The notes under the pieces are model-generated. The model searched no databases and was not told the origin of the DNA. It saw only the letters and a list, made by a program, of their open reading frames with translations. From IMG/VR virus record IMGVR_UViG_3300008266_000068, positions 1 through 57,973 of that record: a DNA stretch of 57,973 nt. The stretch is one strand, 5' to 3'. Of the stretch, positions 1 to 57,973 are shown one piece after another; positions within the stretch are counted from its first letter, which is position 1; each line of letters opens with the position of its first letter. This DNA comes from a virus. Lineage: Duplodnaviria; Caudoviricetes. The translations under genes were made by a program, and so were the position numbers.

Positions 1-26
1 AATTATATAATAATCATTTTTAAATT

Positions 27-1043
27 CTATTGAGAATTTATAACTTTTAAATTATCATTAACGTGTAAATTTTCGTATGATTCAATAGCAGGTTTAATAC
101 TATTAAGAGTTTTATTGTTAACTACTACAACTTTTTTATTTACATTTCCGTAATCACCTCTATCATGTAAAGCATAATTTTCAAACAATATCGGCATATC
201 AATAAAATCTGCTAAACGATTTATATTTTCAATATCGTCATCTAAAAATAATTTTACTGAACATTTATTAAAATTTTCGAGTGTAAATTTTGTTTTTTCT
301 CTTTCAAAGAAAATCAAATCGTAATAAATATTGTTTTTATCCAACCATTTTATTGTATCAAAAAACAAACGATTGTATTTTTTATATGGACGAGCTGTAA
401 GTAATACTATTTTATATTTAAGTGAACGTAAAAATTCAATGAATTCAACAACAACTTTTTGTGACGTTGAGTTAGTCGCTTCTTTTCCTGATAAACGATA
501 TTCGTGTTTAAGTTTTTTATAAAGTAAATAATTTTGTTTTTTAATTTGCGCAATTGTTTTAAAAGTTTGTCCACTTTCCATATATACATAATCCAAAAAT
601 TCAATAGGATAATGATTTATCACACCATCTATATCTATTATAGCTACCTTCGTTTCTGAATTTATCAATTTTATTTTCTTTTGTTGTTCATATTTAAAGT
701 TAACAATAAAAGATTTTTCATCGTATTTTTCAATAAAATCGTTAGAACTATATCCAGCAATTACAAAACAATTGATTAAAAATTTAAAAGTATCAACACC
801 TTCTTCTAAAAAATTATTACCATCGGCGTTCATATCAGTATGTTGTTTCCAAGGTAATTCATCTAACATTTCCATAAATTCCTTAGCACCTGAAAGAATA
901 AATTCTTTCAACCATTTTATTTTCTCTTCACCTGATAATAAATCAATATCAAGATTGAATTTTTCTTTTAATACTTTTCCTGTGAAAGTTTTTTGTACAT
1001 CAAATATGTGATGTATAAATTCATGCTGCGTTTGTTTTGTCAT
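27..1043 (-). CDS. Fusion of an all-alpha NTP pyrophosphohydrolase (dimeric dUTPase/MazG-like) and a HAD-family nucleotidase
   Basis: N-half has KEFMEMLDELPWKQH...EEGVDTFKFL (all-alpha NTP-PPase acidic motifs). C-half has IIDIDGVI (HAD motif I), LLTARP (motif II) and FLDDD (motif IV). Confidence 0.7.
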   Translation of the reverse strand: MTKQTQHEFIHHIFDVQKTFTGKVLKEKFNLDIDLLSGEEKIKWLKEFILSGAKEFMEMLDELPWKQHTDMNADGNNFLEEGVDTFKFLINCFVIAGYSSNDFIEKYDEKSFIVNFKYEQQKKIKLINSETKVAIIDIDGVINHYPIEFLDYVYMESGQTFKTIAQIKKQNYLLYKKLKHEYRLSGKEATNSTSQKVVVEFIEFLRSLKYKIVLLTARPYKKYNRLFFDTIKWLDKNNIYYDLIFFEREKTKFTLENFNKCSVKLFLDDDIENINRLADFIDMPILFENYALHDRGDYGNVNKKVVVVNNKTLNSIKPAIESYENLHVNDNLKVINSQ

Positions 1044-1045
1044 CG

Positions 1046-2008
1046 TTATTTTTTTTCTGATTGTTTTAAAATTTTACAGGATTTAATTAATTCATTTGAT
1101 TTTATTGAATGATTCCATTGTGCAAATCTACCTATTAATTTTATCCCCTTAAAACTCGTTAGATTTAAACTATTCTTAATTTGCAATGGGACATTTTCGT
1201 ATTTATCTATTATTCTATGACCTTTTATAAAATTTTGTTTTTCATTAATAGTTTCAATAGTTTCAAAAACTATATAACCCGGGAAAAAAGATTTTCTTGT
1301 ATAAACATTACTTAACGCATATGAATAAGCGTATTTATTATAATACTCTTCATTATTATCAATGTATTTACATTTATAAAAATGTTTTTTAAGTATCTCA
1401 TAATTATGTTCGTATTTACCAGAAAAATCATGCATCATTTGTTCAAGAAAATCAATTCTTATAGTTGAAATTAAATCATCGTAGTCAATATAACTACCTT
1501 CACCATCGTTATGTAAAAACAATGATTTTAATTCTGTATTTACACTTACAACTTTATCGTAAATAATCATATCATTATCATCCAACCATTGCTTTAATGC
1601 AGTAAATAAATTTATATAAAATAAATTCGGATCTGCCTGATCTGCAGTAAAAACTGAAAATGAAGATTCACCGCTTGATAAAAAAGATTTTTCGTATTCT
1701 TCTTTACCACGAGTATTTAATGAATATCGTTTTTTAAAATCTTCTGATAATGAAGTAATCTGATCAAAAACGTCTACATATCCAACTTCAATTTCTTTTT
1801 CCTGAAGAACATCATACAATTTTATTTTTGTATTTAATTCTTCAAGAAAATCTTTTACATCGTCATCTACCTTTAATAATCTTACACCGGGAATAAAACG
1901 TAAATTCAACTGCCCTAAAGGATTTTTATCAATTATTTTATAACCAGAATAATACGACGCAATCATTCCCGCAATACCTCCCCCAATTATATAATTTTTT
2001 GTGCTCAT
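1046..2008 (-). CDS. FAD-dependent oxidoreductase-like protein (Rossmann fold)
   Basis: N-terminal YIIGGGIAG dinucleotide-binding motif and C-terminal LIGRFAQW, like the C-terminal FAD motif of UDP-galactopyranose mutase/amine oxidase-type flavoproteins. Confidence 0.65.
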   Translation of the reverse strand: MSTKNYIIGGGIAGMIASYYSGYKIIDKNPLGQLNLRFIPGVRLLKVDDDVKDFLEELNTKIKLYDVLQEKEIEVGYVDVFDQITSLSEDFKKRYSLNTRGKEEYEKSFLSSGESSFSVFTADQADPNLFYINLFTALKQWLDDNDMIIYDKVVSVNTELKSLFLHNDGEGSYIDYDDLISTIRIDFLEQMMHDFSGKYEHNYEILKKHFYKCKYIDNNEEYYNKYAYSYALSNVYTRKSFFPGYIVFETIETINEKQNFIKGHRIIDKYENVPLQIKNSLNLTSFKGIKLIGRFAQWNHSIKSNELIKSCKILKQSEKK

Positions 2009-5000
2009 AAAATTTGAATTTTTGTTTTATCGATTGAATAAATAGAATTCGATTTTCTGTATGTATCTTCAGCACATCTTCCGCTCATAAACATAATTCT
2101 TCCAATTACAGAATCATCAAATAGTTTATGATATTGTTTTTCATCTTCCCAAATTATACAATAGAAATAATTATTGTTTTGATCTATTTTTACAGTTACA
2201 ATATTTTTAGAAACACCTTTTTTTGTTTTTCTTTTAGTAATTTCCATAATTATTCCAGCAGTAAGTACATGATTATTTTTACTACTACCTTCATATGTTT
2301 TAATTCTTTCGTAATCAAAGAAATTAAGAGGTGAATTTACAAAAACAGTGTTAACTATTATTTTTCTGTAATCAATATCATCAAAGCTACAAATATTTTT
2401 TGTTTCTAACTGCCAAACAAAATTATTGTTATATTTTTCAGTATGATATAATTCGTATTTTTCTTTTGCAAAAATTTCAAATTTAGATATTATTTTTAAT
2501 CTATCAATTGGAAATTTAATATTTTCAATAACATCAAAACAACCACATAAAATTAAATTTCTAATTACAGCTTTATTAACAACTTTTGTTTTTCCGCATC
2601 TTTCCCAAAAATCGTTAAATGATCTAAATTTACCATTTACCTGTCTTTCATTAAAAAGTTTTTCAACTGATTTTTCACCCGCTTGTTTTATAGACGTTAT
2701 TGACCAATATATATTGTTCTTATCATCGTAAGAAAAATTTTCTACAGAAAAATTAATATCAGGAGGTAATACATTAACTACTTTTAATTTATTAATTTCG
2801 TTCATCCTTTTGGATAAATCTTCTGTTTCATGTACTCTATTTAATGACGCTACCCAAAATTCTAATGGATAATAAACTTTAAACCATTGAGCAATATATC
2901 CAGTTATAGCGTAAGCTGCTGCGTGACTTCTATTAAAACCATAAGTAGCAAATCCAACTAATTTATCCCACACTTCTTGTGCAACTTCTTTTTCTACTCC
3001 GAAGTTTCTTTCATATCCTTTTATAAATATTTCCTCATGCATTTTATATTTTTGATCAGATTGATTATCACCTTTTAATTTAGTAATAAACTTTCTAAAA
3101 TCATCTGCTTCTTTCAATAAACAATTAGACATCTTTTGATATGCTAACATTGACTGTTCTTGATAAATAAATAAATACCCAGTATAACCTATTATTTCTT
3201 CAAGGTTAGGTAATACATCTGGCTTTTCTTCACCAAATTTCATTTTCACAAATTTAATATGTGCTCCTGTGTCCATAGGACCTGGGCGATATAAAGCGTT
3301 TGCAGCAATTAATTCTTCAATATTATCTGGTTTTAAATATTGAGTATATTGTTTTTGTGAATCACTTGTAAATTGAAATATGTCTTCGTTTAATCCTTCA
3401 TGAAAAAATTCATATACTAATTTGTCATCAAGTGGAATATCATCTATAACAATATCAGTGTTATAATTTTTCTTTATTAATTTTTTTATATCTGCAAATT
3501 TATCTAACTGACCAAGTCCTAATAAATCTTCTTTTAAATATCCTATCTCTTCAAGTCTTACGCTATCCCATTGAGTTACTAAATTATCATCAAGTAATTC
3601 TGTAGGTGCCCAATCAAAAAATGTTTTTTGATTTTCATTAATAGGTACAATTATAGTCGCTGATGCGTGAACGCCTCTTGATCTTGGATGAAATAATATT
3701 GCTTCAAGATATTCTACTACATCTGGGTAATTTTGAATAGTTTCAAGAATTATTTTTTCTTTTAATGCTACTTTAAATAAATCGGTTATATTTCCACTTT
3801 CATATTCTTTAGTAATTAAAGAAGTCATAAACTTCAATTTACTATGTTCAACGCCAAAATGTTTTAACGTATCTGTTAAACAAGATTTTAATTTAAAGTT
3901 TTGATAAGTACCTACTTCAGCTACACGAAATTTTCCATATTTATCACGAATAAATTGTTTTACATCTTCTCTATAATCACCTTGAATATCTATATCAATA
4001 TCAGGTAATGATGATGCTAATCTTGATTCATTTAAAAATCTTTCAAATAGTAAATTATACTTTATAGGATCGAGTATTTTCGTAATATCTAATAAATATG
4101 AAGTTAATGCACCAGCAGCAGAACCTCTTCCTACACCGTATTGTATATTTTGCGACTTCATCCATCTACAAACATCATGTAATATTAAAAAATAATCGAC
4201 TACGCCACCTTTTGATAAAACAGTATATTCCATTTGAATACGTTCTAAATAAGGATCGAAATTTTCTACGTCTTTTAATTTTACATCAAAACTTTTATAA
4301 ATTAAATCCCAAAATAAATCATCGTTTGTTTTAAATATTTTTCTTTCATCTTCATTCATTTCGTATTTAGGTAAATATTTCTTACCTGTAGCTATTTCAA
4401 AACTACATTTTTCGTTTATTTCACAAGTATGTTGAAATGCTTTATCAAATTCATTCTTTCCTTTTTCTTTATCTTTAAACAATTTTATAAATTCAGATTG
4501 TATTACGTCTAACGATTTGAAATATTGATTATCAGAATCGAAAAGGTTTAATTTTAATACTGAATTTAAAAATTTCTTTATCTGACTTTGATTTTTTTCA
4601 ATATAAAATGATTCACAAATTATACAAGGATTTATTTTATTACTATATTTTTCGTAATACGTTTGTATATTAATAAGATGTTTTTTATCTCTTTCATTAT
4701 TTTTCCATTCAACTAAATCTATTTTATAATAAAGATCGTCGTTAAATGTTTTAATATACTTATCAATATTTGAAAAATCATAACCATTACTTAATATACA
4801 AATAACGCCTTCGCTTTTTTCAATTAATAAATAATCAATATCTATTGTTTGTTTTTTAAGTACTGAAAATTGCGAATGAATATTCATTATGTTTTGCCAA
4901 CCAATTTCATTTTTAGCATATAATAATATTTCATACTGTTCAACAAAAATTTGTATACCTAATATTGATTTTATTTTATTTTTTTTACAATGCTGTTGAA

Positions 5001-5451
5001 AATCTATAATACCATTTAAAGTTGTTTTTTGACAAATACCAATTGTTTCGTAACCTAAAAATTTAGCTTTTTTAATATACTGTTCAGGCATACCAATCGC
5101 AGCACCTATTTCATATCCTGTATGAATACCTAAGTATGGAAAATTAGTTTCAAAATGGAAAATTGATTTACCTAAATACTGTAATTTATTTAGTGTTAAT
5201 TCTTCGCCAATTTCAGAGTAATATAACTTACCACCAAAAACAAAAGCAAAATATTTGATATCTAAATCAACATCAGATATAAACTCAAATTCTTCGTCGT
5301 CAAGAATAATTTGAAATTCTTCGTCAATTACTTTACCATTCTTACTTTTAATGAAAATAAATTTACCTGTATCGTAAATTTCAAATACAATATCAGAAAT
5401 AAAATTATAACTAATATTTAAACTATCTAATAACGATTTTATTTGCTCCAT
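2005..5451 (-). CDS. dnaE: DNA polymerase III alpha subunit (family C)
   Basis: GVGRGSAAG, LLFERFLN, SLPDIDID, KEDLLGL, ALYRPGPM, YGFNRSHAAAY motifs and a C-terminal OB-like region. Confidence 0.95.
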   Translation of the reverse strand: MEQIKSLLDSLNISYNFISDIVFEIYDTGKFIFIKSKNGKVIDEEFQIILDDEEFEFISDVDLDIKYFAFVFGGKLYYSEIGEELTLNKLQYLGKSIFHFETNFPYLGIHTGYEIGAAIGMPEQYIKKAKFLGYETIGICQKTTLNGIIDFQQHCKKNKIKSILGIQIFVEQYEILLYAKNEIGWQNIMNIHSQFSVLKKQTIDIDYLLIEKSEGVICILSNGYDFSNIDKYIKTFNDDLYYKIDLVEWKNNERDKKHLINIQTYYEKYSNKINPCIICESFYIEKNQSQIKKFLNSVLKLNLFDSDNQYFKSLDVIQSEFIKLFKDKEKGKNEFDKAFQHTCEINEKCSFEIATGKKYLPKYEMNEDERKIFKTNDDLFWDLIYKSFDVKLKDVENFDPYLERIQMEYTVLSKGGVVDYFLILHDVCRWMKSQNIQYGVGRGSAAGALTSYLLDITKILDPIKYNLLFERFLNESRLASSLPDIDIDIQGDYREDVKQFIRDKYGKFRVAEVGTYQNFKLKSCLTDTLKHFGVEHSKLKFMTSLITKEYESGNITDLFKVALKEKIILETIQNYPDVVEYLEAILFHPRSRGVHASATIIVPINENQKTFFDWAPTELLDDNLVTQWDSVRLEEIGYLKEDLLGLGQLDKFADIKKLIKKNYNTDIVIDDIPLDDKLVYEFFHEGLNEDIFQFTSDSQKQYTQYLKPDNIEELIAANALYRPGPMDTGAHIKFVKMKFGEEKPDVLPNLEEIIGYTGYLFIYQEQSMLAYQKMSNCLLKEADDFRKFITKLKGDNQSDQKYKMHEEIFIKGYERNFGVEKEVAQEVWDKLVGFATYGFNRSHAAAYAITGYIAQWFKVYYPLEFWVASLNRVHETEDLSKRMNEINKLKVVNVLPPDINFSVENFSYDDKNNIYWSITSIKQAGEKSVEKLFNERQVNGKFRSFNDFWERCGKTKVVNKAVIRNLILCGCFDVIENIKFPIDRLKIISKFEIFAKEKYELYHTEKYNNNFVWQLETKNICSFDDIDYRKIIVNTVFVNSPLNFFDYERIKTYEGSSKNNHVLTAGIIMEITKRKTKKGVSKNIVTVKIDQNNNYFYCIIWEDEKQYHKLFDDSVIGRIMFMSGRCAEDTYRKSNSIYSIDKTKIQIL

Positions 5452-5494
5452 AAGATTTTAAAAATAATACAATAGTATTATTTTTTTATCTTTA

Positions 5495-5983
5495 TTAAAT
5501 TATACGAGAACATTCCTTTACTTTTAAAACAACAGGTTCGTTATTATCTAATCTTTTAGCATGTAGTTCTATTTGATAAGGTTCGTATTGTCTTATTTTA
5601 CAAACAACTATTTCACCGTCAATTTCACATCTAATATCTACGTTTTTTCTAAAATAATTAGACATATCGAAAAATTCCTGCTGTGCACGTTGCGCATCGT
5701 TTTTATAAATAAATTTGGGAAAACCTTTATCAGTAACTATTTTTCTATAAAATTCCTCGCGCATTGCAGAATCATCAAAAATAGTAGGTAAAAGATTTTT
5801 AGTAGAAATATTTTCTATTTTAGCTTTTTTACCGTTTTTTACAAACTCCCAATATTGAATATCTTTAGGACGCTCATAAATACGAGTTCTAATATCAGCG
5901 CATATCCATTCAAGTTGAAGTGTATTAAAATAATCAAATATTGAAAGCTGTCTTGCTCTTATTAAATGTTCGTTTTTATCCAT
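5495..5983 (-). CDS. Hypothetical protein in replication cluster
   Basis: 162-aa ORF tightly packed between primase and DnaE. Confidence 0.6.
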   Translation of the reverse strand: MDKNEHLIRARQLSIFDYFNTLQLEWICADIRTRIYERPKDIQYWEFVKNGKKAKIENISTKNLLPTIFDDSAMREEFYRKIVTDKGFPKFIYKNDAQRAQQEFFDMSNYFRKNVDIRCEIDGEIVVCKIRQYEPYQIELHAKRLDNNEPVVLKVKECSRII

Positions 5984-5985
5984 TT

Positions 5986-6984
5986 TTAAAATCTTTTTAT
6001 TTTCACTTTTGTTTCGAAAAAAGTTGAATATGATTTCAAATTTAATAAAATAAGTTCTAATTCTTCACTATTCATATCACCTGGGTCATTTTCATCTACA
6101 AAACCAAGTGAAATGGATTCAAAAAATATTGATATTTCGCTAATATTTTCTTGTATTTTATCTAACACATCTGCTTCATATAAAACAATTAACTTACGTA
6201 TTCCTTTTTGTTGAAGTAGTTGTATTTGTTCATAATGAATTTTTGATCCATTTGTAGCACAACATTTAACTGCGTTTTGTTCATCTAAAGAAAGTAATAA
6301 ATCTACCCTGTCTTTATCAAATAACCCTTCTACTATTATTACTGTTTCTGTTTCTTCGTTGCATTCATCTATACCTAAAAGAATTTTTGAAAAATCAGTT
6401 AAGGAATTTCTATATCGTGGAATTGGTTTTAAACCCTGTTCTTGCCTTGTCTCGTTCATTTTATCCAACTCATTCTTAGGTTTTATGTGTCTACCTATAT
6501 ATGCAACAGTTTCATCATTCTGTTTAATTAAAAAAATCACATAATCGTTTTTTAATTTAGGGTCTAATTTAGTTATTCCTATTTCATATTTATGATAAGA
6601 ATAAAAACATCTATTGTCTAAATATTCGTGTGAATTTATTTTTTTGAATCCGAGTGGAATTTTTAATTTTTCAAAACTCAAATCAATATTTATATCAAGA
6701 TTATTATCTTTAATGTGTTCAAGTAATTTAGTTGGCTCATATTCACCGATATCATTATTACTTGGTAAAAATTCAAATTTTTTTTGATCAAAAATTAATG
6801 TAAAAATATTACCCTTATATCCGCACTTGTTTTTTCGATAACATTGGAACGGATGATTTTCCTCTGTATATGAAATGTAAAACTCCTTCTTTCCACAATT
6901 CGGACATTGCCCTTTCAGATTGCCCTTTCGATACTCCGTCAAATTGTTTATAAAATATTCGAGTTGTTTTATGGATAATTTCAT
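5986..6984 (-). CDS. dnaG: DNA primase (Zn-finger + TOPRIM)
   Basis: N-terminal CPNC...C...C zinc finger, TOPRIM IIVEGLFD, DPGD; adjacent to helicase. Confidence 0.85.
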   Translation of the reverse strand: MKLSIKQLEYFINNLTEYRKGNLKGQCPNCGKKEFYISYTEENHPFQCYRKNKCGYKGNIFTLIFDQKKFEFLPSNNDIGEYEPTKLLEHIKDNNLDINIDLSFEKLKIPLGFKKINSHEYLDNRCFYSYHKYEIGITKLDPKLKNDYVIFLIKQNDETVAYIGRHIKPKNELDKMNETRQEQGLKPIPRYRNSLTDFSKILLGIDECNEETETVIIVEGLFDKDRVDLLLSLDEQNAVKCCATNGSKIHYEQIQLLQQKGIRKLIVLYEADVLDKIQENISEISIFFESISLGFVDENDPGDMNSEELELILLNLKSYSTFFETKVKIKRF

Positions 6985-7138
6985 CTGTTGATGATATAAA
7001 AATTAAAAAATCTCTTTTTTGCTGTGTTAATCTTGTTATTATATATTCAATCTTAAAATCAATAAACTTATTATTAAGTTTTAATTTCGTAGTTACGCCA
7101 TCAACAATTAACGTTATTTCGTTTTTTTGTTTTTTCAT
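6815..7138 (-). CDS. Hypothetical protein overlapping the primase 5' end
   Basis: ATG directly follows the helicase stop (TAA-ATG) and fills the helicase-primase gap, but overlaps primase by 170 nt. Confidence 0.4.
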   Translation of the reverse strand: MKKQKNEITLIVDGVTTKLKLNNKFIDFKIEYIITRLTQQKRDFLIFISSTDEIIHKTTRIFYKQFDGVSKGQSERAMSELWKEGVLHFIYRGKSSVPMLSKKQVRI

Positions 7139-8497
7139 TTACAATCGTGCTAATTCAAATTGTGTCCTCATACTGTCATAATATCTACAGTTATCCATAC
7201 TCGACCATATTTTATAAGTTTTTTTAGATTTATGTCTTCTATATTTATCAGCATATAATCTACTTCTACCTTCATCGTATTCTTCATCAGTTTGATTGAT
7301 TGTAAAAAAATATGAAAAAGGTTTTACGCAACCTTTGTATTCACTTATATGCGATCTTGTTAAAACAAATTCTGGATCGTTATATACTTCAGGTCTAATA
7401 TCATTAGCTTGAGTAGCTGTACAAACATGACATTTAAATTCAATTGCTATATTAGTCATTTTTTGCGCAATATCATTTCTTCTTTTTCTTTCAGACGCAT
7501 CTCCTGTACCATATTGTCCTTTTACAGTAAACAATTCAAGATAATCAAATATCACTAAATCTATTGATCCCCATTTTTTCTTTATTTCAAGTAAAAATTC
7601 CCTACATTGATCTATAGACATTGAATCAAAACTTTCAGAAGATTTTATAATAACTTCACCACCGTGAGTTAAAATGTTTTTTCTTGTTCTTTGAATTTTT
7701 TCATTTAATGAATCTGATATTATTCCTTCACACATTTCATCTATTGGAACTGAAGTCCAACACGAATCATATAAATCTAAAGTTTCTTCTTCAGTACCTT
7801 CTGCTTGAAAATGTACAACCTTATTTCCTAATCTTGCCGCTGAACTACCAATCCATTTTAATAATGTTGATTTACCTGTTCCCGATCTACCTAATATTAA
7901 AGACGACGTTCCTTTTCTACCACCACCTTTAGTATCGTTATCTACTTGAGAAATTGAAAAAGGAACTTTTTGTAATAATACATCTAAATCTGCTTTATGT
8001 TTTCTTAAATCATTTCTTTCATTAAACGATTCAAATAATGTTGTATGAGTTTTATCTGTTATTGAAAAATCTGTAATTCTTTTTGATTCGTTATTTAAAA
8101 GTGAAATAGCTTTATTAGCTTCACCTTTATTAAATAAATCACCTGAATCATTATACATATTTACAAAAGCAGCATTTTTTACAAACTCTTCAAATCTTAT
8201 TATTATTTGATCATGATTATCTCTTATAGTTGCGCTTTTAATTTTCGATAAAAAATTAATTACATTTCTTTCTTTATTAAATTGTTGCGCTAATGTTCCT
8301 ACTGTAGGTGGTTTATTAAAAATCTCATAATTATCACACATTGTTTTCCAAACAATTTTTTGAGTATCATTTTGTAAATACGAAAACTTTAAATGTTGTT
8401 TAAAAATATCAAACATATTATTTGACGATAAAGCAACGTTAAATAATTCTACTACAAAATCTTCGTTTAGATTTTTAAATTCCGGCGATTGTCCCAT
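7139..8497 (-). CDS. dnaB: Replicative DnaB-like (SF4) helicase
   Basis: Walker A GRSGTGKST, Walker B LVIFDYLE, TATQAN motif, KYR near C-terminus. Confidence 0.9.
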   Translation of the reverse strand: MGQSPEFKNLNEDFVVELFNVALSSNNMFDIFKQHLKFSYLQNDTQKIVWKTMCDNYEIFNKPPTVGTLAQQFNKERNVINFLSKIKSATIRDNHDQIIIRFEEFVKNAAFVNMYNDSGDLFNKGEANKAISLLNNESKRITDFSITDKTHTTLFESFNERNDLRKHKADLDVLLQKVPFSISQVDNDTKGGGRKGTSSLILGRSGTGKSTLLKWIGSSAARLGNKVVHFQAEGTEEETLDLYDSCWTSVPIDEMCEGIISDSLNEKIQRTRKNILTHGGEVIIKSSESFDSMSIDQCREFLLEIKKKWGSIDLVIFDYLELFTVKGQYGTGDASERKRRNDIAQKMTNIAIEFKCHVCTATQANDIRPEVYNDPEFVLTRSHISEYKGCVKPFSYFFTINQTDEEYDEGRSRLYADKYRRHKSKKTYKIWSSMDNCRYYDSMRTQFELARL

Positions 8498-8500
8498 TTG

Positions 8501-9094
8501 TTATTTTATATTTCTTGCTTTATATAATTCAATAAAATTGTCTTTAAGTATTGTTATACATTCTTCTTTTAAATTGCAATCAATACAAATTTTTGAATCA
8601 GGTTTATATAACGTTGTAAATTCAATACAACTTACTAAAACAGTATCGTCGTTTTTGAATTTTAATTTTAATATTTCTTCGTAATCATATACTTCATTTA
8701 CTTTTACAGTTTTTCTTTCTGGTACATCATTAAAATTAAATTTGTATAATTTTAAATAATCACTTCCTTTAAATTTCCAATCAAAATTTATATCTCTTGC
8801 ACAAAAATTATAAAAAGGTTTTTCATCAAAAATCATGTTTAATAATATCCTACCTTCTGGATTAATTGGATTCGGTGCTATATTTTGCGTTTCTCTATAT
8901 TCAAATTGAAAAACGCAATAACACCATAACATCCATCTATCTGGATGTTGAAATTCAAGTTCAAAGTTTTTTATGAATTTTTTAACTATAGAAAGCGACC
9001 AATCTGTATATTCTAATTTATACTTTTTGTTTTTATATTTTTTTGAATAAAAATATGTATAAAAATCTGCAACATCATCTACATTAATATTCAT
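8501..9094 (-). CDS. Hypothetical protein with C-terminal Cys cluster (possible Zn-binding replication accessory)
   Basis: C...CxxC...C at the C-terminus; 3 nt upstream of helicase. Confidence 0.55.
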   Translation of the reverse strand: MNINVDDVADFYTYFYSKKYKNKKYKLEYTDWSLSIVKKFIKNFELEFQHPDRWMLWCYCVFQFEYRETQNIAPNPINPEGRILLNMIFDEKPFYNFCARDINFDWKFKGSDYLKLYKFNFNDVPERKTVKVNEVYDYEEILKLKFKNDDTVLVSCIEFTTLYKPDSKICIDCNLKEECITILKDNFIELYKARNIK

Positions 9095-9422
9095 TATTGT
9101 TTAAAACGGTTTTATTATATAAAAAATCAAAAATCTTTATCATGCAGTTTTGATTTTTATAATTACTAAAAAAGTAAATTATATCGAAATCAATTGTAAA
9201 ATCATCAATATTAAAAACTGAATTATTAATAAGAGTTTTAAAAAAATTATCAAATAATAAATGTTCCAATTCATCTTGAGTAAGATAAAAATTTTGAACT
9301 TCATTAGAATCATAAGTTTCAAAAATAAAATAAACTCCCATACAACAATCGCATAATCTTATAGATAAATATCTTATAGTATGATGAATTAAAGGTTCGT
9401 TATTATTGCTGTTATCAAACAT
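9084..9422 (-). CDS. Hypothetical protein
   Basis: 112-aa ORF coupled to the next gene. Confidence 0.45.
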   Translation of the reverse strand: MFDNSNNNEPLIHHTIRYLSIRLCDCCMGVYFIFETYDSNEVQNFYLTQDELEHLLFDNFFKTLINNSVFNIDDFTIDFDIIYFFSNYKNQNCMIKIFDFLYNKTVLNNNEY

Positions 9423-9466
9423 AATACAATTATAATAACAATTTTTAAAAGAAAAATCTCTTTATA

Positions 9467-10045
9467 TTAATAAGCGATCTTTATAGAAAAACTATCACTC
9501 TTTTCGTTGTAAAAATTATCTTCATTTGAATGAGCTTCAAGTAAAGTTGTGCAGGAATTAAAAATAAATTTACCAGTATTGTCGAAATAATTTGTATTAG
9601 TATCATCGATTGTTTTTTTCAACCAAATTCCTATTACTTCATTAATAGCAAAAGATGCAATAGTTAAAGCATTTCCAATTTGATCTATATCCGTAAACGA
9701 TGCGGCAATAGGAATATCCGTTTCGTTTTCAATTGTTTCAAATACGTTTTGATTATTAACGTCTACAGCTGGTGAAACTAACGCACCTTCAAATTTACAT
9801 ATACACCCTACTGCTTTTTCAGTATAAATTTTAACATCAGTTTGAATACTACCTGACGTATTCATTAATGATATTAATCTATAAACTGTTTTCTTTTCTT
9901 TTATATCTTGTATTGTAACGTCATTAAATATTGAATTTTTAACACCATTTTTAATCTGTGAAATAGACGGGTACGCACCTAAAGATAACCAACTGTAAGG
10001 TTGTGTTCCACCTGCTGATTTTGAACCCGAATAAAATAGTAACAT
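9467..10045 (-). CDS. Putative tail/baseplate-associated beta-rich protein
   Basis: Last gene of the baseplate/fibre block; beta-rich composition. Confidence 0.5.
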   Translation of the reverse strand: MLLFYSGSKSAGGTQPYSWLSLGAYPSISQIKNGVKNSIFNDVTIQDIKEKKTVYRLISLMNTSGSIQTDVKIYTEKAVGCICKFEGALVSPAVDVNNQNVFETIENETDIPIAASFTDIDQIGNALTIASFAINEVIGIWLKKTIDDTNTNYFDNTGKFIFNSCTTLLEAHSNEDNFYNEKSDSFSIKIAY

Positions 10046-10055
10046 ATTTATTGTT

Positions 10056-12242
10056 TTAAGCTGTTCTCATTATATACCAAAGCGGTTTAAAAGGTGGTCT
10101 GTTTTCATGTGGATCAGAAGCAGTTAAATTAATATCTTGTTCAGTTCCATAAGAAGTCTGATTACTTCCACCATTTAATGGGATTTCTATACCATTCATT
10201 TTTATAGCAGCTATTCCTGTTGCTATACCGCCATCAATATCATCAACTTTTACACTTACAGTAAGTTTACCTTTTTCAGCGTTTGTAAGTGTATGTGTTT
10301 CTGAACCACCGCTATCACCTATATCGTAATCGCCTGCGACATCGCTAGCACCAACTGCAAAAATACCTCTTCTATCTACAGTTCCATTTTGTCCATTACA
10401 TCTTGCAAAACCTTTCCAGTTCCATTTTCCTAATCCAGTACCATCCCATTTTGTTTCATCAACTTGTTCAATTGAAATTACTTCATATTGTTTAGTTGTA
10501 TGTCTTTTAACGACATCATCAAAATATTGCGACGTAAAAGGATTAAATAATATTGATTCGTTTGCAGGTAATGGCAATACATATTGTCCACTTGAATTTA
10601 AATATACATTATCAACACCGGAATATGCATTTACAGATATTACAACACCGTTAATAAACGCTGTACCTGCTGTTACATCTATTGTACCACCGTTATCAGT
10701 AACAATACATCCTTTTAATATTATAGGTTCGTTAAATCCTAAAAGCAAAGCGATAAATCCTGAAGAAAAACTTCCACTTACTGAAGTAAGTAAATAAACA
10801 AGAGAATTTGAATAAGTAGTTCTTACTGGACTTACTATTAAATCACCTAACGAATCAAATTGATTTTCATTGTAATATCCATTAGTAACATCATCTGCAA
10901 TATTTATATACTGCGTATAATCATTTACTGTTTTGTATCTTGTTTTTATTAAATACTGTGTTTGAGTAGTTGAATTAATAGGCACGTTACAAAAACCATA
11001 TTTATCGTTGATGTTGAATTTAAAAAAGAATTCATTTTTTGTACCTACTTCAAGAAAAGAAAAATTTACTTCTTCTGCATTTGGCGTTAATAAAATATTA
11101 TCGGTATACAATGTTACGCCACCATCTGAAGAAAAATCTTCTATAATTAATCTATCCAATCTACATTTAACACCACCACCTGATAATGTAACAGATAAAA
11201 TATTACTATAAATTCCTTTTGGTGAATATAAACGCCATCCAACAAATTGATCAGCAACAATAGTTGAAATATCTTTTATTAAACCACCTTCTGCATTAGA
11301 TAAAAAAACTTCATTTAATGTAGTATCTACTGACCATGTTGAGCTTCTTACTCCCCACGACATTCTAACGTTATTAGATTGTTTATTTGAAAAAGAATTT
11401 TCCCACCTTATTTGATCAATAGCTGTTATTGAATTTGATAAAATCTGAATTTGTTTATAAACATCGTTGTCTAATAAAATTTCAGTTCTTTTATCTTGTA
11501 TGTCAATAATATATGTACTACCTCCTTCAATTCTTGCGCGAACACGAGCTAAATAAAATTCTACACCAGCAACTTTTGTAGGAGCAACGTTTGGCGTCGA
11601 TTCTTCAACTAATTCTATAGTACTTGAATCATAAACAAAAGGAAATTTATTTAATGTAGGAACTACTATTCCCGGTGTAAAAGTTCCAACTATCTGTAAC
11701 TGTAAATCAGTTTCAGATTGAAAAACATCACCTTGTAATATTGCAGCCGTATCTGAAGATACTTCAATTATATCGTATTCACCAGTATTTAAAGTAGCGT
11801 TTGCAAATTTTACTCTTACTTGAAAATTAGGATAACCTCTTAATACTTTAGTTAATTCACTTGATACACCTGTTAAATTACCTGATGTATCAATTGAAAA
11901 CGTACCTTGCTCAACGTTTGTAGATATATAACTGCATTTCACCCAATACCAAATATCTTGAAAAGGTATGGATATTTTTTTAATATCGTTAAGTAAAATT
12001 AATTCACAGTTTTTATCAATAGCTTTAAGCTGCTGTATTCTTATTTTAAAATTAACAAGGTCTTCAACTTCAACTTTTCCATTTTGAAAACTAGAATCTG
12101 TATATGGATTTTTAATTATCCCGGGAGATAACATTTTTTGTGTAAAGTGTTGACGCCATCCTTTTTTATCAAGAAAAAGTTTAAATCTTTCTAATTCGTT
12201 TTTTCCTATAAACAAATCATTTGAAAATTTTACTTCACTCAT
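10056..12242 (-). CDS. Baseplate/short tail-fibre protein with C-terminal tail-collar-type domain
   Basis: C-terminal FARCNGQNGTVDRRGIFAVG...GGSETHTLT...PHENRPPF..LWYIMR pattern typical of tail collar/short fibre tips. Confidence 0.75.
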   Translation of the reverse strand: MSEVKFSNDLFIGKNELERFKLFLDKKGWRQHFTQKMLSPGIIKNPYTDSSFQNGKVEVEDLVNFKIRIQQLKAIDKNCELILLNDIKKISIPFQDIWYWVKCSYISTNVEQGTFSIDTSGNLTGVSSELTKVLRGYPNFQVRVKFANATLNTGEYDIIEVSSDTAAILQGDVFQSETDLQLQIVGTFTPGIVVPTLNKFPFVYDSSTIELVEESTPNVAPTKVAGVEFYLARVRARIEGGSTYIIDIQDKRTEILLDNDVYKQIQILSNSITAIDQIRWENSFSNKQSNNVRMSWGVRSSTWSVDTTLNEVFLSNAEGGLIKDISTIVADQFVGWRLYSPKGIYSNILSVTLSGGGVKCRLDRLIIEDFSSDGGVTLYTDNILLTPNAEEVNFSFLEVGTKNEFFFKFNINDKYGFCNVPINSTTQTQYLIKTRYKTVNDYTQYINIADDVTNGYYNENQFDSLGDLIVSPVRTTYSNSLVYLLTSVSGSFSSGFIALLLGFNEPIILKGCIVTDNGGTIDVTAGTAFINGVVISVNAYSGVDNVYLNSSGQYVLPLPANESILFNPFTSQYFDDVVKRHTTKQYEVISIEQVDETKWDGTGLGKWNWKGFARCNGQNGTVDRRGIFAVGASDVAGDYDIGDSGGSETHTLTNAEKGKLTVSVKVDDIDGGIATGIAAIKMNGIEIPLNGGSNQTSYGTEQDINLTASDPHENRPPFKPLWYIMRTA

Positions 12243-12259
12243 TTTAATTTTTTTTAAAT

Positions 12260-12766
12260 TTAACTTAAAACTTTTATTTCGTAATTTTTATTAATTAACG
12301 AATTAAAAGGATCGAATTTATAAACTTTACTTGCAACTTCTTCAACACCATTTGTAAACAATACTATATTATCTGTTACATTTTTAAAAATTATATCTCC
12401 GTGCGATACTAATCCAACACCAACAGCATTATCTAAAGTAACGCGAACAAAATATTCATTTTGTTGAATATCATATTCTATTTCTTGTCCATAAGTCAAA
12501 TAAGGATTAAAATCATAAATAAGTAATCCACTATTTTTATTATAGATTGATACTTTTGTAATAACGCAATCTTGTAAACTTTCAGTAAAATTAACTATTT
12601 TTATTTTATTAATAGTTGAATTTAAATCTATACACGTAGGATGATTTATTACATTTGGAATATAATTACTATCACCTACGTTATTATCTTCAAGAAATTC
12701 AGTTTGTGCATATTGCATTGTTCCTGAATATGCTAAAATTCTTTTTTTGTATGCTCTTTGCGACAT
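12260..12766 (-). CDS. Hypothetical virion protein
   Basis: 168-aa ORF within the baseplate operon. Confidence 0.5.
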   Translation of the reverse strand: MSQRAYKKRILAYSGTMQYAQTEFLEDNNVGDSNYIPNVINHPTCIDLNSTINKIKIVNFTESLQDCVITKVSIYNKNSGLLIYDFNPYLTYGQEIEYDIQQNEYFVRVTLDNAVGVGLVSHGDIIFKNVTDNIVLFTNGVEEVASKVYKFDPFNSLINKNYEIKVLS

Positions 12767-12768
12767 AA

Positions 12769-15700
12769 TTAAATTATTTCTTCTATTGTAACATAAATAT
12801 TTGGAGTCATTCCTAAAAATTCCAAATCAACAACAGGTGATGTATAATCTTGTTGAAAAAATATAACACCACTTGTACCCCAAACAGTAATTCGCATTTT
12901 TACACCTAAATTAGATGCTGAAATTAATATTTTAAATGAACCTCCTAAATCGCTAATTTTAGACTGATAATCGGCACTTCCTATATCGCTATGTTGTTTT
13001 ACAAGAACATAGCTAAGTCCGTCAAAAACGTAATATCTAACGTCGTGTGTTATATTTGAACCAACAATCTTAACAGTTTCATATTGATAAATACATAAAT
13101 CTGTACAATCACACAATGCTGTTTGTTCATATCCTATCCACGTAAGTTTTCTAAATAAAACAAGAATTTTATTTGCTATATGCGTTTTTAATAAATCAAA
13201 AGTTACATTATTAATTCCTATTAAATATTTTGTTTCGCCATTACATGAAACTTCATATCCAGCTATTGCCGGAAGTACTGGTGCGAATGAAGGAGTTTCT
13301 TCAGCAAATACTTTTAAACTATAAGTTTTATTTTGAATAATTTTTTGCGCAGTTGATTCTACAGGATTATCATTTTCCAATGAATAAAAAGTTAAATCAC
13401 CTGCTGTAATTTCAGCTCTTGCAAATCCTACCCAAGATTCTTTTTTAACTTCCAATACAAATTCACCTCCATCAATTTCATCATTAATTGTACATATAGA
13501 TTCATCGTCAACTATAGTACAACCATTTGTAGCTGCTGTTATTTTTAATTTAAAATTTAATGGACCTGTACCTACATGTATATTTGTTACAACAGGTATT
13601 ATTTTTTGTGTTTCACCAGATAAAAAAGTAACGTTTGAAGATATAGCTGAATAATTTACACCTGCAGTCGCCGTACCATCTTCAGTTTCATAACTTACAA
13701 CAGTAGTAGCACCTATATCTGCTATTCTATCTATCGCAAAATAAGCAACGTTTCCTTCTGTTACTACTATATCGTTACTAAAAGTTACTCGTTGATTATA
13801 TTCTGTATCTAATTTTACTCTTAAATAAATTTTTATATCAGCACTACAAATTGTATTTAAAACTGAATAAAATAAATCGGCTGTCAACGTGAACCAATTT
13901 ACGTTATCAAATGAATATTGTAAATCTTTTTTATAATTATGACTAAATAAAATACTATAATTATAATTTTCACTTATTACTATCTCTTGATCTGGTAACG
14001 GAACACCGTTATCAACATTTAAAAAATATTCAGAAATTGGTTTTAAAGTTCCGTTTTCATATATTTTTAAAAGCAATGAATAATCAGCATCATAATCTAC
14101 ATTCGTCCAATCAAAATATAGAAGTAATTTAAATGAATTATTTGAAATAATAGATTCAGGTTGTAAATCATTTAAATACGATATTTTATGAACTATATTA
14201 TACGGTAATAAATAATGAGATAAAACATCTTCTATTTTATCTTTATCGTTTTCACTATTATTTAATAACCAAATTGATAAAAAGTTTTTAACGCCCATTA
14301 AAAACCTTTCATAAGTTGTATATGCAGGTGTAATTCTAAAATCAGATATTGTAACTTCTTCTTCAGTTGGTACTGTAATTTTTAAATAAGGTACTATGTA
14401 TTTATTAGATTCTTTAAATCTGTAATTAAGAGTACCATAAATTTTATCTGTAGTTTCAAATCCCGTTTCTAAAAATCCGTAAATAAACAACCTTACCATT
14501 TTATAATCACCGTAAGTATTTATTACTTTACCACTTAATGCCAATACCTGATCTGATATTCCAGCTGCATCAGAAATTGTATCTGCAGAATAATCTACTT
14601 TAAAAGTTTTTACGCCAAAATCAATATTTATAGCACCTGGGTTACCCGTGTTTTTTATTAAAAATGTACATTCGTAAGAAAGATACGGATTTATTTTTAT
14701 AAGTTTACCTGTTCCAGAATAATCAAATCCATTAAACGCTCCACCACCGGGTGTGATAATAAACTGTAAAACTTTTTTATCGCCTTCTAAAACTATCGAT
14801 GCGTTACTACTATCAATAATTGGATAAAGTGATAAATCTTTAAACTGTGTTTTTTCATAAGCTTTATTAGCGTTTATGTTAAAAAACATTCCTTTATATA
14901 AAGGTGAACAATTATTAACATTCCAAGAAAAATGTTCTGGCTTAAATAAAGCAAATATAAATTCATCGGTTTTATTATAACAGATTAATCTTAAAAATTC
15001 TCCTGTTATACCTACAGTACCATCGATATTATCTTCATCTTTAATTACGTTATATGTACCTCGTTTTGCAAATTCATTATATAATGATTTTCGAATATTG
15101 TTTAATTCCTCATTTGTTTCATCGCCACATAAATACATTCCCCACTGCGTTAAATATTCTAATAATAAATTAGAGCAACTTGAATTATTATCTTTTATTT
15201 TTGTTATCTTTCTTGCGAAATAAACGTAATAAGAAAAGAATTTAGATACACTTAACCAAAAATCTATAAAATCTTTATCTTCAAAATTATCTGAAAAAGC
15301 TCTTTCAATATAAACAGGTAATAAATTTTGTCTGTAAATTTTTTCAGTTACATTTAAATACCAGTTTAATAAATTTAAATCAGTATTTTCAAACAAACAT
15401 TTAAAATCAGACATATTAAAATAAAAATCCAAAGCATCATTTGTATTATCTTGAAGCGTTGCTTGAATTTCTGTATCTTCCCATGTAGCAGGATCAACAT
15501 TATTACTTCCTTCTCTTGTATATTTATATTGTAAAAATAATGGTTTGTTAGGTTGTACCTGTACATTAGTTAAATTGTCAATATTTAATAACTGCCAAGG
15601 CGCCCATAAGATATTATCAAAAGAATAAGAAAATTCTCTTTTAAATTGAATATCAACTGTTTCACCAATAACAGATTCTGAATATGATAGTAATGCTATC

Positions 15701-15777
15701 AATCCTATTGCTGGTATATCAGTTTTTAAAAAAAGAATATCACCACTTGCTGTTGTTATGTTTTCTACTACTGCCAT
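12769..15777 (-). CDS. Large baseplate protein with a Calx-beta domain
   Basis: Lies after baseplate J-like gene. Segment VTEGNVAYFAIDR...VSYETEDGTATAGVNYSAISSNVTFLSGETQKIIPV...TINDE matches the Calx-beta pattern. Confidence 0.7.
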   Translation of the reverse strand: MAVVENITTASGDILFLKTDIPAIGLIALLSYSESVIGETVDIQFKREFSYSFDNILWAPWQLLNIDNLTNVQVQPNKPLFLQYKYTREGSNNVDPATWEDTEIQATLQDNTNDALDFYFNMSDFKCLFENTDLNLLNWYLNVTEKIYRQNLLPVYIERAFSDNFEDKDFIDFWLSVSKFFSYYVYFARKITKIKDNNSSCSNLLLEYLTQWGMYLCGDETNEELNNIRKSLYNEFAKRGTYNVIKDEDNIDGTVGITGEFLRLICYNKTDEFIFALFKPEHFSWNVNNCSPLYKGMFFNINANKAYEKTQFKDLSLYPIIDSSNASIVLEGDKKVLQFIITPGGGAFNGFDYSGTGKLIKINPYLSYECTFLIKNTGNPGAINIDFGVKTFKVDYSADTISDAAGISDQVLALSGKVINTYGDYKMVRLFIYGFLETGFETTDKIYGTLNYRFKESNKYIVPYLKITVPTEEEVTISDFRITPAYTTYERFLMGVKNFLSIWLLNNSENDKDKIEDVLSHYLLPYNIVHKISYLNDLQPESIISNNSFKLLLYFDWTNVDYDADYSLLLKIYENGTLKPISEYFLNVDNGVPLPDQEIVISENYNYSILFSHNYKKDLQYSFDNVNWFTLTADLFYSVLNTICSADIKIYLRVKLDTEYNQRVTFSNDIVVTEGNVAYFAIDRIADIGATTVVSYETEDGTATAGVNYSAISSNVTFLSGETQKIIPVVTNIHVGTGPLNFKLKITAATNGCTIVDDESICTINDEIDGGEFVLEVKKESWVGFARAEITAGDLTFYSLENDNPVESTAQKIIQNKTYSLKVFAEETPSFAPVLPAIAGYEVSCNGETKYLIGINNVTFDLLKTHIANKILVLFRKLTWIGYEQTALCDCTDLCIYQYETVKIVGSNITHDVRYYVFDGLSYVLVKQHSDIGSADYQSKISDLGGSFKILISASNLGVKMRITVWGTSGVIFFQQDYTSPVVDLEFLGMTPNIYVTIEEII

Positions 15778-15780
15778 TTT

Positions 15781-16086
15781 TTAATTTTCGTCGTATATTA
15801 AATCTCCAGTTGTTTGATCTACATAATAATCTAACGATTCATTGTTTTGAGTAGGTTCTATATCAAAAGAAGAAATAGTTGCTTCACCATTTGTTTGATC
15901 AAATAAAACATCTACTTTTTCATTTCTTAAAATGATATTTAATTCACCTGTTGCGTTATTACTTTGATTATTTAATGAACATAATAAAATGTTAGGTTTT
16001 TTTGCTTTAAAAAAACATAACAAATAAGCTAATAACGTTTGAATGTTATAAGTATGTTCTGTTGTAGATGTTACGTATATACTCAT
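15781..16086 (-). CDS. Hypothetical baseplate protein
   Basis: ATGA-coupled to the baseplate J-like gene. Confidence 0.5.
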   Translation of the reverse strand: MSIYVTSTTEHTYNIQTLLAYLLCFFKAKKPNILLCSLNNQSNNATGELNIILRNEKVDVLFDQTNGEATISSFDIEPTQNNESLDYYVDQTTGDLIYDEN

Positions 16087-17291
16087 ATGTTTCCTACTAC
16101 AGTTGTTTGAAAATTAATATCTGGATCATTTGGATAATAAGTAGGTGTTAAAACTGAAAACCCTTGAATTAACTGCCCTTGTTGATTTCTCATTATAAAA
16201 CCTCTTAATCTTGGTAATTGATATTTATTTACTTTTATATCAACTCTTGGGAAAAAATATTGATCGTATACATATTTAACTCCCTGCGTTGATTTTACTA
16301 TCTGTAAAATATCATCCCACTCTATTTTTTGTTTTACAGGATTAAAAAATCTATGATCGTAAAGTCTGTTTAATCTTAACTGAATTTCAATACGGACATT
16401 ATCTGGATTTGCGTTATTATATAATTCACAGCGAAAATCAATATCGTACGGATAGTATTGCATATTTTGTAATTCACATCCATAATTTTCAGATCCAAAA
16501 ACTGGATTGTCTGATATACATAAAAAATTACCAGCACGTGATAATAAATCAGATAATTCAGAATTACTTAACGCAGCTGCATTTTGAGTTGCAATTGAAA
16601 GTATATTTTTTCCACTATCTGATATACCATTAAAAAAAACTTTTAAAACGTTAGTATTTACTTTCATAAACGCTTGTTCAATTGCTGAAGGTGTATTTCT
16701 TGCTAAAATATTTGGACCTTCTTTTATTCTTAATCTTAACGATCTATCGTCTTCATTATCTCTACCACCAGAAGCACTTACTTCGTTTATTACTGCAATA
16801 TTACCTACAGGAGGTGATACCATATTAATAAGTGATAAAGGTTTAACGTTTGTTTTTTTACCTGTATTAATAGAACGTACTTTTACATATTCAAAACCTA
16901 ATGAACCTATTGAAAAATCATCTTCAAATTCAAATACAATTCCATCTTGTCCTGATATTTTATTTACTAATTTAGAATAATTAGTTCCAACGGCTCCCAC
17001 TACTCTTAAATAAACTGAAGAACCGATTGCGCTATAACGAGGAGCTATTCCATGATTTTCAGCAACTTCATCTAAAAAAGTTCCGTATGCAGTATCAGGA
17101 AACATTTTTGAAAATGCTAACGCAATATCTTTTTCTGCCTTACCAGAAATTTTAGCAACACCAGATGCAACTCCTGATAATACAGATTCATCAGATACTT
17201 TAGATACTTTACTTGTTGTATTTATTAAAGCTTCAAGAAATAATAATTTCCTGAATTGAGTAGTTGAAGGAGTAATTGGTGAGTTTGACAT
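16083..17291 (-). CDS. Baseplate J-like wedge protein
   Basis: TAYGTFLDEVAENHGIAPR and ASGGRDNEDDRSLRLRI motifs. Confidence 0.85.
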   Translation of the reverse strand: MSNSPITPSTTQFRKLLFLEALINTTSKVSKVSDESVLSGVASGVAKISGKAEKDIALAFSKMFPDTAYGTFLDEVAENHGIAPRYSAIGSSVYLRVVGAVGTNYSKLVNKISGQDGIVFEFEDDFSIGSLGFEYVKVRSINTGKKTNVKPLSLINMVSPPVGNIAVINEVSASGGRDNEDDRSLRLRIKEGPNILARNTPSAIEQAFMKVNTNVLKVFFNGISDSGKNILSIATQNAAALSNSELSDLLSRAGNFLCISDNPVFGSENYGCELQNMQYYPYDIDFRCELYNNANPDNVRIEIQLRLNRLYDHRFFNPVKQKIEWDDILQIVKSTQGVKYVYDQYFFPRVDIKVNKYQLPRLRGFIMRNQQGQLIQGFSVLTPTYYPNDPDINFQTTVVGNI

Positions 17292-17305
17292 ATCATCAAA
17301 ATTAA

Positions 17306-18232
17306 TTAAAATTGTAACTGTTGATTAATAATTTCATTAGTTCTTGTTTTTACCTCATAATCTATTAACACTGAATCGTCTATTTGTTTAAATGAAATTA
17401 TATTAAATTCTGAAAAAGAATCGTCGTTATCAAAATTACTATTCAATTGTCTAACAATAACAGGATAATTTAAAAAACCTGAACTTACACCTACAACAAA
17501 GTTTTTTGATATTCCATGTTCTGGAAAATCTGGATTATCGCCTTGTTTTAATCCAGCCAATATTTCACATGATTGTAATGCGCAATCTAAACCTGTTACA
17601 GTATTTAAATCGTTATCTATAAAAGATAATTTTTTAGCAATATCTTTTCCTTTTATTGTTTCTTCGTCAATTAAATCAATAATTGAATCTATTTGTAATT
17701 TTTTTAATCCAGATATACGTAACGGTAATTTTATAAAAACATTTCCTTCTGAAGTATATTTTTCTTCTTCTAAATCATTATCATACGCTATATCAAACCA
17801 CGAATCTAAAAAATTATCTGAATTTAAAATTTCATATGCTATTTGCTCCAAAGTTTCGTTTTGTCTGATAATGTAATTCATTTCAGGACTTTGACTTTCA
17901 AGTAATGAATTTTTAAAAAACTTACCCCATTTATTAGCGTTTAATAAAGTATCAATAGAACTTTCAATTATATCAATGTTTTCAATTAATTCAAAAAAAC
18001 GAATATCTGAACCTAACGCATGTCTATTAATATCAAAATTTCTATTAATATCGATTATTGTTATTTTGAGCTGATTTAATGCTGATTTAACCCTGGGCAT
18101 TAAAAAAACGTTTAAATCATCGGAACTTCTTGAAAATCTTGAAAGAATAGCGCTAGACACAGTAAAAAACGGTATTAAGTCGTATCCTGTTATTTCTTTG
18201 AATTTTTGTATTATGTTATCTGAAAATGTCAT
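17306..18232 (-). CDS. Baseplate wedge subunit (LysM-like segment + gp25-like C-terminus)
   Basis: YIIRQNETLEQIAYEIL...WFDIAYDNDL (LysM-like); DLNTVTG...QGDNPDFPEHGI (gp25-like); position before J. Confidence 0.6.
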   Translation of the reverse strand: MTFSDNIIQKFKEITGYDLIPFFTVSSAILSRFSRSSDDLNVFLMPRVKSALNQLKITIIDINRNFDINRHALGSDIRFFELIENIDIIESSIDTLLNANKWGKFFKNSLLESQSPEMNYIIRQNETLEQIAYEILNSDNFLDSWFDIAYDNDLEEEKYTSEGNVFIKLPLRISGLKKLQIDSIIDLIDEETIKGKDIAKKLSFIDNDLNTVTGLDCALQSCEILAGLKQGDNPDFPEHGISKNFVVGVSSGFLNYPVIVRQLNSNFDNDDSFSEFNIISFKQIDDSVLIDYEVKTRTNEIINQQLQF

Positions 18233-19098
18233 TATCCAAAAATTAAATTACTTATTGATGAAATTCCTCTTCCCGGTCCGTCTACATTATAAATACCTGA
18301 TAAAGAATTTGCAGTTTTTCCAACTTTAAATAAAGCAGAATTTCTAAATAAATCTTCACTATTTACGAATTTATTTACGAATTTAAAAACATCTTGCGCA
18401 CGTTGTTGAGTAAACTGATTTATAGATAAACTTTTTCTAAAATCATTTACAAATGATTCAGCTGGTGCGATAGCAGTCATTTGTAAAATATATTGCCAAA
18501 TCATATTTGTATCTTGGGACATATCACTTGAAATATCGTTTACTCTTACAACATACGATTCATTTAAAGCTAAATTATAAAATAATAATGTTCTTGGTTT
18601 ACCATCATCAACAACTCTTGATTCATTTACTATTCGCATTAGTATTTTAAAACACCCGTAACCTGTTTTAACATTAGCATCAAAATCTTTTAATGTTACT
18701 TTACCTGTATTAAATTTCTTAGTTTTCTTAAAAGTATTTATTTGATTGTTAACATATTTAGATGCATTACCGATTGTATTTTTTCCAATTAAAAATTTTA
18801 ACCTTCTACCAAAATTACCATTAATCGTAATTTGCTTTGGAGTAAAAGTTTGGTTTGAAATTACAGCAACACCGCTCATTGTTTTTTGTATATTTTCAAC
18901 AGGTCTGTCACTTTGCTTAAATGACGATGGGTTTACTGGAAAAATAAAATACTCCATAGTTTTACCAGCTCCATCTAATAATTCAAATGCAAAAAGGTAT
19001 AATTCAAACTCATCTGGGTAGTTTGCGTTTAATGATATCTTACCCGCCGTTCTTAAAGAATCATTTACTCTATCAGTAACGTTTGATATACTACTCAT
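18232..19098 (-). CDS. Baseplate/tail-tube initiator-like protein
   Basis: YFIFPVNPSS...KTMSG...ITINGNFG pattern. Start revised to 19098, where ATGA overlaps the upstream stop. Confidence 0.55.
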   Translation of the reverse strand: MSSISNVTDRVNDSLRTAGKISLNANYPDEFELYLFAFELLDGAGKTMEYFIFPVNPSSFKQSDRPVENIQKTMSGVAVISNQTFTPKQITINGNFGRRLKFLIGKNTIGNASKYVNNQINTFKKTKKFNTGKVTLKDFDANVKTGYGCFKILMRIVNESRVVDDGKPRTLLFYNLALNESYVVRVNDISSDMSQDTNMIWQYILQMTAIAPAESFVNDFRKSLSINQFTQQRAQDVFKFVNKFVNSEDLFRNSALFKVGKTANSLSGIYNVDGPGRGISSISNLIFG

Positions 19099-19346
19099 GT
19101 TATTGCGTTTTGAATTACTATTGGTGCTGCGTTTGTACAAGTAACAGGTCCACCACCATTACCACCTAATACAATAATTGTACCCGGTGGAATAGTAATT
19201 TGTAATTTTTTAATTGCTTTATAAATATTATCTTCCATATTATCACTAAATTTTTTAATGACAATGTTTAAATCCTTCTGTTCTTTTTTATTAAGTTCAG
19301 TAACAAATTTTTGTATGTCTGCAGATAATGCGCCTTTTACTAACAT
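19095..19346 (-). CDS. Small baseplate protein (possible spike tip)
   Basis: 83 aa, follows the spike-like gene; Gly/Pro-rich C-terminus. Confidence 0.45.
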   Translation of the reverse strand: MLVKGALSADIQKFVTELNKKEQKDLNIVIKKFSDNMEDNIYKAIKKLQITIPPGTIIVLGGNGGGPVTCTNAAPIVIQNAIT

Positions 19347-20141
19347 TTATTTATCTTCATTTTTTTTCATGAAAAAATATTTCGATAATATATTTTTAGT
19401 TTCTTCTTTTAACTTTAATATATCAACTTTGTTAACTAAAGGTTGTTCACCTATTGATGTAAAAACTGTAGAATTGCCGACAGTTTCTATAAACTTATCA
19501 AGAAAATCTTTTAATATATTTCCTTGCGCAAATGCTTCTTCTTCTTTAGTTAATACAAATTTATCAATTTCAACAAGAATTTCAGTGTCTGATTGTACAA
19601 TTCTTGAATATTTATTTAAATTACCTACTAACGTTTGCTTTGAAAGTTCACATCTTTCATATGAAGTATTATAAGTTTCTTTTTTTACTGATGATTCTAT
19701 TTCAATTATTCCTTTTGAATTTTTAATAAAAATTACAGGACTATCACCAGAAATTAAAATAGAAATAGCTTCATCGTTTGGATTTAATCGTATTTCACAA
19801 ATACTATTTTTAAATCGTCTTTTTATAACATATTCATTTTCTTCGTTGTTACTATTTTCTTCTTCACTTTGTAAAACACCAACTACTATTTGTTTATTAT
19901 TAAATTCATCTAACACATATACGACAGATGAACCAAATGCTTCATTTTCAGGAAATTCAATTTGTTGCAAACAACTTTTTGAAATAGCAATATTATTAAT
20001 AACACCTCCAGCTTCACTTGTTATACTTACAGTACCAGTCATAAAACAATCAAGAATGTATTGATCTCTATCTACATTTTCTGGTACTGTTATATAAGCA
20101 ACACCAGCTATCCACTTATTATTTGTTGATAAACTAATCAT
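19347..20141 (-). CDS. Putative baseplate central spike protein
   Basis: Position after hub; OB-like N-half (FPENEAFGSSVVYV...IVVGVL) followed by beta-repeat region. Confidence 0.5.
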   Translation of the reverse strand: MISLSTNNKWIAGVAYITVPENVDRDQYILDCFMTGTVSITSEAGGVINNIAISKSCLQQIEFPENEAFGSSVVYVLDEFNNKQIVVGVLQSEEENSNNEENEYVIKRRFKNSICEIRLNPNDEAISILISGDSPVIFIKNSKGIIEIESSVKKETYNTSYERCELSKQTLVGNLNKYSRIVQSDTEILVEIDKFVLTKEEEAFAQGNILKDFLDKFIETVGNSTVFTSIGEQPLVNKVDILKLKEETKNILSKYFFMKKNEDK

Positions 20142-23100
20142 TTTTTAAAAACTGTTTTCTCGATATAAAAAATTTAAAAACTTCTGGATTAACTACGAAA
20201 TTTTTTCTAAATTCAGATTGATTAACTCGTGTTATTTCTCTAAATCCAATATTAACTTCTTGCGTTTCATATATTGGTTCTGGAATACTACTTTCGGAAA
20301 ATTTTAAATTAGTATCATCAACTGTTTGTCCTAAAAACATTGATACTTCTTCTTTTCTTCTTTTTACTAACCCCGGTAAAATAGTGGGATCGCCTTTTCT
20401 TGTTACTGCAGTTGTTGACCAAGTATAAATTAATTCATCTTTTGAAATTTCATTTTTAAGAAATTGCTTAACTTTTAACATGAAAAATTTAAAACTTTTT
20501 AAATTACCAGTAGTATATGTAAAATCAAATAACGCATCAAATTGATTTTGAGTAAGTTTTAAACCAAACGTGTTTGTATATTGAAAAACTGTATTACTTA
20601 TATCTATAAAATCTCTTTCACGTAATTTATCACCTTCTTCTTCAGTAATAGTTTTTGTTAATAAATATTCTTCACCAGGTTGAATTTGATGTCCCCATCC
20701 TATAGTATATAATTGTTTACCATTTTTTAATTTACCGTCAGTATACGCATTTGTAATAAATTTACCACCTTTACCAGCTTCCCATTTTTTTACTAATTTA
20801 TAAGCAGATTCAGATGCTTTAAAAACACCTATAAAACTATCAGGGGATAATATTTTACTTATACCTTGTAAATCTGAAATTAATAATTCACTATTAAATA
20901 AATCATAAGGTAATTTAGTTACTAATTCAACCAATGTTGTTGTAGATTGAATAGCTGGTGAAAACGATTGTTTTTCTTTTTTATAAAAATCATCTATTTC
21001 TTTTTGATTAGTTATAACAGTTCTTAATTCTGTAATTGGTTCAGTTACTTTTTCATACTTTAAATCATTATCTAAATTTAAAATATTGAAATAAGAATAC
21101 TTACTGTCAATTATATGTTTTTCAACCATACCTCTACTTACAGTTATTGAAGTAACTCTCGTCTGTTTATCATTATTAATACCCATTGATTGAGTAACAG
21201 CGTCGACATAAAATATTTCTCCTGTTGGAATATATCTTACAAAATTTCCTACCTTAATTCTTCTATCGCCTAAAATTTGTATTCTACCTTTTCGTGTAAA
21301 AGGTAAATAACAATGAGTTTCAACTAAAAATTTTAAATCAAGTAATGATTGTGTTTCTAATGCATTTAATACTAATCCAGAATCAGCAGTTATTTTAGTA
21401 CTAAATGGTATGTAATTATGTTGTACTTCATAAGATTTCGATCCATAAATTTCTGCAAATTCAGATAAATATACAGGAGGTACGTATAGTCTACTATATG
21501 ATGCACCTAATTGATTTGCTTTAGGTGTAAGGTGATACCATGAATAAGCTTCTGTTTCATCAGTTAACATATCACTAATTACAACTGATGAATCAATATC
21601 AATAATCAAATTAGTTTTTAATTGATAATCTTCTTTTAATTCATTATTAATTGAAGTATCTTTTATTTCAGATTTTGTTTTTACAACTCCATTTAAAAGC
21701 GCTTCATATGCTTTTTTATCGAACGGTGGTTTTCTTATTATAAAATAAAATGAATCACCATATGTATCTGAATAAAATTCAATAAATTCTTTTTGACAAA
21801 CTCCTTGTAAAAAATTTAATAAACTACCTGTAGCAGTAGAAAGCGTTGTATCAACTACTATTCTCTTATCTACATTTTCATCTGTTACTAAATTAAAAAT
21901 TTTCCAAATCCCTTTACTTAATTCTTTATCATTAAATTTTTCATTTCTTTTTAATTCAGAATCTATTATTTCACGATCAGGAGTAGAAAATGAAAGCTTC
22001 TTTATTTTCGATTCTTTATAAAAAGAAAATAATTCATCTGGACAAATTAGAATATTTGAAAGTTGTGAAATTACAAACTGAAAAACATCGACTATTGAGA
22101 GTTCTTGTTTATAAAGTGGCAATAACCCACCAAACATTCTACTTGTTAATACATTATCTTTTCCGCCTGACGCAATATATTCACTACCTTTAGATACTTC
22201 ATAAGGGAAAAAATATACTCCGTCTTCAATAAAAACTTTCATTAAATCTTCACCTTCTACTGAAATATTTACAGAACCATCTTCAGCAGAAGAAGATTCA
22301 GAAGTCGATCCAATTAATCCAATTAAGTCAAAAACTTCTCCCGCTAGTTCTGAGTTATCAATAAACATATTTTCAAAACCATCTTTTCTATTTTTTTCTA
22401 ATTGTAATTTTTCAAATTTTATATAAACAAGATCGTTTTGTTGCAATAAATCTTTAAACAAAAATTTTGTTTTTACAAACTGTTCTTTATCGTTTAATTT
22501 TACAACGGGTGTTCTTACTAACGTACTATCGTAAAATGTAGTTAATGAATCTCTATTTATTTCAATTTCATCATTACTATTTATAGTATAAGTTAATGGC
22601 GCTAATTTTAATTGAAAATTTCCACCATTTACAGCGTTTGAAATTGAGCATGAATAAATATAAGGCGAAACATCTAATAATTTATTAGGCATGTTTAATG
22701 CTCTACACCATATCCAAACCGATATCTGTGACATCTGCTGAATTAACCTACCATTTGGTGTATTATTTTGAAATATATTGGCTGATCTAACATATTCCTT
22801 ATTGTTTTCAAGTTCTACAAGTTTATCAGCTTTAAACCATGCTTCTGGTTGCGTAACAATATTTATTCCTTGAAACGCATAATTTAATATTTCAACTTTA
22901 TCTTTTGACGCTACTAATTCAACACCATATGGTAAATAAATTTCTTCAAATTTTCTTTTATTAAATAACTCAATATTTTTATTTTTTATATCAGAATTAA
23001 TTATAGCGTTCTGTATTCTTGAAAAATTATTACCTGAATCAGTTTCGTCTTTTTGATTTAAAAATTCTTCAGCGTTTTTAAATCTATTAAAAACAGGAGA

Positions 23101-23181
23101 ACGTTGAAATTTTAAAAACGCGTCTACAGTTTCAATTAATCTATTGTTATTTACAAAATAATATAATTTACTTATCGGCAT
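20134..23181 (-). CDS. Baseplate hub protein carrying a GH24 lysozyme domain
   Basis: GRIQILGDRRIKVG...FYVDAVTQ...TSITVSRG (hub). KKWEAG...AYTD...YTIGWGH...LTQNQFDALFDFTY...LPGLVKRRKEEVSMF (GH24). Confidence 0.8.
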   Translation of the reverse strand: MPISKLYYFVNNNRLIETVDAFLKFQRSPVFNRFKNAEEFLNQKDETDSGNNFSRIQNAIINSDIKNKNIELFNKRKFEEIYLPYGVELVASKDKVEILNYAFQGINIVTQPEAWFKADKLVELENNKEYVRSANIFQNNTPNGRLIQQMSQISVWIWCRALNMPNKLLDVSPYIYSCSISNAVNGGNFQLKLAPLTYTINSNDEIEINRDSLTTFYDSTLVRTPVVKLNDKEQFVKTKFLFKDLLQQNDLVYIKFEKLQLEKNRKDGFENMFIDNSELAGEVFDLIGLIGSTSESSSAEDGSVNISVEGEDLMKVFIEDGVYFFPYEVSKGSEYIASGGKDNVLTSRMFGGLLPLYKQELSIVDVFQFVISQLSNILICPDELFSFYKESKIKKLSFSTPDREIIDSELKRNEKFNDKELSKGIWKIFNLVTDENVDKRIVVDTTLSTATGSLLNFLQGVCQKEFIEFYSDTYGDSFYFIIRKPPFDKKAYEALLNGVVKTKSEIKDTSINNELKEDYQLKTNLIIDIDSSVVISDMLTDETEAYSWYHLTPKANQLGASYSRLYVPPVYLSEFAEIYGSKSYEVQHNYIPFSTKITADSGLVLNALETQSLLDLKFLVETHCYLPFTRKGRIQILGDRRIKVGNFVRYIPTGEIFYVDAVTQSMGINNDKQTRVTSITVSRGMVEKHIIDSKYSYFNILNLDNDLKYEKVTEPITELRTVITNQKEIDDFYKKEKQSFSPAIQSTTTLVELVTKLPYDLFNSELLISDLQGISKILSPDSFIGVFKASESAYKLVKKWEAGKGGKFITNAYTDGKLKNGKQLYTIGWGHQIQPGEEYLLTKTITEEEGDKLRERDFIDISNTVFQYTNTFGLKLTQNQFDALFDFTYTTGNLKSFKFFMLKVKQFLKNEISKDELIYTWSTTAVTRKGDPTILPGLVKRRKEEVSMFLGQTVDDTNLKFSESSIPEPIYETQEVNIGFREITRVNQSEFRKNFVVNPEVFKFFISRKQFLKND

Positions 23182-23191
23182 AATTAATTTA

Positions 23192-25174
23192 TTATTCGTG
23201 CGCTCCCCACTTTCTTACATCTCTCTGTATTTTTTGATAATCACCGTGGGGAGAAGCAAATATTCCTTTACGCGAAGGATTAATTATAGTATTATCGATA
23301 GACGAAACTGTTACATTTCCTTTACTATCAACAACTACTTTTATCGTACTTCTATTAAACACATCTTCTATCGCTGCTGACAAAGATTCAATTACAGCAG
23401 CAACACCTTCTTTAGCACCTATTGCAAAAGAATCTGTTATTTTTGCTAACGCTTTTTCAGGATTTGTTGTAAAATCACTCGCCTGTTGCATTACTTGATC
23501 TCGTGTTAAACCACCACCTGTTTTTAAAATATCTGCTATATCTCCGTTTTCATAAAGAATTTTATTTTTATTTTTATAAAGCTCCTTAATTGAATCAAAA
23601 GACATTTGACCGCCAAATCTGTTTCTTAAAGCAGTTAACATTGTACCTTCAGGTGCGTTTGAATATTCTTGCAATATACCTTTTAATAAATGTTTACTAA
23701 ATACACCTTTTGATTCTTCTTCATTTAACTGATCTAAACTTGCACCGGGCATAGCTTTTCTTAAAATTCTAAAGTTAATTACTTTAGCAATATCATCACC
23801 TGGGTTTGCAATTGAATCGTTTAATGTTTGAATATTTCCCATCGATCGTTGATCACGTAATCCCCATTGCCCACCAATTCTATTAAAATTTAAAAGTAAT
23901 CCAGCTACTAAAGGATCATTTCTTTCTGTTTGAATATTTCCTAATGTTTTTGTAAGCGACATAAATTGATTAAGAAAAGTAGTATAAAATGAAGTATCAC
24001 CACCTTTAAATAATCCTTTCACTTCACCTGCTTTCGCCAATCCAGTCATAGTTTTCATTACATCAGAATCTTTAGAATTTCCCATACGAGAAAGTTCTAC
24101 TAACTGAAGTATTTCTTCGCTACCAACTTGCATTGTTTTTACAAGTGCAGTGAGATCAGATGCGTTTAAAGAAGAATTAGCAAATCCTGAATGATGTGCT
24201 ATTGTAGTTTGTCCAGCTGTAAAATCTTGAAACGATAATCCCATCGCTTCGTTTTGTGCTCTATTTCCACCTGCTACGCCTGTAACGCCTAATCCAGTAA
24301 AAGCAGCATTTTTAAATATTTCACTTTGCCATCCAACTTGTGCGTCGTATGCTCTTTTTTGTTGTTCAGTTATTCCACCAAATAATTCACCACCTATCCA
24401 CGAACCTAAATTTGAACCAACACCTGCACCTATTACTGTTTGTCCACCAGCAAATGAACCTATTACTCCTCCAAGAATACCGCCTATGATTGCACCACTC
24501 ATTTTACCAGTTGCTTCTGCAGCAGGTACAAGTGCATCATAACCATCTCTTGAATTTAATGCACTTCTTGCACTACCTGCAAACGATTTTAAGTTTTCAA
24601 CACCTAAAACGGCATTAAACATATTTCTAAATGTGGCAGTATTTTTTGCTTGTTCAGGTGTTTCAGAAGATATTTGTTTTTGTGCTTCTCGTTTTTTTCT
24701 TTCTTCTTCAAGTACTTCACCCATTAATTCGTCAGTACTTGCTAGTGTTTGTTCCTTACCTTCTTTTAATGAACCTAATATTTCATGCAATATTGAAAAT
24801 AATGCCTTATCGTCTGACTCTAATCCCGCTTTAGTAGCGTTATAGGAAGTTTCACGACCAAGCAAATCTCTTTCCATTTGCATTCTTCGTCCACTACTTA
24901 ATCCACCGCCATTTAATTGCAGTTGTTTTTTAATACTATCTATTTCTAATTTATCTTGCGCAAGTGTTTGTTCGCGAATTTTATTTCTATCTCGCTGTTC
25001 TTGTTCAAACCTTTGTTTAATTAGATTTATTTGTTCACGAACTGATTGAGTTTGTTGCTGCGATGATTGGACACTTTCACGCGATATTTTTTTCGCCTCT
25101 TCTCTAACAAACCGCATGTAATCAAGTAAATTACCGCCAGCTTGAAAGTCAACTCTTTTTTGTTGATCAGACAT
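23192..25174 (-). CDS. Tail tape measure protein
   Basis: Helical, with a Gly/Ala-rich hydrophobic stretch (GAIIGGILGGVIGSFAGG); follows tube and two chaperone-like genes. Confidence 0.7.
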   Translation of the reverse strand: MSDQQKRVDFQAGGNLLDYMRFVREEAKKISRESVQSSQQQTQSVREQINLIKQRFEQEQRDRNKIREQTLAQDKLEIDSIKKQLQLNGGGLSSGRRMQMERDLLGRETSYNATKAGLESDDKALFSILHEILGSLKEGKEQTLASTDELMGEVLEEERKKREAQKQISSETPEQAKNTATFRNMFNAVLGVENLKSFAGSARSALNSRDGYDALVPAAEATGKMSGAIIGGILGGVIGSFAGGQTVIGAGVGSNLGSWIGGELFGGITEQQKRAYDAQVGWQSEIFKNAAFTGLGVTGVAGGNRAQNEAMGLSFQDFTAGQTTIAHHSGFANSSLNASDLTALVKTMQVGSEEILQLVELSRMGNSKDSDVMKTMTGLAKAGEVKGLFKGGDTSFYTTFLNQFMSLTKTLGNIQTERNDPLVAGLLLNFNRIGGQWGLRDQRSMGNIQTLNDSIANPGDDIAKVINFRILRKAMPGASLDQLNEEESKGVFSKHLLKGILQEYSNAPEGTMLTALRNRFGGQMSFDSIKELYKNKNKILYENGDIADILKTGGGLTRDQVMQQASDFTTNPEKALAKITDSFAIGAKEGVAAVIESLSAAIEDVFNRSTIKVVVDSKGNVTVSSIDNTIINPSRKGIFASPHGDYQKIQRDVRKWGAHE

Positions 25175-25473
25175 TATGTTTTTATTTTAAAGTTATCTAC
25201 TAACTTATCAAACAATTTTGATTCTTCTTCCGACGAAATTTCTTGATTTTTTAACCACTGTCCTTTTTCAAATTCTTTTATTCTTGAATTATTCATCAAC
25301 TCAAATTCAACTGTTTTATTGTATAACTTATCTTCCAAATATTCAAATAACATATCAACGCGATTTGTACGTCGATGAATTTCTGAATTAAATGCTATTT
25401 TATGTTTTTGTCGCCACCATCGATCTAAAGGTTGTTTTAAATTCCAATTAACTACAAAATCCTTTATGTTCAT
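25174..25473 (-). CDS. Putative tail assembly chaperone
   Basis: Located between tube and tape measure genes. Confidence 0.5.
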   Translation of the reverse strand: MNIKDFVVNWNLKQPLDRWWRQKHKIAFNSEIHRRTNRVDMLFEYLEDKLYNKTVEFELMNNSRIKEFEKGQWLKNQEISSEEESKLFDKLVDNFKIKT

Positions 25474-25493
25474 AAATACAGATTATTTTAAGA

Positions 25494-25889
25494 TCAATTT
25501 TCTTCTTCTGCTTTGTTAATTTCATTGATTGAATCGTTAATAACTTTCTGCCATTCCTTTAACCAAGGATGAACTTTTTTAAGATAAACCTGTAATATTT
25601 GTGCAGATTGTAATTGCGTCAATCTGTAAATAGAAGTAGTATTGATATCTTTTTCAAGTTGTGGAATAAGTATTGAAAAAGTGGCAATAGCATCAATTAA
25701 AAAAGAAGCTTTAATACTTTCTTCAGTTCCTCGCGCCATTAACCCGTCATTTCTTTCATTTGCAATTATTACCTTTTTTACTTCAATGTCGATAAACTGT
25801 CCTGTATCAGGATTTTTTAATGTATACTCGTTTTTAAGTATACTAATAACTAATTCTAACGATGGTAATTCTTTTTGTACTGTTTCCAT
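25494..25889 (-). CDS. Putative tail assembly chaperone
   Basis: Located directly after the tail tube gene. Confidence 0.55.
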   Translation of the reverse strand: METVQKELPSLELVISILKNEYTLKNPDTGQFIDIEVKKVIIANERNDGLMARGTEESIKASFLIDAIATFSILIPQLEKDINTTSIYRLTQLQSAQILQVYLKKVHPWLKEWQKVINDSINEINKAEEEN

Positions 25890-25934
25890 TTTATTTTTTG
25901 TTTTTATTTATATAAAAATAATTAAAATTTCACT

Positions 25935-25966
25935 AAAACTGCCTCTCATTTTTAAATAAGAGGCAG
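25935..25966 (-). terminator. Intrinsic terminator after tail tube gene
   Basis: CTGCCTCT-N12-AGAGGCAG stem followed by TTTT on the minus strand. Confidence 0.7.
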
Positions 25967-25986
25967 AACAAAAAATTTAAAATTTA

Positions 25987-26490
25987 TTAATCAATAAATA
26001 ATACAGCGTCGAGGTATTTAAACGACTGTCTGCGTGTTGAAACGTTGCCTTCATTTACGTCCATAGAATCATTATCAATTAACGCACGTTTAACAGTTGC
26101 TATCGGTTTTAATTTTGGTTTTATTTTGCCATCTGAACCAATTACATCTTTTACTTTTTTAAATAAATCAACCTGAACACCATCAACATCCAATATTAGT
26201 TGATCTTCAAATGATACACCGCCGGTTGCAACTTGCGACGCAACTGAAGTAAAATCTCTTCGTATAGCACCGGGAATACCAGAACGCTTTAAATCAATCA
26301 TCATAAAATCACACGTTAATGTACCATCCCATTCAGTTACTGCTTGTTCTGAAGGTAATACTGTTCCAATTCCACGAACAGGTATACGACGGAATGTTTC
26401 ATTGAGAGAAACTGTTCTCATTAAACCAACAACATCTCCTTTTACTTTTATAAGAGCTATTGCGCCAGTTAATACTTTGTCTTCTGCCAT
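25987..26490 (-). CDS. Tail tube protein
   Basis: 167 aa after sheath; IKVKGDVVG...PVRGIGTVLPSE...WDGTLTCD pattern of myovirus tubes. Confidence 0.8.
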   Translation of the reverse strand: MAEDKVLTGAIALIKVKGDVVGLMRTVSLNETFRRIPVRGIGTVLPSEQAVTEWDGTLTCDFMMIDLKRSGIPGAIRRDFTSVASQVATGGVSFEDQLILDVDGVQVDLFKKVKDVIGSDGKIKPKLKPIATVKRALIDNDSMDVNEGNVSTRRQSFKYLDAVLFID

Positions 26491-26520
26491 GATTATTAAA
26501 AATTAAAAAAGTTTTTACGA

Positions 26521-28164
26521 TTATTTATCAAGTAAAATACCTGTGATAATTATTTTATTTACAGGATAATTAGGAACAACAGAATACTGTACTTTGTAAG
26601 TATCTGATTCAACTGTTACTGTTATATCTCTATAATCAACAATTAAATTATCTTGCGTTGATCTTGCCATTTTTGAACTTAAAAATCCATCAACAAAATT
26701 TACTACGTCTTCAACTGATACTGTATTTCTGTTTGCACCGTAATCTTTTGAAAAGAAATCCAATTTAGCATTTATTGCCATTTCTTTATTTAACTGTGCT
26801 ATAATTCGCATTACCGCAACATCGTGTGATTGTGCATCTGAATTTACAAGGTATAAATTACTTTGCAATGTATTAACACCTTGACAAACAACAAAATTAT
26901 TTAATTCAGTATCTTTGTAAGTCATACAAATACCGTAATCCAACCCTTGTTCCAATTCTAACGGCGTTAGAGCATGAGATTCAGCGTCGATATCGATATC
27001 CTTAAATGTTACAGGTGTTTGCGGTTCCAACCCTGCTAATCGTCCTGTAATAGCCGCAGCTTTAAATAAAGTAGGATATGTTATTAATGATGCGTAACCA
27101 CGTTTTGCTTTTTTATGTTCACCATGTACAACAATAACTTTCGATGTATCAAAATCTGCAGCAAGTTTTCTGCTTGACGCAGCTGCTTGTACAAATTCTG
27201 TTTTATCTTTACCTCCACCAACAACCATAAATTTTTGGTATTTAGCATCAAACATAGATGCGAGGATTTTTAAATTATTTGTACCAGCACCATCTGTAAC
27301 GCCATATACGTCGCATAAAAAGAAAGTATGATCAACTTCTGTAATTGCAGCTAATATAGTATCAAGGTGAGTAGATGAATACGTTTCAGTCGCACCAGAA
27401 AATAATTTAATATTTGGATTTGCAACTACGTCGGCAGCTGTGATAGCTCCTGTTCCGACAACTGTTTTTGCAGTTAATTTAAAGAACTGTAAAAAATTGT
27501 AATCAGTTTCCATCCACAAATGCAATGCTGCAATATTGTTTAACGGTGGTGATTGACATAAAAGTGTTGCAACAGTTTTCGCTTGTGCTATTCCATCATA
27601 ATCAATTGAATTAGCGTCTGCACCACGATATGTACCTACAGAGAATTGGAATATAAATTTAGTATTATCATTTGGATCAGTTATAATTTTACTACCATAT
27701 CCTTTTGTTAATACTGATCCCGATAAAACACCATTAGCACCAAGTCCTTCATCTACAGTTGCAAGAACTGCAGTACCACCATCAGGACCTGCACCTGCTA
27801 AAGTCCACGTTGATGCTGCTCTTGTAGTAGCAGCTGCTTTTATCAGCATAACTTTCGATGCACCGGGTATATTAAATCTTTTTGAAGGCCTGAATAAAGG
27901 TTCAGCGATAGCCCATAAAATACCACCGCGGATAAAATTTTGCATTTCACTTACATCGTTAAAAACATATAACGAATCAAGTCCCGATTTATTTTGTCCT
28001 GATACTCCACTACCACCACCAAAAGTTGCACCACTTCCAGTATCTATAATAAGTACATTTCCGTATGAAAACTTTACAGGCGGGTTTTTAATTCCAGATT
28101 GTATATCTGTATAAACACCGGGCCTGCCGATTAACTTACCTTTTACATTAATTTTAGTAGACAT
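26521..28164 (-). CDS. Tail sheath protein
   Basis: N-terminal RPGVYT, GRLAGLEPQTPVTFK, QGVNTL and C-terminal PNYPVNKIIITG sheath motifs. Confidence 0.9.
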   Translation of the reverse strand: MSTKINVKGKLIGRPGVYTDIQSGIKNPPVKFSYGNVLIIDTGSGATFGGGSGVSGQNKSGLDSLYVFNDVSEMQNFIRGGILWAIAEPLFRPSKRFNIPGASKVMLIKAAATTRAASTWTLAGAGPDGGTAVLATVDEGLGANGVLSGSVLTKGYGSKIITDPNDNTKFIFQFSVGTYRGADANSIDYDGIAQAKTVATLLCQSPPLNNIAALHLWMETDYNFLQFFKLTAKTVVGTGAITAADVVANPNIKLFSGATETYSSTHLDTILAAITEVDHTFFLCDVYGVTDGAGTNNLKILASMFDAKYQKFMVVGGGKDKTEFVQAAASSRKLAADFDTSKVIVVHGEHKKAKRGYASLITYPTLFKAAAITGRLAGLEPQTPVTFKDIDIDAESHALTPLELEQGLDYGICMTYKDTELNNFVVCQGVNTLQSNLYLVNSDAQSHDVAVMRIIAQLNKEMAINAKLDFFSKDYGANRNTVSVEDVVNFVDGFLSSKMARSTQDNLIVDYRDITVTVESDTYKVQYSVVPNYPVNKIIITGILLDK

Positions 28165-28190
28165 TTAGTAATTGTTTTAATAACTTACAA

Positions 28191-28358
28191 TTAAAGATTT
28201 ATTTTTTGTGCTATTTCATCCCATTCAATTACTGTATGTAATTCTTCGGGAAACTGTTTAATTAAAGCAAAACGTTGGAAATTATTTAATCCCTTTAAAT
28301 CAGCATAAGACGATGAATTTAAAGTAGATTCTTCTTCTTTATTATTTTTTGCTGCCAT
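28191..28358 (-). CDS. Small hypothetical protein (55 aa, below ORF-track cutoff)
   Basis: Read manually: MAAKNNKEEESTLNSSSYADLKGLNNFQRFALIKQFPEELHTVIEWDEIAQKINL*; fills the gap before the sheath gene. Confidence 0.55.
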   Translation of the reverse strand: MAAKNNKEEESTLNSSSYADLKGLNNFQRFALIKQFPEELHTVIEWDEIAQKINL

Positions 28359-28398
28359 TTGCTTTTTTAATTTATGATAAAAATAAACAATTTTATAA

Positions 28399-29073
28399 TT
28401 ATTTATCTAAAATCTTATCTAATTCAATAATAAATTTTGTAATTACTGGATTTTGTGACAAATCTACAGAACTAAACATATATTCAAATGATAACTGTAT
28501 TACTCTTTTATATGTATTTGCAGGTAATTCACCTTGTTGTATTTGTAAATCTTGTCCACTTATTCTAAGGTTTTCAAAACCTATTAACGATAGATGAGGA
28601 AGAAGTGAAATAAAACCTGCGCGCATAATTTCATACATTAACGCAACTTCATTTGAATTATCGCTTATAATAACTAAATTTATTGCTGATGAAAATCTTC
28701 TCGTGTAAGTACTTTGAAAATCGTATGTATCTCCTGTTGCAATAAATTTCATTGGTTCATAACCTTCTCCTGAAGACATTGACATAGGTGAAGGTGAATC
28801 TGCAGCTAATGAAATATAAATAGAAGGACGTTTTTCTGACTTCATATTATACATATAATCTACAAATATTTTTCTTGGATCATCTTTTTTCTTATTAAAT
28901 ACAGATAACGCTTGAGTAAGAAAATTATAATTACCAATTATTTTTTGTTCACCTATTATTGTAGCGAGATATGTTTTTTCAGGCGTCGCTATATTTGCTA
29001 TAATATCTTCTTCAAGAAATTGTAAAAAAATATCTACAGCTTGTTTTAAAATTATTTCTTTTACAAAAATCAT
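28399..29073 (-). CDS. Putative tail terminator/completion protein
   Basis: Position upstream of sheath, as in Twort/A511-like gene order. Confidence 0.55.
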   Translation of the reverse strand: MIFVKEIILKQAVDIFLQFLEEDIIANIATPEKTYLATIIGEQKIIGNYNFLTQALSVFNKKKDDPRKIFVDYMYNMKSEKRPSIYISLAADSPSPMSMSSGEGYEPMKFIATGDTYDFQSTYTRRFSSAINLVIISDNSNEVALMYEIMRAGFISLLPHLSLIGFENLRISGQDLQIQQGELPANTYKRVIQLSFEYMFSSVDLSQNPVITKFIIELDKILDK

Positions 29074-29085
29074 AACAAAAGTTTT

Positions 29086-29889
29086 TTAACTAAATCCCAT
29101 TTGCGATAAAACAGTATCTACAGTTCTTTCTAAATTATTTTCCATATTTATATCCATACCATTTAAAGCATTTTGAAATAAATTATATGCTTTTATTCCA
29201 GGGTGAATAAAAGCACTTTGATCACTGTTTTCACTTACTCGTCTAAACGATTTATAAACGTTTTGATCTGTTGTTTCGTCTTTGTATTTTGATATTCCTT
29301 CATAAATATTTCCTTTATGGAAATATGCATCAAACCCGGGAATATTTTGACGCTTTGTTTGAACTTGATATTGCTTAGGAATTTCATCAACAGTTAATGA
29401 TGCAGTTTTAATACCACCACCAACAACAGGAATTGTAAAAGTTTTCTTTTTAACTATAGTATGAATTTCTTCTGGCATTTTAAAAGAAAAAACTTCGCTT
29501 TCACCAACAGAACCTGACGCTGCCCATCTAAAAGGTATTGTTAAATACTTATTTCCTTTTTTATCAGTTTTCACTTTTGGTGATGCTAAAAATCCAGTCT
29601 TCATATCAAATGAAGATGCACCTTCTTCTATCATAGCAACTAATGGATCTTTTAAACTTAACACAACAGATGCGTGTCCGGGTGCTTCAGAAAAAGTTTG
29701 AATAGCTCTTAAATATCTATTACGAGTTGATTTTAAATTTTGTTGCGCTTCATTTTGTAATTGATTAGCAAACTCTGCAGCAACACTTGATACAACTGAC
29801 TGTAAAAATTGATTAGACTGTTCTTCAGAAAAAGAAAATTCTTTTTCTAATTCACTTAAATCTATTTGAATAGGAATTGAAACTGTCAT
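29086..29889 (-). CDS. Putative neck/head-tail joining protein
   Basis: MIEEGASSFDMK...YLTIPFR...FRRVSENSDQSAFIHPG, resembling Herelleviridae-type neck proteins. Confidence 0.65.
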   Translation of the reverse strand: MTVSIPIQIDLSELEKEFSFSEEQSNQFLQSVVSSVAAEFANQLQNEAQQNLKSTRNRYLRAIQTFSEAPGHASVVLSLKDPLVAMIEEGASSFDMKTGFLASPKVKTDKKGNKYLTIPFRWAASGSVGESEVFSFKMPEEIHTIVKKKTFTIPVVGGGIKTASLTVDEIPKQYQVQTKRQNIPGFDAYFHKGNIYEGISKYKDETTDQNVYKSFRRVSENSDQSAFIHPGIKAYNLFQNALNGMDINMENNLERTVDTVLSQMGFS

Positions 29890-29898
29890 ATAGCAAAA

Positions 29899-31557
29899 TT
29901 AATCAATAATATAAAATATTGTTCTTTTTAAATTAATAACTCTTACTTTACCAGATATCGATACGTAATTAGTACCAGATAAAGTTATGTTTATTATACC
30001 AGTTATTTGCTGTTCAGTAGTGTTTTGAATATCGATTTTACCACTCTGTGTTTGATTAGTAGTATTGCGAATTAATATTGCACCAATAATATTTTCATTT
30101 ATTACTTTTTGTATTCTTGTAATACCAGCAATATCTTGATTAATGATTTTATTTATTCTTACAACACCTGATTGATTTTGATCGACTGCTTTTTGAATGC
30201 GAACAATACCAGCGATATTATTATCAACTACTTTTTGTATTCTTACAATAGCAGGTTGAGTAACTTCAACTGTTTTTCGAATATCGATTTTACCAGTTTG
30301 TATTACATTAATTACTTTACGTATCCTTACAGTACCAGTTTGATTAACATCTATTGTTTTATTTATTCTTACAACGCCAGTTATCTGCTGTTGTGTAGTA
30401 TTTCTTATACAAATTTTACCAGATATAAATACTTGTCCTGCTGTTGAAATATATATTTTACCAGTAATTATTTGATCAGTAGTATTTCTAATATTAATGA
30501 TACCTACTTGCGTAGAATTAATTATTTTTTGAACACGTATTTTACCTGTTTGAGTAACATCAACTTGTTTTTGTACTCTTATTAAACCAGTTTGATTATT
30601 ATTGGTTGTATTACGAATATTTATTTTACCTGTTTGATTTACAGATATTATTTTTTGAATGCTTACAGTACCAATTTGATTTACAGATATTATTTTTTGA
30701 ATTCTTGTTTTACCTGTAATCGATACATCAATTATTTTTTGAATCCTTATTACACCTACTTGCGATGTATCGACAGATTTTTGAATACGTATAACACCTA
30801 TTTGATAGCGATCAGTAGCTTTTCGAATATCTACCTTACCTACAATTGTTTGCTGTGTAGTATTACGAACATTAATTATACCCGCTTGTGTAGTATTAAT
30901 TATTTTTTCAATACGAACAATACCAGTTATTATAACATCTACAGTTTTTTGAATACGAACTTTACCGGTTTGAGTTTGAGCAGTAGTATTTCTTACATTT
31001 ACCTTACCAGTAATAATTTGATTAGTAGTATTACGAACATTAATTTTACCGGTAATTGTTTGATCAACTGAGTTTATGATATTAACTTTACCAGTTTGAT
31101 TTTGATCAATTACTTTTCTTATTCGTATAATACCTAAAATAGTTTGTTCTACTACTTTCTGTATTCTTATAATACCGGGCTGAGTAACTTCTACAGATTT
31201 GCGAATACGTATAACTCCTGTTATTGTACTTTCTATTGTTTTTCTAATTCGTATAATACCAAGCTGAGTTCTCTCAGTTGTGTTACGAATACTAACTATA
31301 CCAACTTGAGTTGCATTAATAATTTTTTGAATTCTCGTTATACCTGTTATTGTAGTATTAACAGTCTTATTAATTCGTATAACACCGGTTTGATTAACAT
31401 CAACAGATTTTTGAATGCGAACTTTACCAATCTGTGTAGTATCGATTATTTTTTGAATACGAACAATACCACTTTGTGTAACATCTACAGTGGTATTTGC
31501 AGTCTTATATTTTAATATAAGTGGTTTAAACGGTTGCGATCTTCCTAACCTTGCCAT
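29899..31557 (-). CDS. 14-aa tandem-repeat protein (fibre/scaffold-like)
   Basis: About 37 repeats of consensus G-[IKV]-[IV]-R-I-[QR]-[KN]-x-[IVT]-[DN]-x-[TN]-[QI]-T. Confidence 0.8.
   Translation of the reverse strand: MARLGRSQPFKPLILKYKTANTTVDVTQSGIVRIQKIIDTTQIGKVRIQKSVDVNQTGVIRINKTVNTTITGITRIQKIINATQVGIVSIRNTTERTQLGIIRIRKTIESTITGVIRIRKSVEVTQPGIIRIQKVVEQTILGIIRIRKVIDQNQTGKVNIINSVDQTITGKINVRNTTNQIITGKVNVRNTTAQTQTGKVRIQKTVDVIITGIVRIEKIINTTQAGIINVRNTTQQTIVGKVDIRKATDRYQIGVIRIQKSVDTSQVGVIRIQKIIDVSITGKTRIQKIISVNQIGTVSIQKIISVNQTGKINIRNTTNNNQTGLIRVQKQVDVTQTGKIRVQKIINSTQVGIINIRNTTDQIITGKIYISTAGQVFISGKICIRNTTQQQITGVVRINKTIDVNQTGTVRIRKVINVIQTGKIDIRKTVEVTQPAIVRIQKVVDNNIAGIVRIQKAVDQNQSGVVRINKIINQDIAGITRIQKVINENIIGAILIRNTTNQTQSGKIDIQNTTEQQITGIINITLSGTNYVSISGKVRVINLKRTIFYIID
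29935..31490. repeat. 42-nt-period coding tandem repeat
   Basis: 14-codon periodicity; near-exact copies such as tttgatttacagatattattttttgaat at ~30633 and ~30675. Confidence 0.8.
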
Positions 31558-31616
31558 TTTATTGTATTAATATAATAATCATTGTATTGATTATTTAAAA
31601 ATTATTCACTATTTTA

Positions 31617-32840
31617 TTACCTTAAAGATGCTCTACGTATTGCTTGTATAGTTTGAAAAATTTTATTTGGAATTGAATTTACAACTTCTGCAAATTCCGC
31701 TTCAATCATAATACCTCTCCAATATTGATCTGGAGTGGCATCACTTGAATATCCAAATCTCGCCCGTATATTATTAAAATTACCTGCACCACTTACTACA
31801 GTCCATGCCCCACCTGTAGGTGCTAAAGCATAATGTTTTCTAACATACCTATCTGTTATAACTCCAGCTACCGAACCTCGGTTTGCAACAGCACTTTCTG
31901 TTCCGTTATCGTTTAACTTAGTTTGAAAAAGACCTGTAGCTGTTGATGCTTGTCTATCTGCCGTTATTACTTCAACAGCTCTTGGTGCTACTGTAGGTGT
32001 ACTTATTCCTGATGCTGGACCAAATATAACTTCAGCATAAAGAGTTGAAGCTGCGGTTTGATGGTTAACAAGTCTGGTATTATCTGTTAATCCTCCTAAT
32101 AATGGAACACCGTTTACCCAATTCCATACATCTGTTGCTCCCGCTACGTTTCCACCACCAGTAGGTGCGGCAATTGTACCTTTTACTATTGTTGTTGTTG
32201 TGGCTGTATGCGTTCCATCAGATGTTGGTACAAAATGCTCCACTTTACCTGCGCCTAATGGATAATCAGCTACAGTATTTGAAGCGAGTATATCATCTAT
32301 AAAAACATCTCCTGTCCAATTACTAACGTCTTGTTCGAGAATCCTAATTGTAGTATTAACTTGTAAACCTGTTGCAAATGATACTTGACTACAAGCAACC
32401 CCATTTACTTGAACATCTATTAAATGAGGATTAGCTGAGCTGTCTATTTTTACATCAATACGATACCACTGACCAGTAACAACACTTACTCCCGTTGTTC
32501 CTAGTGTATTTCCAAAAGCAGCACATATTTCTTGTGTAGATGTTTTATAAACTGCACCGCCCGATTGCACTGTTCCTAGCATAAGAACCCAACCTTGTAT
32601 AGTTGTAGGCAATGTAGCAAAATAAACATAACATCTCATTGCTACAGTAGTGCTGGCAAGAACAGAAGCACTACGAATATTAGTCATTTGTGCACTAGGA
32701 TTGGCTCTTAAGCTTCTTGCACCAGACCTTACAGTTGATGTGCTAATTGTTGCTGAATGAGTGCCAGCATTAGCCCAATGTTGCCCAGCAGAACCTAATT
32801 GCCCGCATTCAAAACCACAACAAAATACCGGAGTTGCCAT
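31617..32840 (-). CDS. Concanavalin/LamG-like beta-sandwich virion protein (putative receptor-binding)
   Basis: FCCGFE...STVRSGARSLR...TGQWYRIDVKID...VQVNG...VFIDDI pattern; Thr/Ala/Gly rich; higher GC than flanks. Confidence 0.55.
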   Translation of the reverse strand: MATPVFCCGFECGQLGSAGQHWANAGTHSATISTSTVRSGARSLRANPSAQMTNIRSASVLASTTVAMRCYVYFATLPTTIQGWVLMLGTVQSGGAVYKTSTQEICAAFGNTLGTTGVSVVTGQWYRIDVKIDSSANPHLIDVQVNGVACSQVSFATGLQVNTTIRILEQDVSNWTGDVFIDDILASNTVADYPLGAGKVEHFVPTSDGTHTATTTTIVKGTIAAPTGGGNVAGATDVWNWVNGVPLLGGLTDNTRLVNHQTAASTLYAEVIFGPASGISTPTVAPRAVEVITADRQASTATGLFQTKLNDNGTESAVANRGSVAGVITDRYVRKHYALAPTGGAWTVVSGAGNFNNIRARFGYSSDATPDQYWRGIMIEAEFAEVVNSIPNKIFQTIQAIRRASLR

Positions 32841-32843
32841 AGT

Positions 32844-33182
32844 TTACATATTTATAGTTATTCTTGGTGCTTGAGCTTCTATAGCATCCTGCCCTGTCTG
32901 ATTTTCAGAAGTTGCTACATATCCTATATAAGTTACAAAAGTAGAACTACCCCATGCTTTAGGATCAAATGTCTTTGAACCTGTCAATGGTGGTGCAATA
33001 GTAGGATTTTGTGTTGCACTCCATGATTCGATAGCAACCACAGAACTTGATGCCATAAGTTTCTTACCATAAACGATAGAGATTGTTAACGACCAAGGCT
33101 TCCCATCAAATACTGCATTCCAAGATACTGTATGAGTACCATTAGGATTCTTTATTGCTGTTAATGTTAATGAATTTGCCAT
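32844..33182 (-). CDS. Hypothetical beta-rich protein
   Basis: 112-aa ORF within the neck-inserted module. Confidence 0.55.
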   Translation of the reverse strand: MANSLTLTAIKNPNGTHTVSWNAVFDGKPWSLTISIVYGKKLMASSSVVAIESWSATQNPTIAPPLTGSKTFDPKAWGSSTFVTYIGYVATSENQTGQDAIEAQAPRITINM

Positions 33183-33226
33183 TTTTATTTGATTTAAATG
33201 TTAAAAGAAGTGACTGAATAGGCTAA

Positions 33227-33727
33227 TTACTCCTCCCAAATAATATAACAAATTGCATTAACAGCAGCGGCAGCTTTTACTCTTACCCTTAAAATTGTTG
33301 ATACAGGAACTTCAGGTTCTCTACCTAATGGAAATTGTTTTATGTATTGGTTTGTTGGTGCAACTAATTGACAGTCTAACATTCTTGTTGCAGCTACAGT
33401 TCCTTCGGCAGAAGCTGTATAACCTGTTCCAGCCACGCCTAACGTCATATTACTTGCTGGAGCAGTTGCATCTTCAAATGGAGGAACACCTGCTGCCACA
33501 TGTGCCGTAACAGTTGCTGCTACCGCTGCTGTAGTTAAAAGTTCACAAAGAATTGGTGTTGCTGCTGCACTACCGTCAAATGATATTCCCCATTCAACGA
33601 TTTTTATTTTCATTGTTGCCGGAACCTGAATTTGCAGCATCGTTTTTATGTTAGTACCAGTCGTAACAGCAACTTGTGAAGCAGTCGTTGGTGCTGGACC
33701 ATTGAAGGCTATATATAACTTACCCAT
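33227..33727 (-). CDS. Hypothetical structural protein (Ala/Thr-rich beta-sandwich)
   Basis: 166 aa, Ala/Thr/Val rich, ends ICYIIWEE. Confidence 0.6.
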   Translation of the reverse strand: MGKLYIAFNGPAPTTASQVAVTTGTNIKTMLQIQVPATMKIKIVEWGISFDGSAAATPILCELLTTAAVAATVTAHVAAGVPPFEDATAPASNMTLGVAGTGYTASAEGTVAATRMLDCQLVAPTNQYIKQFPLGREPEVPVSTILRVRVKAAAAVNAICYIIWEE

Positions 33728-33751
33728 AGTTATTGTTTTTAAAAAATTAAT

Positions 33752-34165
33752 TTATGATATTTCAAATATACGTTTATGATTTTTTCCAGTTTCATCATTA
33801 GCTTGCCACCCAAAACGATACCAAATTTGATGCGATAATTCTTCAAAATCAACGTTAAAATTTCTTTTATGTTTTCTAAAAAATATCACTCTGTAATTAG
33901 ATAAAACAACATCGTTTTCTTCATTACCAATTACAGGACAGGCAATTTCAAAACCGTTGATAAAAAAAGTACCAGTCAATAAATTAACTTCAAAAATATT
34001 TACTGTATCAGTTAATTGAAAAGCAATAAGTTTTTTACCTTTTTCAATCATCTGTAATACATCATAAAACGCAGATTTTTTATCATTAATACTTGAAACG
34101 TCATTATGATCTTGATATAACGACGTTTCATCATCAAATTTTGCGATAAATAAATATTTTAACAT
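33752..34165 (-). CDS. Hypothetical protein (possible assembly chaperone)
   Basis: 137 aa, charged/aromatic composition unlike its fibre-type neighbours. Confidence 0.55.
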   Translation of the reverse strand: MLKYLFIAKFDDETSLYQDHNDVSSINDKKSAFYDVLQMIEKGKKLIAFQLTDTVNIFEVNLLTGTFFINGFEIACPVIGNEENDVVLSNYRVIFFRKHKRNFNVDFEELSHQIWYRFGWQANDETGKNHKRIFEIS

Positions 34166-34188
34166 TGTATTGTTTTTTTAAATAAAAA

Positions 34189-34740
34189 TTAATTTTCCTG
34201 ATATTGAAGTGTTAACGTAACTGTCGCTGAATCACCTGCGGCGGCACTACCTGCAGTTTGCATTTGTGTTGTTAAGTAATTTGTAAAACATGGATTAGTT
34301 GCCATTGACGTAGCTTTACCTGTTGCTTCAGGACCTGTTGCACCAAAACATACACCTACTCCAGAACCAATTGCAATTACTGTTGTCATATCTGTTGTTA
34401 GAAGTGCATTTGCAGTTGTAGAAGGTGTTGTATATAACAATCTACTTGCATCGTTAGTACAAGCAGGTGTACCTTTTAACGTTAACCCAGTACCTAATAC
34501 ACCGGCTGTATGCGCAAATAATCCACCAAGAATTAAATTAAAAGTACCGGTAAATCTACCAAACTGCCATTTTTCAAAACTGTTACTACCTGCAGTAACA
34601 GGATTTGACGTATACGCAGTAGTGCTATCGTCGATATTTTTCCAGTTAACTTCTGCACGTGTACCAGTACGTGTTGTACCTTTTGTAGGTGAACCAGTTT
34701 GTGTTCCGTTATCTTCCTGCCATTCAAATGTTGCTGCCAT
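34189..34740 (-). CDS. Hypothetical structural protein (Thr/Gly-rich, possible fibre subunit)
   Basis: 183 aa, Thr/Gly/Ala rich, ends VTLTLQYQEN. Confidence 0.6.
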   Translation of the reverse strand: MAATFEWQEDNGTQTGSPTKGTTRTGTRAEVNWKNIDDSTTAYTSNPVTAGSNSFEKWQFGRFTGTFNLILGGLFAHTAGVLGTGLTLKGTPACTNDASRLLYTTPSTTANALLTTDMTTVIAIGSGVGVCFGATGPEATGKATSMATNPCFTNYLTTQMQTAGSAAAGDSATVTLTLQYQEN

Positions 34741-34745
34741 AATAT

Positions 34746-35285
34746 TTATGTTTTTATTATTTTTAACGATATTAAAACTCTTGTAATTAAAGAACTCGAT
34801 AACACGTTAAATCTTAGTATATCATCTTTTAATAAATCATCATCCCAACCAATTATTGTATTATCTGTCGATTTCAAAGCGTTTGTAATTGTTGGAGTAG
34901 CTGATGCAGTAATTGAATTAAATCCACCGGGATAATTTACAAAATTACTTTTTTCAATATCTACTACTATACTACCTTGTTGATCGGCAATCAAATTTAC
35001 TTCTTTTATTTGACAATTAAAAGGAACAATTATATCTCCTTGTAAACCAGTTTGAACTATTCCACCACCACCATATATTATAAATCCTAAAGCAGAATCA
35101 AATCCTAAAAATGGAATTGTTCTTATAAATCCGTTATCTTTATATTTTAATCTACCAGAAGTTTGATTATACCAAAACTGCCCTTCAAGTGGCGATATAG
35201 GATCTGACGCTACTAAATCAATAACAACGTTTTTAAGTTGATTGTTTTTTAAATTAATATCTACTTCAAATTCTTCTTCTGCCAT
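34746..35285 (-). CDS. Fibre adaptor-like protein
   Basis: N-terminal DINLKNNQLKNVVIDLVASDPISPLEGQFWYN motif typical of fibre N-termini, followed by a beta-sandwich. Confidence 0.55.
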   Translation of the reverse strand: MAEEEFEVDINLKNNQLKNVVIDLVASDPISPLEGQFWYNQTSGRLKYKDNGFIRTIPFLGFDSALGFIIYGGGGIVQTGLQGDIIVPFNCQIKEVNLIADQQGSIVVDIEKSNFVNYPGGFNSITASATPTITNALKSTDNTIIGWDDDLLKDDILRFNVLSSSLITRVLISLKIIKT

Positions 35286-35286
35286 T

Positions 35287-36354
35287 TTATTGCAATATTA
35301 CTTTTCCTGAAATTGAATTATTTGCCGTTATCCTAACAACTGTTGTACTAATATTTTCAACCTTTGCTTGAATTTGTTTCCCATTAATATCAAAAATCGA
35401 TACATCTGGATATCTACCAAAATTATGAGTAATATTAATTACAGTTTGATTTGTAAAACTATATACTACAGTAGGTAACGTTATTAAATTAACTGTATTT
35501 ATTATTAATACACTTTGTCCACCACCGTCGTTAGAATTATCGCCAATTAAAATAGTTTCTTTAGTAACTGATCCATCAGGTACAAAAGAATTATCAATAA
35601 TTCTATCAGCAGTTAAATTTTGCATATCTGCTATATAATGCGCACGTTGTGCAGTAGCAGAAACAGGTAAGCTTTCTAATTCTTTACCCGGGTGTTTTCT
35701 CCAACTCTGCATTGTTTCCCTCCCCATTTCAAGTATATGATATTGAGGCGCGTGATAATATTTTATAGTAAGTCCTAATTCAGGATTGTCAGTAAAAATA
35801 GTTTTAATACCGTTATCGATAATTCTTACTACATTATTTTCAATTGAATAATGTATACCTAATTCTAATCTTGTAAATGCATTGTTGTTATCAACATACA
35901 TAGCGCAATAAAGAATTGATTTAATATTATATACAGTATAAGAAAACATTACTCCATCTTGTATTTGAAAATGAAGAACTTCATTAAATATAGAATTTCC
36001 ATCTAACAATGTAATTCTATCCATGTAACTTATTTTTTCATCTTCTATCGCAGAAATATTTATCATTCCACGAACCTTTTCACTCCAGTCTCTAAATTCA
36101 GTTACGGCGTTTACTTTCGTAATCACCATTCGTGTTTCTTTTTTATTTATAAATACCCATCCAGTTCCAGCGCAGTTTCTACAAGTTGATTGCTGATTTG
36201 AAGTTGTACTTTTACAAGGACATTGAATAGCGCTTTCATGAATTACTGTTCTTCCATGTTGCCATATTAACGTATCAAACAAATTATCATCTAAGTATGT
36301 ACCTGATGCTGTGTTTGCGTTTTGTGGTGGCGTTTTTGCTATTACAGTTGCCAT
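35287..36354 (-). CDS. Neck/head-closure protein with C-terminal fibre-attachment-like domain
   Basis: CPC...CRNCAGTGW motif of Herelleviridae-like neck proteins; C-terminal ITHNFGRYPDVSIFD...SGKVIL extension. Confidence 0.65.
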   Translation of the reverse strand: MATVIAKTPPQNANTASGTYLDDNLFDTLIWQHGRTVIHESAIQCPCKSTTSNQQSTCRNCAGTGWVFINKKETRMVITKVNAVTEFRDWSEKVRGMINISAIEDEKISYMDRITLLDGNSIFNEVLHFQIQDGVMFSYTVYNIKSILYCAMYVDNNNAFTRLELGIHYSIENNVVRIIDNGIKTIFTDNPELGLTIKYYHAPQYHILEMGRETMQSWRKHPGKELESLPVSATAQRAHYIADMQNLTADRIIDNSFVPDGSVTKETILIGDNSNDGGGQSVLIINTVNLITLPTVVYSFTNQTVINITHNFGRYPDVSIFDINGKQIQAKVENISTTVVRITANNSISGKVILQ

Positions 36355-36371
36355 TTATTAATAATGTATTT

Positions 36372-37406
36372 TTATTTTTTAGTATCTACTTTTTTATCGT
36401 GAATATCTGCGTACTTTTTATAATAAGAAGAAACTTTTTCTTTATTAACTTTAAAACCACCATCAACGAATTCATCTGAAAAATTATTATTTATCCAATT
36501 ACCAGCTTTTAATTTTTCAACTTCATCTAACGATTCAACTCCTCCTAATCGTTTAACTGTATCACAGTGAGTAACAAAATTTTTCGCAGATTTTTTTAAA
36601 TTGATATGATGATCATTAATTAATTTATTATAATCATCGTGTGATATTTTTCCTGAAGCTAATTTTTCTGCGTATTCAGATATCTTTTTTGCACTTTCTT
36701 TTCTTTCATTATCGTGATGTTGAAGTGCATAATAATGATGCGCAATTTTTTCACCATTTGACATTGATTCGTAATCGTCAACCGATCCCGCTTTTAATTC
36801 ATCGTCGCGAATTATTTTTTTATCTGTTTTTGCTTTTTCCAATTCATCATCTTCAGATTTTCTTAACGAATTACTTGGACGTGGACTATCCCAATGTATT
36901 ACACCTTTTATTTCACCTCGTTGTTTCGCCTGTATTAAAGCTGCAGGTACTGGTTCATCACTTTGTTTATGAATTTCTGGACCTATATCGTTTTTACCGA
37001 TTTGATCGTTTATTTTTCTTAATTCTTCTTTCTTTTTTTCAATATCTTCATCTATTTTATTTAATTCATTTCCGTATTCATTGTGTTTACCATCAGCTTC
37101 CCATTTAGCATTCCACTTATCACCATGTTGTTGTTGATATTCACCAGCTTCAGAATTCATATCCCAATCAACTCTTTCACGATCTGCTTCAAGATCTTTA
37201 AGATCTTCAACTTTTTCACGTGCAATATCTGCTAACTCTGATATTCTTTTTTCTTGATTATTGTAATTTGTATTTCTATATACATAAACCCAATAACCTT
37301 TTTCGCCAATATATTTTCTAATATATTTTGTTTGTTTACTTTTTTCAAAATAACCACTTTCAATGGCTAATTTTTGCATCTGTAAAAATTGTGTACCGTA
37401 CAACAT
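36372..37406 (-). CDS. Putative internal head protein
   Basis: FEKS followed by KQTKYIRKYIGEKGYWVYVY, plus LRKS/LEKA sites; highly charged; lies in the head operon. Confidence 0.55.
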   Translation of the reverse strand: MLYGTQFLQMQKLAIESGYFEKSKQTKYIRKYIGEKGYWVYVYRNTNYNNQEKRISELADIAREKVEDLKDLEADRERVDWDMNSEAGEYQQQHGDKWNAKWEADGKHNEYGNELNKIDEDIEKKKEELRKINDQIGKNDIGPEIHKQSDEPVPAALIQAKQRGEIKGVIHWDSPRPSNSLRKSEDDELEKAKTDKKIIRDDELKAGSVDDYESMSNGEKIAHHYYALQHHDNERKESAKKISEYAEKLASGKISHDDYNKLINDHHINLKKSAKNFVTHCDTVKRLGGVESLDEVEKLKAGNWINNNFSDEFVDGGFKVNKEKVSSYYKKYADIHDKKVDTKK

Positions 37407-37416
37407 AATTTTTTAT

Positions 37417-38232
37417 TTAAGCTACTGTAAACGAAAAATCTCCGTAAATACTTCTAAGATTTTCTAACATTCCCGGTTTACCTCCAGAACCATTCAACAT
37501 CTCTGCGCTTTGTTTTATTAACGGAGAAAACAATAAAGAATTTGAATTTTGAATTGATGATAATGATTGACTTAATCCATCAATAGAAATCGATTGAGAA
37601 GCAGTTGCAAAAAACGGGTTCATACCTGTACTGAGAAAAGTTAATAAACCAATTGTCGATAACAACGCTGCACAAAATAAAATATCGTTTGGTATTTGCC
37701 ACGAATCCCAACCAGTTACGTAAGTACATTTCCAGTAATTTGGAATTTGTTGAGAATTTAAATAACCTAAATGAGGATATAAACCTTGAAACGCTACACC
37801 CATATTTTGTACATACGCAGATTGATTAGGTATAACGTTAATGTGTTTATGAAAACCTATTTGATCATTTGTTTTTTTAACAGTCAACCAATCTTTTGGA
37901 TATTGTACTTGTCTTATCGCGCCTATATAACCATCCATTGAACTTACACATGCAACAAAATAAGTAGTTTTTACAAAACCCCATTTTGACCAATCAGTTC
38001 TATTAAATTCACGATCTTCTTCTATTACTTGCTTTAATATTTTTATAGCTAAGTAATTTTCAAGATATGAAATAGAATTTTTTAAATGTGTTTCAAATGT
38101 TGAATAAGGTATTGGCTGATTATTTCTATCAACAAAATTAATACCTTGTAAATATTCTGAAACAAATTGACTTACGGGAAGAACCGTTTGCAGATTTTTC
38201 CCGTAAGATGATTGATAATTTAGAGTAGGCAT
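37417..38232 (-). CDS. Head-tail adaptor protein
   Basis: Two genes after capsid; YVTGW...IPNDIL and SQSISIDGLSQS motifs. Confidence 0.7.
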   Translation of the reverse strand: MPTLNYQSSYGKNLQTVLPVSQFVSEYLQGINFVDRNNQPIPYSTFETHLKNSISYLENYLAIKILKQVIEEDREFNRTDWSKWGFVKTTYFVACVSSMDGYIGAIRQVQYPKDWLTVKKTNDQIGFHKHINVIPNQSAYVQNMGVAFQGLYPHLGYLNSQQIPNYWKCTYVTGWDSWQIPNDILFCAALLSTIGLLTFLSTGMNPFFATASQSISIDGLSQSLSSIQNSNSLLFSPLIKQSAEMLNGSGGKPGMLENLRSIYGDFSFTVA

Positions 38233-38262
38233 AAAATATTTTTAATACAAATTTAAAAACAA

Positions 38263-38631
38263 TTATTCCTGATCTTTCTTTTCTTCAGCAGCTGCATTTA
38301 ATTTATCTGCAATATAAATTACTAAATCATCTTTTTTAAGTGCTTTCCATTCTTCTTCAGGAAATTCCTTTGCAATTTCTTTTAAATCACTCATCCGCAT
38401 TTTTTGCAATTCAGCAAGACGACCAGCAGGTGTAGATGTTTCAGGAGATGCTGATTTTTCAGCTTCGTCACTACTTAACGATAATCTACCTGAACAAGCT
38501 TCTAATAGCTCATAACAAGCATCTTCGTCATCATGTTCAAATGATCCGTTTTCATCAAACGTAACTTCACCTACAAAAGGAAATGTTACTTTATTTAATC
38601 TGTCGTGTGGATTTTTTGAAAAGATTTTCAT
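38263..38631 (-). CDS. Small protein with Rho-N/HeH-like C-terminal motif
   Basis: LQKMRMSDLKEIAKE...LKKDDLVIYI; directly downstream of capsid gene. Confidence 0.55.
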   Translation of the reverse strand: MKIFSKNPHDRLNKVTFPFVGEVTFDENGSFEHDDEDACYELLEACSGRLSLSSDEAEKSASPETSTPAGRLAELQKMRMSDLKEIAKEFPEEEWKALKKDDLVIYIADKLNAAAEEKKDQE

Positions 38632-38671
38632 ATACTTTTATTTTTTAGTTTTATAATAATATAAAAATAAT

Positions 38672-38708
38672 AAAAAAGGGCGATTCCAAATAGGAACCGC
38701 CTCTTTTT
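38672..38708 (-). terminator. Intrinsic terminator after major capsid gene (possibly bidirectional)
   Basis: AGAGGCGGTTCC-TATTT-GGAATCGCCCT stem-loop with T tracts on both strands. Confidence 0.8.
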
Positions 38709-38736
38709 ATTAAATGAAGAAACCAGGGAATTTAAA

Positions 38737-40224
38737 TTAAGCTACCAATGTCTTGGCGCAGTTAATAAACCTTACCATTTTTTTCGGAGCATAAAGATTC
38801 GGGGTTCCAAATAAGAAACAGATAAACTGCCTGCTCATTGAAATAACCGCTAAATCCAATTTTGATATCGGCGCCAATTGTTTAAATGAAACAACTTCAT
38901 CATTCCATTGTGTTAAGAATGCTTGTTCCATATCCGGTAAGAAATATCCAAGATCACGAACTACGTTAGCTGCTGCACCATCAAAACCTGTAATTGCATC
39001 ACCTTTTGAAACTGCAAATAAAGGATAAAATTCTAATCCAGTTGGAGTTGCGGCGGCAGTAGGTTTAGTCCTGTAAATTCTGTAACCTAAAGTAGGATAA
39101 GTGCCAGCACCATCTGTAACTGCTACGTCTACTGCTTTACCAGTAATAACAACCATTGCTGTTGCATCGATAGTTAAAGCAGATTCACCAAATTTACCAA
39201 TAGCTGAAACAGCGTAAAAATAATTAAGTGATCCAGGGTTATCAACAGCAGTTACATATTTACTGTTAGCGTCAGTTTGTAAAATTGATACACCACCTGT
39301 AGGAGCAGCAGGAGCTTTAGTATCAGGAAGTGATGCAGAATTTTTAGAACCCGGTGCTTTGATAAATTTATCACCAGTTAAATTAACATCGCCTACTGAT
39401 GTAGAAATAGCTTTTAATACAGTTCCCATTGTACCACTTACACCACCGCGGCCATCCTGCAAAATCCTTTGCTGATTGTAATAATCCTGAGATAAAGCGG
39501 AATTTACTTTTGGTGGAGCGAATAAATCGGTAGCAGTACCATAATGATCATCAACTATAATAGCACCTTTTTCAACGTCAGTTTGTTTTAATGATTTACC
39601 ACGTAAATCAACAACAACATCGGATTCAAAGTATGCTTTCCTGTTTGGCCAGAAATACTGTAAATTACCACCGGAACCGATCGACATATGCTGTTTATAC
39701 AAACCATTAAATTGATCTGGTACAATACCTGAATCGGCAAATGCAAGGTTGCGGTTAGCTAACCTTAAAATCCATTTCATTTTATTTTCAACTTCCTGGG
39801 TCATGGCTTGTACAAATGATTTAACCATTTGCGCCTGCATTGTTACAGAACCTGTAACCTGCATGTACTTCACCAATTCCGCCCTACGGATATATGAAGA
39901 ATCTTCAACTTCAGAAAGTTCACCTTCTGAATAAAATCCTCCTCTTTCAGAACCGTAACTGTACAACTGAACAAATTCTTCAACGGTGTTGTAAGCAACC
40001 ATTTTCGGAATTGAATTGAACATTTTAATATCCTGGGTACGGTATTCCAGATTTTTTAATGTTCTTTCTAACGATTCGGGTTTTAAAGGCTCCATTGTCA
40101 GGGAAAGGTTGGTCGTTTCACGGCCAGTTGTACTTCCTGCCTGCATGGCTTTCAACAGTTCTTCACCAGAAACATCTCCGGCGAACCCCTGTGAAAAATC
40201 ATCAAGTGATAAGTGGTTAAACAT
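38737..40224 (-). CDS. Major capsid protein (Herelleviridae-like, HK97 fold)
   Basis: ELLKAMQAG leader, LKPESLERTLK, AYNTVEEF, F.SEGEL, QFNGL, QLAPISKLDLA. Follows protease, has distinct higher-GC codon use and a strong downstream terminator. Confidence 0.9.
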   Translation of the reverse strand: MFNHLSLDDFSQGFAGDVSGEELLKAMQAGSTTGRETTNLSLTMEPLKPESLERTLKNLEYRTQDIKMFNSIPKMVAYNTVEEFVQLYSYGSERGGFYSEGELSEVEDSSYIRRAELVKYMQVTGSVTMQAQMVKSFVQAMTQEVENKMKWILRLANRNLAFADSGIVPDQFNGLYKQHMSIGSGGNLQYFWPNRKAYFESDVVVDLRGKSLKQTDVEKGAIIVDDHYGTATDLFAPPKVNSALSQDYYNQQRILQDGRGGVSGTMGTVLKAISTSVGDVNLTGDKFIKAPGSKNSASLPDTKAPAAPTGGVSILQTDANSKYVTAVDNPGSLNYFYAVSAIGKFGESALTIDATAMVVITGKAVDVAVTDGAGTYPTLGYRIYRTKPTAAATPTGLEFYPLFAVSKGDAITGFDGAAANVVRDLGYFLPDMEQAFLTQWNDEVVSFKQLAPISKLDLAVISMSRQFICFLFGTPNLYAPKKMVRFINCAKTLVA

Positions 40225-40294
40225 GATTTTTGTAAATTTATACGATTATACGATTTGGAAAAGATACGATTGAACGATTAATTATTTTGAGATA

Positions 40295-42007
40295 CTATGA
40301 TACTATATTTAATCCCTTACCTGTAAGATATTTATATGTAGTTCTTTCATCCAGCGTTTTAGCTATTTCAATTTCCTGAACTGATTTTTGCAACATTTGA
40401 TCAGTACCATAATTTGGCATTTCTTCGATACGTTGCATTAATGCTTCTCTATCTTCAGATTTTGATAAGCTATATACTTCACCTTCTGCTTTATTATTGT
40501 TTCCTTCATCTTTTGATTTTTCAAAACGTGGTACTTCCCTTACATTTTGAAACGCTTTTCTACCACCTTGAAATGTAGCAATTTTTTGCAGTAAATTTGA
40601 ATTACTTTCAACTGAAGCATCAAATGATTTTTGAATTGAACTAACTTTTTCAGTTTGCTGTTCTGCAATATCTGCGATAGCGGTAAATCGTGAACTTAAA
40701 AAATCAGATTGCTTAATAAAAATTTGTTCCATTCTATCAATAACGCTTGATAAAGATTTTTCCAACACTTCTTCAATAAGCAAAATATTCATTTCTTTTG
40801 ACTTCCCTAATTCTGAAGTATCACCACCCATATTTTTTGAATTCATTTCAGCCAATACGCTTTGCCATGCGCCTTGACATTCACTTAAAGAAAAACCTTT
40901 ACGAATTGAATCTTCGTAAAATGAATTTTCAACTTCAGGTGTTACACCGGCTTCAATAAAAGTTTCACATGATTTTTTTAATTCATCTTTTCTTTCACCT
41001 TCCTTAATTTGTTTCTCAACTTCTTCTTCAGTAAGTGAAGCGTTATCACCTGTTGTATTTATTTTTTCTTTAACACCACCTTCGTCTTTACCTTTTTCAA
41101 AAATCTTATTTACGTTTTCATCATCTTTTAAAAGATCTTCTGCAGATTGTGATTTACGTAAAATATCAAAAGACTTCTGTAACGCTGTTTCAGAAACTGT
41201 AGTTTTGTTATTAGTATTTGACATATCAGGATGAATTTTATTATTAACGGCTAAAATGAAATTATAAATATCTTTTGCTTTTGACAAATTTATATCAAAA
41301 TTCTTAATTATTTCACAATATACTTGTGATTTTGTTAAAGTTTTTAATCTACCATCTGTTTCAACCGATTCTAATGTAGTAGGAGCAAGAGATGAAGTAG
41401 TCATATCTTTCTCTAAATATCCACATTTTATACATTTACCATTTTGTAATTGTTCATCTGTACAATTTGGACAATATGTTTCGGGAGCAATATATAGTTC
41501 ATTATATTGACCTTTTACTATATTAACAAATGTATTTGAATTTTTAGGACAGTGTGTAATTGCAACACCAGTTATTAATGCTTTACGAACACGCTTTGGA
41601 TTTAATGGGTCTCTGTCAGTTGCTATACCTTCAATTGACCAACCTAACTGTCGCGTTGATTTATTTTTCTTTAACGTAATTGCTTTATTATAAGTATCAA
41701 TAGCTTTTTTATCGCCTTTAAATAATTTACCTCTTATAAAAAACTCATTGTTTTCAGTTACTCTTGCAGTCATAGGTTCACCTATAATAGCATCGGGATC
41801 GTCTTTTGCACGGTGATTCCAATTAATAACGCCTGATTCCATAAGCGGAGAAAAATCAAAACCTGAGGGATCAAGATATTCACCATCAAAATCTCTTCCA
41901 TTATCAGAAGCTATTCCTTCGATAATCATTTCACCATTTGATTCTTCTGTTCCTTTTACTATTTCAATTGGAACGAAAAAATTAAATTTATTTTTTTGAT
42001 CTATCAT
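40295..42007 (-). CDS. Prohead protease fused to a scaffold-like domain
   Basis: IEGIASD...DFDGE, INWNH (His), LGWSIEG (Ser), VAITHCPKN; then CPNC/CIKC and a long acidic helical tail. Confidence 0.85.
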   Translation of the reverse strand: MIDQKNKFNFFVPIEIVKGTEESNGEMIIEGIASDNGRDFDGEYLDPSGFDFSPLMESGVINWNHRAKDDPDAIIGEPMTARVTENNEFFIRGKLFKGDKKAIDTYNKAITLKKNKSTRQLGWSIEGIATDRDPLNPKRVRKALITGVAITHCPKNSNTFVNIVKGQYNELYIAPETYCPNCTDEQLQNGKCIKCGYLEKDMTTSSLAPTTLESVETDGRLKTLTKSQVYCEIIKNFDINLSKAKDIYNFILAVNNKIHPDMSNTNNKTTVSETALQKSFDILRKSQSAEDLLKDDENVNKIFEKGKDEGGVKEKINTTGDNASLTEEEVEKQIKEGERKDELKKSCETFIEAGVTPEVENSFYEDSIRKGFSLSECQGAWQSVLAEMNSKNMGGDTSELGKSKEMNILLIEEVLEKSLSSVIDRMEQIFIKQSDFLSSRFTAIADIAEQQTEKVSSIQKSFDASVESNSNLLQKIATFQGGRKAFQNVREVPRFEKSKDEGNNNKAEGEVYSLSKSEDREALMQRIEEMPNYGTDQMLQKSVQEIEIAKTLDERTTYKYLTGKGLNIVS

Positions 42008-42021
42008 TTTTTAAAATTAAA

Positions 42022-42414
42022 CTATATTTTTATTAAATGAATTATTATACATAAAATAAAAACAATCACTGTTATTAGTAGTTCTAACAATCTACCTTTT
42101 TTAGTAAATATTTTTTGAAATAAATCATTTTCACTGTAAATATTTTTCGGTTGACGAGTAAGTAAAATAGTAAAATAATTATAAAAAATTCTACGTGAAA
42201 CAATTGCAGCTGGAATTAAAAAATACGCGTGAGTATCAATTAACATTAAAGAAAATGAGAAAATGAGAACTAATGTAAAAATAGTTGTTCTGTAAAATTC
42301 CTGTTTACAAAATAATTTATAATTAATAAGTTTTTCAGTTCTTAATTTTATTGTAGCTTGTTTTAATAAAGCTTCAACAATAAATAAAATTGAAATTAAA
42401 AATAAATACTTCAT
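42022..42414 (-). CDS. Membrane protein
   Basis: Several hydrophobic segments. Confidence 0.55.
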   Translation of the reverse strand: MKYLFLISILFIVEALLKQATIKLRTEKLINYKLFCKQEFYRTTIFTLVLIFSFSLMLIDTHAYFLIPAAIVSRRIFYNYFTILLTRQPKNIYSENDLFQKIFTKKGRLLELLITVIVFILCIIIHLIKI

Positions 42415-42812
42415 ATTTCTTTTTCTTTATTCGTTAAAATATCGATATTTACTTGACCTTTCTTTTGTATTGTACCCAGGATATAATAAAACAACCATTG
42501 ATTTGCTACACCTACAAGATATAATATCAAAACAGATAATGGGATCCATTTTGAAAATTGCATAATGTGTTCATTAGCAGACGCAGATATTGTTTTCATA
42601 AAATGAAATGAATATGCTATAATACAAGTAAAAATTATACTCATACAATAACTCGGCCATTCACGAGAAAAAAACTTCTTCAACACTATATTCCAATTTA
42701 TATCTTCAGGTGTTTTATCTACAATACTTTTCATTTTAGCAAATATGTGAGTTACAACACCAGATAATAAAATTATCCACATCGCGAAAAAAGAAAGAGG
42801 TATGATTATCAT
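42411..42812 (-). CDS. Membrane protein (possible holin-like)
   Basis: Three hydrophobic segments and a basic C-terminus. Confidence 0.55.
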   Translation of the reverse strand: MIIIPLSFFAMWIILLSGVVTHIFAKMKSIVDKTPEDINWNIVLKKFFSREWPSYCMSIIFTCIIAYSFHFMKTISASANEHIMQFSKWIPLSVLILYLVGVANQWLFYYILGTIQKKGQVNIDILTNKEKEI

Positions 42813-42865
42813 GATATTTACTTTTTAAAAATTAAAATTATTAATAAAATCTCAATTTATTATTT

Positions 42866-43354
42866 TTATTTTATCCCTACTTTTCCTTTTATTAATTTCA
42901 TAAAAGGTGTAACAACATATTTTACTATTTTTGCTTCAGGATTAATAGCTATAAGATTTTCACAAATTGAAATTAATTCTATTAATAAAATAAAAATAAA
43001 TGCGCCATCAATTATAACTCTATATTTACTGAAATTGTTTTTTCCTACTGATATATTCAGTAAAATAGTTCCAACCAATATAAATCCAGCATATTGCGTT
43101 AATTTACTGATAGTCTGTCTTAAACCCTGGCTTGTTGTATTATTTTTTTGCACCCAAGCTTTACATAAACCTGTTATTAAATCAATTATAACTGCTATCG
43201 ATAATAATAATATAAAATCAACAGAAGGTAAATACAATACTTCTAAAAATGTAAAACCTAATAACATAGCCAAAAATGGATATGATTTTAATAATAAAAA
43301 TTTTTGTATCATTAGGTTTGTTTTTAATTGACTTATTTTTAATAATTGATTCAT
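42866..43354 (-). CDS. Phage holin (holin_4-like)
   Basis: IIDLITGLCKAW...TSQGLRQTISK...IELISICENL family motifs. Confidence 0.75.
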   Translation of the reverse strand: MNQLLKISQLKTNLMIQKFLLLKSYPFLAMLLGFTFLEVLYLPSVDFILLLSIAVIIDLITGLCKAWVQKNNTTSQGLRQTISKLTQYAGFILVGTILLNISVGKNNFSKYRVIIDGAFIFILLIELISICENLIAINPEAKIVKYVVTPFMKLIKGKVGIK

Positions 43355-43422
43355 ATAAGTTAGTTTAAAATTAACTATAAAACTATTATGAATTAAAATA
43401 TAATTAAAGTTATTTTATATTT

Positions 43423-46400
43423 TTAAATAATTTCTGTTACGACAAATGTTGAACCGACAAGCACACTTGATGCTGTACCGAAACTTGCGTTTTGTGCAAA
43501 CTGTACTGTAAGTGTTCCTGCTGCGTTGACTGTTATAGTTCCTTTGATTGTAAGTGATGCTGCTGTTACTGCTGTTACTGCTGAAACGGCAGTACCAAGA
43601 GCTGTACCTCTGCCTCCAATTCCTAAACTTGGATAAGCAGGGAAAGATTCGTAAATAATATTAGTTGCTGTTGCAGTCCCTGCGATAGCAAACTGTACGC
43701 CGCCAGCTACATTTGAGGTGGTATATAATATAGCCTCAAACCGATAGGTCTTACCAGCAACCAATGTCGCAGTAAGCCCTGTAATATCATCAAGAGTTGT
43801 GTTTGATGTTTTATCAAATTGTGACGTTACTCTGCTTGATTGAGTTTGTAATCCAGATGTACCCCATGAATATCCGTTGTAAAACACAGGTGCTTTGATT
43901 GTACTATCATATACTTGAAGTCCTGTTGCTGGTGTTACAATCGCATCCCTCTGTGCTGTTGTCTGGCGTGGCATCAACACCCCTTTATCAGTAGATGTCA
44001 AATCAAGTATTGCAGAAGCATTGGCTGTTGCAACACCTATACTCACCCTGCCTGCCGCTGTTGGCGCACCTGATGATGCTGTTTGACCTCCATAAATATT
44101 TGTACCATAAATAAGGTTTCCTATATTCAACAAAGCTGAATCATTTGCAGTCTGTCCATCAACAAAATTGCCTATGATGATATTTTTATGGGCTGCTCTG
44201 TGAATATTGCCAGTACTTGTACCTATCATAACATTATAGTTTCCAATCGTGTCCCAATATTGGGCGTTTCGCCCCATAGCTATATTGTAAGCACCATATA
44301 AAGATTTTGTCTTTGCAAATGTGCCTACTGCAACATTGTAATTTCCTGTTAAATGTTCATACATAGCCTCTTTACCCATAACTGTATTACCTCCTGATGA
44401 AGTAGCTTTTCTAAAAGCAACAAAACCAACAATGGTATTGTCTGAATTTGCATTTCTTCCATTAGCATAACCACCTATGGCGACATTGCCACTATGTATA
44501 ACATTAGAAGCCAATGCTGAATCCCCTATGGCTGTGTTTCCCGTGCCTGTTGTTGTTGAACCTAATGCATCTGCGCCTAATGCTGTATTCCAAACACCTG
44601 TTGCTACATCTGCTGCTCTATATCCTAATGAAGTAATCCTGTTGTTGCTGTTAATAGTTCCACTCTTTTCATTATTTACTCTGAATACAAATGCTCTGTT
44701 ATCTGTTGTGCCTATAAAATTAATTGAAGAATCAGTGCTTACATTTCCAAGTGTGCTCCATCCACTACTTGAACTGATTGCACCCCAACCGCTTGACCTG
44801 TAGAAATTAAAAGTGCTATCAGTTGTGTTGTAAACCATCAAACCAATTGCAGGTGAAACAATAGCATCTCTTTCAGGAGTTGTTAATCGTGGTATCAACA
44901 AACCTCTGCTTGTTGTTTTCATTTCAAGCAATGCAGAACTGTTTGGTATTGAAGTGCCAATACCAACATTTGTGTTTTGTGATGAATCACCAAGTATTAC
45001 AGTATTTGATTGTGCAACTTTTGTGAGTGCTCCAATAGCAGTTGCGTTTTTTAGGTTTGTTGTTGTAGGTACGGTTGCCAATACGCCTGTATAATAACCA
45101 AGAAAATTCATTAAAGAATCTTTGTACCGTGTGTTATTAGCACCTGACCACGAACCTATAAAATTGCTGCCAAACGAAGCTCTATCTCTCCACCCTGCCG
45201 CTTGACCTATCCATGTGTTATGATTGGAATTTGCAACAACTGCAGTAGCAGTAGCACCAACTCCATCACCTGTTATTGTAACTGTAGGCACAGTCCATGA
45301 ACCATGTGTATAATTAGTTGCTGCTCTATCAACGTAACCTATACCTGGGAATGTAATAGTTGCACCTGTAATCACACCCAAACTAATAATAGGTGTTGCA
45401 GTAGCAACCGCTTCATAAAGTGCCGGCATATTTGGTTGTCCGTATGTTTTTGGTGGGTCAACTGTTATTGTAGCAGTAGTATATCCACTACCTCCATTTG
45501 TGATAATTATAGTGTCAATAATGCCTGCTGCAAATCCACCAGCAGATGTACCTAACGCCGTATTATAACTACCATTTCCAATAGTCCTCATCGCATCTTT
45601 TCCAATAGCCGTATTGTTAGTTACCTTTATCCCTCTTTCCATCGCACCTGCACCAACCGAAGTTACGCCCTGACCTGCTACTGTCATAAAGTTTGCCAAC
45701 GAGCCTACGGTAGTTACACGACCATAATCTGATGCACTACCATACTGCAGATTAATAGCAGCTAAATTACCTATAACAGTAGTTTGCCCAGGAGTAAGCC
45801 ATGCAGAATCGGGGTCTAACTTATTTCCTATATTGGTTCCAGCGTATCCGCCTATAGCTGTAAGGCTATATCCGCTTGCCGATAATGTAGGATTATCTAA
45901 ATCTTTCTTAACCATTGCCTGCCCAGCTTTATAGCCGATAGTAACAAGCGATTGCCCAGGAAAACCAAACTCTGTAGGAGCTAAAGGCGCTTGAGTTAGC
46001 CAGCTATGCGGCTGTCCAATATACCATGCACTATTATCCCATATTCTACCCTGTAAAGCGTGTACAGAATCTACAGTACCGATGAAATTTGTATTATTTG
46101 TTCCTGTGTTTCCTGTATTATACCAAAAATTTGTACCAGTAAATACTTTACGCCATGCAGTTCCATTATACGAACAAATCATTAACGAATCTGTATTCCA
46201 AATTAATAAACCTGATAAAGGTGAAACTATAGCATTCATTTGCGCTGTAGTCAATCGCGGTATTAATATTCCTTTTGTAGTTGACGTTACATCTAAAATA
46301 GAAGATGAATTTGGCGCTAAAAAACTACTACCTGTATTTCCTATTCTTAATTTTCCATTAATAAGAAATACACCATCTCTATCACCACCTGATTTAACAC

Positions 46401-46503
46401 CACCTACTTTAGTAGTATCATATGCTAAATTACCTACTGATTTCTGCGCAATAATTTTATTGCAAAAACTAAACAACAGTAATAATAAAAGAATTTTTTT
46501 CAT
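43423..46503 (-). CDS. Fibre/adhesin-like beta-helix protein with an N-terminal signal-peptide-like sequence
   Basis: MKKILLLLLLFSFCNKIIAQ leader. Three copies of S.ILD.TST.KG.L.PR.TT.QR.AIV.P..GL.VY. NTAIG/NTALG/NVAIG YadA-head-like repeats. Confidence 0.7.
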   Translation of the reverse strand: MKKILLLLLLFSFCNKIIAQKSVGNLAYDTTKVGGVKSGGDRDGVFLINGKLRIGNTGSSFLAPNSSSILDVTSTTKGILIPRLTTAQMNAIVSPLSGLLIWNTDSLMICSYNGTAWRKVFTGTNFWYNTGNTGTNNTNFIGTVDSVHALQGRIWDNSAWYIGQPHSWLTQAPLAPTEFGFPGQSLVTIGYKAGQAMVKKDLDNPTLSASGYSLTAIGGYAGTNIGNKLDPDSAWLTPGQTTVIGNLAAINLQYGSASDYGRVTTVGSLANFMTVAGQGVTSVGAGAMERGIKVTNNTAIGKDAMRTIGNGSYNTALGTSAGGFAAGIIDTIIITNGGSGYTTATITVDPPKTYGQPNMPALYEAVATATPIISLGVITGATITFPGIGYVDRAATNYTHGSWTVPTVTITGDGVGATATAVVANSNHNTWIGQAAGWRDRASFGSNFIGSWSGANNTRYKDSLMNFLGYYTGVLATVPTTTNLKNATAIGALTKVAQSNTVILGDSSQNTNVGIGTSIPNSSALLEMKTTSRGLLIPRLTTPERDAIVSPAIGLMVYNTTDSTFNFYRSSGWGAISSSSGWSTLGNVSTDSSINFIGTTDNRAFVFRVNNEKSGTINSNNRITSLGYRAADVATGVWNTALGADALGSTTTGTGNTAIGDSALASNVIHSGNVAIGGYANGRNANSDNTIVGFVAFRKATSSGGNTVMGKEAMYEHLTGNYNVAVGTFAKTKSLYGAYNIAMGRNAQYWDTIGNYNVMIGTSTGNIHRAAHKNIIIGNFVDGQTANDSALLNIGNLIYGTNIYGGQTASSGAPTAAGRVSIGVATANASAILDLTSTDKGVLMPRQTTAQRDAIVTPATGLQVYDSTIKAPVFYNGYSWGTSGLQTQSSRVTSQFDKTSNTTLDDITGLTATLVAGKTYRFEAILYTTSNVAGGVQFAIAGTATATNIIYESFPAYPSLGIGGRGTALGTAVSAVTAVTAASLTIKGTITVNAAGTLTVQFAQNASFGTASSVLVGSTFVVTEII

Positions 46504-46514
46504 ATTTTTTTTAT

Positions 46515-47099
46515 TTAAACATCCAATCCAAAAGCGTTAATAAAAATTAAATCTGTATTTGTGAGAGTTTGAACGCAAGGTTTTACAATGTTGCCGGGTA
46601 ATAAAGATAATGTGCCGGGAGTAATATCACTTAAATAATAAGTACTTGCTGCTACCAATCCTAATCCACCACTAAGTCCTGATAAATAACCGTTAACTAT
46701 TAATCTGAAACTATTTGCGTTTATTACTTCTGATACCATTCCAATCATTCTTGCATTTTGTGAAGTATCTGCTAAAGCTTTTTCAAATCCTGTTCCTGAA
46801 TCATATCTTAAAATATCACCTTTTACAAAACCATGAGCAGCTTTTGTAAATTGTATCAAACCTATAGTTTGTAATGCAGTAAAAATTGTACCCGATGTTA
46901 CTAAATTACTACTACCATTAGTAACTACAGAATCAAAATCACGATTTAATACTTCCCAAAGTGATGATACTGTATTCCAGAATTTTATCTTCTTAATTCC
47001 GATATTATCATCATACCATAATATCTTCTTATTTACAGGCGCAGTTGTTGAAATTATTATTGCAGCAATAGGACCTAAATTTTTAATGATTGGTGGCAT
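46515..47099 (-). CDS. Putative fibre/decoration protein
   Basis: AHGFVKGDILRY...KALADT...IGMV...YYLSD.TPGTL pattern seen in phage fibre/cement-like domains. Confidence 0.55.
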   Translation of the reverse strand: MPPIIKNLGPIAAIIISTTAPVNKKILWYDDNIGIKKIKFWNTVSSLWEVLNRDFDSVVTNGSSNLVTSGTIFTALQTIGLIQFTKAAHGFVKGDILRYDSGTGFEKALADTSQNARMIGMVSEVINANSFRLIVNGYLSGLSGGLGLVAASTYYLSDITPGTLSLLPGNIVKPCVQTLTNTDLIFINAFGLDV

Positions 47100-47144
47100 G
47101 TTAATATTATTAATTCAAAATTAATACTTTTTTGTTTTATAATT

Positions 47145-50100
47145 TTATTTTTCACCGGCTTCATATACCTTACCACTTTCAGGAACTTTAAACTTCGGAA
47201 TTATTATTCCAGTTTTAACATTATCGTAATCAGAAATTTGTAAATCTTTTATTTGTGGAACATTAACTGCAGTTACGCTTTTGTTTCTTTCTATTAAATC
47301 CAACAAAGGTAAAGTGTATTGTTTGTCGTTATATTTAAACGATATTTTAATATCTTTACTATTAGTAAACATATTTGAAACTGTAGTTAACGTATCTGAT
47401 ATAAATTTCTTTGTAGAAGATTCGTTTATAGAAGAAATAAACTGATTTACATTTCTTTCTCTATTTTCAAATGTATGTAATTTTTCGTGTTTTGTTTTTA
47501 ATTTTTCTAATCCTTTATTATAAACTTTATCTTTTGATTCTATTTTACTTAAAAAATCAATATCTGTTGGTAAAGTTTTCGTACCATATAATTCAGAAAA
47601 ACCATTTAAAGTATTTGCATGAAAAACTGATTCAATTACATCTGCATATTTTTCAGGTATATCAATTCTCTTTGCTGTACGTTTATCATAATATACTCCA
47701 TCTTTTTTAACAGAATAAATTAATTTATCTTTTAAACCAGCATATATTGTTGAATTTTTTAATTCATTTTTTCTATACTCAAAATCATCGTCTTCTTCAA
47801 TTTTTTTATGATACCTTTGAGTATATGGAACACCTTTGCTTGATACTTTTTTCACTGCTTCAACTGTTAACGCTTTTTCAAATTCGTTTAAAACATCGTA
47901 TTCATTATATTCAATACCGAAGAAGTCGTTTGCTTTATTCAATTCATCAGGTATATAATTAAAATACGTTGTTTCATTTCCTGCAGATTTTTTTAATTTG
48001 TTGTAAAAATACCAATCAGTAACTAAATTTAAAGATTTTTTAGCGCGTGTATAAGCCACATACCTGAGATTAGCTTCCTGTGTTGCCTGAAATTCATTTT
48101 TAGCACGTGTTCCATGTAACATATCATCTTCAACAATATAGACTCTATCAGCTTCTAATCCCTTCGCTTTATGAACTGACGATAACTGAATTCCACCTTT
48201 CTGTGATTCTGAAAATATTTTACTAATATTTGCAACCATTTCATTAGGTGTTTTTGAATCATCTCGTAATGCTTCATAACATTCTCTACGTTCTGTCAAA
48301 TTAATAACCGGATTTGATTCCAATGCTTGTTCATGCGTTAATCCACGTAATACCTGTTTGTTAATTATTTTACCAATTTCTAAATTAATTTTAAGATACA
48401 TATTTTTAAACCCTTCAGGTGAATCCATTAATTTTTTACCTACATATCTTTGAATTTCATTTATCATTGTTTCACCTATATCACGACCTTTTATTGTTGC
48501 TGCCTTTTTTTCACCAATAAATTTCATACATAAAGAAATCAAAGGCGCGTTATTTCTACACAACACCATATCGCCTGCTTTAATATCGTTTATAGATGAT
48601 TCTAAATTTACTTCACCATCTTCTGCTTTTTCCCAATAATCAATATCAACGCCTGTTGTTTGCCTAACGTAATTTATTATTGATTTACCACAACGATATG
48701 AAACTGAAAGTGGAAGACGTTTTGTATTTTCAGTATTAGCTATATTTTCAAATGATTCATGATCACTTCCCATAAAACCAAATATAGCCTGTCGTGGATC
48801 ACCTACAGCAACCATTCTACCACCAATCTTTGGATCGAACATTTTTCTAACTAATTTTAATTGCGCTTTATTTAAATCCTGACATTCGTCAACAAATACA
48901 AAATCATATTTTTGTACTCCAAATTTATCATACGCTGCAGGTAAATAAATCATGTCTTCATAATCTATCATTTCAGTTCTTGCATCCAACATTTTCATAC
49001 AAGTTCTTACATACTGTGCTTCATTTGAAATTAATTCAACACCTTGTCTACGTACTAATTCAGTTAATAAAGCTGGATCAGCGGTTAAATTTTGCTGCCC
49101 TGTTGAAACTAATTTATAAACATTAGCCATAAATTCGATCTTATCGCCATCTTCTAATTTCTGTTCAGTAGCAATTCGATTAACAAATTCATTAAGTACT
49201 AATTTTTTCTTATCTTTTTCAACCTTTATATATTTACCATAAACTTTCTTTATACAATTAAATCCAAATGCATGCAATGTTGAGCAATCAACTTCCTTAG
49301 GTAATCTTTCACTTAATTCAGTTTGAATAAGTTTTGAAAACGCTACAAAAGCTATTTTTTTATTTTTAGGAATAAACTCCATACTATTAACTATAGTAGT
49401 AGTTTTTCCAGTACCAGCTTTTGCATCTACCGCGCAATTACCTTCACCGCTTTGAATAAAATCAAAAATACCTTGTTGCTGTGGAGAAGGTGTTTGTTTA
49501 GGTTTTATTGAAATTTCACCTTCAATATTTAATGAACCATCTGAAGCAGTTGAAGGTGTATTAACATCAGCAGTTTCTTTTTCCAATTCTTTAACTTCTT
49601 CAATTTGTTTTTCTTCTTTACTTATAAGATGTTTGTAATCACTATGAACATGATGTTCATTGCCAACTATAGGTACCCACCCTGCTGCAGTTTTTACATT
49701 TTTCTTAGCCTTATCTAATGAACCAATTGGAAATGCTTTTTTACCTTTTTCAAATTCATCATCGATATTACCTTTTTCCATTACTTCACATATCGTATCT
49801 TTATTATCAATTAATGTTTGTATAAATAAATCGTCATTGTCATCGTTTCTATCCATATTATACATCACAAAACTTATAGCTTGTAGTGAACCGTTAAGTG
49901 ATATTTCTGGAGTAACTGTTATTAATTGTTTTGGTGAAATTATTTCATCAAATTTTTCTTCTATAATTCCAGTTAATCTTTCTTTTAAATCTAAAATAAA
50001 AAATTCGCTTGGTATTTCATTTAAATTATTAATACTTACTAACTGATAATCATGTTGTTCTTCATGATCTAATACAATATGATCTTCAATTACAAAATTT

Positions 50101-53100
50101 TCATTTAATAAAATGTAGAAGTAAAATGATTTTGTTTTATCTGTATTTTCTATTACTTTAGCAAATCTTACATCTTCTTCATTAAAGACAATATTTATTT
50201 CTTCCAACGTTTCACGAATTGCTGCACAAATAGGTGTTTCATTTAATTCTATTTTACCACCCGGTAATGCTAATTTACCGGGCATAAAATCATCGTCTTT
50301 ACTTCTCTTTACAAGTAATACTCTTAAATCATTTGTTACAACTATTAAATCTGCGTATTGTGGTTTTTCTTTTTTAAATTTATTTAGTTTTATAATATTA
50401 CCTATAGCATCTGTAAAAGGCTTAAAAAACTTTGATATTGCTGCGAATCCTGACGATTCTCCGACTTTTTCGTCTTCGCCAAATAGTTCATCGATAGCTT
50501 TTTTTAATTCATCAGATTCATAAAGTTTGCGCATCTGACTTAAAATATCTTTATTCGACGAAATGATATTATGACTTATAATATTTCTGTCGTAAAATAA
50601 ACCTGAAACTTCAGTTTCTACCTTTTCAATTTTTTGCGCCTTAGGCATTTTTGAATCCTTGAAGTTATGTGCCATCATTGTACATATAACATCACCAGGG
50701 TAATTTTCAATTAATTTATCGTATGATCTTTTACTAATTACAACAGCGGGTTGATTCCTTTGTGCAAATCTGTTAGCTTCAAGAATATTGTCTTGATTAT
50801 ATGCTGGCTTATTTTCAATGCTTTGATATGTACCATTTCCATTGTCAACTAAAAACGCAGGTGAACCTACATCACTTGATCTATATGAACGTAATAAATT
50901 TCTTGTTTCATCAGGTGCATAAGGTTTTTCAAATTTTACAGCCCAGGGACTTACTGATAATACTTTTAAATCCAATTCATCTTTAAAATTGTTTCTTATA
51001 AAATCCTTATGAACAAGATCGTATATTTTCTGACTGTCTTTTAATAATGAATGTGTACCATTCATTTCATCAAGTTTTGTATTTTGATACTCTAACGCAC
51101 TTTGTTTTGTAACAAATTTTTGTGAATGTGTTTTTATAATATCGCTATCACCAGTATCAAGATAACTATCTATACTTTTTTTATTTAAATGATAAAAAGA
51201 ATAATACTCTGCAAAAGCTTCTTCAGGTGAAACATGAGCATAATCAGTAATTAATTTTATACCACTGTTGCTACCATTTCTTGGTATTCTTATATCATCG
51301 CCTGTTGCGTTATCTTTTGTTCTTTCTTCTTTATAACTCCATCCACATTGATTTGCAAATTTTCTATATTCTTGACTTCCATATCTATCAAGTTTTTTAG
51401 AAACAGCATGTCCCATTTCATGAACAACTACAGAAGCGAAATGATCTGTCGCGTCTATGTTTGATACTTTAGAAGTTGCTCGTAAACAATCTGGTGAAAA
51501 CTGTATTTTTTTATTATTAGGATCGTAAAACGCGTAAGTCTTCGTATATTCATTATCATATTGTATTGTAGTTAAATTTGAATTATTTACAATATGACCT
51601 TTTGGCAAAGTATCTATTAACTTTTCAATTGTTTCTAATGCGTTAATATTTGATTTATTCCAATCACCTGTTAATTGTTTTTTATATTTTGAATTAAAAC
51701 GCATTTGAAGTACTGGTTTAAAATCCAATTTCGCTTTTTCAAAATAGTCTTTATTTATCAAATCAGTAAATATAATATCTAAATCGTATTTATTTACTGG
51801 AAATTTATTTGCATTTACATAACTTTGAAAATGATTCTTCGCTTCCTCTTCTGAAAAACCAACTTGTTTGAATTTCTTTAAAAAGTTACCTTTTATTTTT
51901 TCAGCATCTTTTATATTTGCCAAACTTATAGTTGGAACATTATAACGAGGTACAGATACAGAACCATTATCGCCAAAACCTAAAGTAACTTCAATATTTT
52001 GTCCTTGAAAAAACGTTAATAATTTTTTACCTGTTAATGAAAATCTTTTAAAAGCTGAATTAGTAGCAGCAGTAGGTTTTGGGTGTTTACCTATTATCGA
52101 TAATAAAGAAGCAAATCTTTGTACATGTAAATCATTATCTACAGTATTTTTAACAAAAAATCTACTCAATGAATTTGTAGCAACTGCTGTAAGAGCTAAT
52201 GACGATATACCTGACGTTTCGTTTGCATCTACAATTAAACTATCACGAGTACCTAAATATTTCATTAGTTCTTTCATTATCTGATTTGATCCTGTTACAG
52301 TTAATGCAACACCATCGTAATCATAATTACTTTTTTGTGTATCTGCAACAACTGATAATACACCTTTGACGTTATTTATTTCAACATCGTAATCGTTTGT
52401 TAATTCTTCATTAGTTGGTACGTTATCTTCAACGACTGTTTTTTCTAACTTCTTTACAAGATCGCCGTAAAATATATGCGCATCTGAAAATATATCTACA
52501 TCAAAACGTTTTATTGATTCTTTTTCTAAATACGTTTTTATAGCATCGTTATTATGATTTAAATAAAATTCAAAATCTTTATCAATGCTATCAGTTTGTG
52601 TTTGATATAATATCCAATTACTACTGAAATTTTCAACACAAAATTGTTTTAATTCATTTACCTTATCAACAACTTCAAAATATTTATCGGCTTTTGAATT
52701 TCTTAAATCTGCAAGTTCACCTCTAAACTGCTTGTATTTTTCTTCTAATTCTGGTGAAAGGTTTTTAGCTTCAAGTAAATGTTCATAATTTGCTTGTATA
52801 ACATCTCCTAAATTAGTAAATAATGAAATATCTACTTCTTTAGAAAGTTTGTCTTTATATTTTTCCCTTACTTCTTTTTTAATTGCTTTTACAATATCAT
52901 CTTTACCATCAACTGCACCTACTGCTGCTAAACGATCTTGTATTTCAATATACATTTGTTGCCATATAGACATCGCACGTTTTGTAAATTCATTTGTAAA
53001 TGAATATTTTAACGCACCATAAAATCCTTCGTATTGTTTGAAATCAGTAGGTTTGAAAGGACCATTTTGTTCACCTTCAACTTTTTTAAAGTTTGTTATT

Positions 53101-53330
53101 ATTTCATCAAGAAAAACTTCACCATTTACAGGTTCTTTTATTCTACAAAATTCTTGTGATAATTTATTTAAGTGATTACCTAATTTTTCTAAAATTGGAA
53201 AACTTGGAAGATCATACCAACCATTATGATAATTTGTAGCCTCATGTAATTTTATTACCATTCCACGCTGCCAACTTCTAATTGTACCGACTGGGCAAAC
53301 TCTTGGCCGTTCTTCTTTTGAAATCGACAT
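47145..53330 (-). CDS. Polyvalent protein: zincin-like metallopeptidase + Nudix hydrolase + SF1 (UvrD-like) helicase
   Basis: HEMGH (51408-51422) with downstream EEAFAE; Nudix box GGKIELNETPICAAIRETLEE; AKAGTGKTT, VDECQD, VGDPRQAI, SYRC, HKAKGLE, YVAYTRAK. Confidence 0.85.
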   Translation of the reverse strand: MSISKEERPRVCPVGTIRSWQRGMVIKLHEATNYHNGWYDLPSFPILEKLGNHLNKLSQEFCRIKEPVNGEVFLDEIITNFKKVEGEQNGPFKPTDFKQYEGFYGALKYSFTNEFTKRAMSIWQQMYIEIQDRLAAVGAVDGKDDIVKAIKKEVREKYKDKLSKEVDISLFTNLGDVIQANYEHLLEAKNLSPELEEKYKQFRGELADLRNSKADKYFEVVDKVNELKQFCVENFSSNWILYQTQTDSIDKDFEFYLNHNNDAIKTYLEKESIKRFDVDIFSDAHIFYGDLVKKLEKTVVEDNVPTNEELTNDYDVEINNVKGVLSVVADTQKSNYDYDGVALTVTGSNQIMKELMKYLGTRDSLIVDANETSGISSLALTAVATNSLSRFFVKNTVDNDLHVQRFASLLSIIGKHPKPTAATNSAFKRFSLTGKKLLTFFQGQNIEVTLGFGDNGSVSVPRYNVPTISLANIKDAEKIKGNFLKKFKQVGFSEEEAKNHFQSYVNANKFPVNKYDLDIIFTDLINKDYFEKAKLDFKPVLQMRFNSKYKKQLTGDWNKSNINALETIEKLIDTLPKGHIVNNSNLTTIQYDNEYTKTYAFYDPNNKKIQFSPDCLRATSKVSNIDATDHFASVVVHEMGHAVSKKLDRYGSQEYRKFANQCGWSYKEERTKDNATGDDIRIPRNGSNSGIKLITDYAHVSPEEAFAEYYSFYHLNKKSIDSYLDTGDSDIIKTHSQKFVTKQSALEYQNTKLDEMNGTHSLLKDSQKIYDLVHKDFIRNNFKDELDLKVLSVSPWAVKFEKPYAPDETRNLLRSYRSSDVGSPAFLVDNGNGTYQSIENKPAYNQDNILEANRFAQRNQPAVVISKRSYDKLIENYPGDVICTMMAHNFKDSKMPKAQKIEKVETEVSGLFYDRNIISHNIISSNKDILSQMRKLYESDELKKAIDELFGEDEKVGESSGFAAISKFFKPFTDAIGNIIKLNKFKKEKPQYADLIVVTNDLRVLLVKRSKDDDFMPGKLALPGGKIELNETPICAAIRETLEEINIVFNEEDVRFAKVIENTDKTKSFYFYILLNENFVIEDHIVLDHEEQHDYQLVSINNLNEIPSEFFILDLKERLTGIIEEKFDEIISPKQLITVTPEISLNGSLQAISFVMYNMDRNDDNDDLFIQTLIDNKDTICEVMEKGNIDDEFEKGKKAFPIGSLDKAKKNVKTAAGWVPIVGNEHHVHSDYKHLISKEEKQIEEVKELEKETADVNTPSTASDGSLNIEGEISIKPKQTPSPQQQGIFDFIQSGEGNCAVDAKAGTGKTTTIVNSMEFIPKNKKIAFVAFSKLIQTELSERLPKEVDCSTLHAFGFNCIKKVYGKYIKVEKDKKKLVLNEFVNRIATEQKLEDGDKIEFMANVYKLVSTGQQNLTADPALLTELVRRQGVELISNEAQYVRTCMKMLDARTEMIDYEDMIYLPAAYDKFGVQKYDFVFVDECQDLNKAQLKLVRKMFDPKIGGRMVAVGDPRQAIFGFMGSDHESFENIANTENTKRLPLSVSYRCGKSIINYVRQTTGVDIDYWEKAEDGEVNLESSINDIKAGDMVLCRNNAPLISLCMKFIGEKKAATIKGRDIGETMINEIQRYVGKKLMDSPEGFKNMYLKINLEIGKIINKQVLRGLTHEQALESNPVINLTERRECYEALRDDSKTPNEMVANISKIFSESQKGGIQLSSVHKAKGLEADRVYIVEDDMLHGTRAKNEFQATQEANLRYVAYTRAKKSLNLVTDWYFYNKLKKSAGNETTYFNYIPDELNKANDFFGIEYNEYDVLNEFEKALTVEAVKKVSSKGVPYTQRYHKKIEEDDDFEYRKNELKNSTIYAGLKDKLIYSVKKDGVYYDKRTAKRIDIPEKYADVIESVFHANTLNGFSELYGTKTLPTDIDFLSKIESKDKVYNKGLEKLKTKHEKLHTFENRERNVNQFISSINESSTKKFISDTLTTVSNMFTNSKDIKISFKYNDKQYTLPLLDLIERNKSVTAVNVPQIKDLQISDYDNVKTGIIIPKFKVPESGKVYEAGEK

Positions 53331-53338
53331 GTGATAAT

Positions 53339-53518
53339 TTATTTATGTTCTACCAATACTGATAATTTACGTTTGTTACATTCATCTATCGCCGCGTCTA
53401 TTAATTCATCTTTGCCGCATTCAATATCCTCAGTTACAGTAACAGAAATAATTTTTTGTAGTTCTTCATCAGACATTTTTTCTACAAATTCTTTAATATT
53501 TATTTTATTATGTGACAT
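53339..53518 (-). CDS. Small acidic protein (59 aa, below ORF-track cutoff)
   Basis: Read manually: MSHNKINIKEFVEKMSDEELQKIISVTVTEDIECGKDELIDAAIDECNKRKLSVLVEHK*; fills the gap and ends 8 nt before the polyvalent gene. Confidence 0.6.
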   Translation of the reverse strand: MSHNKINIKEFVEKMSDEELQKIISVTVTEDIECGKDELIDAAIDECNKRKLSVLVEHK

Positions 53519-53548
53519 AATTAAAAAATTTATTAATTAAAATAACGA

Positions 53549-55072
53549 TTAAGCGATATCTACAAGAACTGCAGCTTGTTTTTCGAATTTTTGTTTATCC
53601 AAAACACCACCATTCATTCTTTCATTAACTTTTGCAAACATTGCAAGGTTTGAAAGTGTTCTACCGTTTACTTTATCGATATCAAGGTTTTTTCTGTATT
53701 TAGTAAGAAAATCAATAACCGCTTGTGTATGTTCAGGTTTAACTCCCATATCATTTCCTTCCTTATCTCTGAACTTCATTATGTTTTTAATTTTATTCAA
53801 CTTATGAATTGTTTCATCCATAGTCATTGATAAATCAATTGCACGTGCTCTTGAATTAACAATAGGTTGAGGTAAATCTTTACGCCTTAAATTTGTAATG
53901 AATATTACTTCACCTGAAAACTTAAATGATTTAGGTGGATATACTTTTTTACCGTCTTCAGTTATTGATATTGGTTTTGGATTTGGGTACCTTATTGTAT
54001 TAGTACCTGAAGTATCTAAAGCACCTTTTAACATATTACCTGCATCTTCATCATCCCACATATTATCGCAGTCATCAAATATAACAAGCTTATCTTTATT
54101 TGTGTACATTAAATTATACATATCAGAAGGTGAAGTTGAACCTGTAATTGTTACAGCGTCGTATTCATCTGCATCTAAATGTAATTCTTCATCGTAAACA
54201 CGTTTGTTATTTCTATCCAACGATTTTAATAACTCCCATGTTTTACCAACACCGCCTGTACCATAAGCAATTAAAGCTTTAGGACGACCTGTAATCATAA
54301 TTGCATCCAAACATAAATCGTATGCATCCCAACGATCTTCGTAACCAACACCTAATGTTTCTGCAATTTTCTTTTTCTGAAAACGATTTATTTTATCGTA
54401 ATCTTTTTGCGAAACTTCTTCCTTAATATCGTTGATATCGAAGTCTTCAGACATTACGTCAACTTTACCATCTTTATCAGTAGGTACATCAGAAGGTAAA
54501 GATGAACCAGTAGGTTTTACAGATTTAAATCCTGAAAAATCATGTTCACGTAATTCCTGTTTTTGAAGATGCGTTGCGTATTTATAATCGCCCAATAAAT
54601 CACCGTGCACATTTGGATCATATATTCCCATAGACATTAAATCACGATGTTGTTGTGCGCGATTTACGTTTTTCTTATTTTCAATTATTGATTGTATTTT
54701 TTCTTCATCGCTATTACCATCAATATCTTTTTCACCTTTATATTTACCACCAAAATTATGAGCAGCATCAATTGTATTATCAACCCAACGAAATGTTTGA
54801 TATGTACTACCATCTTTTTTCTTTGCAATAATTTGTTTCTTTACAAGTTTTGAAGTGTCCAACATACCTTTCACTAAATAGCTTTTAAAACCTAAATCGA
54901 TATTGTTTAAAACAGATTTTTTAACTTCCTGTTTAACCTCTTCAACTTGTTTTTCTTCTTCAACACTTTTTTCAAGTTTAGATGCTTTATCACCTTTTTG
55001 TATTACTTTATCAATATTTTTATTTTTTGCATATTGATTCAGTAAATTAATTTTGCGTTGATTAGCTGACAT
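53549..55072 (-). CDS. AAA-family ATPase with long N-terminal leader
   Basis: YGTGGVGKT (Walker A), VIFDDCD (Walker B), IFITN (sensor 1), SRA (Arg finger). Confidence 0.8.
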   Translation of the reverse strand: MSANQRKINLLNQYAKNKNIDKVIQKGDKASKLEKSVEEEKQVEEVKQEVKKSVLNNIDLGFKSYLVKGMLDTSKLVKKQIIAKKKDGSTYQTFRWVDNTIDAAHNFGGKYKGEKDIDGNSDEEKIQSIIENKKNVNRAQQHRDLMSMGIYDPNVHGDLLGDYKYATHLQKQELREHDFSGFKSVKPTGSSLPSDVPTDKDGKVDVMSEDFDINDIKEEVSQKDYDKINRFQKKKIAETLGVGYEDRWDAYDLCLDAIMITGRPKALIAYGTGGVGKTWELLKSLDRNNKRVYDEELHLDADEYDAVTITGSTSPSDMYNLMYTNKDKLVIFDDCDNMWDDEDAGNMLKGALDTSGTNTIRYPNPKPISITEDGKKVYPPKSFKFSGEVIFITNLRRKDLPQPIVNSRARAIDLSMTMDETIHKLNKIKNIMKFRDKEGNDMGVKPEHTQAVIDFLTKYRKNLDIDKVNGRTLSNLAMFAKVNERMNGGVLDKQKFEKQAAVLVDIA

Positions 55073-55129
55073 ACTTTTATTTTTTATATAAAGTAACTAT
55101 TTTAATTTTTAAATTCATGATCTTAAATA

Positions 55130-55158
55130 CAAAAATACGTTGTTTATTTGAAAGCAAA
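55130..55158 (-). promoter_or_regulatory. Bacteroidota-type housekeeping promoter (-33 TTTG / -7 TAnnTTTG)
   Basis: TTTG (55158-55155), 17-nt spacer, TATTTTTG (55137-55130), upstream of the AAA ATPase gene. Confidence 0.5.
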
Positions 55159-56091
55159 TTATACTTCATAATTTTTTTCTCCAATAGAAATTCTTACTTT
55201 ACTTCTACGTTTTACTTTAGGAATATATTCAACGTTTTTAGCAATATCAAAATTTTGAGTTTTATAATTCCAACTATAATTTTGATCGCAATAATTTAAA
55301 CTACATCTGCAATGTGGATGAGTACTTCCAATAACTGGCTTCCATTTATTAACCTGTCTACCTATATTAGTACCATTACCACGTAATTCTGATAATTTAA
55401 AAATACGCGGTTCACTTTCAAATCCCTTTGTAGTATAAAGCGCTATACAATGTTTACATGCTGATTCATATACTCTTTTCCAAACAAGAACGTCATCTCC
55501 ATATACGTTCTGTAAATATTCAGCTTTTCCTTCCTGATATGCAGTGTTAGAGACGTATTCTACAATGCGATCAAAATTTCTTGACCAATCACCTGATTTG
55601 CTTGATAATTCATTAGCAATGTCTCTTACAGTGTCGCCATCCAATACACCTTGCATTATTTCTTCACGTATAAATTTTTCTTGATTTTTTCTTGTATTTT
55701 TATTTAAGACATTATTAATGTCATGAAATATTTTACCGCCTAATCCTTTTATGTCACCTAATGATTGATTTTTTACACTCTTTAAAACATATGATTGTCG
55801 CTGTGAAAGTTGTAATGGATTTGTTTTCATATAATTAATCATATCATCATATGACCAATTCATTGCTTCTTTTAATCCAAGTGCTTGTGAAAGTATACCT
55901 AAATGAAACGACGATTTTAATCCATCGCTAATTGGTTGATAAATTTTTAAAGCATCGATTCCATATTTACTCAATAATTGAATATCTTTAGGTTGAAGAA
56001 ATTCAGTACCTACGTAATTACTTAAAAATGTAAGATTATGCTTTTGAATAATCTCTTCGATTTGCTGTAGTTGATGTGGAAATAGTTGCAT
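55159..56091 (-). CDS. MuF-like head morphogenesis (minor head) protein
   Basis: DWSRNFDRIVE...ACKHC...HPHCRC signature. Confidence 0.8.
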   Translation of the reverse strand: MQLFPHQLQQIEEIIQKHNLTFLSNYVGTEFLQPKDIQLLSKYGIDALKIYQPISDGLKSSFHLGILSQALGLKEAMNWSYDDMINYMKTNPLQLSQRQSYVLKSVKNQSLGDIKGLGGKIFHDINNVLNKNTRKNQEKFIREEIMQGVLDGDTVRDIANELSSKSGDWSRNFDRIVEYVSNTAYQEGKAEYLQNVYGDDVLVWKRVYESACKHCIALYTTKGFESEPRIFKLSELRGNGTNIGRQVNKWKPVIGSTHPHCRCSLNYCDQNYSWNYKTQNFDIAKNVEYIPKVKRRSKVRISIGEKNYEV

Positions 56092-56103
56092 TTTTTAAAT
56101 AAA

Positions 56104-56111
56104 CAAATATA
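56104..56111 (-). promoter_or_regulatory. Possible Bacteroidota -7 element (TATATTTG)
   Basis: Matches TAnnTTTG 12 nt upstream of the MuF start; no correctly spaced -33 element found. Confidence 0.3.
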
Positions 56112-56261
56112 ATTAAATAAATGTTAACGTAATATATCACAACGTAGTTTATTCCAATGAGCAGTTCCAGTTATATTATCATCTGGTATTTTTCTAAATT
56201 ATCCAAACCTATAAATTTAAGTTTGTTCATTGCTTGTATTGTTTTATTTTTGGTTGAAGGT

Positions 56262-56576
56262 TTACGCTGGCTCGTCTGTAAATGCAGCAAAGCCATCGTG
56301 GTTAAAGGTTTGGCTGAAGTAATCTTCACCATCATTAAATTTTTTACTCCCTGATAACCCACCGTATAAATCCTGATTGTACCCATCTATTATATCCTGC
56401 CTTTCTTTGGGGCGTAGTTCGGTTGCTTTACGAAGTGCATCTTTGCCAGCGATAATTGCACCATTATAGTGTGCCCTTTCTTTTTCCGACAACCCCGATT
56501 CATTAAGGTTACAGGCACATCCTGCTATATTAGCTTTAATATCCTCAATTAAAATTTGTAATGCTGTTTGTGCCAT
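56262..56576 (-). CDS. Small phage hypothetical protein
   Basis: MAQTA...KERQDIIDGY...GEDYFSQTF, a pattern common in small phage ORFs. Confidence 0.65.
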   Translation of the reverse strand: MAQTALQILIEDIKANIAGCACNLNESGLSEKERAHYNGAIIAGKDALRKATELRPKERQDIIDGYNQDLYGGLSGSKKFNDGEDYFSQTFNHDGFAAFTDEPA

Positions 56577-56583
56577 AGTAGGT

Positions 56584-56808
56584 TTATTTTTTACGGTTTA
56601 TTACTTTTCTTTCAATAATATCAGGTTTTATAATTCCTAACATTTGATTTCTAACCTCTAATTTAATAAAATCAGATAACCCCATTAATTCAAGAGGTGT
56701 AAACCCATCGTTAGTTCTTTCCATTTTACTTGTACCATCTGTAAATTCAGTTAATGATACTGTCCATTTTTTAACTTTTAATGCTTTTTTCTTTTCTGTT
56801 TGTGCCAT
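56584..56808 (-). CDS. Small phage hypothetical protein
   Basis: 74 aa, tightly packed with neighbours. Confidence 0.6.
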   Translation of the reverse strand: MAQTEKKKALKVKKWTVSLTEFTDGTSKMERTNDGFTPLELMGLSDFIKLEVRNQMLGIIKPDIIERKVINRKK

Positions 56809-56810
56809 GA

Positions 56811-56951
56811 TTAATTATTTTTTAGTTCAGTGTAATAATATATCTCTGCCTGTTTTTTTGTAAACGGTGGCAATTTTTCAGCCTTTTTATGTTCAGGTTT
56901 TTCAAAAAAACAAGCTAAGATAAAAACACCTGTTAATATTAATAGTGCCAT
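56811..56951 (-). CDS. Small membrane-anchored protein (46 aa)
   Basis: Start revised to MALLILTGVFILACFF at 56951, because the longer ORF runs into the tRNA-like element. Confidence 0.5.
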   Translation of the reverse strand: MALLILTGVFILACFFEKPEHKKAEKLPPFTKKQAEIYYYTELKNN

Positions 56952-56968
56952 AGTGGTTATTATTTTAG

Positions 56969-57067
56969 TAGTCAGGACAGGATTCGAACCTGTAACGCAT
57001 TTCGGCATAATTCTTATGCTATATCGTGGTTAGCTACTCCAGCGTCTACCAATTCCGCCACCTGACT
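56969..57067 (-). ncRNA. tRNA-like RNA (Leu-type D/T arms, no canonical anticodon arm)
   Basis: Perfect 7-bp acceptor AGTCAGG/CCTGACT plus discriminator A; D region TGGCGGAATTGGTAGACGC; T arm ACAGG-TTCGAAT-CCTGT; 48-nt centre without a 5-bp/7-nt anticodon arm; no encoded CCA. Confidence 0.75.
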
Positions 57068-57110
57068 ATTGTTTCCCCGCCCTCACCCATAACATTCTTT
57101 GGAGGGTTGG

Positions 57111-57341
57111 TTATTGGTTGTTTTTGTTAAGTTCTGAAATAAGGGCATCGGCTTGTTTTACAGCTTGTTCTGCTCTTTCAAAACCAGTACCATAATAAGA
57201 AACTAACCCCTGCATAGCCATAGCAGCAAAGTATTCACGTTTGGTTAAGCCGCCAAACAACCCTGTTACCATTTCTGTATCATTTTGGTTTACCCAATTT
57301 CTTTCAGTTGTTGGGTACATTGGTTCATTTCCATTTGTCAT
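57111..57341 (-). CDS. Small phage hypothetical protein
   Basis: GLTKREYFAAMAMQGL...AVKQADALI motif of a widespread small phage protein family. Confidence 0.7.
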   Translation of the reverse strand: MTNGNEPMYPTTERNWVNQNDTEMVTGLFGGLTKREYFAAMAMQGLVSYYGTGFERAEQAVKQADALISELNKNNQ

Positions 57342-57379
57342 ATTTCTACTTTATCTTTAATTATTTCAATCATTAGTGG

Positions 57380-57928
57380 TTATTTATCAATTAAATTAAT
57401 TGTTGTTTGTCCAACACCTTTTTCAGTTTTATACATAAACCCTTCTCCGTCTTCATCTATATTTAATACTTTAAATTGTTCACCGTTTATAAAAAACATA
57501 TCACCAATTTCAACTTTTTCACCTCTGTATTTTGTTTTTAATTCAGTTTCACTTGGTACATAATTATGATCTTTTTTTAACTCCTGTAAATCATTATCAA
57601 TATTTAATTGAATATAATGTCGATCGTTTTTAGAAGCATGATGTAAATCATAACGTAATTTTTTTATATGTGATATCAACCAGTTTTTAGATGTTTCTTC
57701 ATTTCTTTCCTTTCTACTACTAATTTCTTCGTGATCTTTTTTAACCTTTGGTATTTTTTCTTTTTTTTCTTTTACAACTTTTTCTTTCGGTTCAGCAACA
57801 ACTTTGTTTTTATTTAATTCTTTGTCTACTAAATTTTCGTTACCTATTACAGGTACCCATCCATTTTCTGTTTTTACATTTTTGCCAGATTTATCTAGCA
57901 TACCGATTGGAAAAGATTTTTTAGACAT
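57380..57928 (-). CDS. Putative internal head protein with N-terminal tag shared with the polyvalent protein
   Basis: N-terminal KKSFPIGMLDKSGKNVKTENGWVPVIGNE; Lys/Glu-rich linker; C-terminal SH3/KOW-like beta region. Confidence 0.65.
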   Translation of the reverse strand: MSKKSFPIGMLDKSGKNVKTENGWVPVIGNENLVDKELNKNKVVAEPKEKVVKEKKEKIPKVKKDHEEISSRKERNEETSKNWLISHIKKLRYDLHHASKNDRHYIQLNIDNDLQELKKDHNYVPSETELKTKYRGEKVEIGDMFFINGEQFKVLNIDEDGEGFMYKTEKGVGQTTINLIDK

Positions 57929-57973
57929 TGTTGAATTTTTTTGGGTTATTTAATTTAATAAGATAAAAATAAT

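Follow-up and report, generated by a model that had tools for sequence, protein, structure and literature searches.

The window analysed here is a 57,973-nucleotide stretch of DNA, the IMG/VR virus record IMGVR_UViG_3300008266_000068. It includes a cluster of seven minus-strand ORFs (29899-35285), which were all recovered as the original prediction had placed them between two flanking genes. The genes, and the spacer between the last two of them, are as follows.

35287..36354, minus strand: g355 (355 aa), protein of the neck stopper (head-closure) type, carrying a tetra-cysteine loop plus an additional beta domain at the C-terminus; upstream flank
34746..35285, minus strand: g179 (179 aa), virion structural protein with a C-terminal domain of phrog_35197/phrog_10330
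34189..34740, minus strand: g183 (183 aa), conserved partner of 14-aa-repeat fibres
33752..34165, minus strand: g137 (137 aa), second conserved partner, between g183 and the fibre
33227..33727, minus strand: g166 (166 aa), single jelly-roll, proposed coupling piece
32844..33182, minus strand: g112 (112 aa), small orphan in a variable slot between g166 and protein A
31617..32840, minus strand: g407 or protein A (407 aa), proposed two-domain head with a probable ConA/Cip1-like N-terminal domain and the A-tail
31558..31616, minus strand: AT-rich A/B spacer of 59 nt between g407 and g552
29899..31557, minus strand: g552 or protein B (552 aa), fibre shaft with the B-head, repeats and a C-terminal cap
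29086..29889, minus strand: g267 (267 aa), conserved structural gene; downstream flank

The fibre cluster lies within the neck gene region, as predicted, and of the two flanks that had been called neck genes the upstream one is confirmed by homology. Residues 30-152 of g355 match residues 51-174 of 8q01_S from the neck of Staphylococcus phage 812 (phmmer, E = 7.8e-6), and the CxC...CxxC motif of g355 is aligned with all four Cys of 8q01_S. From its cysteine loop, chain S of 8q01 is inferred to be the stopper described for the phage 812 neck in PMC12886913. In sequence g355 is similar to the gp97-type stopper of phage 812 and has, like it, a tetra-cysteine loop and an additional external domain. 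The N-terminal part of g355 belongs to phrog_1004, and residues ~278-354 form a separate domain (phrog_30556/phrog_10272), which is the C-terminal extension already noticed in the neck protein. For the downstream flank the claim stands on position: g267 adjoins the sheath genes and comes straight after the stopper in the locus L074, and it is probably a neck or tail-completion gene. Its single family match is phrog_16819, where no function is assigned, and the PDB sequence search returned no match. In two loci (L001 and L062) g267 is 72% identical and is also found immediately downstream of the fibre gene. The related phage L062 has a version of g179 with 68% identity immediately before g183, and in L008 the C-terminal domain of g179 also terminates a 469-aa protein whose gene is upstream of g166.

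The genes for the 407-, 112-, 166- and 183-aa proteins were confirmed to be GC-richer than the backbone (0.37-0.41 versus a gene mean of 0.294), and their GC3 (0.15-0.20) equals the backbone level (0.153 +/- 0.043). The excess is confined to codon positions 1 and 2, which indicates Ala/Gly/Thr-rich proteins and not recent import. None of the seven cluster proteins matched the PADLOC anti-phage defence models at E <= 0.01. The cluster consists of two nested, mobile gene sets.

Protein B (g552) is composed of the B-head (residues 1-12, MARLGRSQPFKP), a repeat region and a short C-terminal cap ending in ..INLKRTIFYIID. The repeats span residues 29-532 as 36 consecutive 14-residue units with zero indels, in good agreement with the roughly 37 units predicted; the unit at 365-378 and the last two are degenerate. 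Gly is found at position 2 of the unit and hydrophobic residues at positions 4, 6, 10 and 14. In the DNA a 42-nt period is visible only in patches, with 66-78% matches, and so the periodicity is maintained at the protein level. A simple periodicity count gave 21 for g552 and less than 3 for every other ORF of the window; among 3,055 ORFs from 57 fetched loci, only 6 reached a count of at least 5. Searches of Pfam and PHROG returned no family match for g552, neither to the T4 fibritin-type whisker nor to the distal tail protein Dit (PF22768/phrog_33). Gly and beta-branched residues are abundant in the shaft, and an 8-repeat segment was modelled as an all-beta monomer at low confidence (pLDDT 45). 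This composition and the low-confidence model suggest a shaft of beta-fibre nature, which is probably oligomeric. The repeat profile weakly matches coiled-coil HR1 regions in PDB (E = 0.018-0.05).

Relatives of g183 were found in 50 IMG/VR loci at 33-76% identity. A 14-aa-repeat fibre is encoded in 27 of the 33 loci that extend at least 5 kb downstream, and the other 6 have no clear repeat protein. Relatives of g137 are present in 31 of the 50 loci (tblastn) and g166 in only 6. All 5 g166 loci that also carry g183 have a repeat fibre and none of the g166 loci without g183 does. The presence of g183 requires 6 changes on the g166 tree. L001 and L062 keep g179, g183, g137, the fibre repeats, the fibre cap and g267; other genes replace g166, g112 and g407 in these loci, and the first ~28 residues of the fibre are replaced by another N-terminus (MFGxxYFG..). 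The co-occurrence check that had been proposed thus showed that the genes do occur together elsewhere, and, as judged from the sequences of these loci, g183 and g137 travel with 14-aa-repeat fibres. No match to g183 was found in Pfam, PHROG, NCBIfam or PADLOC, and in the ESM Atlas it falls only into viral clusters labelled 'hypothetical'. For g137 the libraries searched, Pfam and PHROG among them, gave no family match. Its average base composition (GC 0.256, GC2 0.239) suggests a non-structural helper.

From this pattern of linkage g183 may be a shaft-binding protein, an anchor or an assembly factor for repeat fibres. The original prediction went further and saw the repeat shaft as a scaffold. 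Applied to g183, copies of this protein would be bound one per repeat or per few repeats, and the filament length would track the repeat number. The co-occurrence in 27 of the 33 loci, where little else is conserved with g183, fits this arrangement, as does the restriction of repeat proteins to those g166 loci that have g183. So do the 60-76% identity of g183 between otherwise unrelated phages and its composition (GC2 0.58), which resembles that of abundant structural proteins. However, a role in folding or attachment accounts equally for the co-occurrence, and the 6 loci without a clear repeat protein speak against a scaffold. The repeat number ranges from a few to more than 45 beside one and the same g183, which is uninformative on stoichiometry. 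A scaffold for g183 is considered unlikely.

The g166 protein belongs to another gene set. Its AF2 model (pLDDT 87.5, pTM 0.86) is an eight-stranded jelly-roll sandwich with jelly-roll and TNF-like structure matches at Z 6.5-9.3. Among them are the coat proteins of nanoviruses and STNV, Ena, TNF ligands and phage knobs, with Z 8.6 for 7a02, 8.0 for 7dou_4, about 7.5 for TNF ligands and 6.9 for PRD1 P5; the Sf6/HS1 needle knob (E = 5e-3) and PLTL are also in the list. No match stands above the rest, and the Z values are within the range that the tool rates as common. A trimer may be proposed for g166 by analogy with TNF/C1q-like folds. The family, which is nameless in Pfam, PHROGs and NCBIfam, comprises at least 7,547 clusters at 90% identity, all labelled 'hypothetical', with 842 representatives at 50% identity. 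It occurs in prophages of many phyla, and g166 is 48-67% identical across Actinomycetota, Patescibacteria, Pseudomonadota, Acidobacteriota, Planctomycetota and Verrucomicrobiota. The mean column identity among 19 aligned homologues is 62%, and the conservation of g166 is far above that of its neighbour genes. A 14-aa-repeat protein is present in only 5 of the 42 fetched loci with g166. Since g166 does not track the repeats, its proposed role as a repeat-bound subunit, whether on a ruler or by donor strand, is refuted.

Instead, g166 follows two terminal peptides. The gene order is kept as g166, then protein A ending in ..QAVNRAxxY/W/F (the A-tail), then protein B starting with MAR[LF]GRxxP (the B-head; MARLGRSQPF at the N-terminus of the downstream protein). 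With both patterns defined after the data were seen, of 20 IMG/VR loci sampled through g166, 14 carry the two peptides together, 4 a single one and 2 neither, one of the latter being incomplete. The B-head was found in 15 of 19 loci from bacterial genomes, and L008 has g166 and the A-tail with no recognisable B-head. The bodies of A and B are otherwise unrelated between loci and include ConA-like, CBM96, Gly-rich minor-tail-like, Ser/Thr-rich, phrog_12240 and Dit types. When 18 loci were sampled through g407, tail and head were both present in all 4 loci with g166, and neither peptide was seen in any of the 14 without it, a group that includes three near-duplicate pairs and one incomplete locus. 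Gene linkage alone could produce this correlated presence of g166, tail and head.

Fusion of the two proteins also bears on the relation. In 6 of the 14 loci without g166, a single protein of 708-869 aa replaces A and B. The related phages L014 and L033, whose flanking genes are 63-85% identical, show the two states: L014 has g166, A (395 aa) and B (473 aa) as separate genes, and L033 has one 708-aa protein whose residues 1-375 are 53% identical to A and 378-708 are 32% identical to B. The fusion phage has lost g166, the tail and the head. The argument is drawn from this one clean pair together with a presence/absence pattern that includes near-duplicate loci. The same observations fit an assembly chaperone that joins or folds the split A and B and is absent from the finished virion, as the co-occurrence and the loss upon fusion are expected equally there, and phage fibres often require dedicated chaperones. 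Known fibre chaperone genes, however, are usually located downstream of the fibre gene and diverge fast, whereas g166 precedes the fibre gene and shows the highest conservation within the set; its Ala/Gly/Thr-rich composition agrees with structural genes. A chaperone is therefore judged improbable.

The fold list, with its TNF-like lectins, Sf6/HS1 needle knob, PRD1 P5 and PLTL, could also point to g166 as a conserved lectin or receptor-binding knob, in which case the A and B termini would be conserved because both proteins assemble at a common site elsewhere in the particle. It is hard to expect a receptor binder to remain 50-67% identical from Actinomycetota to Patescibacteria hosts, and g166 is dispensable in a fusion of A with B. 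Four Nonomuraea prophages carry the B-head on the distal tail protein, whose gene has the tape measure on one side and a minor tail protein on the other; in three of them (L039, L042 and L046) this protein matches Dit (PF22768/phrog_33) with 26.7-39.7 bits (cut-off 25), and the match is weaker in L043. Protein B is thus a distal tail protein in some phages and a neck-region fibre in others, which leaves no common virion site for the termini, and a knob appears quite unlikely. The position of the B-head on the Nonomuraea protein points instead to a portable docking tag.

The terminal patterns might, on the other hand, be nucleic-acid signals, either for translational coupling or as sites of cassette recombination. 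In at least 10 other loci the A stop shares one base with the B start, and cassette exchange clearly occurs at these borders. Nevertheless, the peptides are conserved as amino acids from genomes of ~28% GC to the high-GC Nonomuraea. In the window, A and B are 59 nt apart and both peptides are still present; the A gene ends in a clean TAA TAA before the spacer, with no frameshift into B. In L010, L017 and L051, the A gene is upstream of g166 and apart from B. We regard nucleic-acid signals as very improbable.

The C-terminus of g407, ..QTIQAIRRASLR, is an A-tail that is aligned with ..NQAVKRAAYW in 5 relatives. That this LamG-like protein belongs with the repeat protein, as had been proposed, is supported by natural fusions (P0001, P0002 and L075) in which a g407-like domain is immediately N-terminal to the same 14-aa repeats; the alignment of g407 with the N-terminal part of P0002 shows 45% identity across 394 aa, and with P0001 the identity is 39%. 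No Pfam match was obtained for g407 at E <= 0.05, PF13385 (Laminin_G_3) included, and its sole PHROG match is phrog_2448 (2.5e-6). P0013, which has N-terminal sequence motifs in common with g407 as judged by eye, reaches the Cip1-like core PF21340 (30.1 bits against a cut-off of 27), and the A protein of L065 scores 20.3 bits, under the cut-off. Through these relatives a ConA-like fold is likely for g407. For g112, which had been counted among the small beta-rich proteins, neither a relative in any fetched locus nor a family match was found, and its slot is occupied by unrelated ORFs of 122-170 aa in other loci. As a whole, the original interpretation is partly supported.

The reading we favour, and give somewhat better than even chances, is a single surface fibre built from two portable sets, in which g166 would couple a lectin-like A head to the B shaft. 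The first set would consist of the shaft g552, with its 36 beta-type repeats of 14 residues, and its dedicated partners g183 and g137, which may either aid folding or attachment of g552 or sit on the shaft. The second would be a three-part coupling of g166, the A-tail of g407 and the B-head of g552. By binding the two conserved terminal peptides, g166 would attach the exchangeable head non-covalently at the distal end of the shaft, where the N-terminus would lie. The opposite end, with the C-terminal cap, would face the virion, probably at the neck, and the likely function would be reversible adhesion to glycans on the host surface. A wider proposal, which we hold with slightly less than even confidence, is that g166 and the peptides form a universal plug-and-socket across phyla and that g183 and g137 mark out a new class of 14-residue-repeat fibres, either decorated or chaperoned. 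A virion-anchored protein with the 12-residue N-terminal head, such as a fibre or a distal tail protein, would be the socket for any tail-bearing binding module, and one small jelly-roll adaptor would hold the two together. The coupling appears to work on unrelated carriers, and phages of candidate-phyla bacteria as well as of Actinomycetota, Pseudomonadota, Acidobacteriota and Planctomycetota appear to use it.

The exchange of receptor-binding parts is central to phage host-range evolution and to phage engineering. If the model is true, phages could swap host-adhesion heads as cassettes with no refolding of the carrier, and new binding domains could be docked by means of the peptide pair and a single 166-aa adaptor. 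No relative was found among 50,697 GenBank phage records, and no description of the 14-residue fibre repeat with its two partner proteins was found in the libraries or literature searched.

Among known structures, the g166 model resembles Bacillus Ena subunits, TNF/C1q-like jelly rolls and the trimeric cement protein of Helicobacter phage KHP40, but the identity is just 6-16%. Ena endospore appendage subunits link via terminal peptides; g166 has no Cys-linked connector. The adenovirus fibre on its penton base and the PRD1 spike P5/P31 have triple beta-spiral shafts with a pseudo-repeat of ~15 residues, a conserved Gly and spaced hydrophobic residues, and a short conserved N-terminal fibre peptide docks on a jelly-roll protein. 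The g552 shaft, with its 14-residue unit in which Gly and hydrophobic residues recur at set positions, may be comparable; its B-head would dock on the jelly-roll g166, whose fold matches include PRD1 P5. In contrast, there is no sequence similarity, and g166 would join two proteins and not a fibre to a capsid vertex; a triple beta-spiral in g552 would be a tentative reading of the repeat pattern, the monomer model being of low confidence.

The neck whiskers of T4 are formed by fibritin (wac), which is an alpha-helical coiled coil ending in a foldon. For Staphylococcus phage 812, PMC12886913 also reports density of whiskers at the neck. As in these phages, the fibre gene is among neck genes, and the stopper is homologous to the phage 812 neck protein. 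Unlike fibritin, g552 has a high content of Gly and beta-branched residues and a low-confidence model that is all-beta. In a further difference from neck whiskers, other phages carry the same gene sets in their head or tail-tip regions.

T4 gp34-37, the T2-type gp38 adhesin and lactococcal BppU/BppL are multi-protein fibres with conserved joints, and 'evolved' Dit proteins have carbohydrate-binding modules inserted. Searches of the family libraries gave no homology of the cluster proteins to any of these. The proposed fibre resembles them in that exchangeable receptor-binding parts would be joined via conserved ends, and in the Nonomuraea prophages, as in 'evolved' Dit, the binding module would be carried by Dit. 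It differs in that the joint has a separate and highly conserved third protein, g166, and that the same joint is found on unrelated carriers in phages whose hosts belong to many phyla.

The window is an AT-rich phage contig of 57,973 bases with a gene mean GC of 0.294, and all of its long ORFs are on the minus strand. The PHROG gene order, which includes sheath, tube and baseplate genes, indicates a contractile-tailed phage. A seven-gene cluster is placed between the head/neck genes and the tail genes; its proteins are designated by their length in residues (g166 is the 166-aa protein).

40295-42007, minus strand, head maturation protease (PHROG)
38737-40224, minus strand, major head protein (PHROG)
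between the major head protein and g355, minus strand, proteins of 271 aa and 344 aa
35287-36354, minus strand, g355 (355 aa), followed by the seven cluster genes
29899-35285, minus strand, cluster of g179, g183, g137, g166, g112, g407 and g552
between the cluster and the tail sheath, minus strand, proteins of 267 aa and 224 aa
26521-28164, minus strand, tail sheath (PHROG), with tube and baseplate genes next

A segment of g355, residues 30-152, is similar to chain 8q01_S from the neck structures of Staphylococcus phage 812 (e-value 7.8e-6, four cysteines aligned), and residues ~278-354 are an extra C-terminal domain (phrog_30556/10272). The phage 812 neck structure is described in PMC12886913. 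The stopper identity of the matched chain is deduced from its cysteine loop, and g355 is accordingly regarded as a putative neck stopper carrying an extra C-terminal domain. As a query for related loci, g355 found no relative. The sole family match of g267 is an unnamed PHROG, and in a more distant relative, L074, its homologue comes directly after the stopper. PDB sequence searches with g166 (as a profile), g267, g271, g179 and g224 returned nothing meaningful.

Three other genes of the window were recorded. A 2,061-aa ORF (47145-53330) between the head genes and the portal-like region contains a Nudix hydrolase region (~970-1120) and a DNA helicase region (1266-1782). A 1,026-aa protein (43423-46503) matches tailspike and virion-structural-protein PHROGs; its gene precedes those of the protease and the major head protein, away from the baseplate genes, and its GC2 of 0.52 is high like that of the fibre-cluster genes. 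A 162-aa holin-like ORF (42866-43354; phrog_199, E 6e-8) lies within the head gene block.

All seven cluster ORFs are present as originally predicted, and four of them are GC-richer than the backbone, as had also been noticed (GC 0.37-0.41 against the gene mean of 0.294). Their GC3 is 0.15-0.20, compared with 0.153 +/- 0.043 for the backbone, and their GC2 is very high, 0.51-0.58. The higher GC thus reflects amino-acid composition rather than recent transfer, and horizontal import as its cause is ruled out by a GC3 equal to that of the backbone.

The predicted repeat protein is real: residues 29-532 of g552 fall in 14-residue rows with 0 indels. The consensus is near TGxVRIQKxVDxTQ, and a second flavour is GKINVRNTT. 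A crude periodicity count gives 21 for g552 and less than 3 for every other ORF of the window; counts of at least 5 are seen in 6 of the 3,055 ORFs from the first 57 fetched loci. Tandem Repeats Finder recovers a 42-nt period from the DNA in patches only, with 66-78% matches, which makes the copies old and their register one kept by selection at the protein level. An AF2 monomer of 8 repeats has no confident fold (pLDDT 45, pTM 0.36). The repeat profile (alignment A7, non-overlapping segments) weakly matches coiled-coil heptad repeats in coronavirus spike and paramyxovirus F proteins, with e-values of 0.018-0.5, and the 14-residue repeat is two heptads in length. This match is probably compositional, and a coiled coil is only faintly suggested by it.

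With g552 as query, a homology search yielded 38 relatives, 12 of which were read and scanned against Pfam. Laminin_G_3 scored above the cut-off in 6 of the 12, a Cip1-like core in 1 and DUF7483 in 1, while no model covers the repeat itself. The N-terminal domains of two relatives, P0001 (810 aa) and P0002 (811 aa), are 39% and 45% identical to the whole of g407 and share its N-terminal CCGFECG motif, and the 14-aa repeats begin straight after the g407-like domain. These natural fusions bear out the proposed association of the 407-aa protein with the repeat protein. At locus L075, g183, g137 and a 293-aa gene are accompanied by an 811-aa protein in which a g407-like domain is fused to repeats. 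Among 25 distinct fibres, the non-repeat N-terminal part has a median of 225 aa and the C-terminal part a median of 56 aa. From these lengths and the L075 fusion, the usual build appears to be an N-terminal globular head, a shaft and a short C-terminal cap.

The two genes g183 and g137 recur with such fibres. Sampling through g183 gave 50 IMG/VR loci (33-76% identity), with g137 relatives in 31 and g166 in only 6. A repeat protein lies downstream of g183 in 27 of the 33 loci having at least 5 kb of downstream sequence, which agrees with the co-occurrence expected by the original prediction; one of the other six, L069, encodes a 178-aa protein that resembles the repeats by BLAST and shows 3 recurrences. 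The expectation fails for g166: among 42 fetched g166 loci, g183 was found by tblastn in five (L006, L009, L017, L021, L044), and a 14-aa-repeat protein is present in the same five and no others. These loci and the window are spread over the g166 tree, where the g183 label requires 6 changes, and therefore the g166/g183 pairing is not one inherited block. By hhalign, the ~150-aa phrog_644/5417-like proteins that precede g166 elsewhere showed no relation to the g183 family. An ORF of ~100 aa with a zinc-ribbon-like start (CxxC...H/C) often lies between g183 and g137 (L058:8555-8845, L061:8554-8874, L062:931-1260); in the window this interval is a 23-nt gap without such an ORF.

What accompanies g166 is a fixed gene syntax: g166, then protein A, then protein B. 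Protein A has a variable body and a constant end, ..QAVNRAxxY/W/F (the A-tail), and protein B has a constant start, MAR[LF]GR[SG]xP (the B-head), followed by a variable body. The A stop and the B start share one base in at least 10 loci. The window's A is g407, ending in ..QAIRRASLR, and its B is the repeat fibre, beginning with MARLGRSQPFKP. The window junction consists of TAA TAA, 59 AT-rich bases and a new start; the clean double stop and the fibre's own start with the conserved head rule out that a frameshift or sequencing break separates g407 from g552. Both peptides are present in 14 of 20 g166-derived loci, one in 4 and neither in 2, including one locus cut off at g166. Among 19 loci from bacterial genomes, three of them short, the head is present in 15 and the strict tail in 9, one doubtful. 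The tail and head patterns were defined post hoc, and several of the loci are near-duplicates.

Sampling through g407 gave 18 loci. The four with g166 all have tail and head, and neither peptide occurs in the 14 without g166, which include three near-duplicate pairs and one truncated locus; 6 of these 14 carry fusions of 708-869 aa. L014 and L033 come from related phages, with 63-85% identity between their flanking genes. In L014, g166 lies between a 142-aa gene and A (395 aa, tail present), followed by B (473 aa, head present) and a head-tail adaptor, whereas L033 has a 143-aa gene, a single 708-aa protein and the adaptor, without g166, tail or head. The 708-aa protein shares 53% identity with L014 A over residues 1-375 and 32% with L014 B over residues 378-708. 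The g407 sampling and this pair indicate that g166, tail and head come and go together, in exact step with whether A and B are separate polypeptides. In L024:4995-5444, L025:1011-1460 and L035:5090-5536, a ~149-aa protein precedes g407-like genes without the A-tail, and its termini resemble those of g166 (..TILQV.. close to the N-terminus, ..ISWQE at the C-terminus); it may be a distant g166 analogue using another docking motif.

Phages of the same lineage as the window have exchanged this cassette. L062 is 68% identical to the window in g179, 74% in g183, 42% in g137, 72% in g267, 75% in g224 and 72% in the sheath, and L001 is 72% identical in g267 and 77% in the sheath. Repeats and C-terminal cap (..VIID) are retained in both fibres. 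In the interval from g137 to the fibre, other genes take the place of the window cassette: 213 aa and 582 aa in L062, and >164 aa, 237 aa (LamG-like) and 227 aa in L001. In both, the head peptide is replaced by MFGxxYFGxxYFG. Thus the fibre's initial ~28 residues change with the cassette and the remainder stays with the backbone, which suggests a polarity in which the N-terminal end would bear the head and g166 and the C-terminal end would attach to the virion. Starts of the form MFG/MAGxxYFGxxxFG are found on otherwise similar 14-aa-repeat fibres at L001:1945-3432, L062:4168-5103 and L064:10724-12694 and go with a different upstream cassette. This N-terminus may be a second docking standard.

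The g166 set occupies diverse positions. It lies between portal/MuF and protease (L018, L008), 3' of the large terminase (L016, L019), 3' of the major head protein (L013, L021, L057, L049), 5' of head-tail adaptors (L014, L044, L057) and next to glycosyltransferase clusters (L004, L005, L014, L040, L044). In Nonomuraea prophages, g166, A and B lie, in that order, between a 224-aa gene that follows the tape measure and a minor tail protein (complete in L046; B alone in L039, L042 and L043). B here is a distal tail protein (phrog_33/phrog_5577; PF22768 at 26.7-39.7 bits in 3 of 4) with an N-terminal extension of ~90 residues opening with the head peptide. A CBM96 carbohydrate-binding module makes up one A body (32.9 bits, cut-off 26), and several others match "minor tail protein" PHROGs. 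This spread speaks against a single fixed place for g166 on the virion and favours a portable joint between carrier B and binding module A. The B proteins at L004:11644-16464 (1,606 aa) and L005:12309-15677 (1,122 aa) contain long Ser/Thr-only tracts, and their genes are directly downstream of glycosyltransferase and nucleotide-sugar epimerase clusters, which suggests heavily glycosylated fibres.

In the window, the g552 shaft, helped or decorated by g183 and g137, would project from the virion, probably from the neck because the fibre genes are near the stopper gene. It is most likely that g166 would hold the N-terminal peptide of g552 and the C-terminal tail of g407, so that the ConA-like g407 head would be displayed at the shaft tip. 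The head peptide on a distal tail protein, the CBM96 body and the frequent glycosyltransferase neighbours point to glycan adhesion as the probable role of the fibre. The original prediction had the repeat protein as a ruler or donor-strand scaffold binding small subunits. This role does not hold for g166, whose co-occurrence is with the peptides rather than the repeats, and it is unsupported for the orphan g112. For g183 alone it survives, as one of several readings.

The g166 protein has no match in Pfam, PHROG or NCBIfam, and the cluster proteins have none in NCBIfam or PADLOC. Among 50,697 GenBank phage records, neither the region (blastn) nor g166 and g407 (tblastn) found a match, and a word-based literature search found no description of these families. 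Relatives of g166 at 48-64% identity are on 20 IMG/VR contigs, which match no window gene outside the cluster (tblastn, 1e-4). The 19 further loci from bacterial genomes (50-67% identity) are from Nonomuraea (4 genomes), Actinomycetospora, Actinoplanes, a Collierbacteria MAG, several Pseudomonadota, Acidobacteriota, Schlesneria, Verrucomicrobiia and a Pseudobdellovibrionaceae MAG. The family comprises 842 representatives at 50% identity (E <= 1e-3) and at least 7,547 clusters at 90% identity; the best 120 of these clusters carry no precomputed Pfam domain, and their sole source name is "hypothetical protein" (43 rows).

An alignment of 19 g166 homologues has 62% mean column identity and 25 invariant columns, with invariant residues in stretches such as EWGISFDG and QFPLGREP, and the AlphaFold2 model built from it is a single jelly-roll sandwich (pLDDT 87.5, pTM 0.86). 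The BFVD matches to this fold (45 at E <= 1e-3) are all uncharacterised viral proteins, some of them belonging to cultured phages such as LIMEzero, CVT22 and Coruscant. In comparison with 48,161 PDB representatives, no entry stands out among the matches, which include nanovirus coat protein (Z 9.3), a Bacillus Ena subunit (8.6), STNV (8.5), the trimeric cement protein of phage KHP40 (8.0), TNF-family ligands (~7.5) and PRD1 P5 (6.9). The top Foldseek matches are the tail-needle knobs of Sf6 and HS1 (E ~5e-3). The predicted structure is clearly of the jelly-roll class, and by analogy g166 may form a trimer.

Follow-up and report, generated by a model that had tools for sequence, protein, structure and literature searches.

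According to the available parts of the sources cited in this paragraph, a short signal on IPIII and other internal proteins of phage T4 serves their incorporation into the prohead and is cleaved by gp21, whose simple consensus occurs at high density in the scaffold core as well (PMC9024508, PMC10052503). In PhiKZ and SPN3US many head-internal proteins bear the consensus of the protease, and multi-site propeptides were established by mass spectrometry (PMC10052503). The DarB protein of phage P1 carries an N-terminal capsid targeting signal of 30 residues that is sufficient for a reporter (PMC9024508), while DarA-Hdf lies on the inner capsid surface, bound to both shell and DNA (PMC12810830). 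For polyvalent proteins, of which LPD1, InPase, MuF and ART are hallmark domains when packaged, release by embedded peptidases, namely a zincin MPTase and an assemblin-like peptidase at the C-terminus, has been proposed (Iyer, Burroughs, Anand, de Souza, Aravind 2017; PMC5512222); the available text of that paper describes no recurrent hairpin tag coupled to a prohead-protease site.

The window (the whole 57,973-nt stretch of DNA analysed) carries the head-morphogenesis module of a myophage, the only cultured relative of which is Chryseobacterium phage MA9V-3 (complete genome, 103 kb); portal and terminase genes were not found within it. The original prediction held that maturation-type sites plus short basic tags on several unrelated enzymes constitute one modular code for capsid cargo. 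Its observations were confirmed in part, every quoted string being present in its ORF and the protease-scaffold being dense in sites, but the tags did not form a single family; the interpretation likewise survives for the site and for one tag, designated tag A, but not as a single tag code. The cassette of site plus tag A is real and, so far, apparently undescribed. All of the quoted ORFs (MCP, p344, the polyvalent protein, p507 and p182) lie on the minus strand, and the structural genes concerned are as follows.

40295..42007, minus strand: prohead protease-scaffold fusion, 570 aa (PHROG 1028 'head maturation protease', E 3.4e-38)
41498-42007, minus strand: protease domain, approximately aa 1-170
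38737..40224, minus strand: major capsid protein (MCP), 495 aa, SPO1/Twort-like (PHROG 752, E 6.5e-66)
40150..40224, minus strand: MCP leader, aa 1-25 (last residues ELLK25; putative cleavage ahead of A26; h-x-K↓A conserved)
55159..56091, minus strand: MuF-like head morphogenesis protein, 310 aa (PHROG 4728 'head morphogenesis', 1e-5; PF04233, 17.7 bits, below the Pfam cut-off of 29.6)

The protease-scaffold contains a CxxC...CxxC insert (aa 178-197) and an acidic scaffold part (approximately aa 200-570; pI 4.9) with 13 [LIFMV]xK[SAG] sites. When its AF2 model (pLDDT 71) was compared with the PDB using Foldseek, all of the matches listed (ranks 1-50, with gaps) were to herpesvirus assemblin or T4 gp21, the best having an E of 1.7e-3 and a TM of 0.45, and residues H65 and S124 were invariant in 8 orthologs. 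The MCP matched SPO1 Gp6.1 (PDB 9vel) with an E of 5.6e-49. Its leader motif h-x-K↓A is kept in the window and 7 relatives, and K25↓A26 aligns with ALNK↓A of SPO1 Gp6.1 and with DVVK24↓S25 of 5lii; PDB chain 9row (439 aa), a mature-length Twort-like capsid chain, corresponds to the 5lii sequence from S25 on, and the leader end originally proposed aligns with this solved mature N-terminus. A511-type capsid proteins are reportedly cut in the leader at a Lys-Ser bond. MuF had also been placed among the candidates, its identity being drawn from the PHROG match and the sub-threshold Pfam one; 15 loci orthologous for the MuF-like protein were found.

The density of [LIFMV]xK[SAG] was judged against 2000 composition-matched shuffles, and head genes were compared with tail and replication genes; the motif exceeded expectation in the protease-scaffold (17 seen versus 2.8 expected, approximately 6-fold, p<0.0005) and in the MCP (6 versus 2.2, p=0.018), with no enrichment in 13 other head-region ORFs (9 versus 10.6) or in the 34 tail and replication ORFs of the window (46 versus 45.4). 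Scaffold enrichment recurred, with p<=0.004, in 10/10 scaffold proteins (that of the window and nine related). Across 8 scaffold regions, [LIFMVY]-x-X-[SAG] was enriched for X=K alone at P1 (116 versus 19.4, z 23.5; ratio <=1.4 for each other residue), S, A and G alone were enriched at P1' (z 12-14), and L, I, F, V and M alone at P3. This strict P3/P1/P1' rule, together with conservation in the MCP leader and alignment with the Twort-like mature N-terminus, supports the view that [LIFMV]-x-K-[SAG] behaves like a protease recognition site.

The non-structural candidates and their relevant segments are:

47145..53330, minus strand: polyvalent-type protein, 2061 aa (Pfam UvrD-helicase 1.4e-20, NUDIX 1.3e-12; PHROG 1967 helicase 7e-92)
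53205..53330, minus strand: its N-terminus, CPVGTIRSWQRGMVIK...NGWYDL (tag profile score of 1.5-5.8 bits in three orthologs)
51399..51653, minus strand: its zincin-like segment, aa 560-644, VVVHEMGHAVS (PF14521, Aspzincin_M35, E 0.0033; sub-threshold at 18.3 bits, cut-off 30)
50022..50357, minus strand: its Nudix domain, aa 992-1103 (PF00293, E 1.3e-12)
49656..49784, minus strand: its double site VMEK1186↓G and FEK1195↓G, then tag A, GKKAFPIGSLDKAKKNVKTAAGWVPIVG, aa 1196-1223 (tag profile i-E 2e-15)
48018..49457, minus strand: its UvrD/Rep-type SF1 helicase, aa 1292-1771 (PF00580, PF13361, PF13538)
47811..47882, minus strand: its junction FEK1819↓ALTVEAVKKVSSKGVPYTQRY, near which three orthologs end
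47148..47873, minus strand: its extra C-terminal module, aa 1820-2061, in the window protein alone
57380..57928, minus strand: p182, small protein with N-terminal tag A (no Pfam family)
57839..57925, minus strand: p182 tag A, SKKSFPIGMLDKSGKNVKTENGWVPVIGN, aa 2-30 (tag profile i-E 6e-16)
53549..55072, minus strand: p507, AAA-like ATPase, Walker A GTGGVGKT (PHROG 1250, 3.9e-27)
54869..55072, minus strand: p507 leader, aa 1-68 (four motif sites: VIQK26↓G, LEK35↓S, VKK52↓S, LVK68↓G)
54773..54868, minus strand: p507 'tag B', GMLDTSKLVKKQIIAKKKDGSTYQTFRWVDNT, aa 69-100, kept in the L002 protein
36372..37406, minus strand: p344, charged protein (no family match)
37278..37349, minus strand: p344 site FEK22↓S and hairpin-like KYIRKYIGEKGYWVYVY

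Pooled, these four proteins showed a weak excess of the motif (24 versus 15.6, ratio 1.54, p=0.025), the individual values being 13 versus 10.3 for the polyvalent protein (p=0.23), 6 versus 2.8 for p507 (p=0.05), 4 versus 1.7 for p344 (p=0.09) and 1 versus 1.0 for p182. A narrower h-[EQ]-K-[SAG] gave 8 versus 2.1, with both motif and proteins picked post hoc, and in MA9V-3 the counts were 29 versus 21 for the head module once the scaffold was excluded and 124 versus 101 for the rest of the genome. In the candidates the motif signal is positional, the overall density being barely above background.

Of the carriers described as unrelated enzymes, p507 is AAA-like, its ortholog in MA9V-3 having a weak PF00004 match; the zincin-like, Nudix and UvrD elements belong to one 2061-aa protein (in order: N-terminal region, zincin-like HEMGH, Nudix, site plus tag A, UvrD-type helicase, site, C-terminal module), and neither p344 nor p182 has a recognisable enzyme domain in Pfam or PHROG. 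The only PHROG matches of p182 were weak and lay outside tag A (phrog_10164, unknown function, 1.7e-4, aa 138-181; phrog_1829, DNA primase, 9e-4, aa 50-130). For p344, Pfam, PHROG and NCBIfam all failed to return a family and ESM Atlas returned no usable match, and by gene order it is not present at the syntenic place in MA9V-3.

Tag A is a strongly conserved, portable basic β-hairpin module of approximately 30-45 aa with the pattern (G)K(K/R)A-h-I-G-x5-9-G-K/R-x-h-K-T-x-x-G-W, without a Pfam match, for which AF2 applied to the alignment returned a β-hairpin at moderate confidence (pLDDT 67). It occurs twice in the window: at the Nudix/helicase junction of the polyvalent protein (approximately aa 1196-1225, FEK1195↓GKKAFPIG...AAGWVP; conserved in orthologs L002 and P0034), and at the N-terminus of p182 (MSKKSFPIG...ENGWVP), in which S2 occupies the place of P1' in the polyvalent copy. 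The two share 56% identity and have net charges of approximately +4 and +1.5, respectively. A profile scan confirmed their homology but missed the segments of p344, p507 and polyvalent aa 1820-1840 even at E<=50, so that the five proposed tags do not make up one modular code, those three being separate and weaker motifs.

Across the window and 10 related loci, 22 copies were recorded, all on the MuF strand and inside head modules; 7 of 16 related loci (L011-L017) had no tag A within 10 kb of MuF. The complete MA9V-3 genome has 5 copies, each of them in the interval from the portal to the protease-scaffold, and no further match at E<1. A word-limited search found tag A in 138 proteins, and 568 clusters among 1.84 billion representatives matched at E<=1e-3 (124 at <=1e-10), with up to 3 copies per protein. 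A copy may follow a short N-terminal leader, sit where two domains meet or stand at the C-terminus of a non-structural protein; GKGxGxKAQxH often comes after it, and the partners include Nudix, InPase, LPD1, topoisomerase IB, ADP-ribosyltransferase and helicase domains. Among 57 long tag-bearing proteins the domains counted were NUDIX (9), LPD1 (3), DUF3626 (3), DUF6496 (3), Topoisom_I (2), and InPase, MuF_C, UvrD and ADPrib_exo_Tox (1 each), many of them unrelated effector-type domains.

A motif Lys stands 3-9 residues ahead of the tag A I-G in 119/126 unique copies, a count that overstates the number of independent events because the copies are phylogenetically related; after greedy clustering of the sequences the coupling held in 19/20 clusters at similarity 0.7 and 7/7 at 0.5. 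The background is 0.0065 sites per residue, whereas the spacing of site to tag peaks at -7, a second site lies approximately 8 residues farther upstream in 72/113 copies, and almost none lies downstream. The h-x-K-G residues are kept even behind leaders of just 6-7 residues. Copies without a site include p182 and P0099, in which the protein start is the predicted P1' position; as judged by eye, P0174 and P0132 start in the same way.

The remaining segments are best seen as separate and far less well supported variants of a putative site plus basic hairpin. That of p507 (LVK68↓GMLDTSKLVKKQIIAKKKDGSTYQTFRWV) is included in the full-length alignment of the L002 protein with p507, recurs after EK↓S in a 505-aa L010 protein (a candidate ortholog), and has a below-threshold likeness (i-E 0.92) in an unrelated L008 Nudix protein. 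The sole lookalike of the p344 segment (FEK22↓SKQTKYIRKYIGEKGYWVYVY) was a weak one, EK↓AIGGKYTSKYIKNGKWVYVY inside the L015 protease-scaffold (E 0.02). The p507 and p344 segments have net charges of +3.8 to +4.5, and that at the polyvalent C-junction -0.1. Polyvalent orthologs L002, P0034 and P0212 end near FEK1819↓A and lack the downstream part; jackhmmer found no relatives of the junction segment, and the C-terminal module matched no fetched locus or protein, Pfam or PHROG. The p344 and polyvalent C-junction 'tags' may be chance matches, and the polyvalent N-terminus is a possible degenerate third copy of tag A, its match not being significant.

The sequences suggest that the site-tag proteins enter the capsid as cargo and undergo cleavage inside it. 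Most likely, the assemblin-fold prohead protease would cut after Lys in [L/I/F/V/M]-x-K↓[S/A/G], using roughly twelve of these sites to degrade the scaffold fused to it, and would take off the 25-residue capsid leader. We give an even chance to the likeliest reading, in which the cassette marks proteins built into the prohead: those non-structural proteins that bear it, encoded between portal and protease, would then be trimmed or separated by the maturation protease with the hairpin staying at the new N-terminus (p182 having it at its first residues, with no cut needed), and the freed pieces would later exit the capsid together with the DNA. We infer the cleavage, the packaging, a binding partner for the tag and the ejection alike.

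Such an arrangement would resemble that of T4 in its short signal on non-structural proteins, with putative targeting, its assemblin-fold protease and its scaffold-dense consensus. However, the T4 prohead protease cuts after Glu and the N-terminal signal is removed, whereas in the window phage the predicted cut follows Lys and keeps the tag on the downstream product, contrary to the removable signal originally envisaged; tag A is also found internally and C-terminally, and has no sequence similarity to the T4 signal. The multidomain zincin-like/Nudix/SF1 helicase protein, in a head cluster beside a MuF-like gene, and the tag partners LPD1, InPase, MuF_C and ART elsewhere recall the polyvalent proteins. 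The head and ejection proteins of PhiKZ and SPN3US similarly have the protease consensus, with several sites in their propeptides, but these are giant phages with another motif and propeptides of 111-254 residues, and the available accounts describe no portable tag module. Large anti-restriction enzymes likewise enter the P1 head by a short N-terminal signal, shown experimentally in an unrelated lineage, with no repeated tag family or coupled site reported for DarB in the text available.

Because the product would retain the tag after the predicted cut, the support for an address role does not exceed that for a function of the mature protein, DNA binding for example. Unlikely is a hairpin that acts as a substrate-docking or processing element presenting the h-x-K↓G bond to the prohead protease for efficient separation of multidomain proteins, with the prohead address elsewhere (N-terminal leaders, MuF or portal). 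The tight, fixed spacing with its peak at -7, the further sites in leaders upstream of tags, the retention of the tag by the product, and a leader motif NFD..I-x-x-N-L/I-L-K↓S-Y in 13/108 leaders (0.18 expected) would all fit; yet the scaffold and MCP sites are hairpin-free and show the same selection, the site-less tags at the extreme N-termini of p182 and P0099 suit a pure cleavage aid poorly, and removal of the C-terminal tag of an MA9V-3 Nudix protein would free just 28 residues. It also seems unlikely that the hairpin serves at the N-terminus to bind nucleic acid, holding internal or early proteins on packaged DNA, with which they would exit, and that the protease does no more than mature them: the invariant I-G...K-T..G-W resembles a specific protein-protein docking motif more, and known DNA-binding families do not match the tag, although it is basic with a conserved Trp (charge approximately +4 in the polyvalent copy against a scaffold pI of 4.9), GKGxGxKAQxH often comes next, and the capsid-bound DarA-Hdf pair of P1 also contacts DNA, as stated in the available part of PMC12810830.

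The h-x-K-G, given its persistence behind the shortest leaders, could belong to the conserved module itself and mark no cut site, and p507 could, as an AAA-like ATPase, act in assembly; with a motif density near background across the candidates, this would accord with a linker or interaction motif of assembly helpers and early enzymes that are not virion cargo. We consider that quite improbable, as residues flanking the tag obey precisely the P3/P1/P1' rule seen at scaffold sites, extra sites accumulate upstream of tags only, and the partners are effector domains of the kind that characterises packaged polyvalent proteins. Hardly credible is mere chance in a Lys-rich proteome (8.1% of residues), which would yield x-K-S/A/G beside basic stretches and does give isolated matches, as in DnaE (9 versus 5.2): composition-keeping shuffles fall far short of the scaffold count, tail and replication ORFs are exactly at expectation, and hundreds of clusters preserve tag plus site. 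A chance origin was rejected, on the basis of the shuffles and cross-cluster conservation, for the scaffold sites and tag A.

The tag A subtypes comprise IGEKRTF and IGTVNKH besides the FPIGSLDK of the window. The latter has 'IGSL.K' in common with the Family 1 encapsulin targeting peptide, consensus SDGSLGIGSLKRS, a short peptide that, according to the available part of the source (PMC8346489), directs enzymes into the interior of a shell with the HK97 fold; most encapsulin peptides are located at the C-terminus, they are not cleaved, and the likeness extends to 5 residues in the window subtype only.

The long ORFs of the window, whose GC content is 28%, lie without exception on the minus strand; genes for a DnaE-type polymerase, a DnaB-like helicase, the tail sheath and further tail proteins occupy its left part, and the head module comprises the features listed below.

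Features of the head module, in gene order
57380-57928, minus strand: p182, first in the head-module gene order
between p182 and the MuF-like gene: four small ORFs
55159-56091, minus strand: MuF-like protein, PHROG 4728 'head morphogenesis' (1e-5)
53549-55072, minus strand: p507, AAA-like
47145-53330, minus strand: multidomain polyvalent-type protein, 2061 aa
between the polyvalent protein and the protease-scaffold: p194, then a 1026-aa fibre-/spike-like protein, then three membrane proteins
40295-42007, minus strand: protease-scaffold fusion
38737-40224, minus strand: major capsid protein (MCP), SPO1/Twort-like
between the MCP and p344: Rho_N-like protein and p271
36372-37406, minus strand: p344, last in the head-module gene order

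The original prediction had placed a MuF protein among its candidate cargo genes; the score against PF04233 (the SPP1 gp7 family), at 17.7 bits, fell below the gathering cut-off of 29.6, and the gene is labelled 'MuF-like' only. Among 50,697 cultured phage records the sole close match was Chryseobacterium phage MA9V-3, described as a myovirus (PMC13120357), with an MCP identity of 57%.

Sequence comparison indicates that the MCP is a SPO1/Twort-like protein homologous to solved members of that group (PDB 9vel Gp6.1, E 5.6e-49; 5lii, E 1.5e-14), and the end of its leader, ELLK25↓A26 (arrows marking predicted cuts throughout), was aligned with 'LNK↓A' of SPO1 and VVK24↓S25 of 5lii. PDB 9row presents the 5lii capsid sequence as a 439-aa chain with S25 as its first residue, a start that aligns with K25↓A26 and thereby provides the best support for a cut after lysine. 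The h-x-K↓A of the leader was kept in seven relatives, and as the h-x-K stands immediately before the aligned mature N-terminus, cleavage at this position is predicted in the window phage.

The N-terminal domain of the protease-scaffold is probably the prohead protease, because it matched PHROG 1028 'head maturation protease' (E 3.4e-38), because His65 (NWNH) and Ser124 (G-x-S-I-E-G) were invariant across eight orthologs, and because the Foldseek neighbours of its AF2 model (pLDDT 71, pTM 0.67) were, among the matches listed, all herpesvirus proteases (assemblins) or T4 gp21 (5jbl), albeit with weak scores (best E 1.7e-3, TM 0.45). The model points to an assemblin fold, and His65 and Ser124 are the putative catalytic pair; sequence searches with the protein against Pfam, NCBIfam and PDB returned no match. 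Between protease domain and scaffold, the window protein alone carries a CxxC...CxxC zinc-ribbon-like insert (YCPNCTDEQLQNGKCIKCGY; aa 178-197, window 41417-41476), which was missing from the seven aligned orthologs.

All site and tag strings quoted in the original prediction were recovered from the window ORFs, and the shuffle test that it proposed was conducted by counting [LIFMV]-x-K-[SAG] against 2000 composition-preserving shuffles. The anticipated excess was strong in the protease-scaffold (17 observed vs 2.8 expected, p<0.0005) and weak in the four pooled cargo candidates, p344, the polyvalent protein, p507 and p182 (24 vs 15.6, p=0.025), the motif density over whole candidate proteins being near background both in the window and in MA9V-3. 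For the MCP the counts were 6 against 2.2 (p=0.018); no excess was seen in the other 13 ORFs of the head region (9 against 10.6) or in the 34 ORFs for tail and replication (46 against 45.4). Outside the head module, five matches are supplied by a 552-aa protein (29899-31557) in which G-x-V-R-I-Q-K-[SA]-V-D-x-x-Q-x-G-V-I is repeated internally at least five times.

The same excess was recorded in nine of nine related protease-scaffolds sourced from MuF-centred IMG/VR loci and MA9V-3 (15-21 observed vs ~3.5 expected; truncated copy, 7 vs 2.3), with p<=0.004 for every one, truncated copy included. A scan of eight scaffold regions for positional enrichment singled out lysine at P1 (116 vs 19.4, z 23.5), with Arg, Glu, Gln and the remaining residues at ratios of 1.4 or less, and restricted enrichment to Ser, Ala and Gly at P1' and to Leu, Ile, Phe, Val and Met at P3. 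Coiled-coil heptads, considered as a cause of the scaffold motif, fail to single out lysine over Arg or Glu at P1, or Ser, Ala and Gly at P1', and the pattern is best read as a protease-site signature reflecting neither composition nor heptad periodicity. Lysine-specific cleavage was not found in the papers on Bc431v3 and Felix O1. Regardless of any role in loading, the L/I/F/V/M-x-K↓S/A/G rule could be used to annotate maturation sites in the SPO1/Twort-like capsid lineage.

The five basic 'tags' noticed initially did not prove to be one code: two of them form a real family, and the other three are weaker motifs. The family, designated tag A, is a basic hairpin module of ~30-45 aa found at aa 1196-1225 of the polyvalent protein and at aa 2-30 of p182 (56% identity), with five more copies spread over four head-module proteins of MA9V-3. 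With an iterated profile, the window and ten related loci together gave 22 copies, a profile search of a word-indexed collection yielded 138 tagged proteins, and an exhaustive search of 1.84 billion representatives retrieved 568 clusters at E<=1e-3, of which 124 reached <=1e-10. Up to three copies occur per protein, the core I-G ... K-T-x-x-G-W is invariant, and AF2 modelled the alignment as a beta-hairpin with moderate confidence only (pLDDT 67).

Seven of 16 related loci showed no tag A within 10 kb of MuF, and tblastn against the 50,697 cultured phage records matched MA9V-3 alone. Searching Pfam with the tag and its carriers assigned the tag to no family, even at E<=10, NCBIfam gave nothing useful, and no description of the module turned up in a literature search limited to main texts and to few subscription journals. 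When cellular genome contigs were queried with a single copy, none of 308 pattern matches was confirmed, which argues, though weakly, against the tag occurring in cellular genomes. The N-terminus of the polyvalent protein (aa 1-42, window 53205-53330), CPVGTIRSWQRGMVIK...NGWYDL, resembles tag A with an insertion and is kept in three orthologs, its tag A score being only 1.5-5.8 bits.

At E<=50 the tag A profile detected none of the segments of p344, of p507 or of the C-terminal junction of the polyvalent protein (aa 1820-1840, following FEK1819). With jackhmmer, the p507-type segment exceeded threshold in the ortholog from related locus L002 and in a 505-aa protein of L010, a putative relative only, in which it is preceded by EK↓S; a sub-threshold likeness (i-E 0.92) was noted in an unrelated L008 protein, and a homologue search with p507 aa 56-105 returned only the self-match. 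The N-terminus of the L002 ortholog (L002:451-2226) also bears an added element, VIEK↓GGEGSKGGKVIGHTRSGKPVY, comprising a site and a basic Gly-rich segment of a third kind. The p344-type segment gave one weak jackhmmer match (E 0.02), within the L015 protease-scaffold, and p344 itself had no usable match in the ESM Atlas. At aa 240-350 of that scaffold (L015:13454-15385) lies an extra module starting EK↓AIGGKYTSKYIKNGKWVYVY, the sole look-alike of the window's p344 hairpin, an arrangement suggesting that cargo could also travel as a scaffold fusion. The polyvalent C-junction segment had no relatives by jackhmmer; FEK1819↓A coincides with the end of three polyvalent orthologs (L002, P0034 and P0212), so the 242 residues beyond it constitute an added module in the window protein.

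The main positive result was the coupling of site to tag. Among 126 unique copies of the module, 119 have a motif lysine 3-9 residues ahead of the I-G, with a peak at -7, and a second site stands ~8 residues further upstream in 72 of 113; downstream, sites are nearly absent, against a background of 0.0065 per residue. Among the seven site-less exceptions, two (p182 and P0099) start at the would-be cut position, so that S2 of p182 occupies the P1' position of FEK↓GKKAFPIG, and by inspection P0174 and P0132 likewise begin at the predicted cut. Because the copies are related, these counts do not represent independent events, and the residues flanking the tag might instead belong to the module's own fold. 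The motif was present in 19 of 20 sequence clusters obtained by greedy clustering (similarity 0.7), deployed as single-linkage merged all copies into one cluster. Divergent subtypes nevertheless all carry the site (FEK↓GKKAFPIG, LEK↓GGKRAxIG, FYK↓AQPIG and LEK↓SKTKGYTG), and h-x-K↓G is kept even where just 6-7 residues precede the tag.

All five tag A copies in the complete genome of MA9V-3 lie between portal and protease-scaffold, and no further copy was detected at E<1. Pfam domains on the 57 longest tag A proteins among the matches listed were NUDIX (9), LPD1 (3), DUF3626 (3), DUF6496 (3) and Topoisom_I (2), with InPase, MuF_C, UvrD and ADPrib_exo_Tox once each, and a separate scan added a SAM-lyase domain; such partners belong to the domain set of the 'polyvalent proteins', for which packaging and injection have been predicted (PMC5512222). 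The order Nudix then tag recurs in the window and in L001, L005, L008, L009 and L010. The window's 2061-aa protein combines NUDIX (1.3e-12), UvrD helicase (1.4e-20) and an HEMGH segment in one ORF, and thus at least two disparate effector or enzyme domains per polypeptide, as expected of a polyvalent protein. As to hallmark domains, it has a visible HExxH motif and scores below threshold against Aspzincin_M35 (18.3 bits, cut-off 30), while no LPD family was matched. Its gene also stands in the expected phage head context, between the MuF-like gene and the protease and MCP genes, with the portal beyond the window and adjacent in MA9V-3.

From the motif statistics, conservation, coupling, partner domains and location, we infer packaging, cleavage, a binding partner for the hairpin and ejection. 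The most likely account, given about an even chance of being correct, is that site and tag form a cassette that would mark proteins for incorporation into the prohead, whereupon the Lys-specific maturation protease would cleave immediately ahead of the hairpin, parting neighbouring domains and leaving the hairpin in place, now N-terminal, and the pieces would exit together with the DNA. This account is weakened by the near-background site density in the candidates and by the seven of 16 loci without the tag. In 119 of 126 copies the cleavage is predicted to fall ahead of the tag, which would therefore stay on the product, and internal and C-terminal tags exist; the arrangement differs in this from the removable N-terminal propeptide of the T4 type that the original prediction cited, and a tag kept after the cut is as compatible with a function in the mature protein (DNA binding or protease docking) as with an address. 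A more ambitious and rather improbable proposal is that the hairpin serves HK97-fold phage shells as a portable capsid-loading code, much as targeting peptides serve encapsulins. Its docking site would be the scaffold or the inner face of the capsid, the cut made by the maturation protease just ahead of the hairpin would free neighbour domains and create a defined N-terminal hairpin, and any enzyme bearing the cassette, be it a Nudix, a topoisomerase IB, an ADP-ribosyltransferase, a SAM lyase or a helicase, would become an injected effector. Were that so, virion delivery in uncultured phages would be predicted for the proteins of ~570 mostly unannotated clusters.

The partner effector domains of tag A are thought to counter host defences at injection; to our knowledge, which phage proteins travel in capsids and how they are selected has been established for no more than a handful of model phages (T4, P1, P22, phiKZ-like). 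A sequence-defined cassette of protease site plus hairpin is found in hundreds of protein clusters, attached to effector domains, and if it is a loading and processing signal it would offer a simple way to predict which effectors are injected in a little-studied group of phages, connect the concept of 'polyvalent proteins' with the prohead protease and not with embedded peptidases, and furnish a candidate tag for putting foreign proteins into phage heads. The underlying principle is already known from the systems described for T4, with its capsid-targeting sequence and gp21 (PMC9024508), for SPN3US/phiKZ, where head proteins have propeptides with several sites (PMC10052503), and for P1, with an N-terminal signal on DarB (PMC9024508) and DarA-Hdf on the shell (PMC12810830). 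Unlike those described systems, the window phage belongs to the SPO1/Twort-like lineage and has a predicted Lys specificity, and tag A is a conserved, repeated hairpin module, used at N-termini, junctions and C-termini and predicted to stay after the cut. It likewise differs from the encapsulin Family 1 peptide as described (C-terminal, SDGSLGIGSLKRS; PMC8346489) in being N-terminal or internal; the window subtype alone shares 'IGSL.K' with that consensus, a five-residue lead.

Several further features were recorded. The 1026-aa fibre-/spike-like protein, whose N-terminus resembles a signal peptide and whose PHROG match is tail spike / virion structural, is inserted into the head module at 42022-46503 along with the three small membrane proteins; GC there reaches 0.40 (44001-46000) vs ~0.28 elsewhere, and the equivalent position in MA9V-3 is occupied by a 1459-aa protein. 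Annotations of MA9V-3 (L018:22766-23124, 45868-49069) include a tmRNA gene, folE and queE (7-deazaguanine pathway), thyA and RecA, none of which occurs in the window. Just past the MCP, at 38263-38631, a small protein carries at its C-terminus a domain resembling Rho_N (SAP-like; PF07498, E 9.8e-4, below cut-off), with a similar protein, judged from printed sequences, at the same place in MA9V-3; Rho-N is described among the nucleic-acid-binding domains of polyvalent proteins (PMC5512222). The N-terminal leaders of tagged proteins (e.g. P0025, P0101 and P0147) share a recurrent (Y/F)NFD...I-x-x-N-L/I-L-K-S-Y with the protease motif inside it, present in 13 of 108 leaders vs 0.18 expected from shuffles, and p507 of the window has a degenerate form, RKINLLNQY.

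Follow-up and report, generated by a model that had tools for sequence, protein, structure and literature searches.

A 2061-residue polyvalent phage protein, a candidate capsid cargo, bears capsid-maturation-like motifs at its predicted domain joints

The prohead proteases of T4 and of phiKZ/SPN3US-type phages cut after Glu. In T4, the internal proteins and Alt are cargo that carries the protease consensus of the capsid and scaffold proteins and is cut during maturation, and the cargo loses a short N-terminal targeting peptide. The ejection proteins of phiKZ/SPN3US-type phages also share the capsid/scaffold protease consensus and are cut at maturation, as far as the SPN3US accounts drawn on here describe it. 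P0001, the phage protein described below, would resemble this cargo, but its predicted cuts fall after Lys, its hairpin tags come after the candidate sites and would remain on the products, and several enzymes are strung in a single chain.

Polyvalent proteins, in the passages of Iyer, Burroughs, Anand, de Souza, and Aravind (2017, PMC5512222) used here, combine many unrelated enzyme domains, have a zincin-like metallopeptidase as their hub, and are encoded beside MuF in the late or virion gene region; P0001 resembles them in these respects. Their processing into units was already proposed there. The same passages do not contain the combination of N-terminal hairpin domain, zincin, Nudix, and UvrD helicase (the text names NUDIX a single time and UvrD for actinomycete plasmids alone), nor do they mention the fixed AAA+ partner and prohead-protease linker motifs of the P0001 family. 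The Dar proteins of P1 (DarB and DdrB) are described in them as large head-packaged enzymes, one of them helicase containing, with DdrB proteolytically processed (PMC5512222); no sequence relation to the Dar system was found for P0001, in which Pfam detected no methylase or ParB domain. The N4 virion RNA polymerase is, like P0001, a very large protein with a zincin domain and is itself cargo, but it is packaged uncut according to these passages (PMC5512222), and P0001 has no polymerase domain. P0001 also resembles the SPO1/Twort-like system of capsid maturation (PDB 9vel, 5lii, and 9row), as its phage has a homologous capsid protein with a K/S or K/A junction about 24 to 25 residues in (the slash marks the candidate cut). 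The N-domain plus zincin module of the P0001 phage has no homologue in the cultured SPO1/Twort-like members found.

The window, i.e., the whole stretch of viral DNA that was analysed (57,973 nucleotides), encodes P0001 and a small protein that shares one of its tags.

47145..53330, minus strand: P0001, whole ORF, 2061 aa, 235.7 kDa, open throughout
51735..53330, minus strand: N-domain, aa 1-532, no known family matched
53211..53294, minus strand: N-terminal hairpin tag, aa 13-40 (PVGTIRSW..NGW), predicted strands within the folded N-domain
50469..51734, minus strand: zincin module, aa 533-954, HExxH plus downstream Glu motif
51408-51422, minus strand: HEMGH, aa 637-641, zincin active-site motif
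51207-51230, minus strand: SPEEAFAE, aa 701-708, carrying EEAFAE (703-708), the downstream Glu ligand
49941..50378, minus strand: Nudix domain, aa 985-1130, by Pfam, Nudix box, and fold match
49656..49745, minus strand: internal hairpin tag, aa 1196-1225 (GKKAFPIGSLDK..GW), match to ORF 57380..57928
47994..49496, minus strand: SF1A UvrD/Rep-like helicase, aa 1279-1779, by Pfam, PHROG, and fold match
47796..47990, minus strand: low-confidence linker, aa 1781-1845, with LKK1781/S, LNK1799/A, and FEK1819/A and then a degenerate VKKVSSKGVPYTQRY motif
47148..47873, minus strand: orphan C-terminal domain, aa 1820-2061, missing from every relative
57380..57928, minus strand: 182-aa protein with the same tag at its N terminus, by sequence match to the internal tag of P0001

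The domain order was PVGT..GW hairpin and helical domain, zincin, Nudix, tag, UvrD/Rep helicase, and orphan C-terminal domain, and the Pfam, PHROG, and fold matches bore out the original prediction of a 2061-aa ORF with this layout. Each motif named in that prediction was present at its claimed place: PVGTIRSW at aa 13, HEMGH at 637, EEAFAE at 703, DELKKA at 940 (base 50513), VMEKG at 1183 (49784), EFEKG at 1192 (49757), LKKS at 1779 (47996), LNKA at 1797 (47942), and FEKA at 1817 (47882). At least two unrelated catalytic domains lie on one chain, as seen from the zincin motifs, NUDIX, and UvrD helicase. The label of polyvalent protein, also part of the prediction, is supported by three unrelated enzyme domains, by the site of the gene in a head module, and by relatives of the zincin module that carry Kinase-PolyVal (P0068), ART-PolyVal (P0084), SNF2 (P0148), or, as an ADP-ribosyltransferase, ADPrib_exo_Tox (P0037). 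Scans around the gene gave 43 promoter hits versus 55.3 expected and 1 terminator hit versus 1.9 expected.

The Pfam NUDIX match covered aa 992-1103 (E = 1.3e-12; 48.3 bits, cut-off 21.1). The Nudix box (aa 1025-1047) retains E, RE, and EE, with the final G replaced by N, and the fold matched MutT 3grn with a Z score of 18.2 and an rmsd of 2.1 over 134 residues. The PDB matches ranged over MutT, Ap4A, ADP-ribose, and RNA pyrophosphohydrolases, and all NCBIfam equivalogs were far below their cut-offs for this domain, which is a generic MutT-like Nudix. A literature search for virion Nudix enzymes returned nothing usable. The roles suggested in the original prediction, of the Nudix against nucleotide alarm signals and of the peptidase against host defence proteins, are speculative. 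In the helicase, Pfam UvrD-helicase, AAA_19, and UvrD_C matched at aa 1292-1769 (E = 1.4e-20 to 6.8e-10), with the N- and C-terminal UvrD domains at 74.6 and 39.3 bits, both over their cut-offs. Walker A (AKAGTGKTT) and Walker B (FVDECQD) were found, the match to the PHROG 1967 helicase was at 7e-92, and the fold matched Rep 1uaa with a Z score of 24.1 over 399 residues.

HE.GH and SPEEAFAE were invariant in all 12 aligned rows, and from this conservation the zincin looks active as a peptidase. Its Pfam matches were all below threshold (Aspzincin_M35 at 18.3 bits, with a cut-off of 30, and Zn_peptidase_2 at 14.2 bits), and an Atlas search gave a lead toward ATLF/M90/Mx1-type zincins at 0.89-0.90. 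Homology to relatives begins at about aa 530-540, near the start of this module. In the N-domain, a helical part (aa 9-300) is predicted to be followed by an alpha/beta insert (305-415), which is missing from the distant relative L039, and then by low-confidence sequence. For the C-terminal domain (1820-2061), no relatives were found among proteins of 133-424 aa or in 18 related loci, the Atlas gave no usable match, and Pfam gave noise only. Nudix and helicase structures took up the fold-search matches of both P0001 models, which therefore bear little on the folds of the N-domain, zincin, and C-domain. Among 50,697 phage records, tblastn with residues 1-954 (N-domain and zincin) matched none, indicating that no cultured phage among them carries a P0001-type gene. 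Phages with the zincin gene probably infect Bacteroidota.

The P0001 gene is flanked by MuF-like, AAA+, protease, and capsid genes in a SPO1/Twort-like head module, of which the following features bear on its processing.

40147..40161, minus strand: capsid protein site EELLK25/A26, aligned with phi812 EDVVK24/S25 and SPO1 DALNK/A
40295..42007, minus strand: fusion of a prohead protease (aa 3-159) with a scaffold-like region, PHROG 1028 (E = 3.4e-38)
53549..55072, minus strand: AAA+-like P-loop protein, 507 aa, with site K68 and a LVKKQIIAKKKDGSTYQTFRW tag, conserved upstream partner

The capsid protein is homologous to SPO1 gp6.1 (E = 5.6e-49), which has DALNK/A at the same place. The phi812 mature chain 9row (439 aa) lacks the first 24 residues of 5lii (463 aa), which puts its start at S25, as deduced from the deposited sequences; a literature search on capsid cleavage in phi812 or SPO1 returned nothing usable. 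At this position phi-x-K/A was found in all eight related capsid proteins and in that of MA9V-3, a cultured relative that infects Chryseobacterium, and by sequence the phi-x-K-[SAG] sites of P0001 match this inferred maturation site. The capsid protein itself contains six copies of the motif, so that the motif alone is no predictor of cutting. In the scaffold, phi-x-K-[SAG] occurred 17 times versus 2.9 expected (21 versus 2.7 in MA9V-3), and the scaffolds of all eight relatives had the motif at 2.6 to 7.3 times expectation. PDB sequence searches returned no match for the protease-scaffold protein and noise only for the AAA+ protein. In 17/17 loci the zincin gene is preceded by an AAA+ gene, with MuF, protease, and capsid genes nearby, and K68, the site before the AAA+ tag, was invariant in 15/15 sequences. 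A complex prediction for AAA+ aa 235-507 with N-domain aa 1-300 and the zincin scored 0.02 against a mark of 0.32, a result that is neutral on binding.

Every predicted domain joint in P0001 holds motifs of the phi-x-K-[SAG] type, and three candidate sites were kept in all four close relatives.

51732..51743, minus strand: FEK532/A533, N-domain/zincin joint, in a segment of pLDDT <50 (528-534)
50496..50513, minus strand: DELKK944/A945, end of the zincin module, block pLDDT 62
49743..49757, minus strand: EFEK1195/G1196, Nudix/helicase joint, in a segment of pLDDT <50

The site at 1781 was kept in 4/4 close relatives if an alignment shift of two residues is allowed and that at 1799 in 3/4. The original prediction had left out YFEK532/A533, and two sites on its list, VMEK/G and FEK1819/A, were each found in 1/4, i.e., not kept in three close relatives. 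LNKA recurs at aa 1486 and FEKA at aa 530. The loose motif was not enriched in P0001 (13 copies versus 10.1 expected), E-phi-x-K-[SAG] occurred four times versus 0.89 expected, and FEK[SAG] occurred seven times in the ORFs of the window versus 0.9 expected, all seven within head-module proteins. DELKK944/A945 precedes a predicted disordered stretch (951-987), and P0018 and P0019 (1194 aa) terminate about 12 aa short of the position of K1195/G. DELKK/A is part of a terminal helix, and the sequences of many relatives stop just past it (seven of them 1-13 aa past the motif); it may therefore be a structural or binding motif.

The prediction had also placed the sites in linkers. In the models, all four E-phi-x-K-[SAG] copies and 8 of the 13 phi-x-K-[SAG] copies fell in 10-residue blocks with a mean pLDDT of <70, which make up 29% of the residues (P = 0.014), consistent with that placement. 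Segments with a pLDDT of <50 held just 5/13 copies (P = 0.06), and five copies lay in well-folded parts. The low pLDDT of aa 1781-1845 and of the C-domain may stem from a thin alignment rather than from disorder.

Among the relatives with DNA past the zincin module (n = 32), the 60 aa following that module contained 39 phi-x-K-[SAG] motifs versus 11.1 expected, a number reached in none of 1,000 shuffles, which ignore the kinship of these related sequences. At least one motif was present in 28/32. Control motifs in the same 60 aa were not enriched: phi-x-K-[other] was found 29 times versus 53.7, the reversed motif 10 versus 11.3, and the motif with R at P1 3 versus 3.4. The linker motifs were always downstream of a zincin module and occurred also in linkers without a tag. 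As for the predicted cleavability at capsid-like sites, the capsid likeness was strengthened, as the motif equals the inferred capsid maturation site, fills the scaffold, and is enriched in the linkers of relatives; by these sequence comparisons cleavage itself appears plausible.

Because its joints carry the motif of the capsid-maturation protease, P0001 probably enters the capsid and is split there into individual enzymes. The reading that we consider moderately probable from these sequences is that of a capsid-packaged polyvalent protein that the prohead protease would cut into four or five proteins. Domain layout, motif counts, conservation, and gene order were observed; we infer its packaging, cleavage, and ejection and the target of each enzyme. 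P0001 would be polyvalent cargo of a myovirus whose head is SPO1/Twort-like. It would be expressed late alongside the head genes and would reach the procapsid in the company of further tagged proteins, the product of the conserved neighbouring AAA+ gene among them. The prohead protease would then cut after Lys in [acidic]-hydrophobic-x-K/S/A/G at exposed joints, with predicted cuts at K532/A, K944/A, K1195/G, and K1781/S (also K1799/A and K1819/A). The predicted products are the N-domain (about 61 kDa), zincin (about 48 kDa), Nudix (about 29 kDa), a tag-led UvrD-like helicase (about 66 kDa), and the orphan domain (about 28 kDa), which would accompany the DNA out of the capsid and act in the host at an early stage.

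The joints might instead be cut by the zincin of P0001, in the capsid or after injection, a self-processing already suggested for metallopeptidase domains of polyvalent proteins and exemplified by P1 DdrB (Iyer et al., PMC5512222, in the passages used here). The apparently active peptidase and the position of the linker motifs, always downstream of a zincin module, fit this explanation. However, the same motif is found in both capsid protein and scaffold of MA9V-3, a phage with no zincin gene by tblastn with residues 1-954 and by inspection of its head region, and the AAA+ partner has its invariant site without a zincin of its own; self-processing seems very improbable. We also regard it as unlikely that P0001 is packaged and delivered whole, the motifs being uncut docking elements in tags or terminal helices, as the Lys-to-tag spacing varies from 4 to 7 residues and the motif, which equals the inferred capsid maturation site, is found in tag-free linkers as well. 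Whole delivery would agree with the many short relatives that end with the ELKKA motif and with MA9V-3, in which all four tags caught by pattern sit within 16 aa after a site and could form one unit with it, and the uncut N4 virion RNA polymerase would be a precedent in the passages cited (PMC5512222).

In a further account, P0001 would not be cargo but a late cytoplasmic assembly or DNA-handling factor that is degraded or left behind, with AAA+ and zincin as a maturation chaperone/protease and with helicase and Nudix acting on DNA and nucleotides during packaging. The pairing of AAA+ and zincin resembles ATP-dependent proteases, AAA+ protein and prohead protease form a single fusion in two loci (L092 and L095), and the helicase is an early-region gene in cultured relatives. 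Against this account, the ADP-ribosyltransferase, Kinase-PolyVal, ART-PolyVal, and SNF2 domains added in relatives are typical injected effectors, and heads of the same kind are made without these genes in MA9V-3 and Herelleviridae; we consider it quite unlikely.

Should the prohead protease indeed cut the joints, the acidic-hydrophobic-x-K/S/A/G motif in disordered sequence would be a sequence readout of capsid cargo across an uncultured clade, and polyvalent proteins would have a second route of unpacking beside self-cleaving zincins. To load foreign proteins into capsids, the short hairpin tags would then be candidate tools. The recurring trio of zincin, Nudix, and AAA+ hints at an early host-takeover function without a cultured phage model.

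Candidate sites often directly precede short hairpin tags. The N-terminal tag was modelled with strands at 17-20, 23-27, and 38-40 (pLDDT about 95), and the PVGT..GW motif is also found at the N terminus of relatives; the internal tag has three short strands in its predicted model. Tag counts refer to caught copies only, as the regular expressions miss many. No Pfam family matched the tags at E values up to 1, and the 182-aa tag protein had no tblastn match in the 50,697 phage records. MA9V-3 has a stand-alone tagged Nudix (XQU63093.1) beside its protease and a separate stand-alone helicase, as well as an AAA+ protein (XQU63102.1) and tagged proteins of 148 and 520 aa; joints of P0001 thus coincide with gene ends in other phages. 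A tentative reading, possible but doubtful, is that the AAA+, zincin, and Nudix genes with site and then tag (4 to 7 residues apart) form an undescribed cargo system of a large uncultured clade with SPO1-like heads, in which cleavage, instead of stripping off a targeting peptide as in T4, would expose a tag at each new N terminus, by which each enzyme would be held, sorted, or released in order. The 2061-aa gene would in that case be an "operon in one protein" from which the capsid protease releases equal amounts. Site and tag could also make up one conserved element with no role in cleavage. The internal tag region (aa 1196-1248) and the N terminus of ORF 57380..57928 share 53% identity (E = 1.3e-10); a product cut at K1195 would begin with GKKAFPIG, and the free N terminus of that ORF is MSKKSFPIG.

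Our preferred reading, somewhat more likely than not, is that P0001 is a polyvalent protein that would be packaged in the capsid, where its joints would be cut by the prohead protease. The window record is incomplete and linear (57,973 bases; CheckV completeness 58; GC ~0.24-0.40), with nearly all genes on the minus strand. The neighbourhood of P0001 is, in reading order:

57380..57928 (-), 182-aa protein
MuF-like protein with HPHCRCS (Pfam 17.7 bits only)
53549..55072 (-), AAA+-like P-loop protein, 507 aa
53339-53518 (-), conserved 59-aa ORF between the AAA+ gene and P0001, ending 8 bases ahead of the P0001 start
47145..53330 (-), P0001
194-aa protein
43423-46503 (-), fibre-like protein, 1026 aa
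three membrane proteins
40295-42007 (-), prohead protease fused to a scaffold-like region (PHROG 1028, 3.4e-38)
major capsid protein (PHROG 752, 6.5e-66)
sheath and baseplate genes

By sequence, the capsid protein belongs to the SPO1/Twort type (E 5.6e-49 versus SPO1 gp6.1, 9vel) and was matched by 720 phage records, chiefly Staphylococcus, Bacillus and Enterococcus phages. The nearest cultured phage is Chryseobacterium phage MA9V-3 (PV245944.1), with 56.7% capsid protein identity. The 59-aa ORF has a 63-aa counterpart in the related locus L005 (2254-2445). The fibre-like gene lies in a stretch of higher GC (0.40 against ~0.28). Its product begins with what resembles a signal peptide and repeats the motif G.L.PR.TT..RDAIV.P..GL.VYN three times; its homologues vary greatly in size (688 aa in the related locus L006, 1459 aa in MA9V-3).

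The P0001 ORF was open over 2061 aa (235.7 kDa). The original prediction had suggested a cleavable polyprotein; its anatomy was confirmed, with all nine listed motifs found where they had been placed, and its interpretation was partly supported. Pfam placed a NUDIX domain at residues 992-1103 (E 1.3e-12); helicase domains of the UvrD type followed at 1292-1769 (E 1.4e-20 and 6.8e-10), and P0001 matched PHROG 1967 'DNA helicase' at 7e-92. The HEMGH/EEAFAE region gave sub-threshold zincin matches only (Aspzincin_M35, 18.3 bits versus a Pfam cut-off of 30). AlphaFold models covered residues 1-1195 (96 rows, mean pLDDT 82) and 1150-2061 (31 rows, mean pLDDT 71). The Nudix part resembled MutT (3grn; Z 18.2, rmsd 2.1, 134 residues) and the helicase part E. 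coli Rep (1uaa; Z 24.1, 399 residues), and both the catalytic residues of the Nudix and the Walker motifs of the helicase are preserved. No NCBIfam equivalog reached its cut-off with the Nudix, and no substrate class was assigned by this search. The C-terminal 242 aa were absent from every relative compared, and homologue searches found none.

As solved in 9row, the mature capsid protein of phi812 (439 aa) lacks the first 24 residues of the full-length 463-aa protein (5lii) and starts at S25, after EDVVK24. From these deposited sequences we infer a maturation cut after K24; a literature search found no published account of the phi812/SPO1 capsid cleavage site. This start aligns exactly with EELLK25/A26 of the window capsid protein (a slash marks the candidate cut) and with DALNK/A of SPO1, and hydrophobic-x-K/A occupied the aligned position in 8/8 capsid proteins of related contigs and MA9V-3. 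The motif hydrophobic-x-K-[SAG] occurred 17 times in the window scaffold region (2.9 expected), 21 times in that of MA9V-3 (2.7 expected) and at 2.6 to 7.3 times expectation in 8/8 related scaffold proteins. FEK[SAG] occurred seven times in window ORFs (0.9 expected), each time within a head-module protein. Because of this capsid position, scaffold loading and head-module restriction, the capsid-like site is, as judged from sequence, a real, clade-wide signature of the prohead protease. A conserved site also occurs close to the N-terminus of the protease itself (aa 13-19): PIEIVK/G in the window, PLDFEK/G in MA9V-3 and PLEIEK/S in the related locus L092. The protease may cut itself there. A further substrate may be an acidic protein of 344 aa, rich in Lys, that is encoded downstream of the capsid gene (36372-37406, -) and has YFEK22/S near its N-terminus and DELEK/A at 188-192.

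Over the whole of P0001 the loose motif was not enriched (13 versus 10.1 expected), and the tighter E-hydrophobic-x-K-[SAG] was (4 versus 0.89). Five of the 13 loose motifs lie in segments with pLDDT <50 (17% of residues, P 0.06) and 8 in 10-residue blocks below pLDDT 70 (29% of residues, P 0.014), low pLDDT at 1781-1845 and in the C-domain being possibly due in part to thin alignments; the other five, at 148, 577, 897, 1488 and 1721, lie within well-folded parts. All sites named in the original prediction fell in segments or blocks below pLDDT 70, and so did YFEK532/A533, which it had not listed. Among four close homologues (58-62% identical), sites 532, 944 and 1195 were kept in all four, 1781 in all four if a two-residue shift is allowed, and 1799 in three; two sites from the prediction, VMEK1186/G and FEK1819/A, were found in the window only. 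Cutting at the sites would give products of 60.9, 47.5, 28.9, 66.2, 4.5 and 27.9 kDa.

An exhaustive family search with residues 1-1195 (E<=0.001) gave 776 matches, 150 of them being listed. Among the matches listed, the constant parts were an N-terminal hairpin, M..PVGTIRxWxxGxVIKAH...GW, and the zincin module (about residues 533-954), ending S-[DE]-E-L-x-K-A. This end motif was located by pattern in 45 of the 52 sequences with HExGH and EEAFAE, and the 7 others were dropped. The chain ended less than 80 aa past the motif in 13 of the 45, within 1-13 aa in 7 of these, and was longer in 32 (four are P0001 and close kin, the others representatives of 50%-identity clusters). In the 60 residues past the end motif of these 32, hydrophobic-x-K-[SAG] occurred 39 times versus 11.1 expected from shuffling each linker, a number reached in 0/1000 shuffles, which ignore kinship among the sequences; 28/32 had at least one copy. 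Lysine followed by another residue was depleted (29 versus 53.7), and the reversed motif (10 versus 11.3), Arg at P1 (3 versus 3.4) and Asp or Glu at P1 (17 versus 15.4) were near expectation. By Pfam, NUDIX followed the zincin in 25 of 43 longer relatives among the matches listed; other relatives among the 43 carried ADPrib_exo_Tox, Kinase-PolyVal, ART-PolyVal, SNF2 or DUF5661, and an Acb1-like domain gave one weak match below cut-off.

Joints also coincide with gene boundaries elsewhere. Two homologues, P0018 and P0019 (1194 aa each), comprise N-domain, zincin and Nudix and end at about residue 1183, some 12 aa before K1195/G. The predicted piece from G1196 (GKKAFPIGSLDK...) resembles the free N-terminus of the 182-aa protein (MSKKSFPIGMLDK...), and cultured relatives encode the helicase as a stand-alone gene of the early region. 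A 235-aa Nudix stands by itself in MA9V-3, its gene immediately upstream of the prohead protease, and ends GIEK/SNISIGEVKEFGG..GWKY. Several family members and head-module proteins of MA9V-3 have a short hairpin tag within 4-7 residues after a site, as in DELEK/GGKRAFIGEVRTF..GW, FLEK/SKTKGYTGEIREW, DIEK/GGKAYIGEKRTW and IFEK/ARAGVYENTSENRKLGRVG; the tags matched no Pfam family.

The AAA+ partner has hydrophobic-x-K/[AGS] directly ahead of LVKKxVxVKxKDGxxYxxxRWV, and the Lys of this site was invariant in 15/15 sequences. An AAA+ homologue lay upstream of the zincin gene in 17/17 related loci with upstream DNA, with MuF, SPO1-type protease/scaffold and capsid genes nearby; three near-duplicate pairs reduce these to 14 distinct loci, and L100 (927 bases) and seven weak matches (L102-L108) were left out. 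The partner is predicted to lie inside the prohead, because in L092 and L095 (both 5571-8867) a 1098-aa protein fuses the AAA+ domain to a prohead protease domain, with three GHTKSGKPIY-like motifs and a duplicate of the capsid N-terminal arm that includes the site, VEFKK/AMEAGSVTGTE.. Nudix domains recur in this head module in other layouts, either fused N-terminally to the AAA+ protein or encoded separately, directly upstream of it (L093:6245-8716, L096:6693-8939, L087:281-1114).

That P0001 is an assembly factor and is not packaged appears quite unlikely. It is unlikely, if a shade less so, that P0001 stays uncleaved and the motifs are parts of docking elements. When the AAA+ protein was modelled as a complex with the N-domain and zincin module, the score (0.02 versus a mark of 0.32) spoke neither for nor against binding. 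Iyer et al. 2017 (PMC5512222) cite P1 DdrB as processed and N4 virion RNA polymerase as uncut. The same source, which defined polyvalent proteins, describes a zincin-like metallopeptidase as their hub domain and proposed processor of chains. Self-processing of P0001 by its own zincin is improbable and is weakened as a reading, since the identical motif serves MA9V-3, which is without the zincin gene and retains the AAA+ protein, tags and Nudix.

Cleavage by the prohead protease remains our preferred reading. A cleavable polyvalent protein is an idea already in print, because chain processing was proposed in PMC5512222, which also mentions that some polyvalent proteins carry a fused assemblin-like peptidase. 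New are the domain combination of P0001, the fixed AAA+ partner and the site-then-tag layout, with the proviso that the FTP supplement of PMC5512222 may already list the zincin clade or tags. New too are the absence of the zincin-module family from cultured phages (residues 1-954 matched no record in 50,697 phage genomes) and the comparative evidence that the linkers bear the capsid protease's own predicted consensus.

In MA9V-3, an annotated tmRNA gene (11522-11880) adjoins the stand-alone helicase region. Helicase homologues of 834-1133 aa (P0005-P0016) contained intein/homing-endonuclease Pfam domains, and two AAA+ homologues (L097:5803-8301, L099:6114-8822) had intein-like insertions at Walker A.
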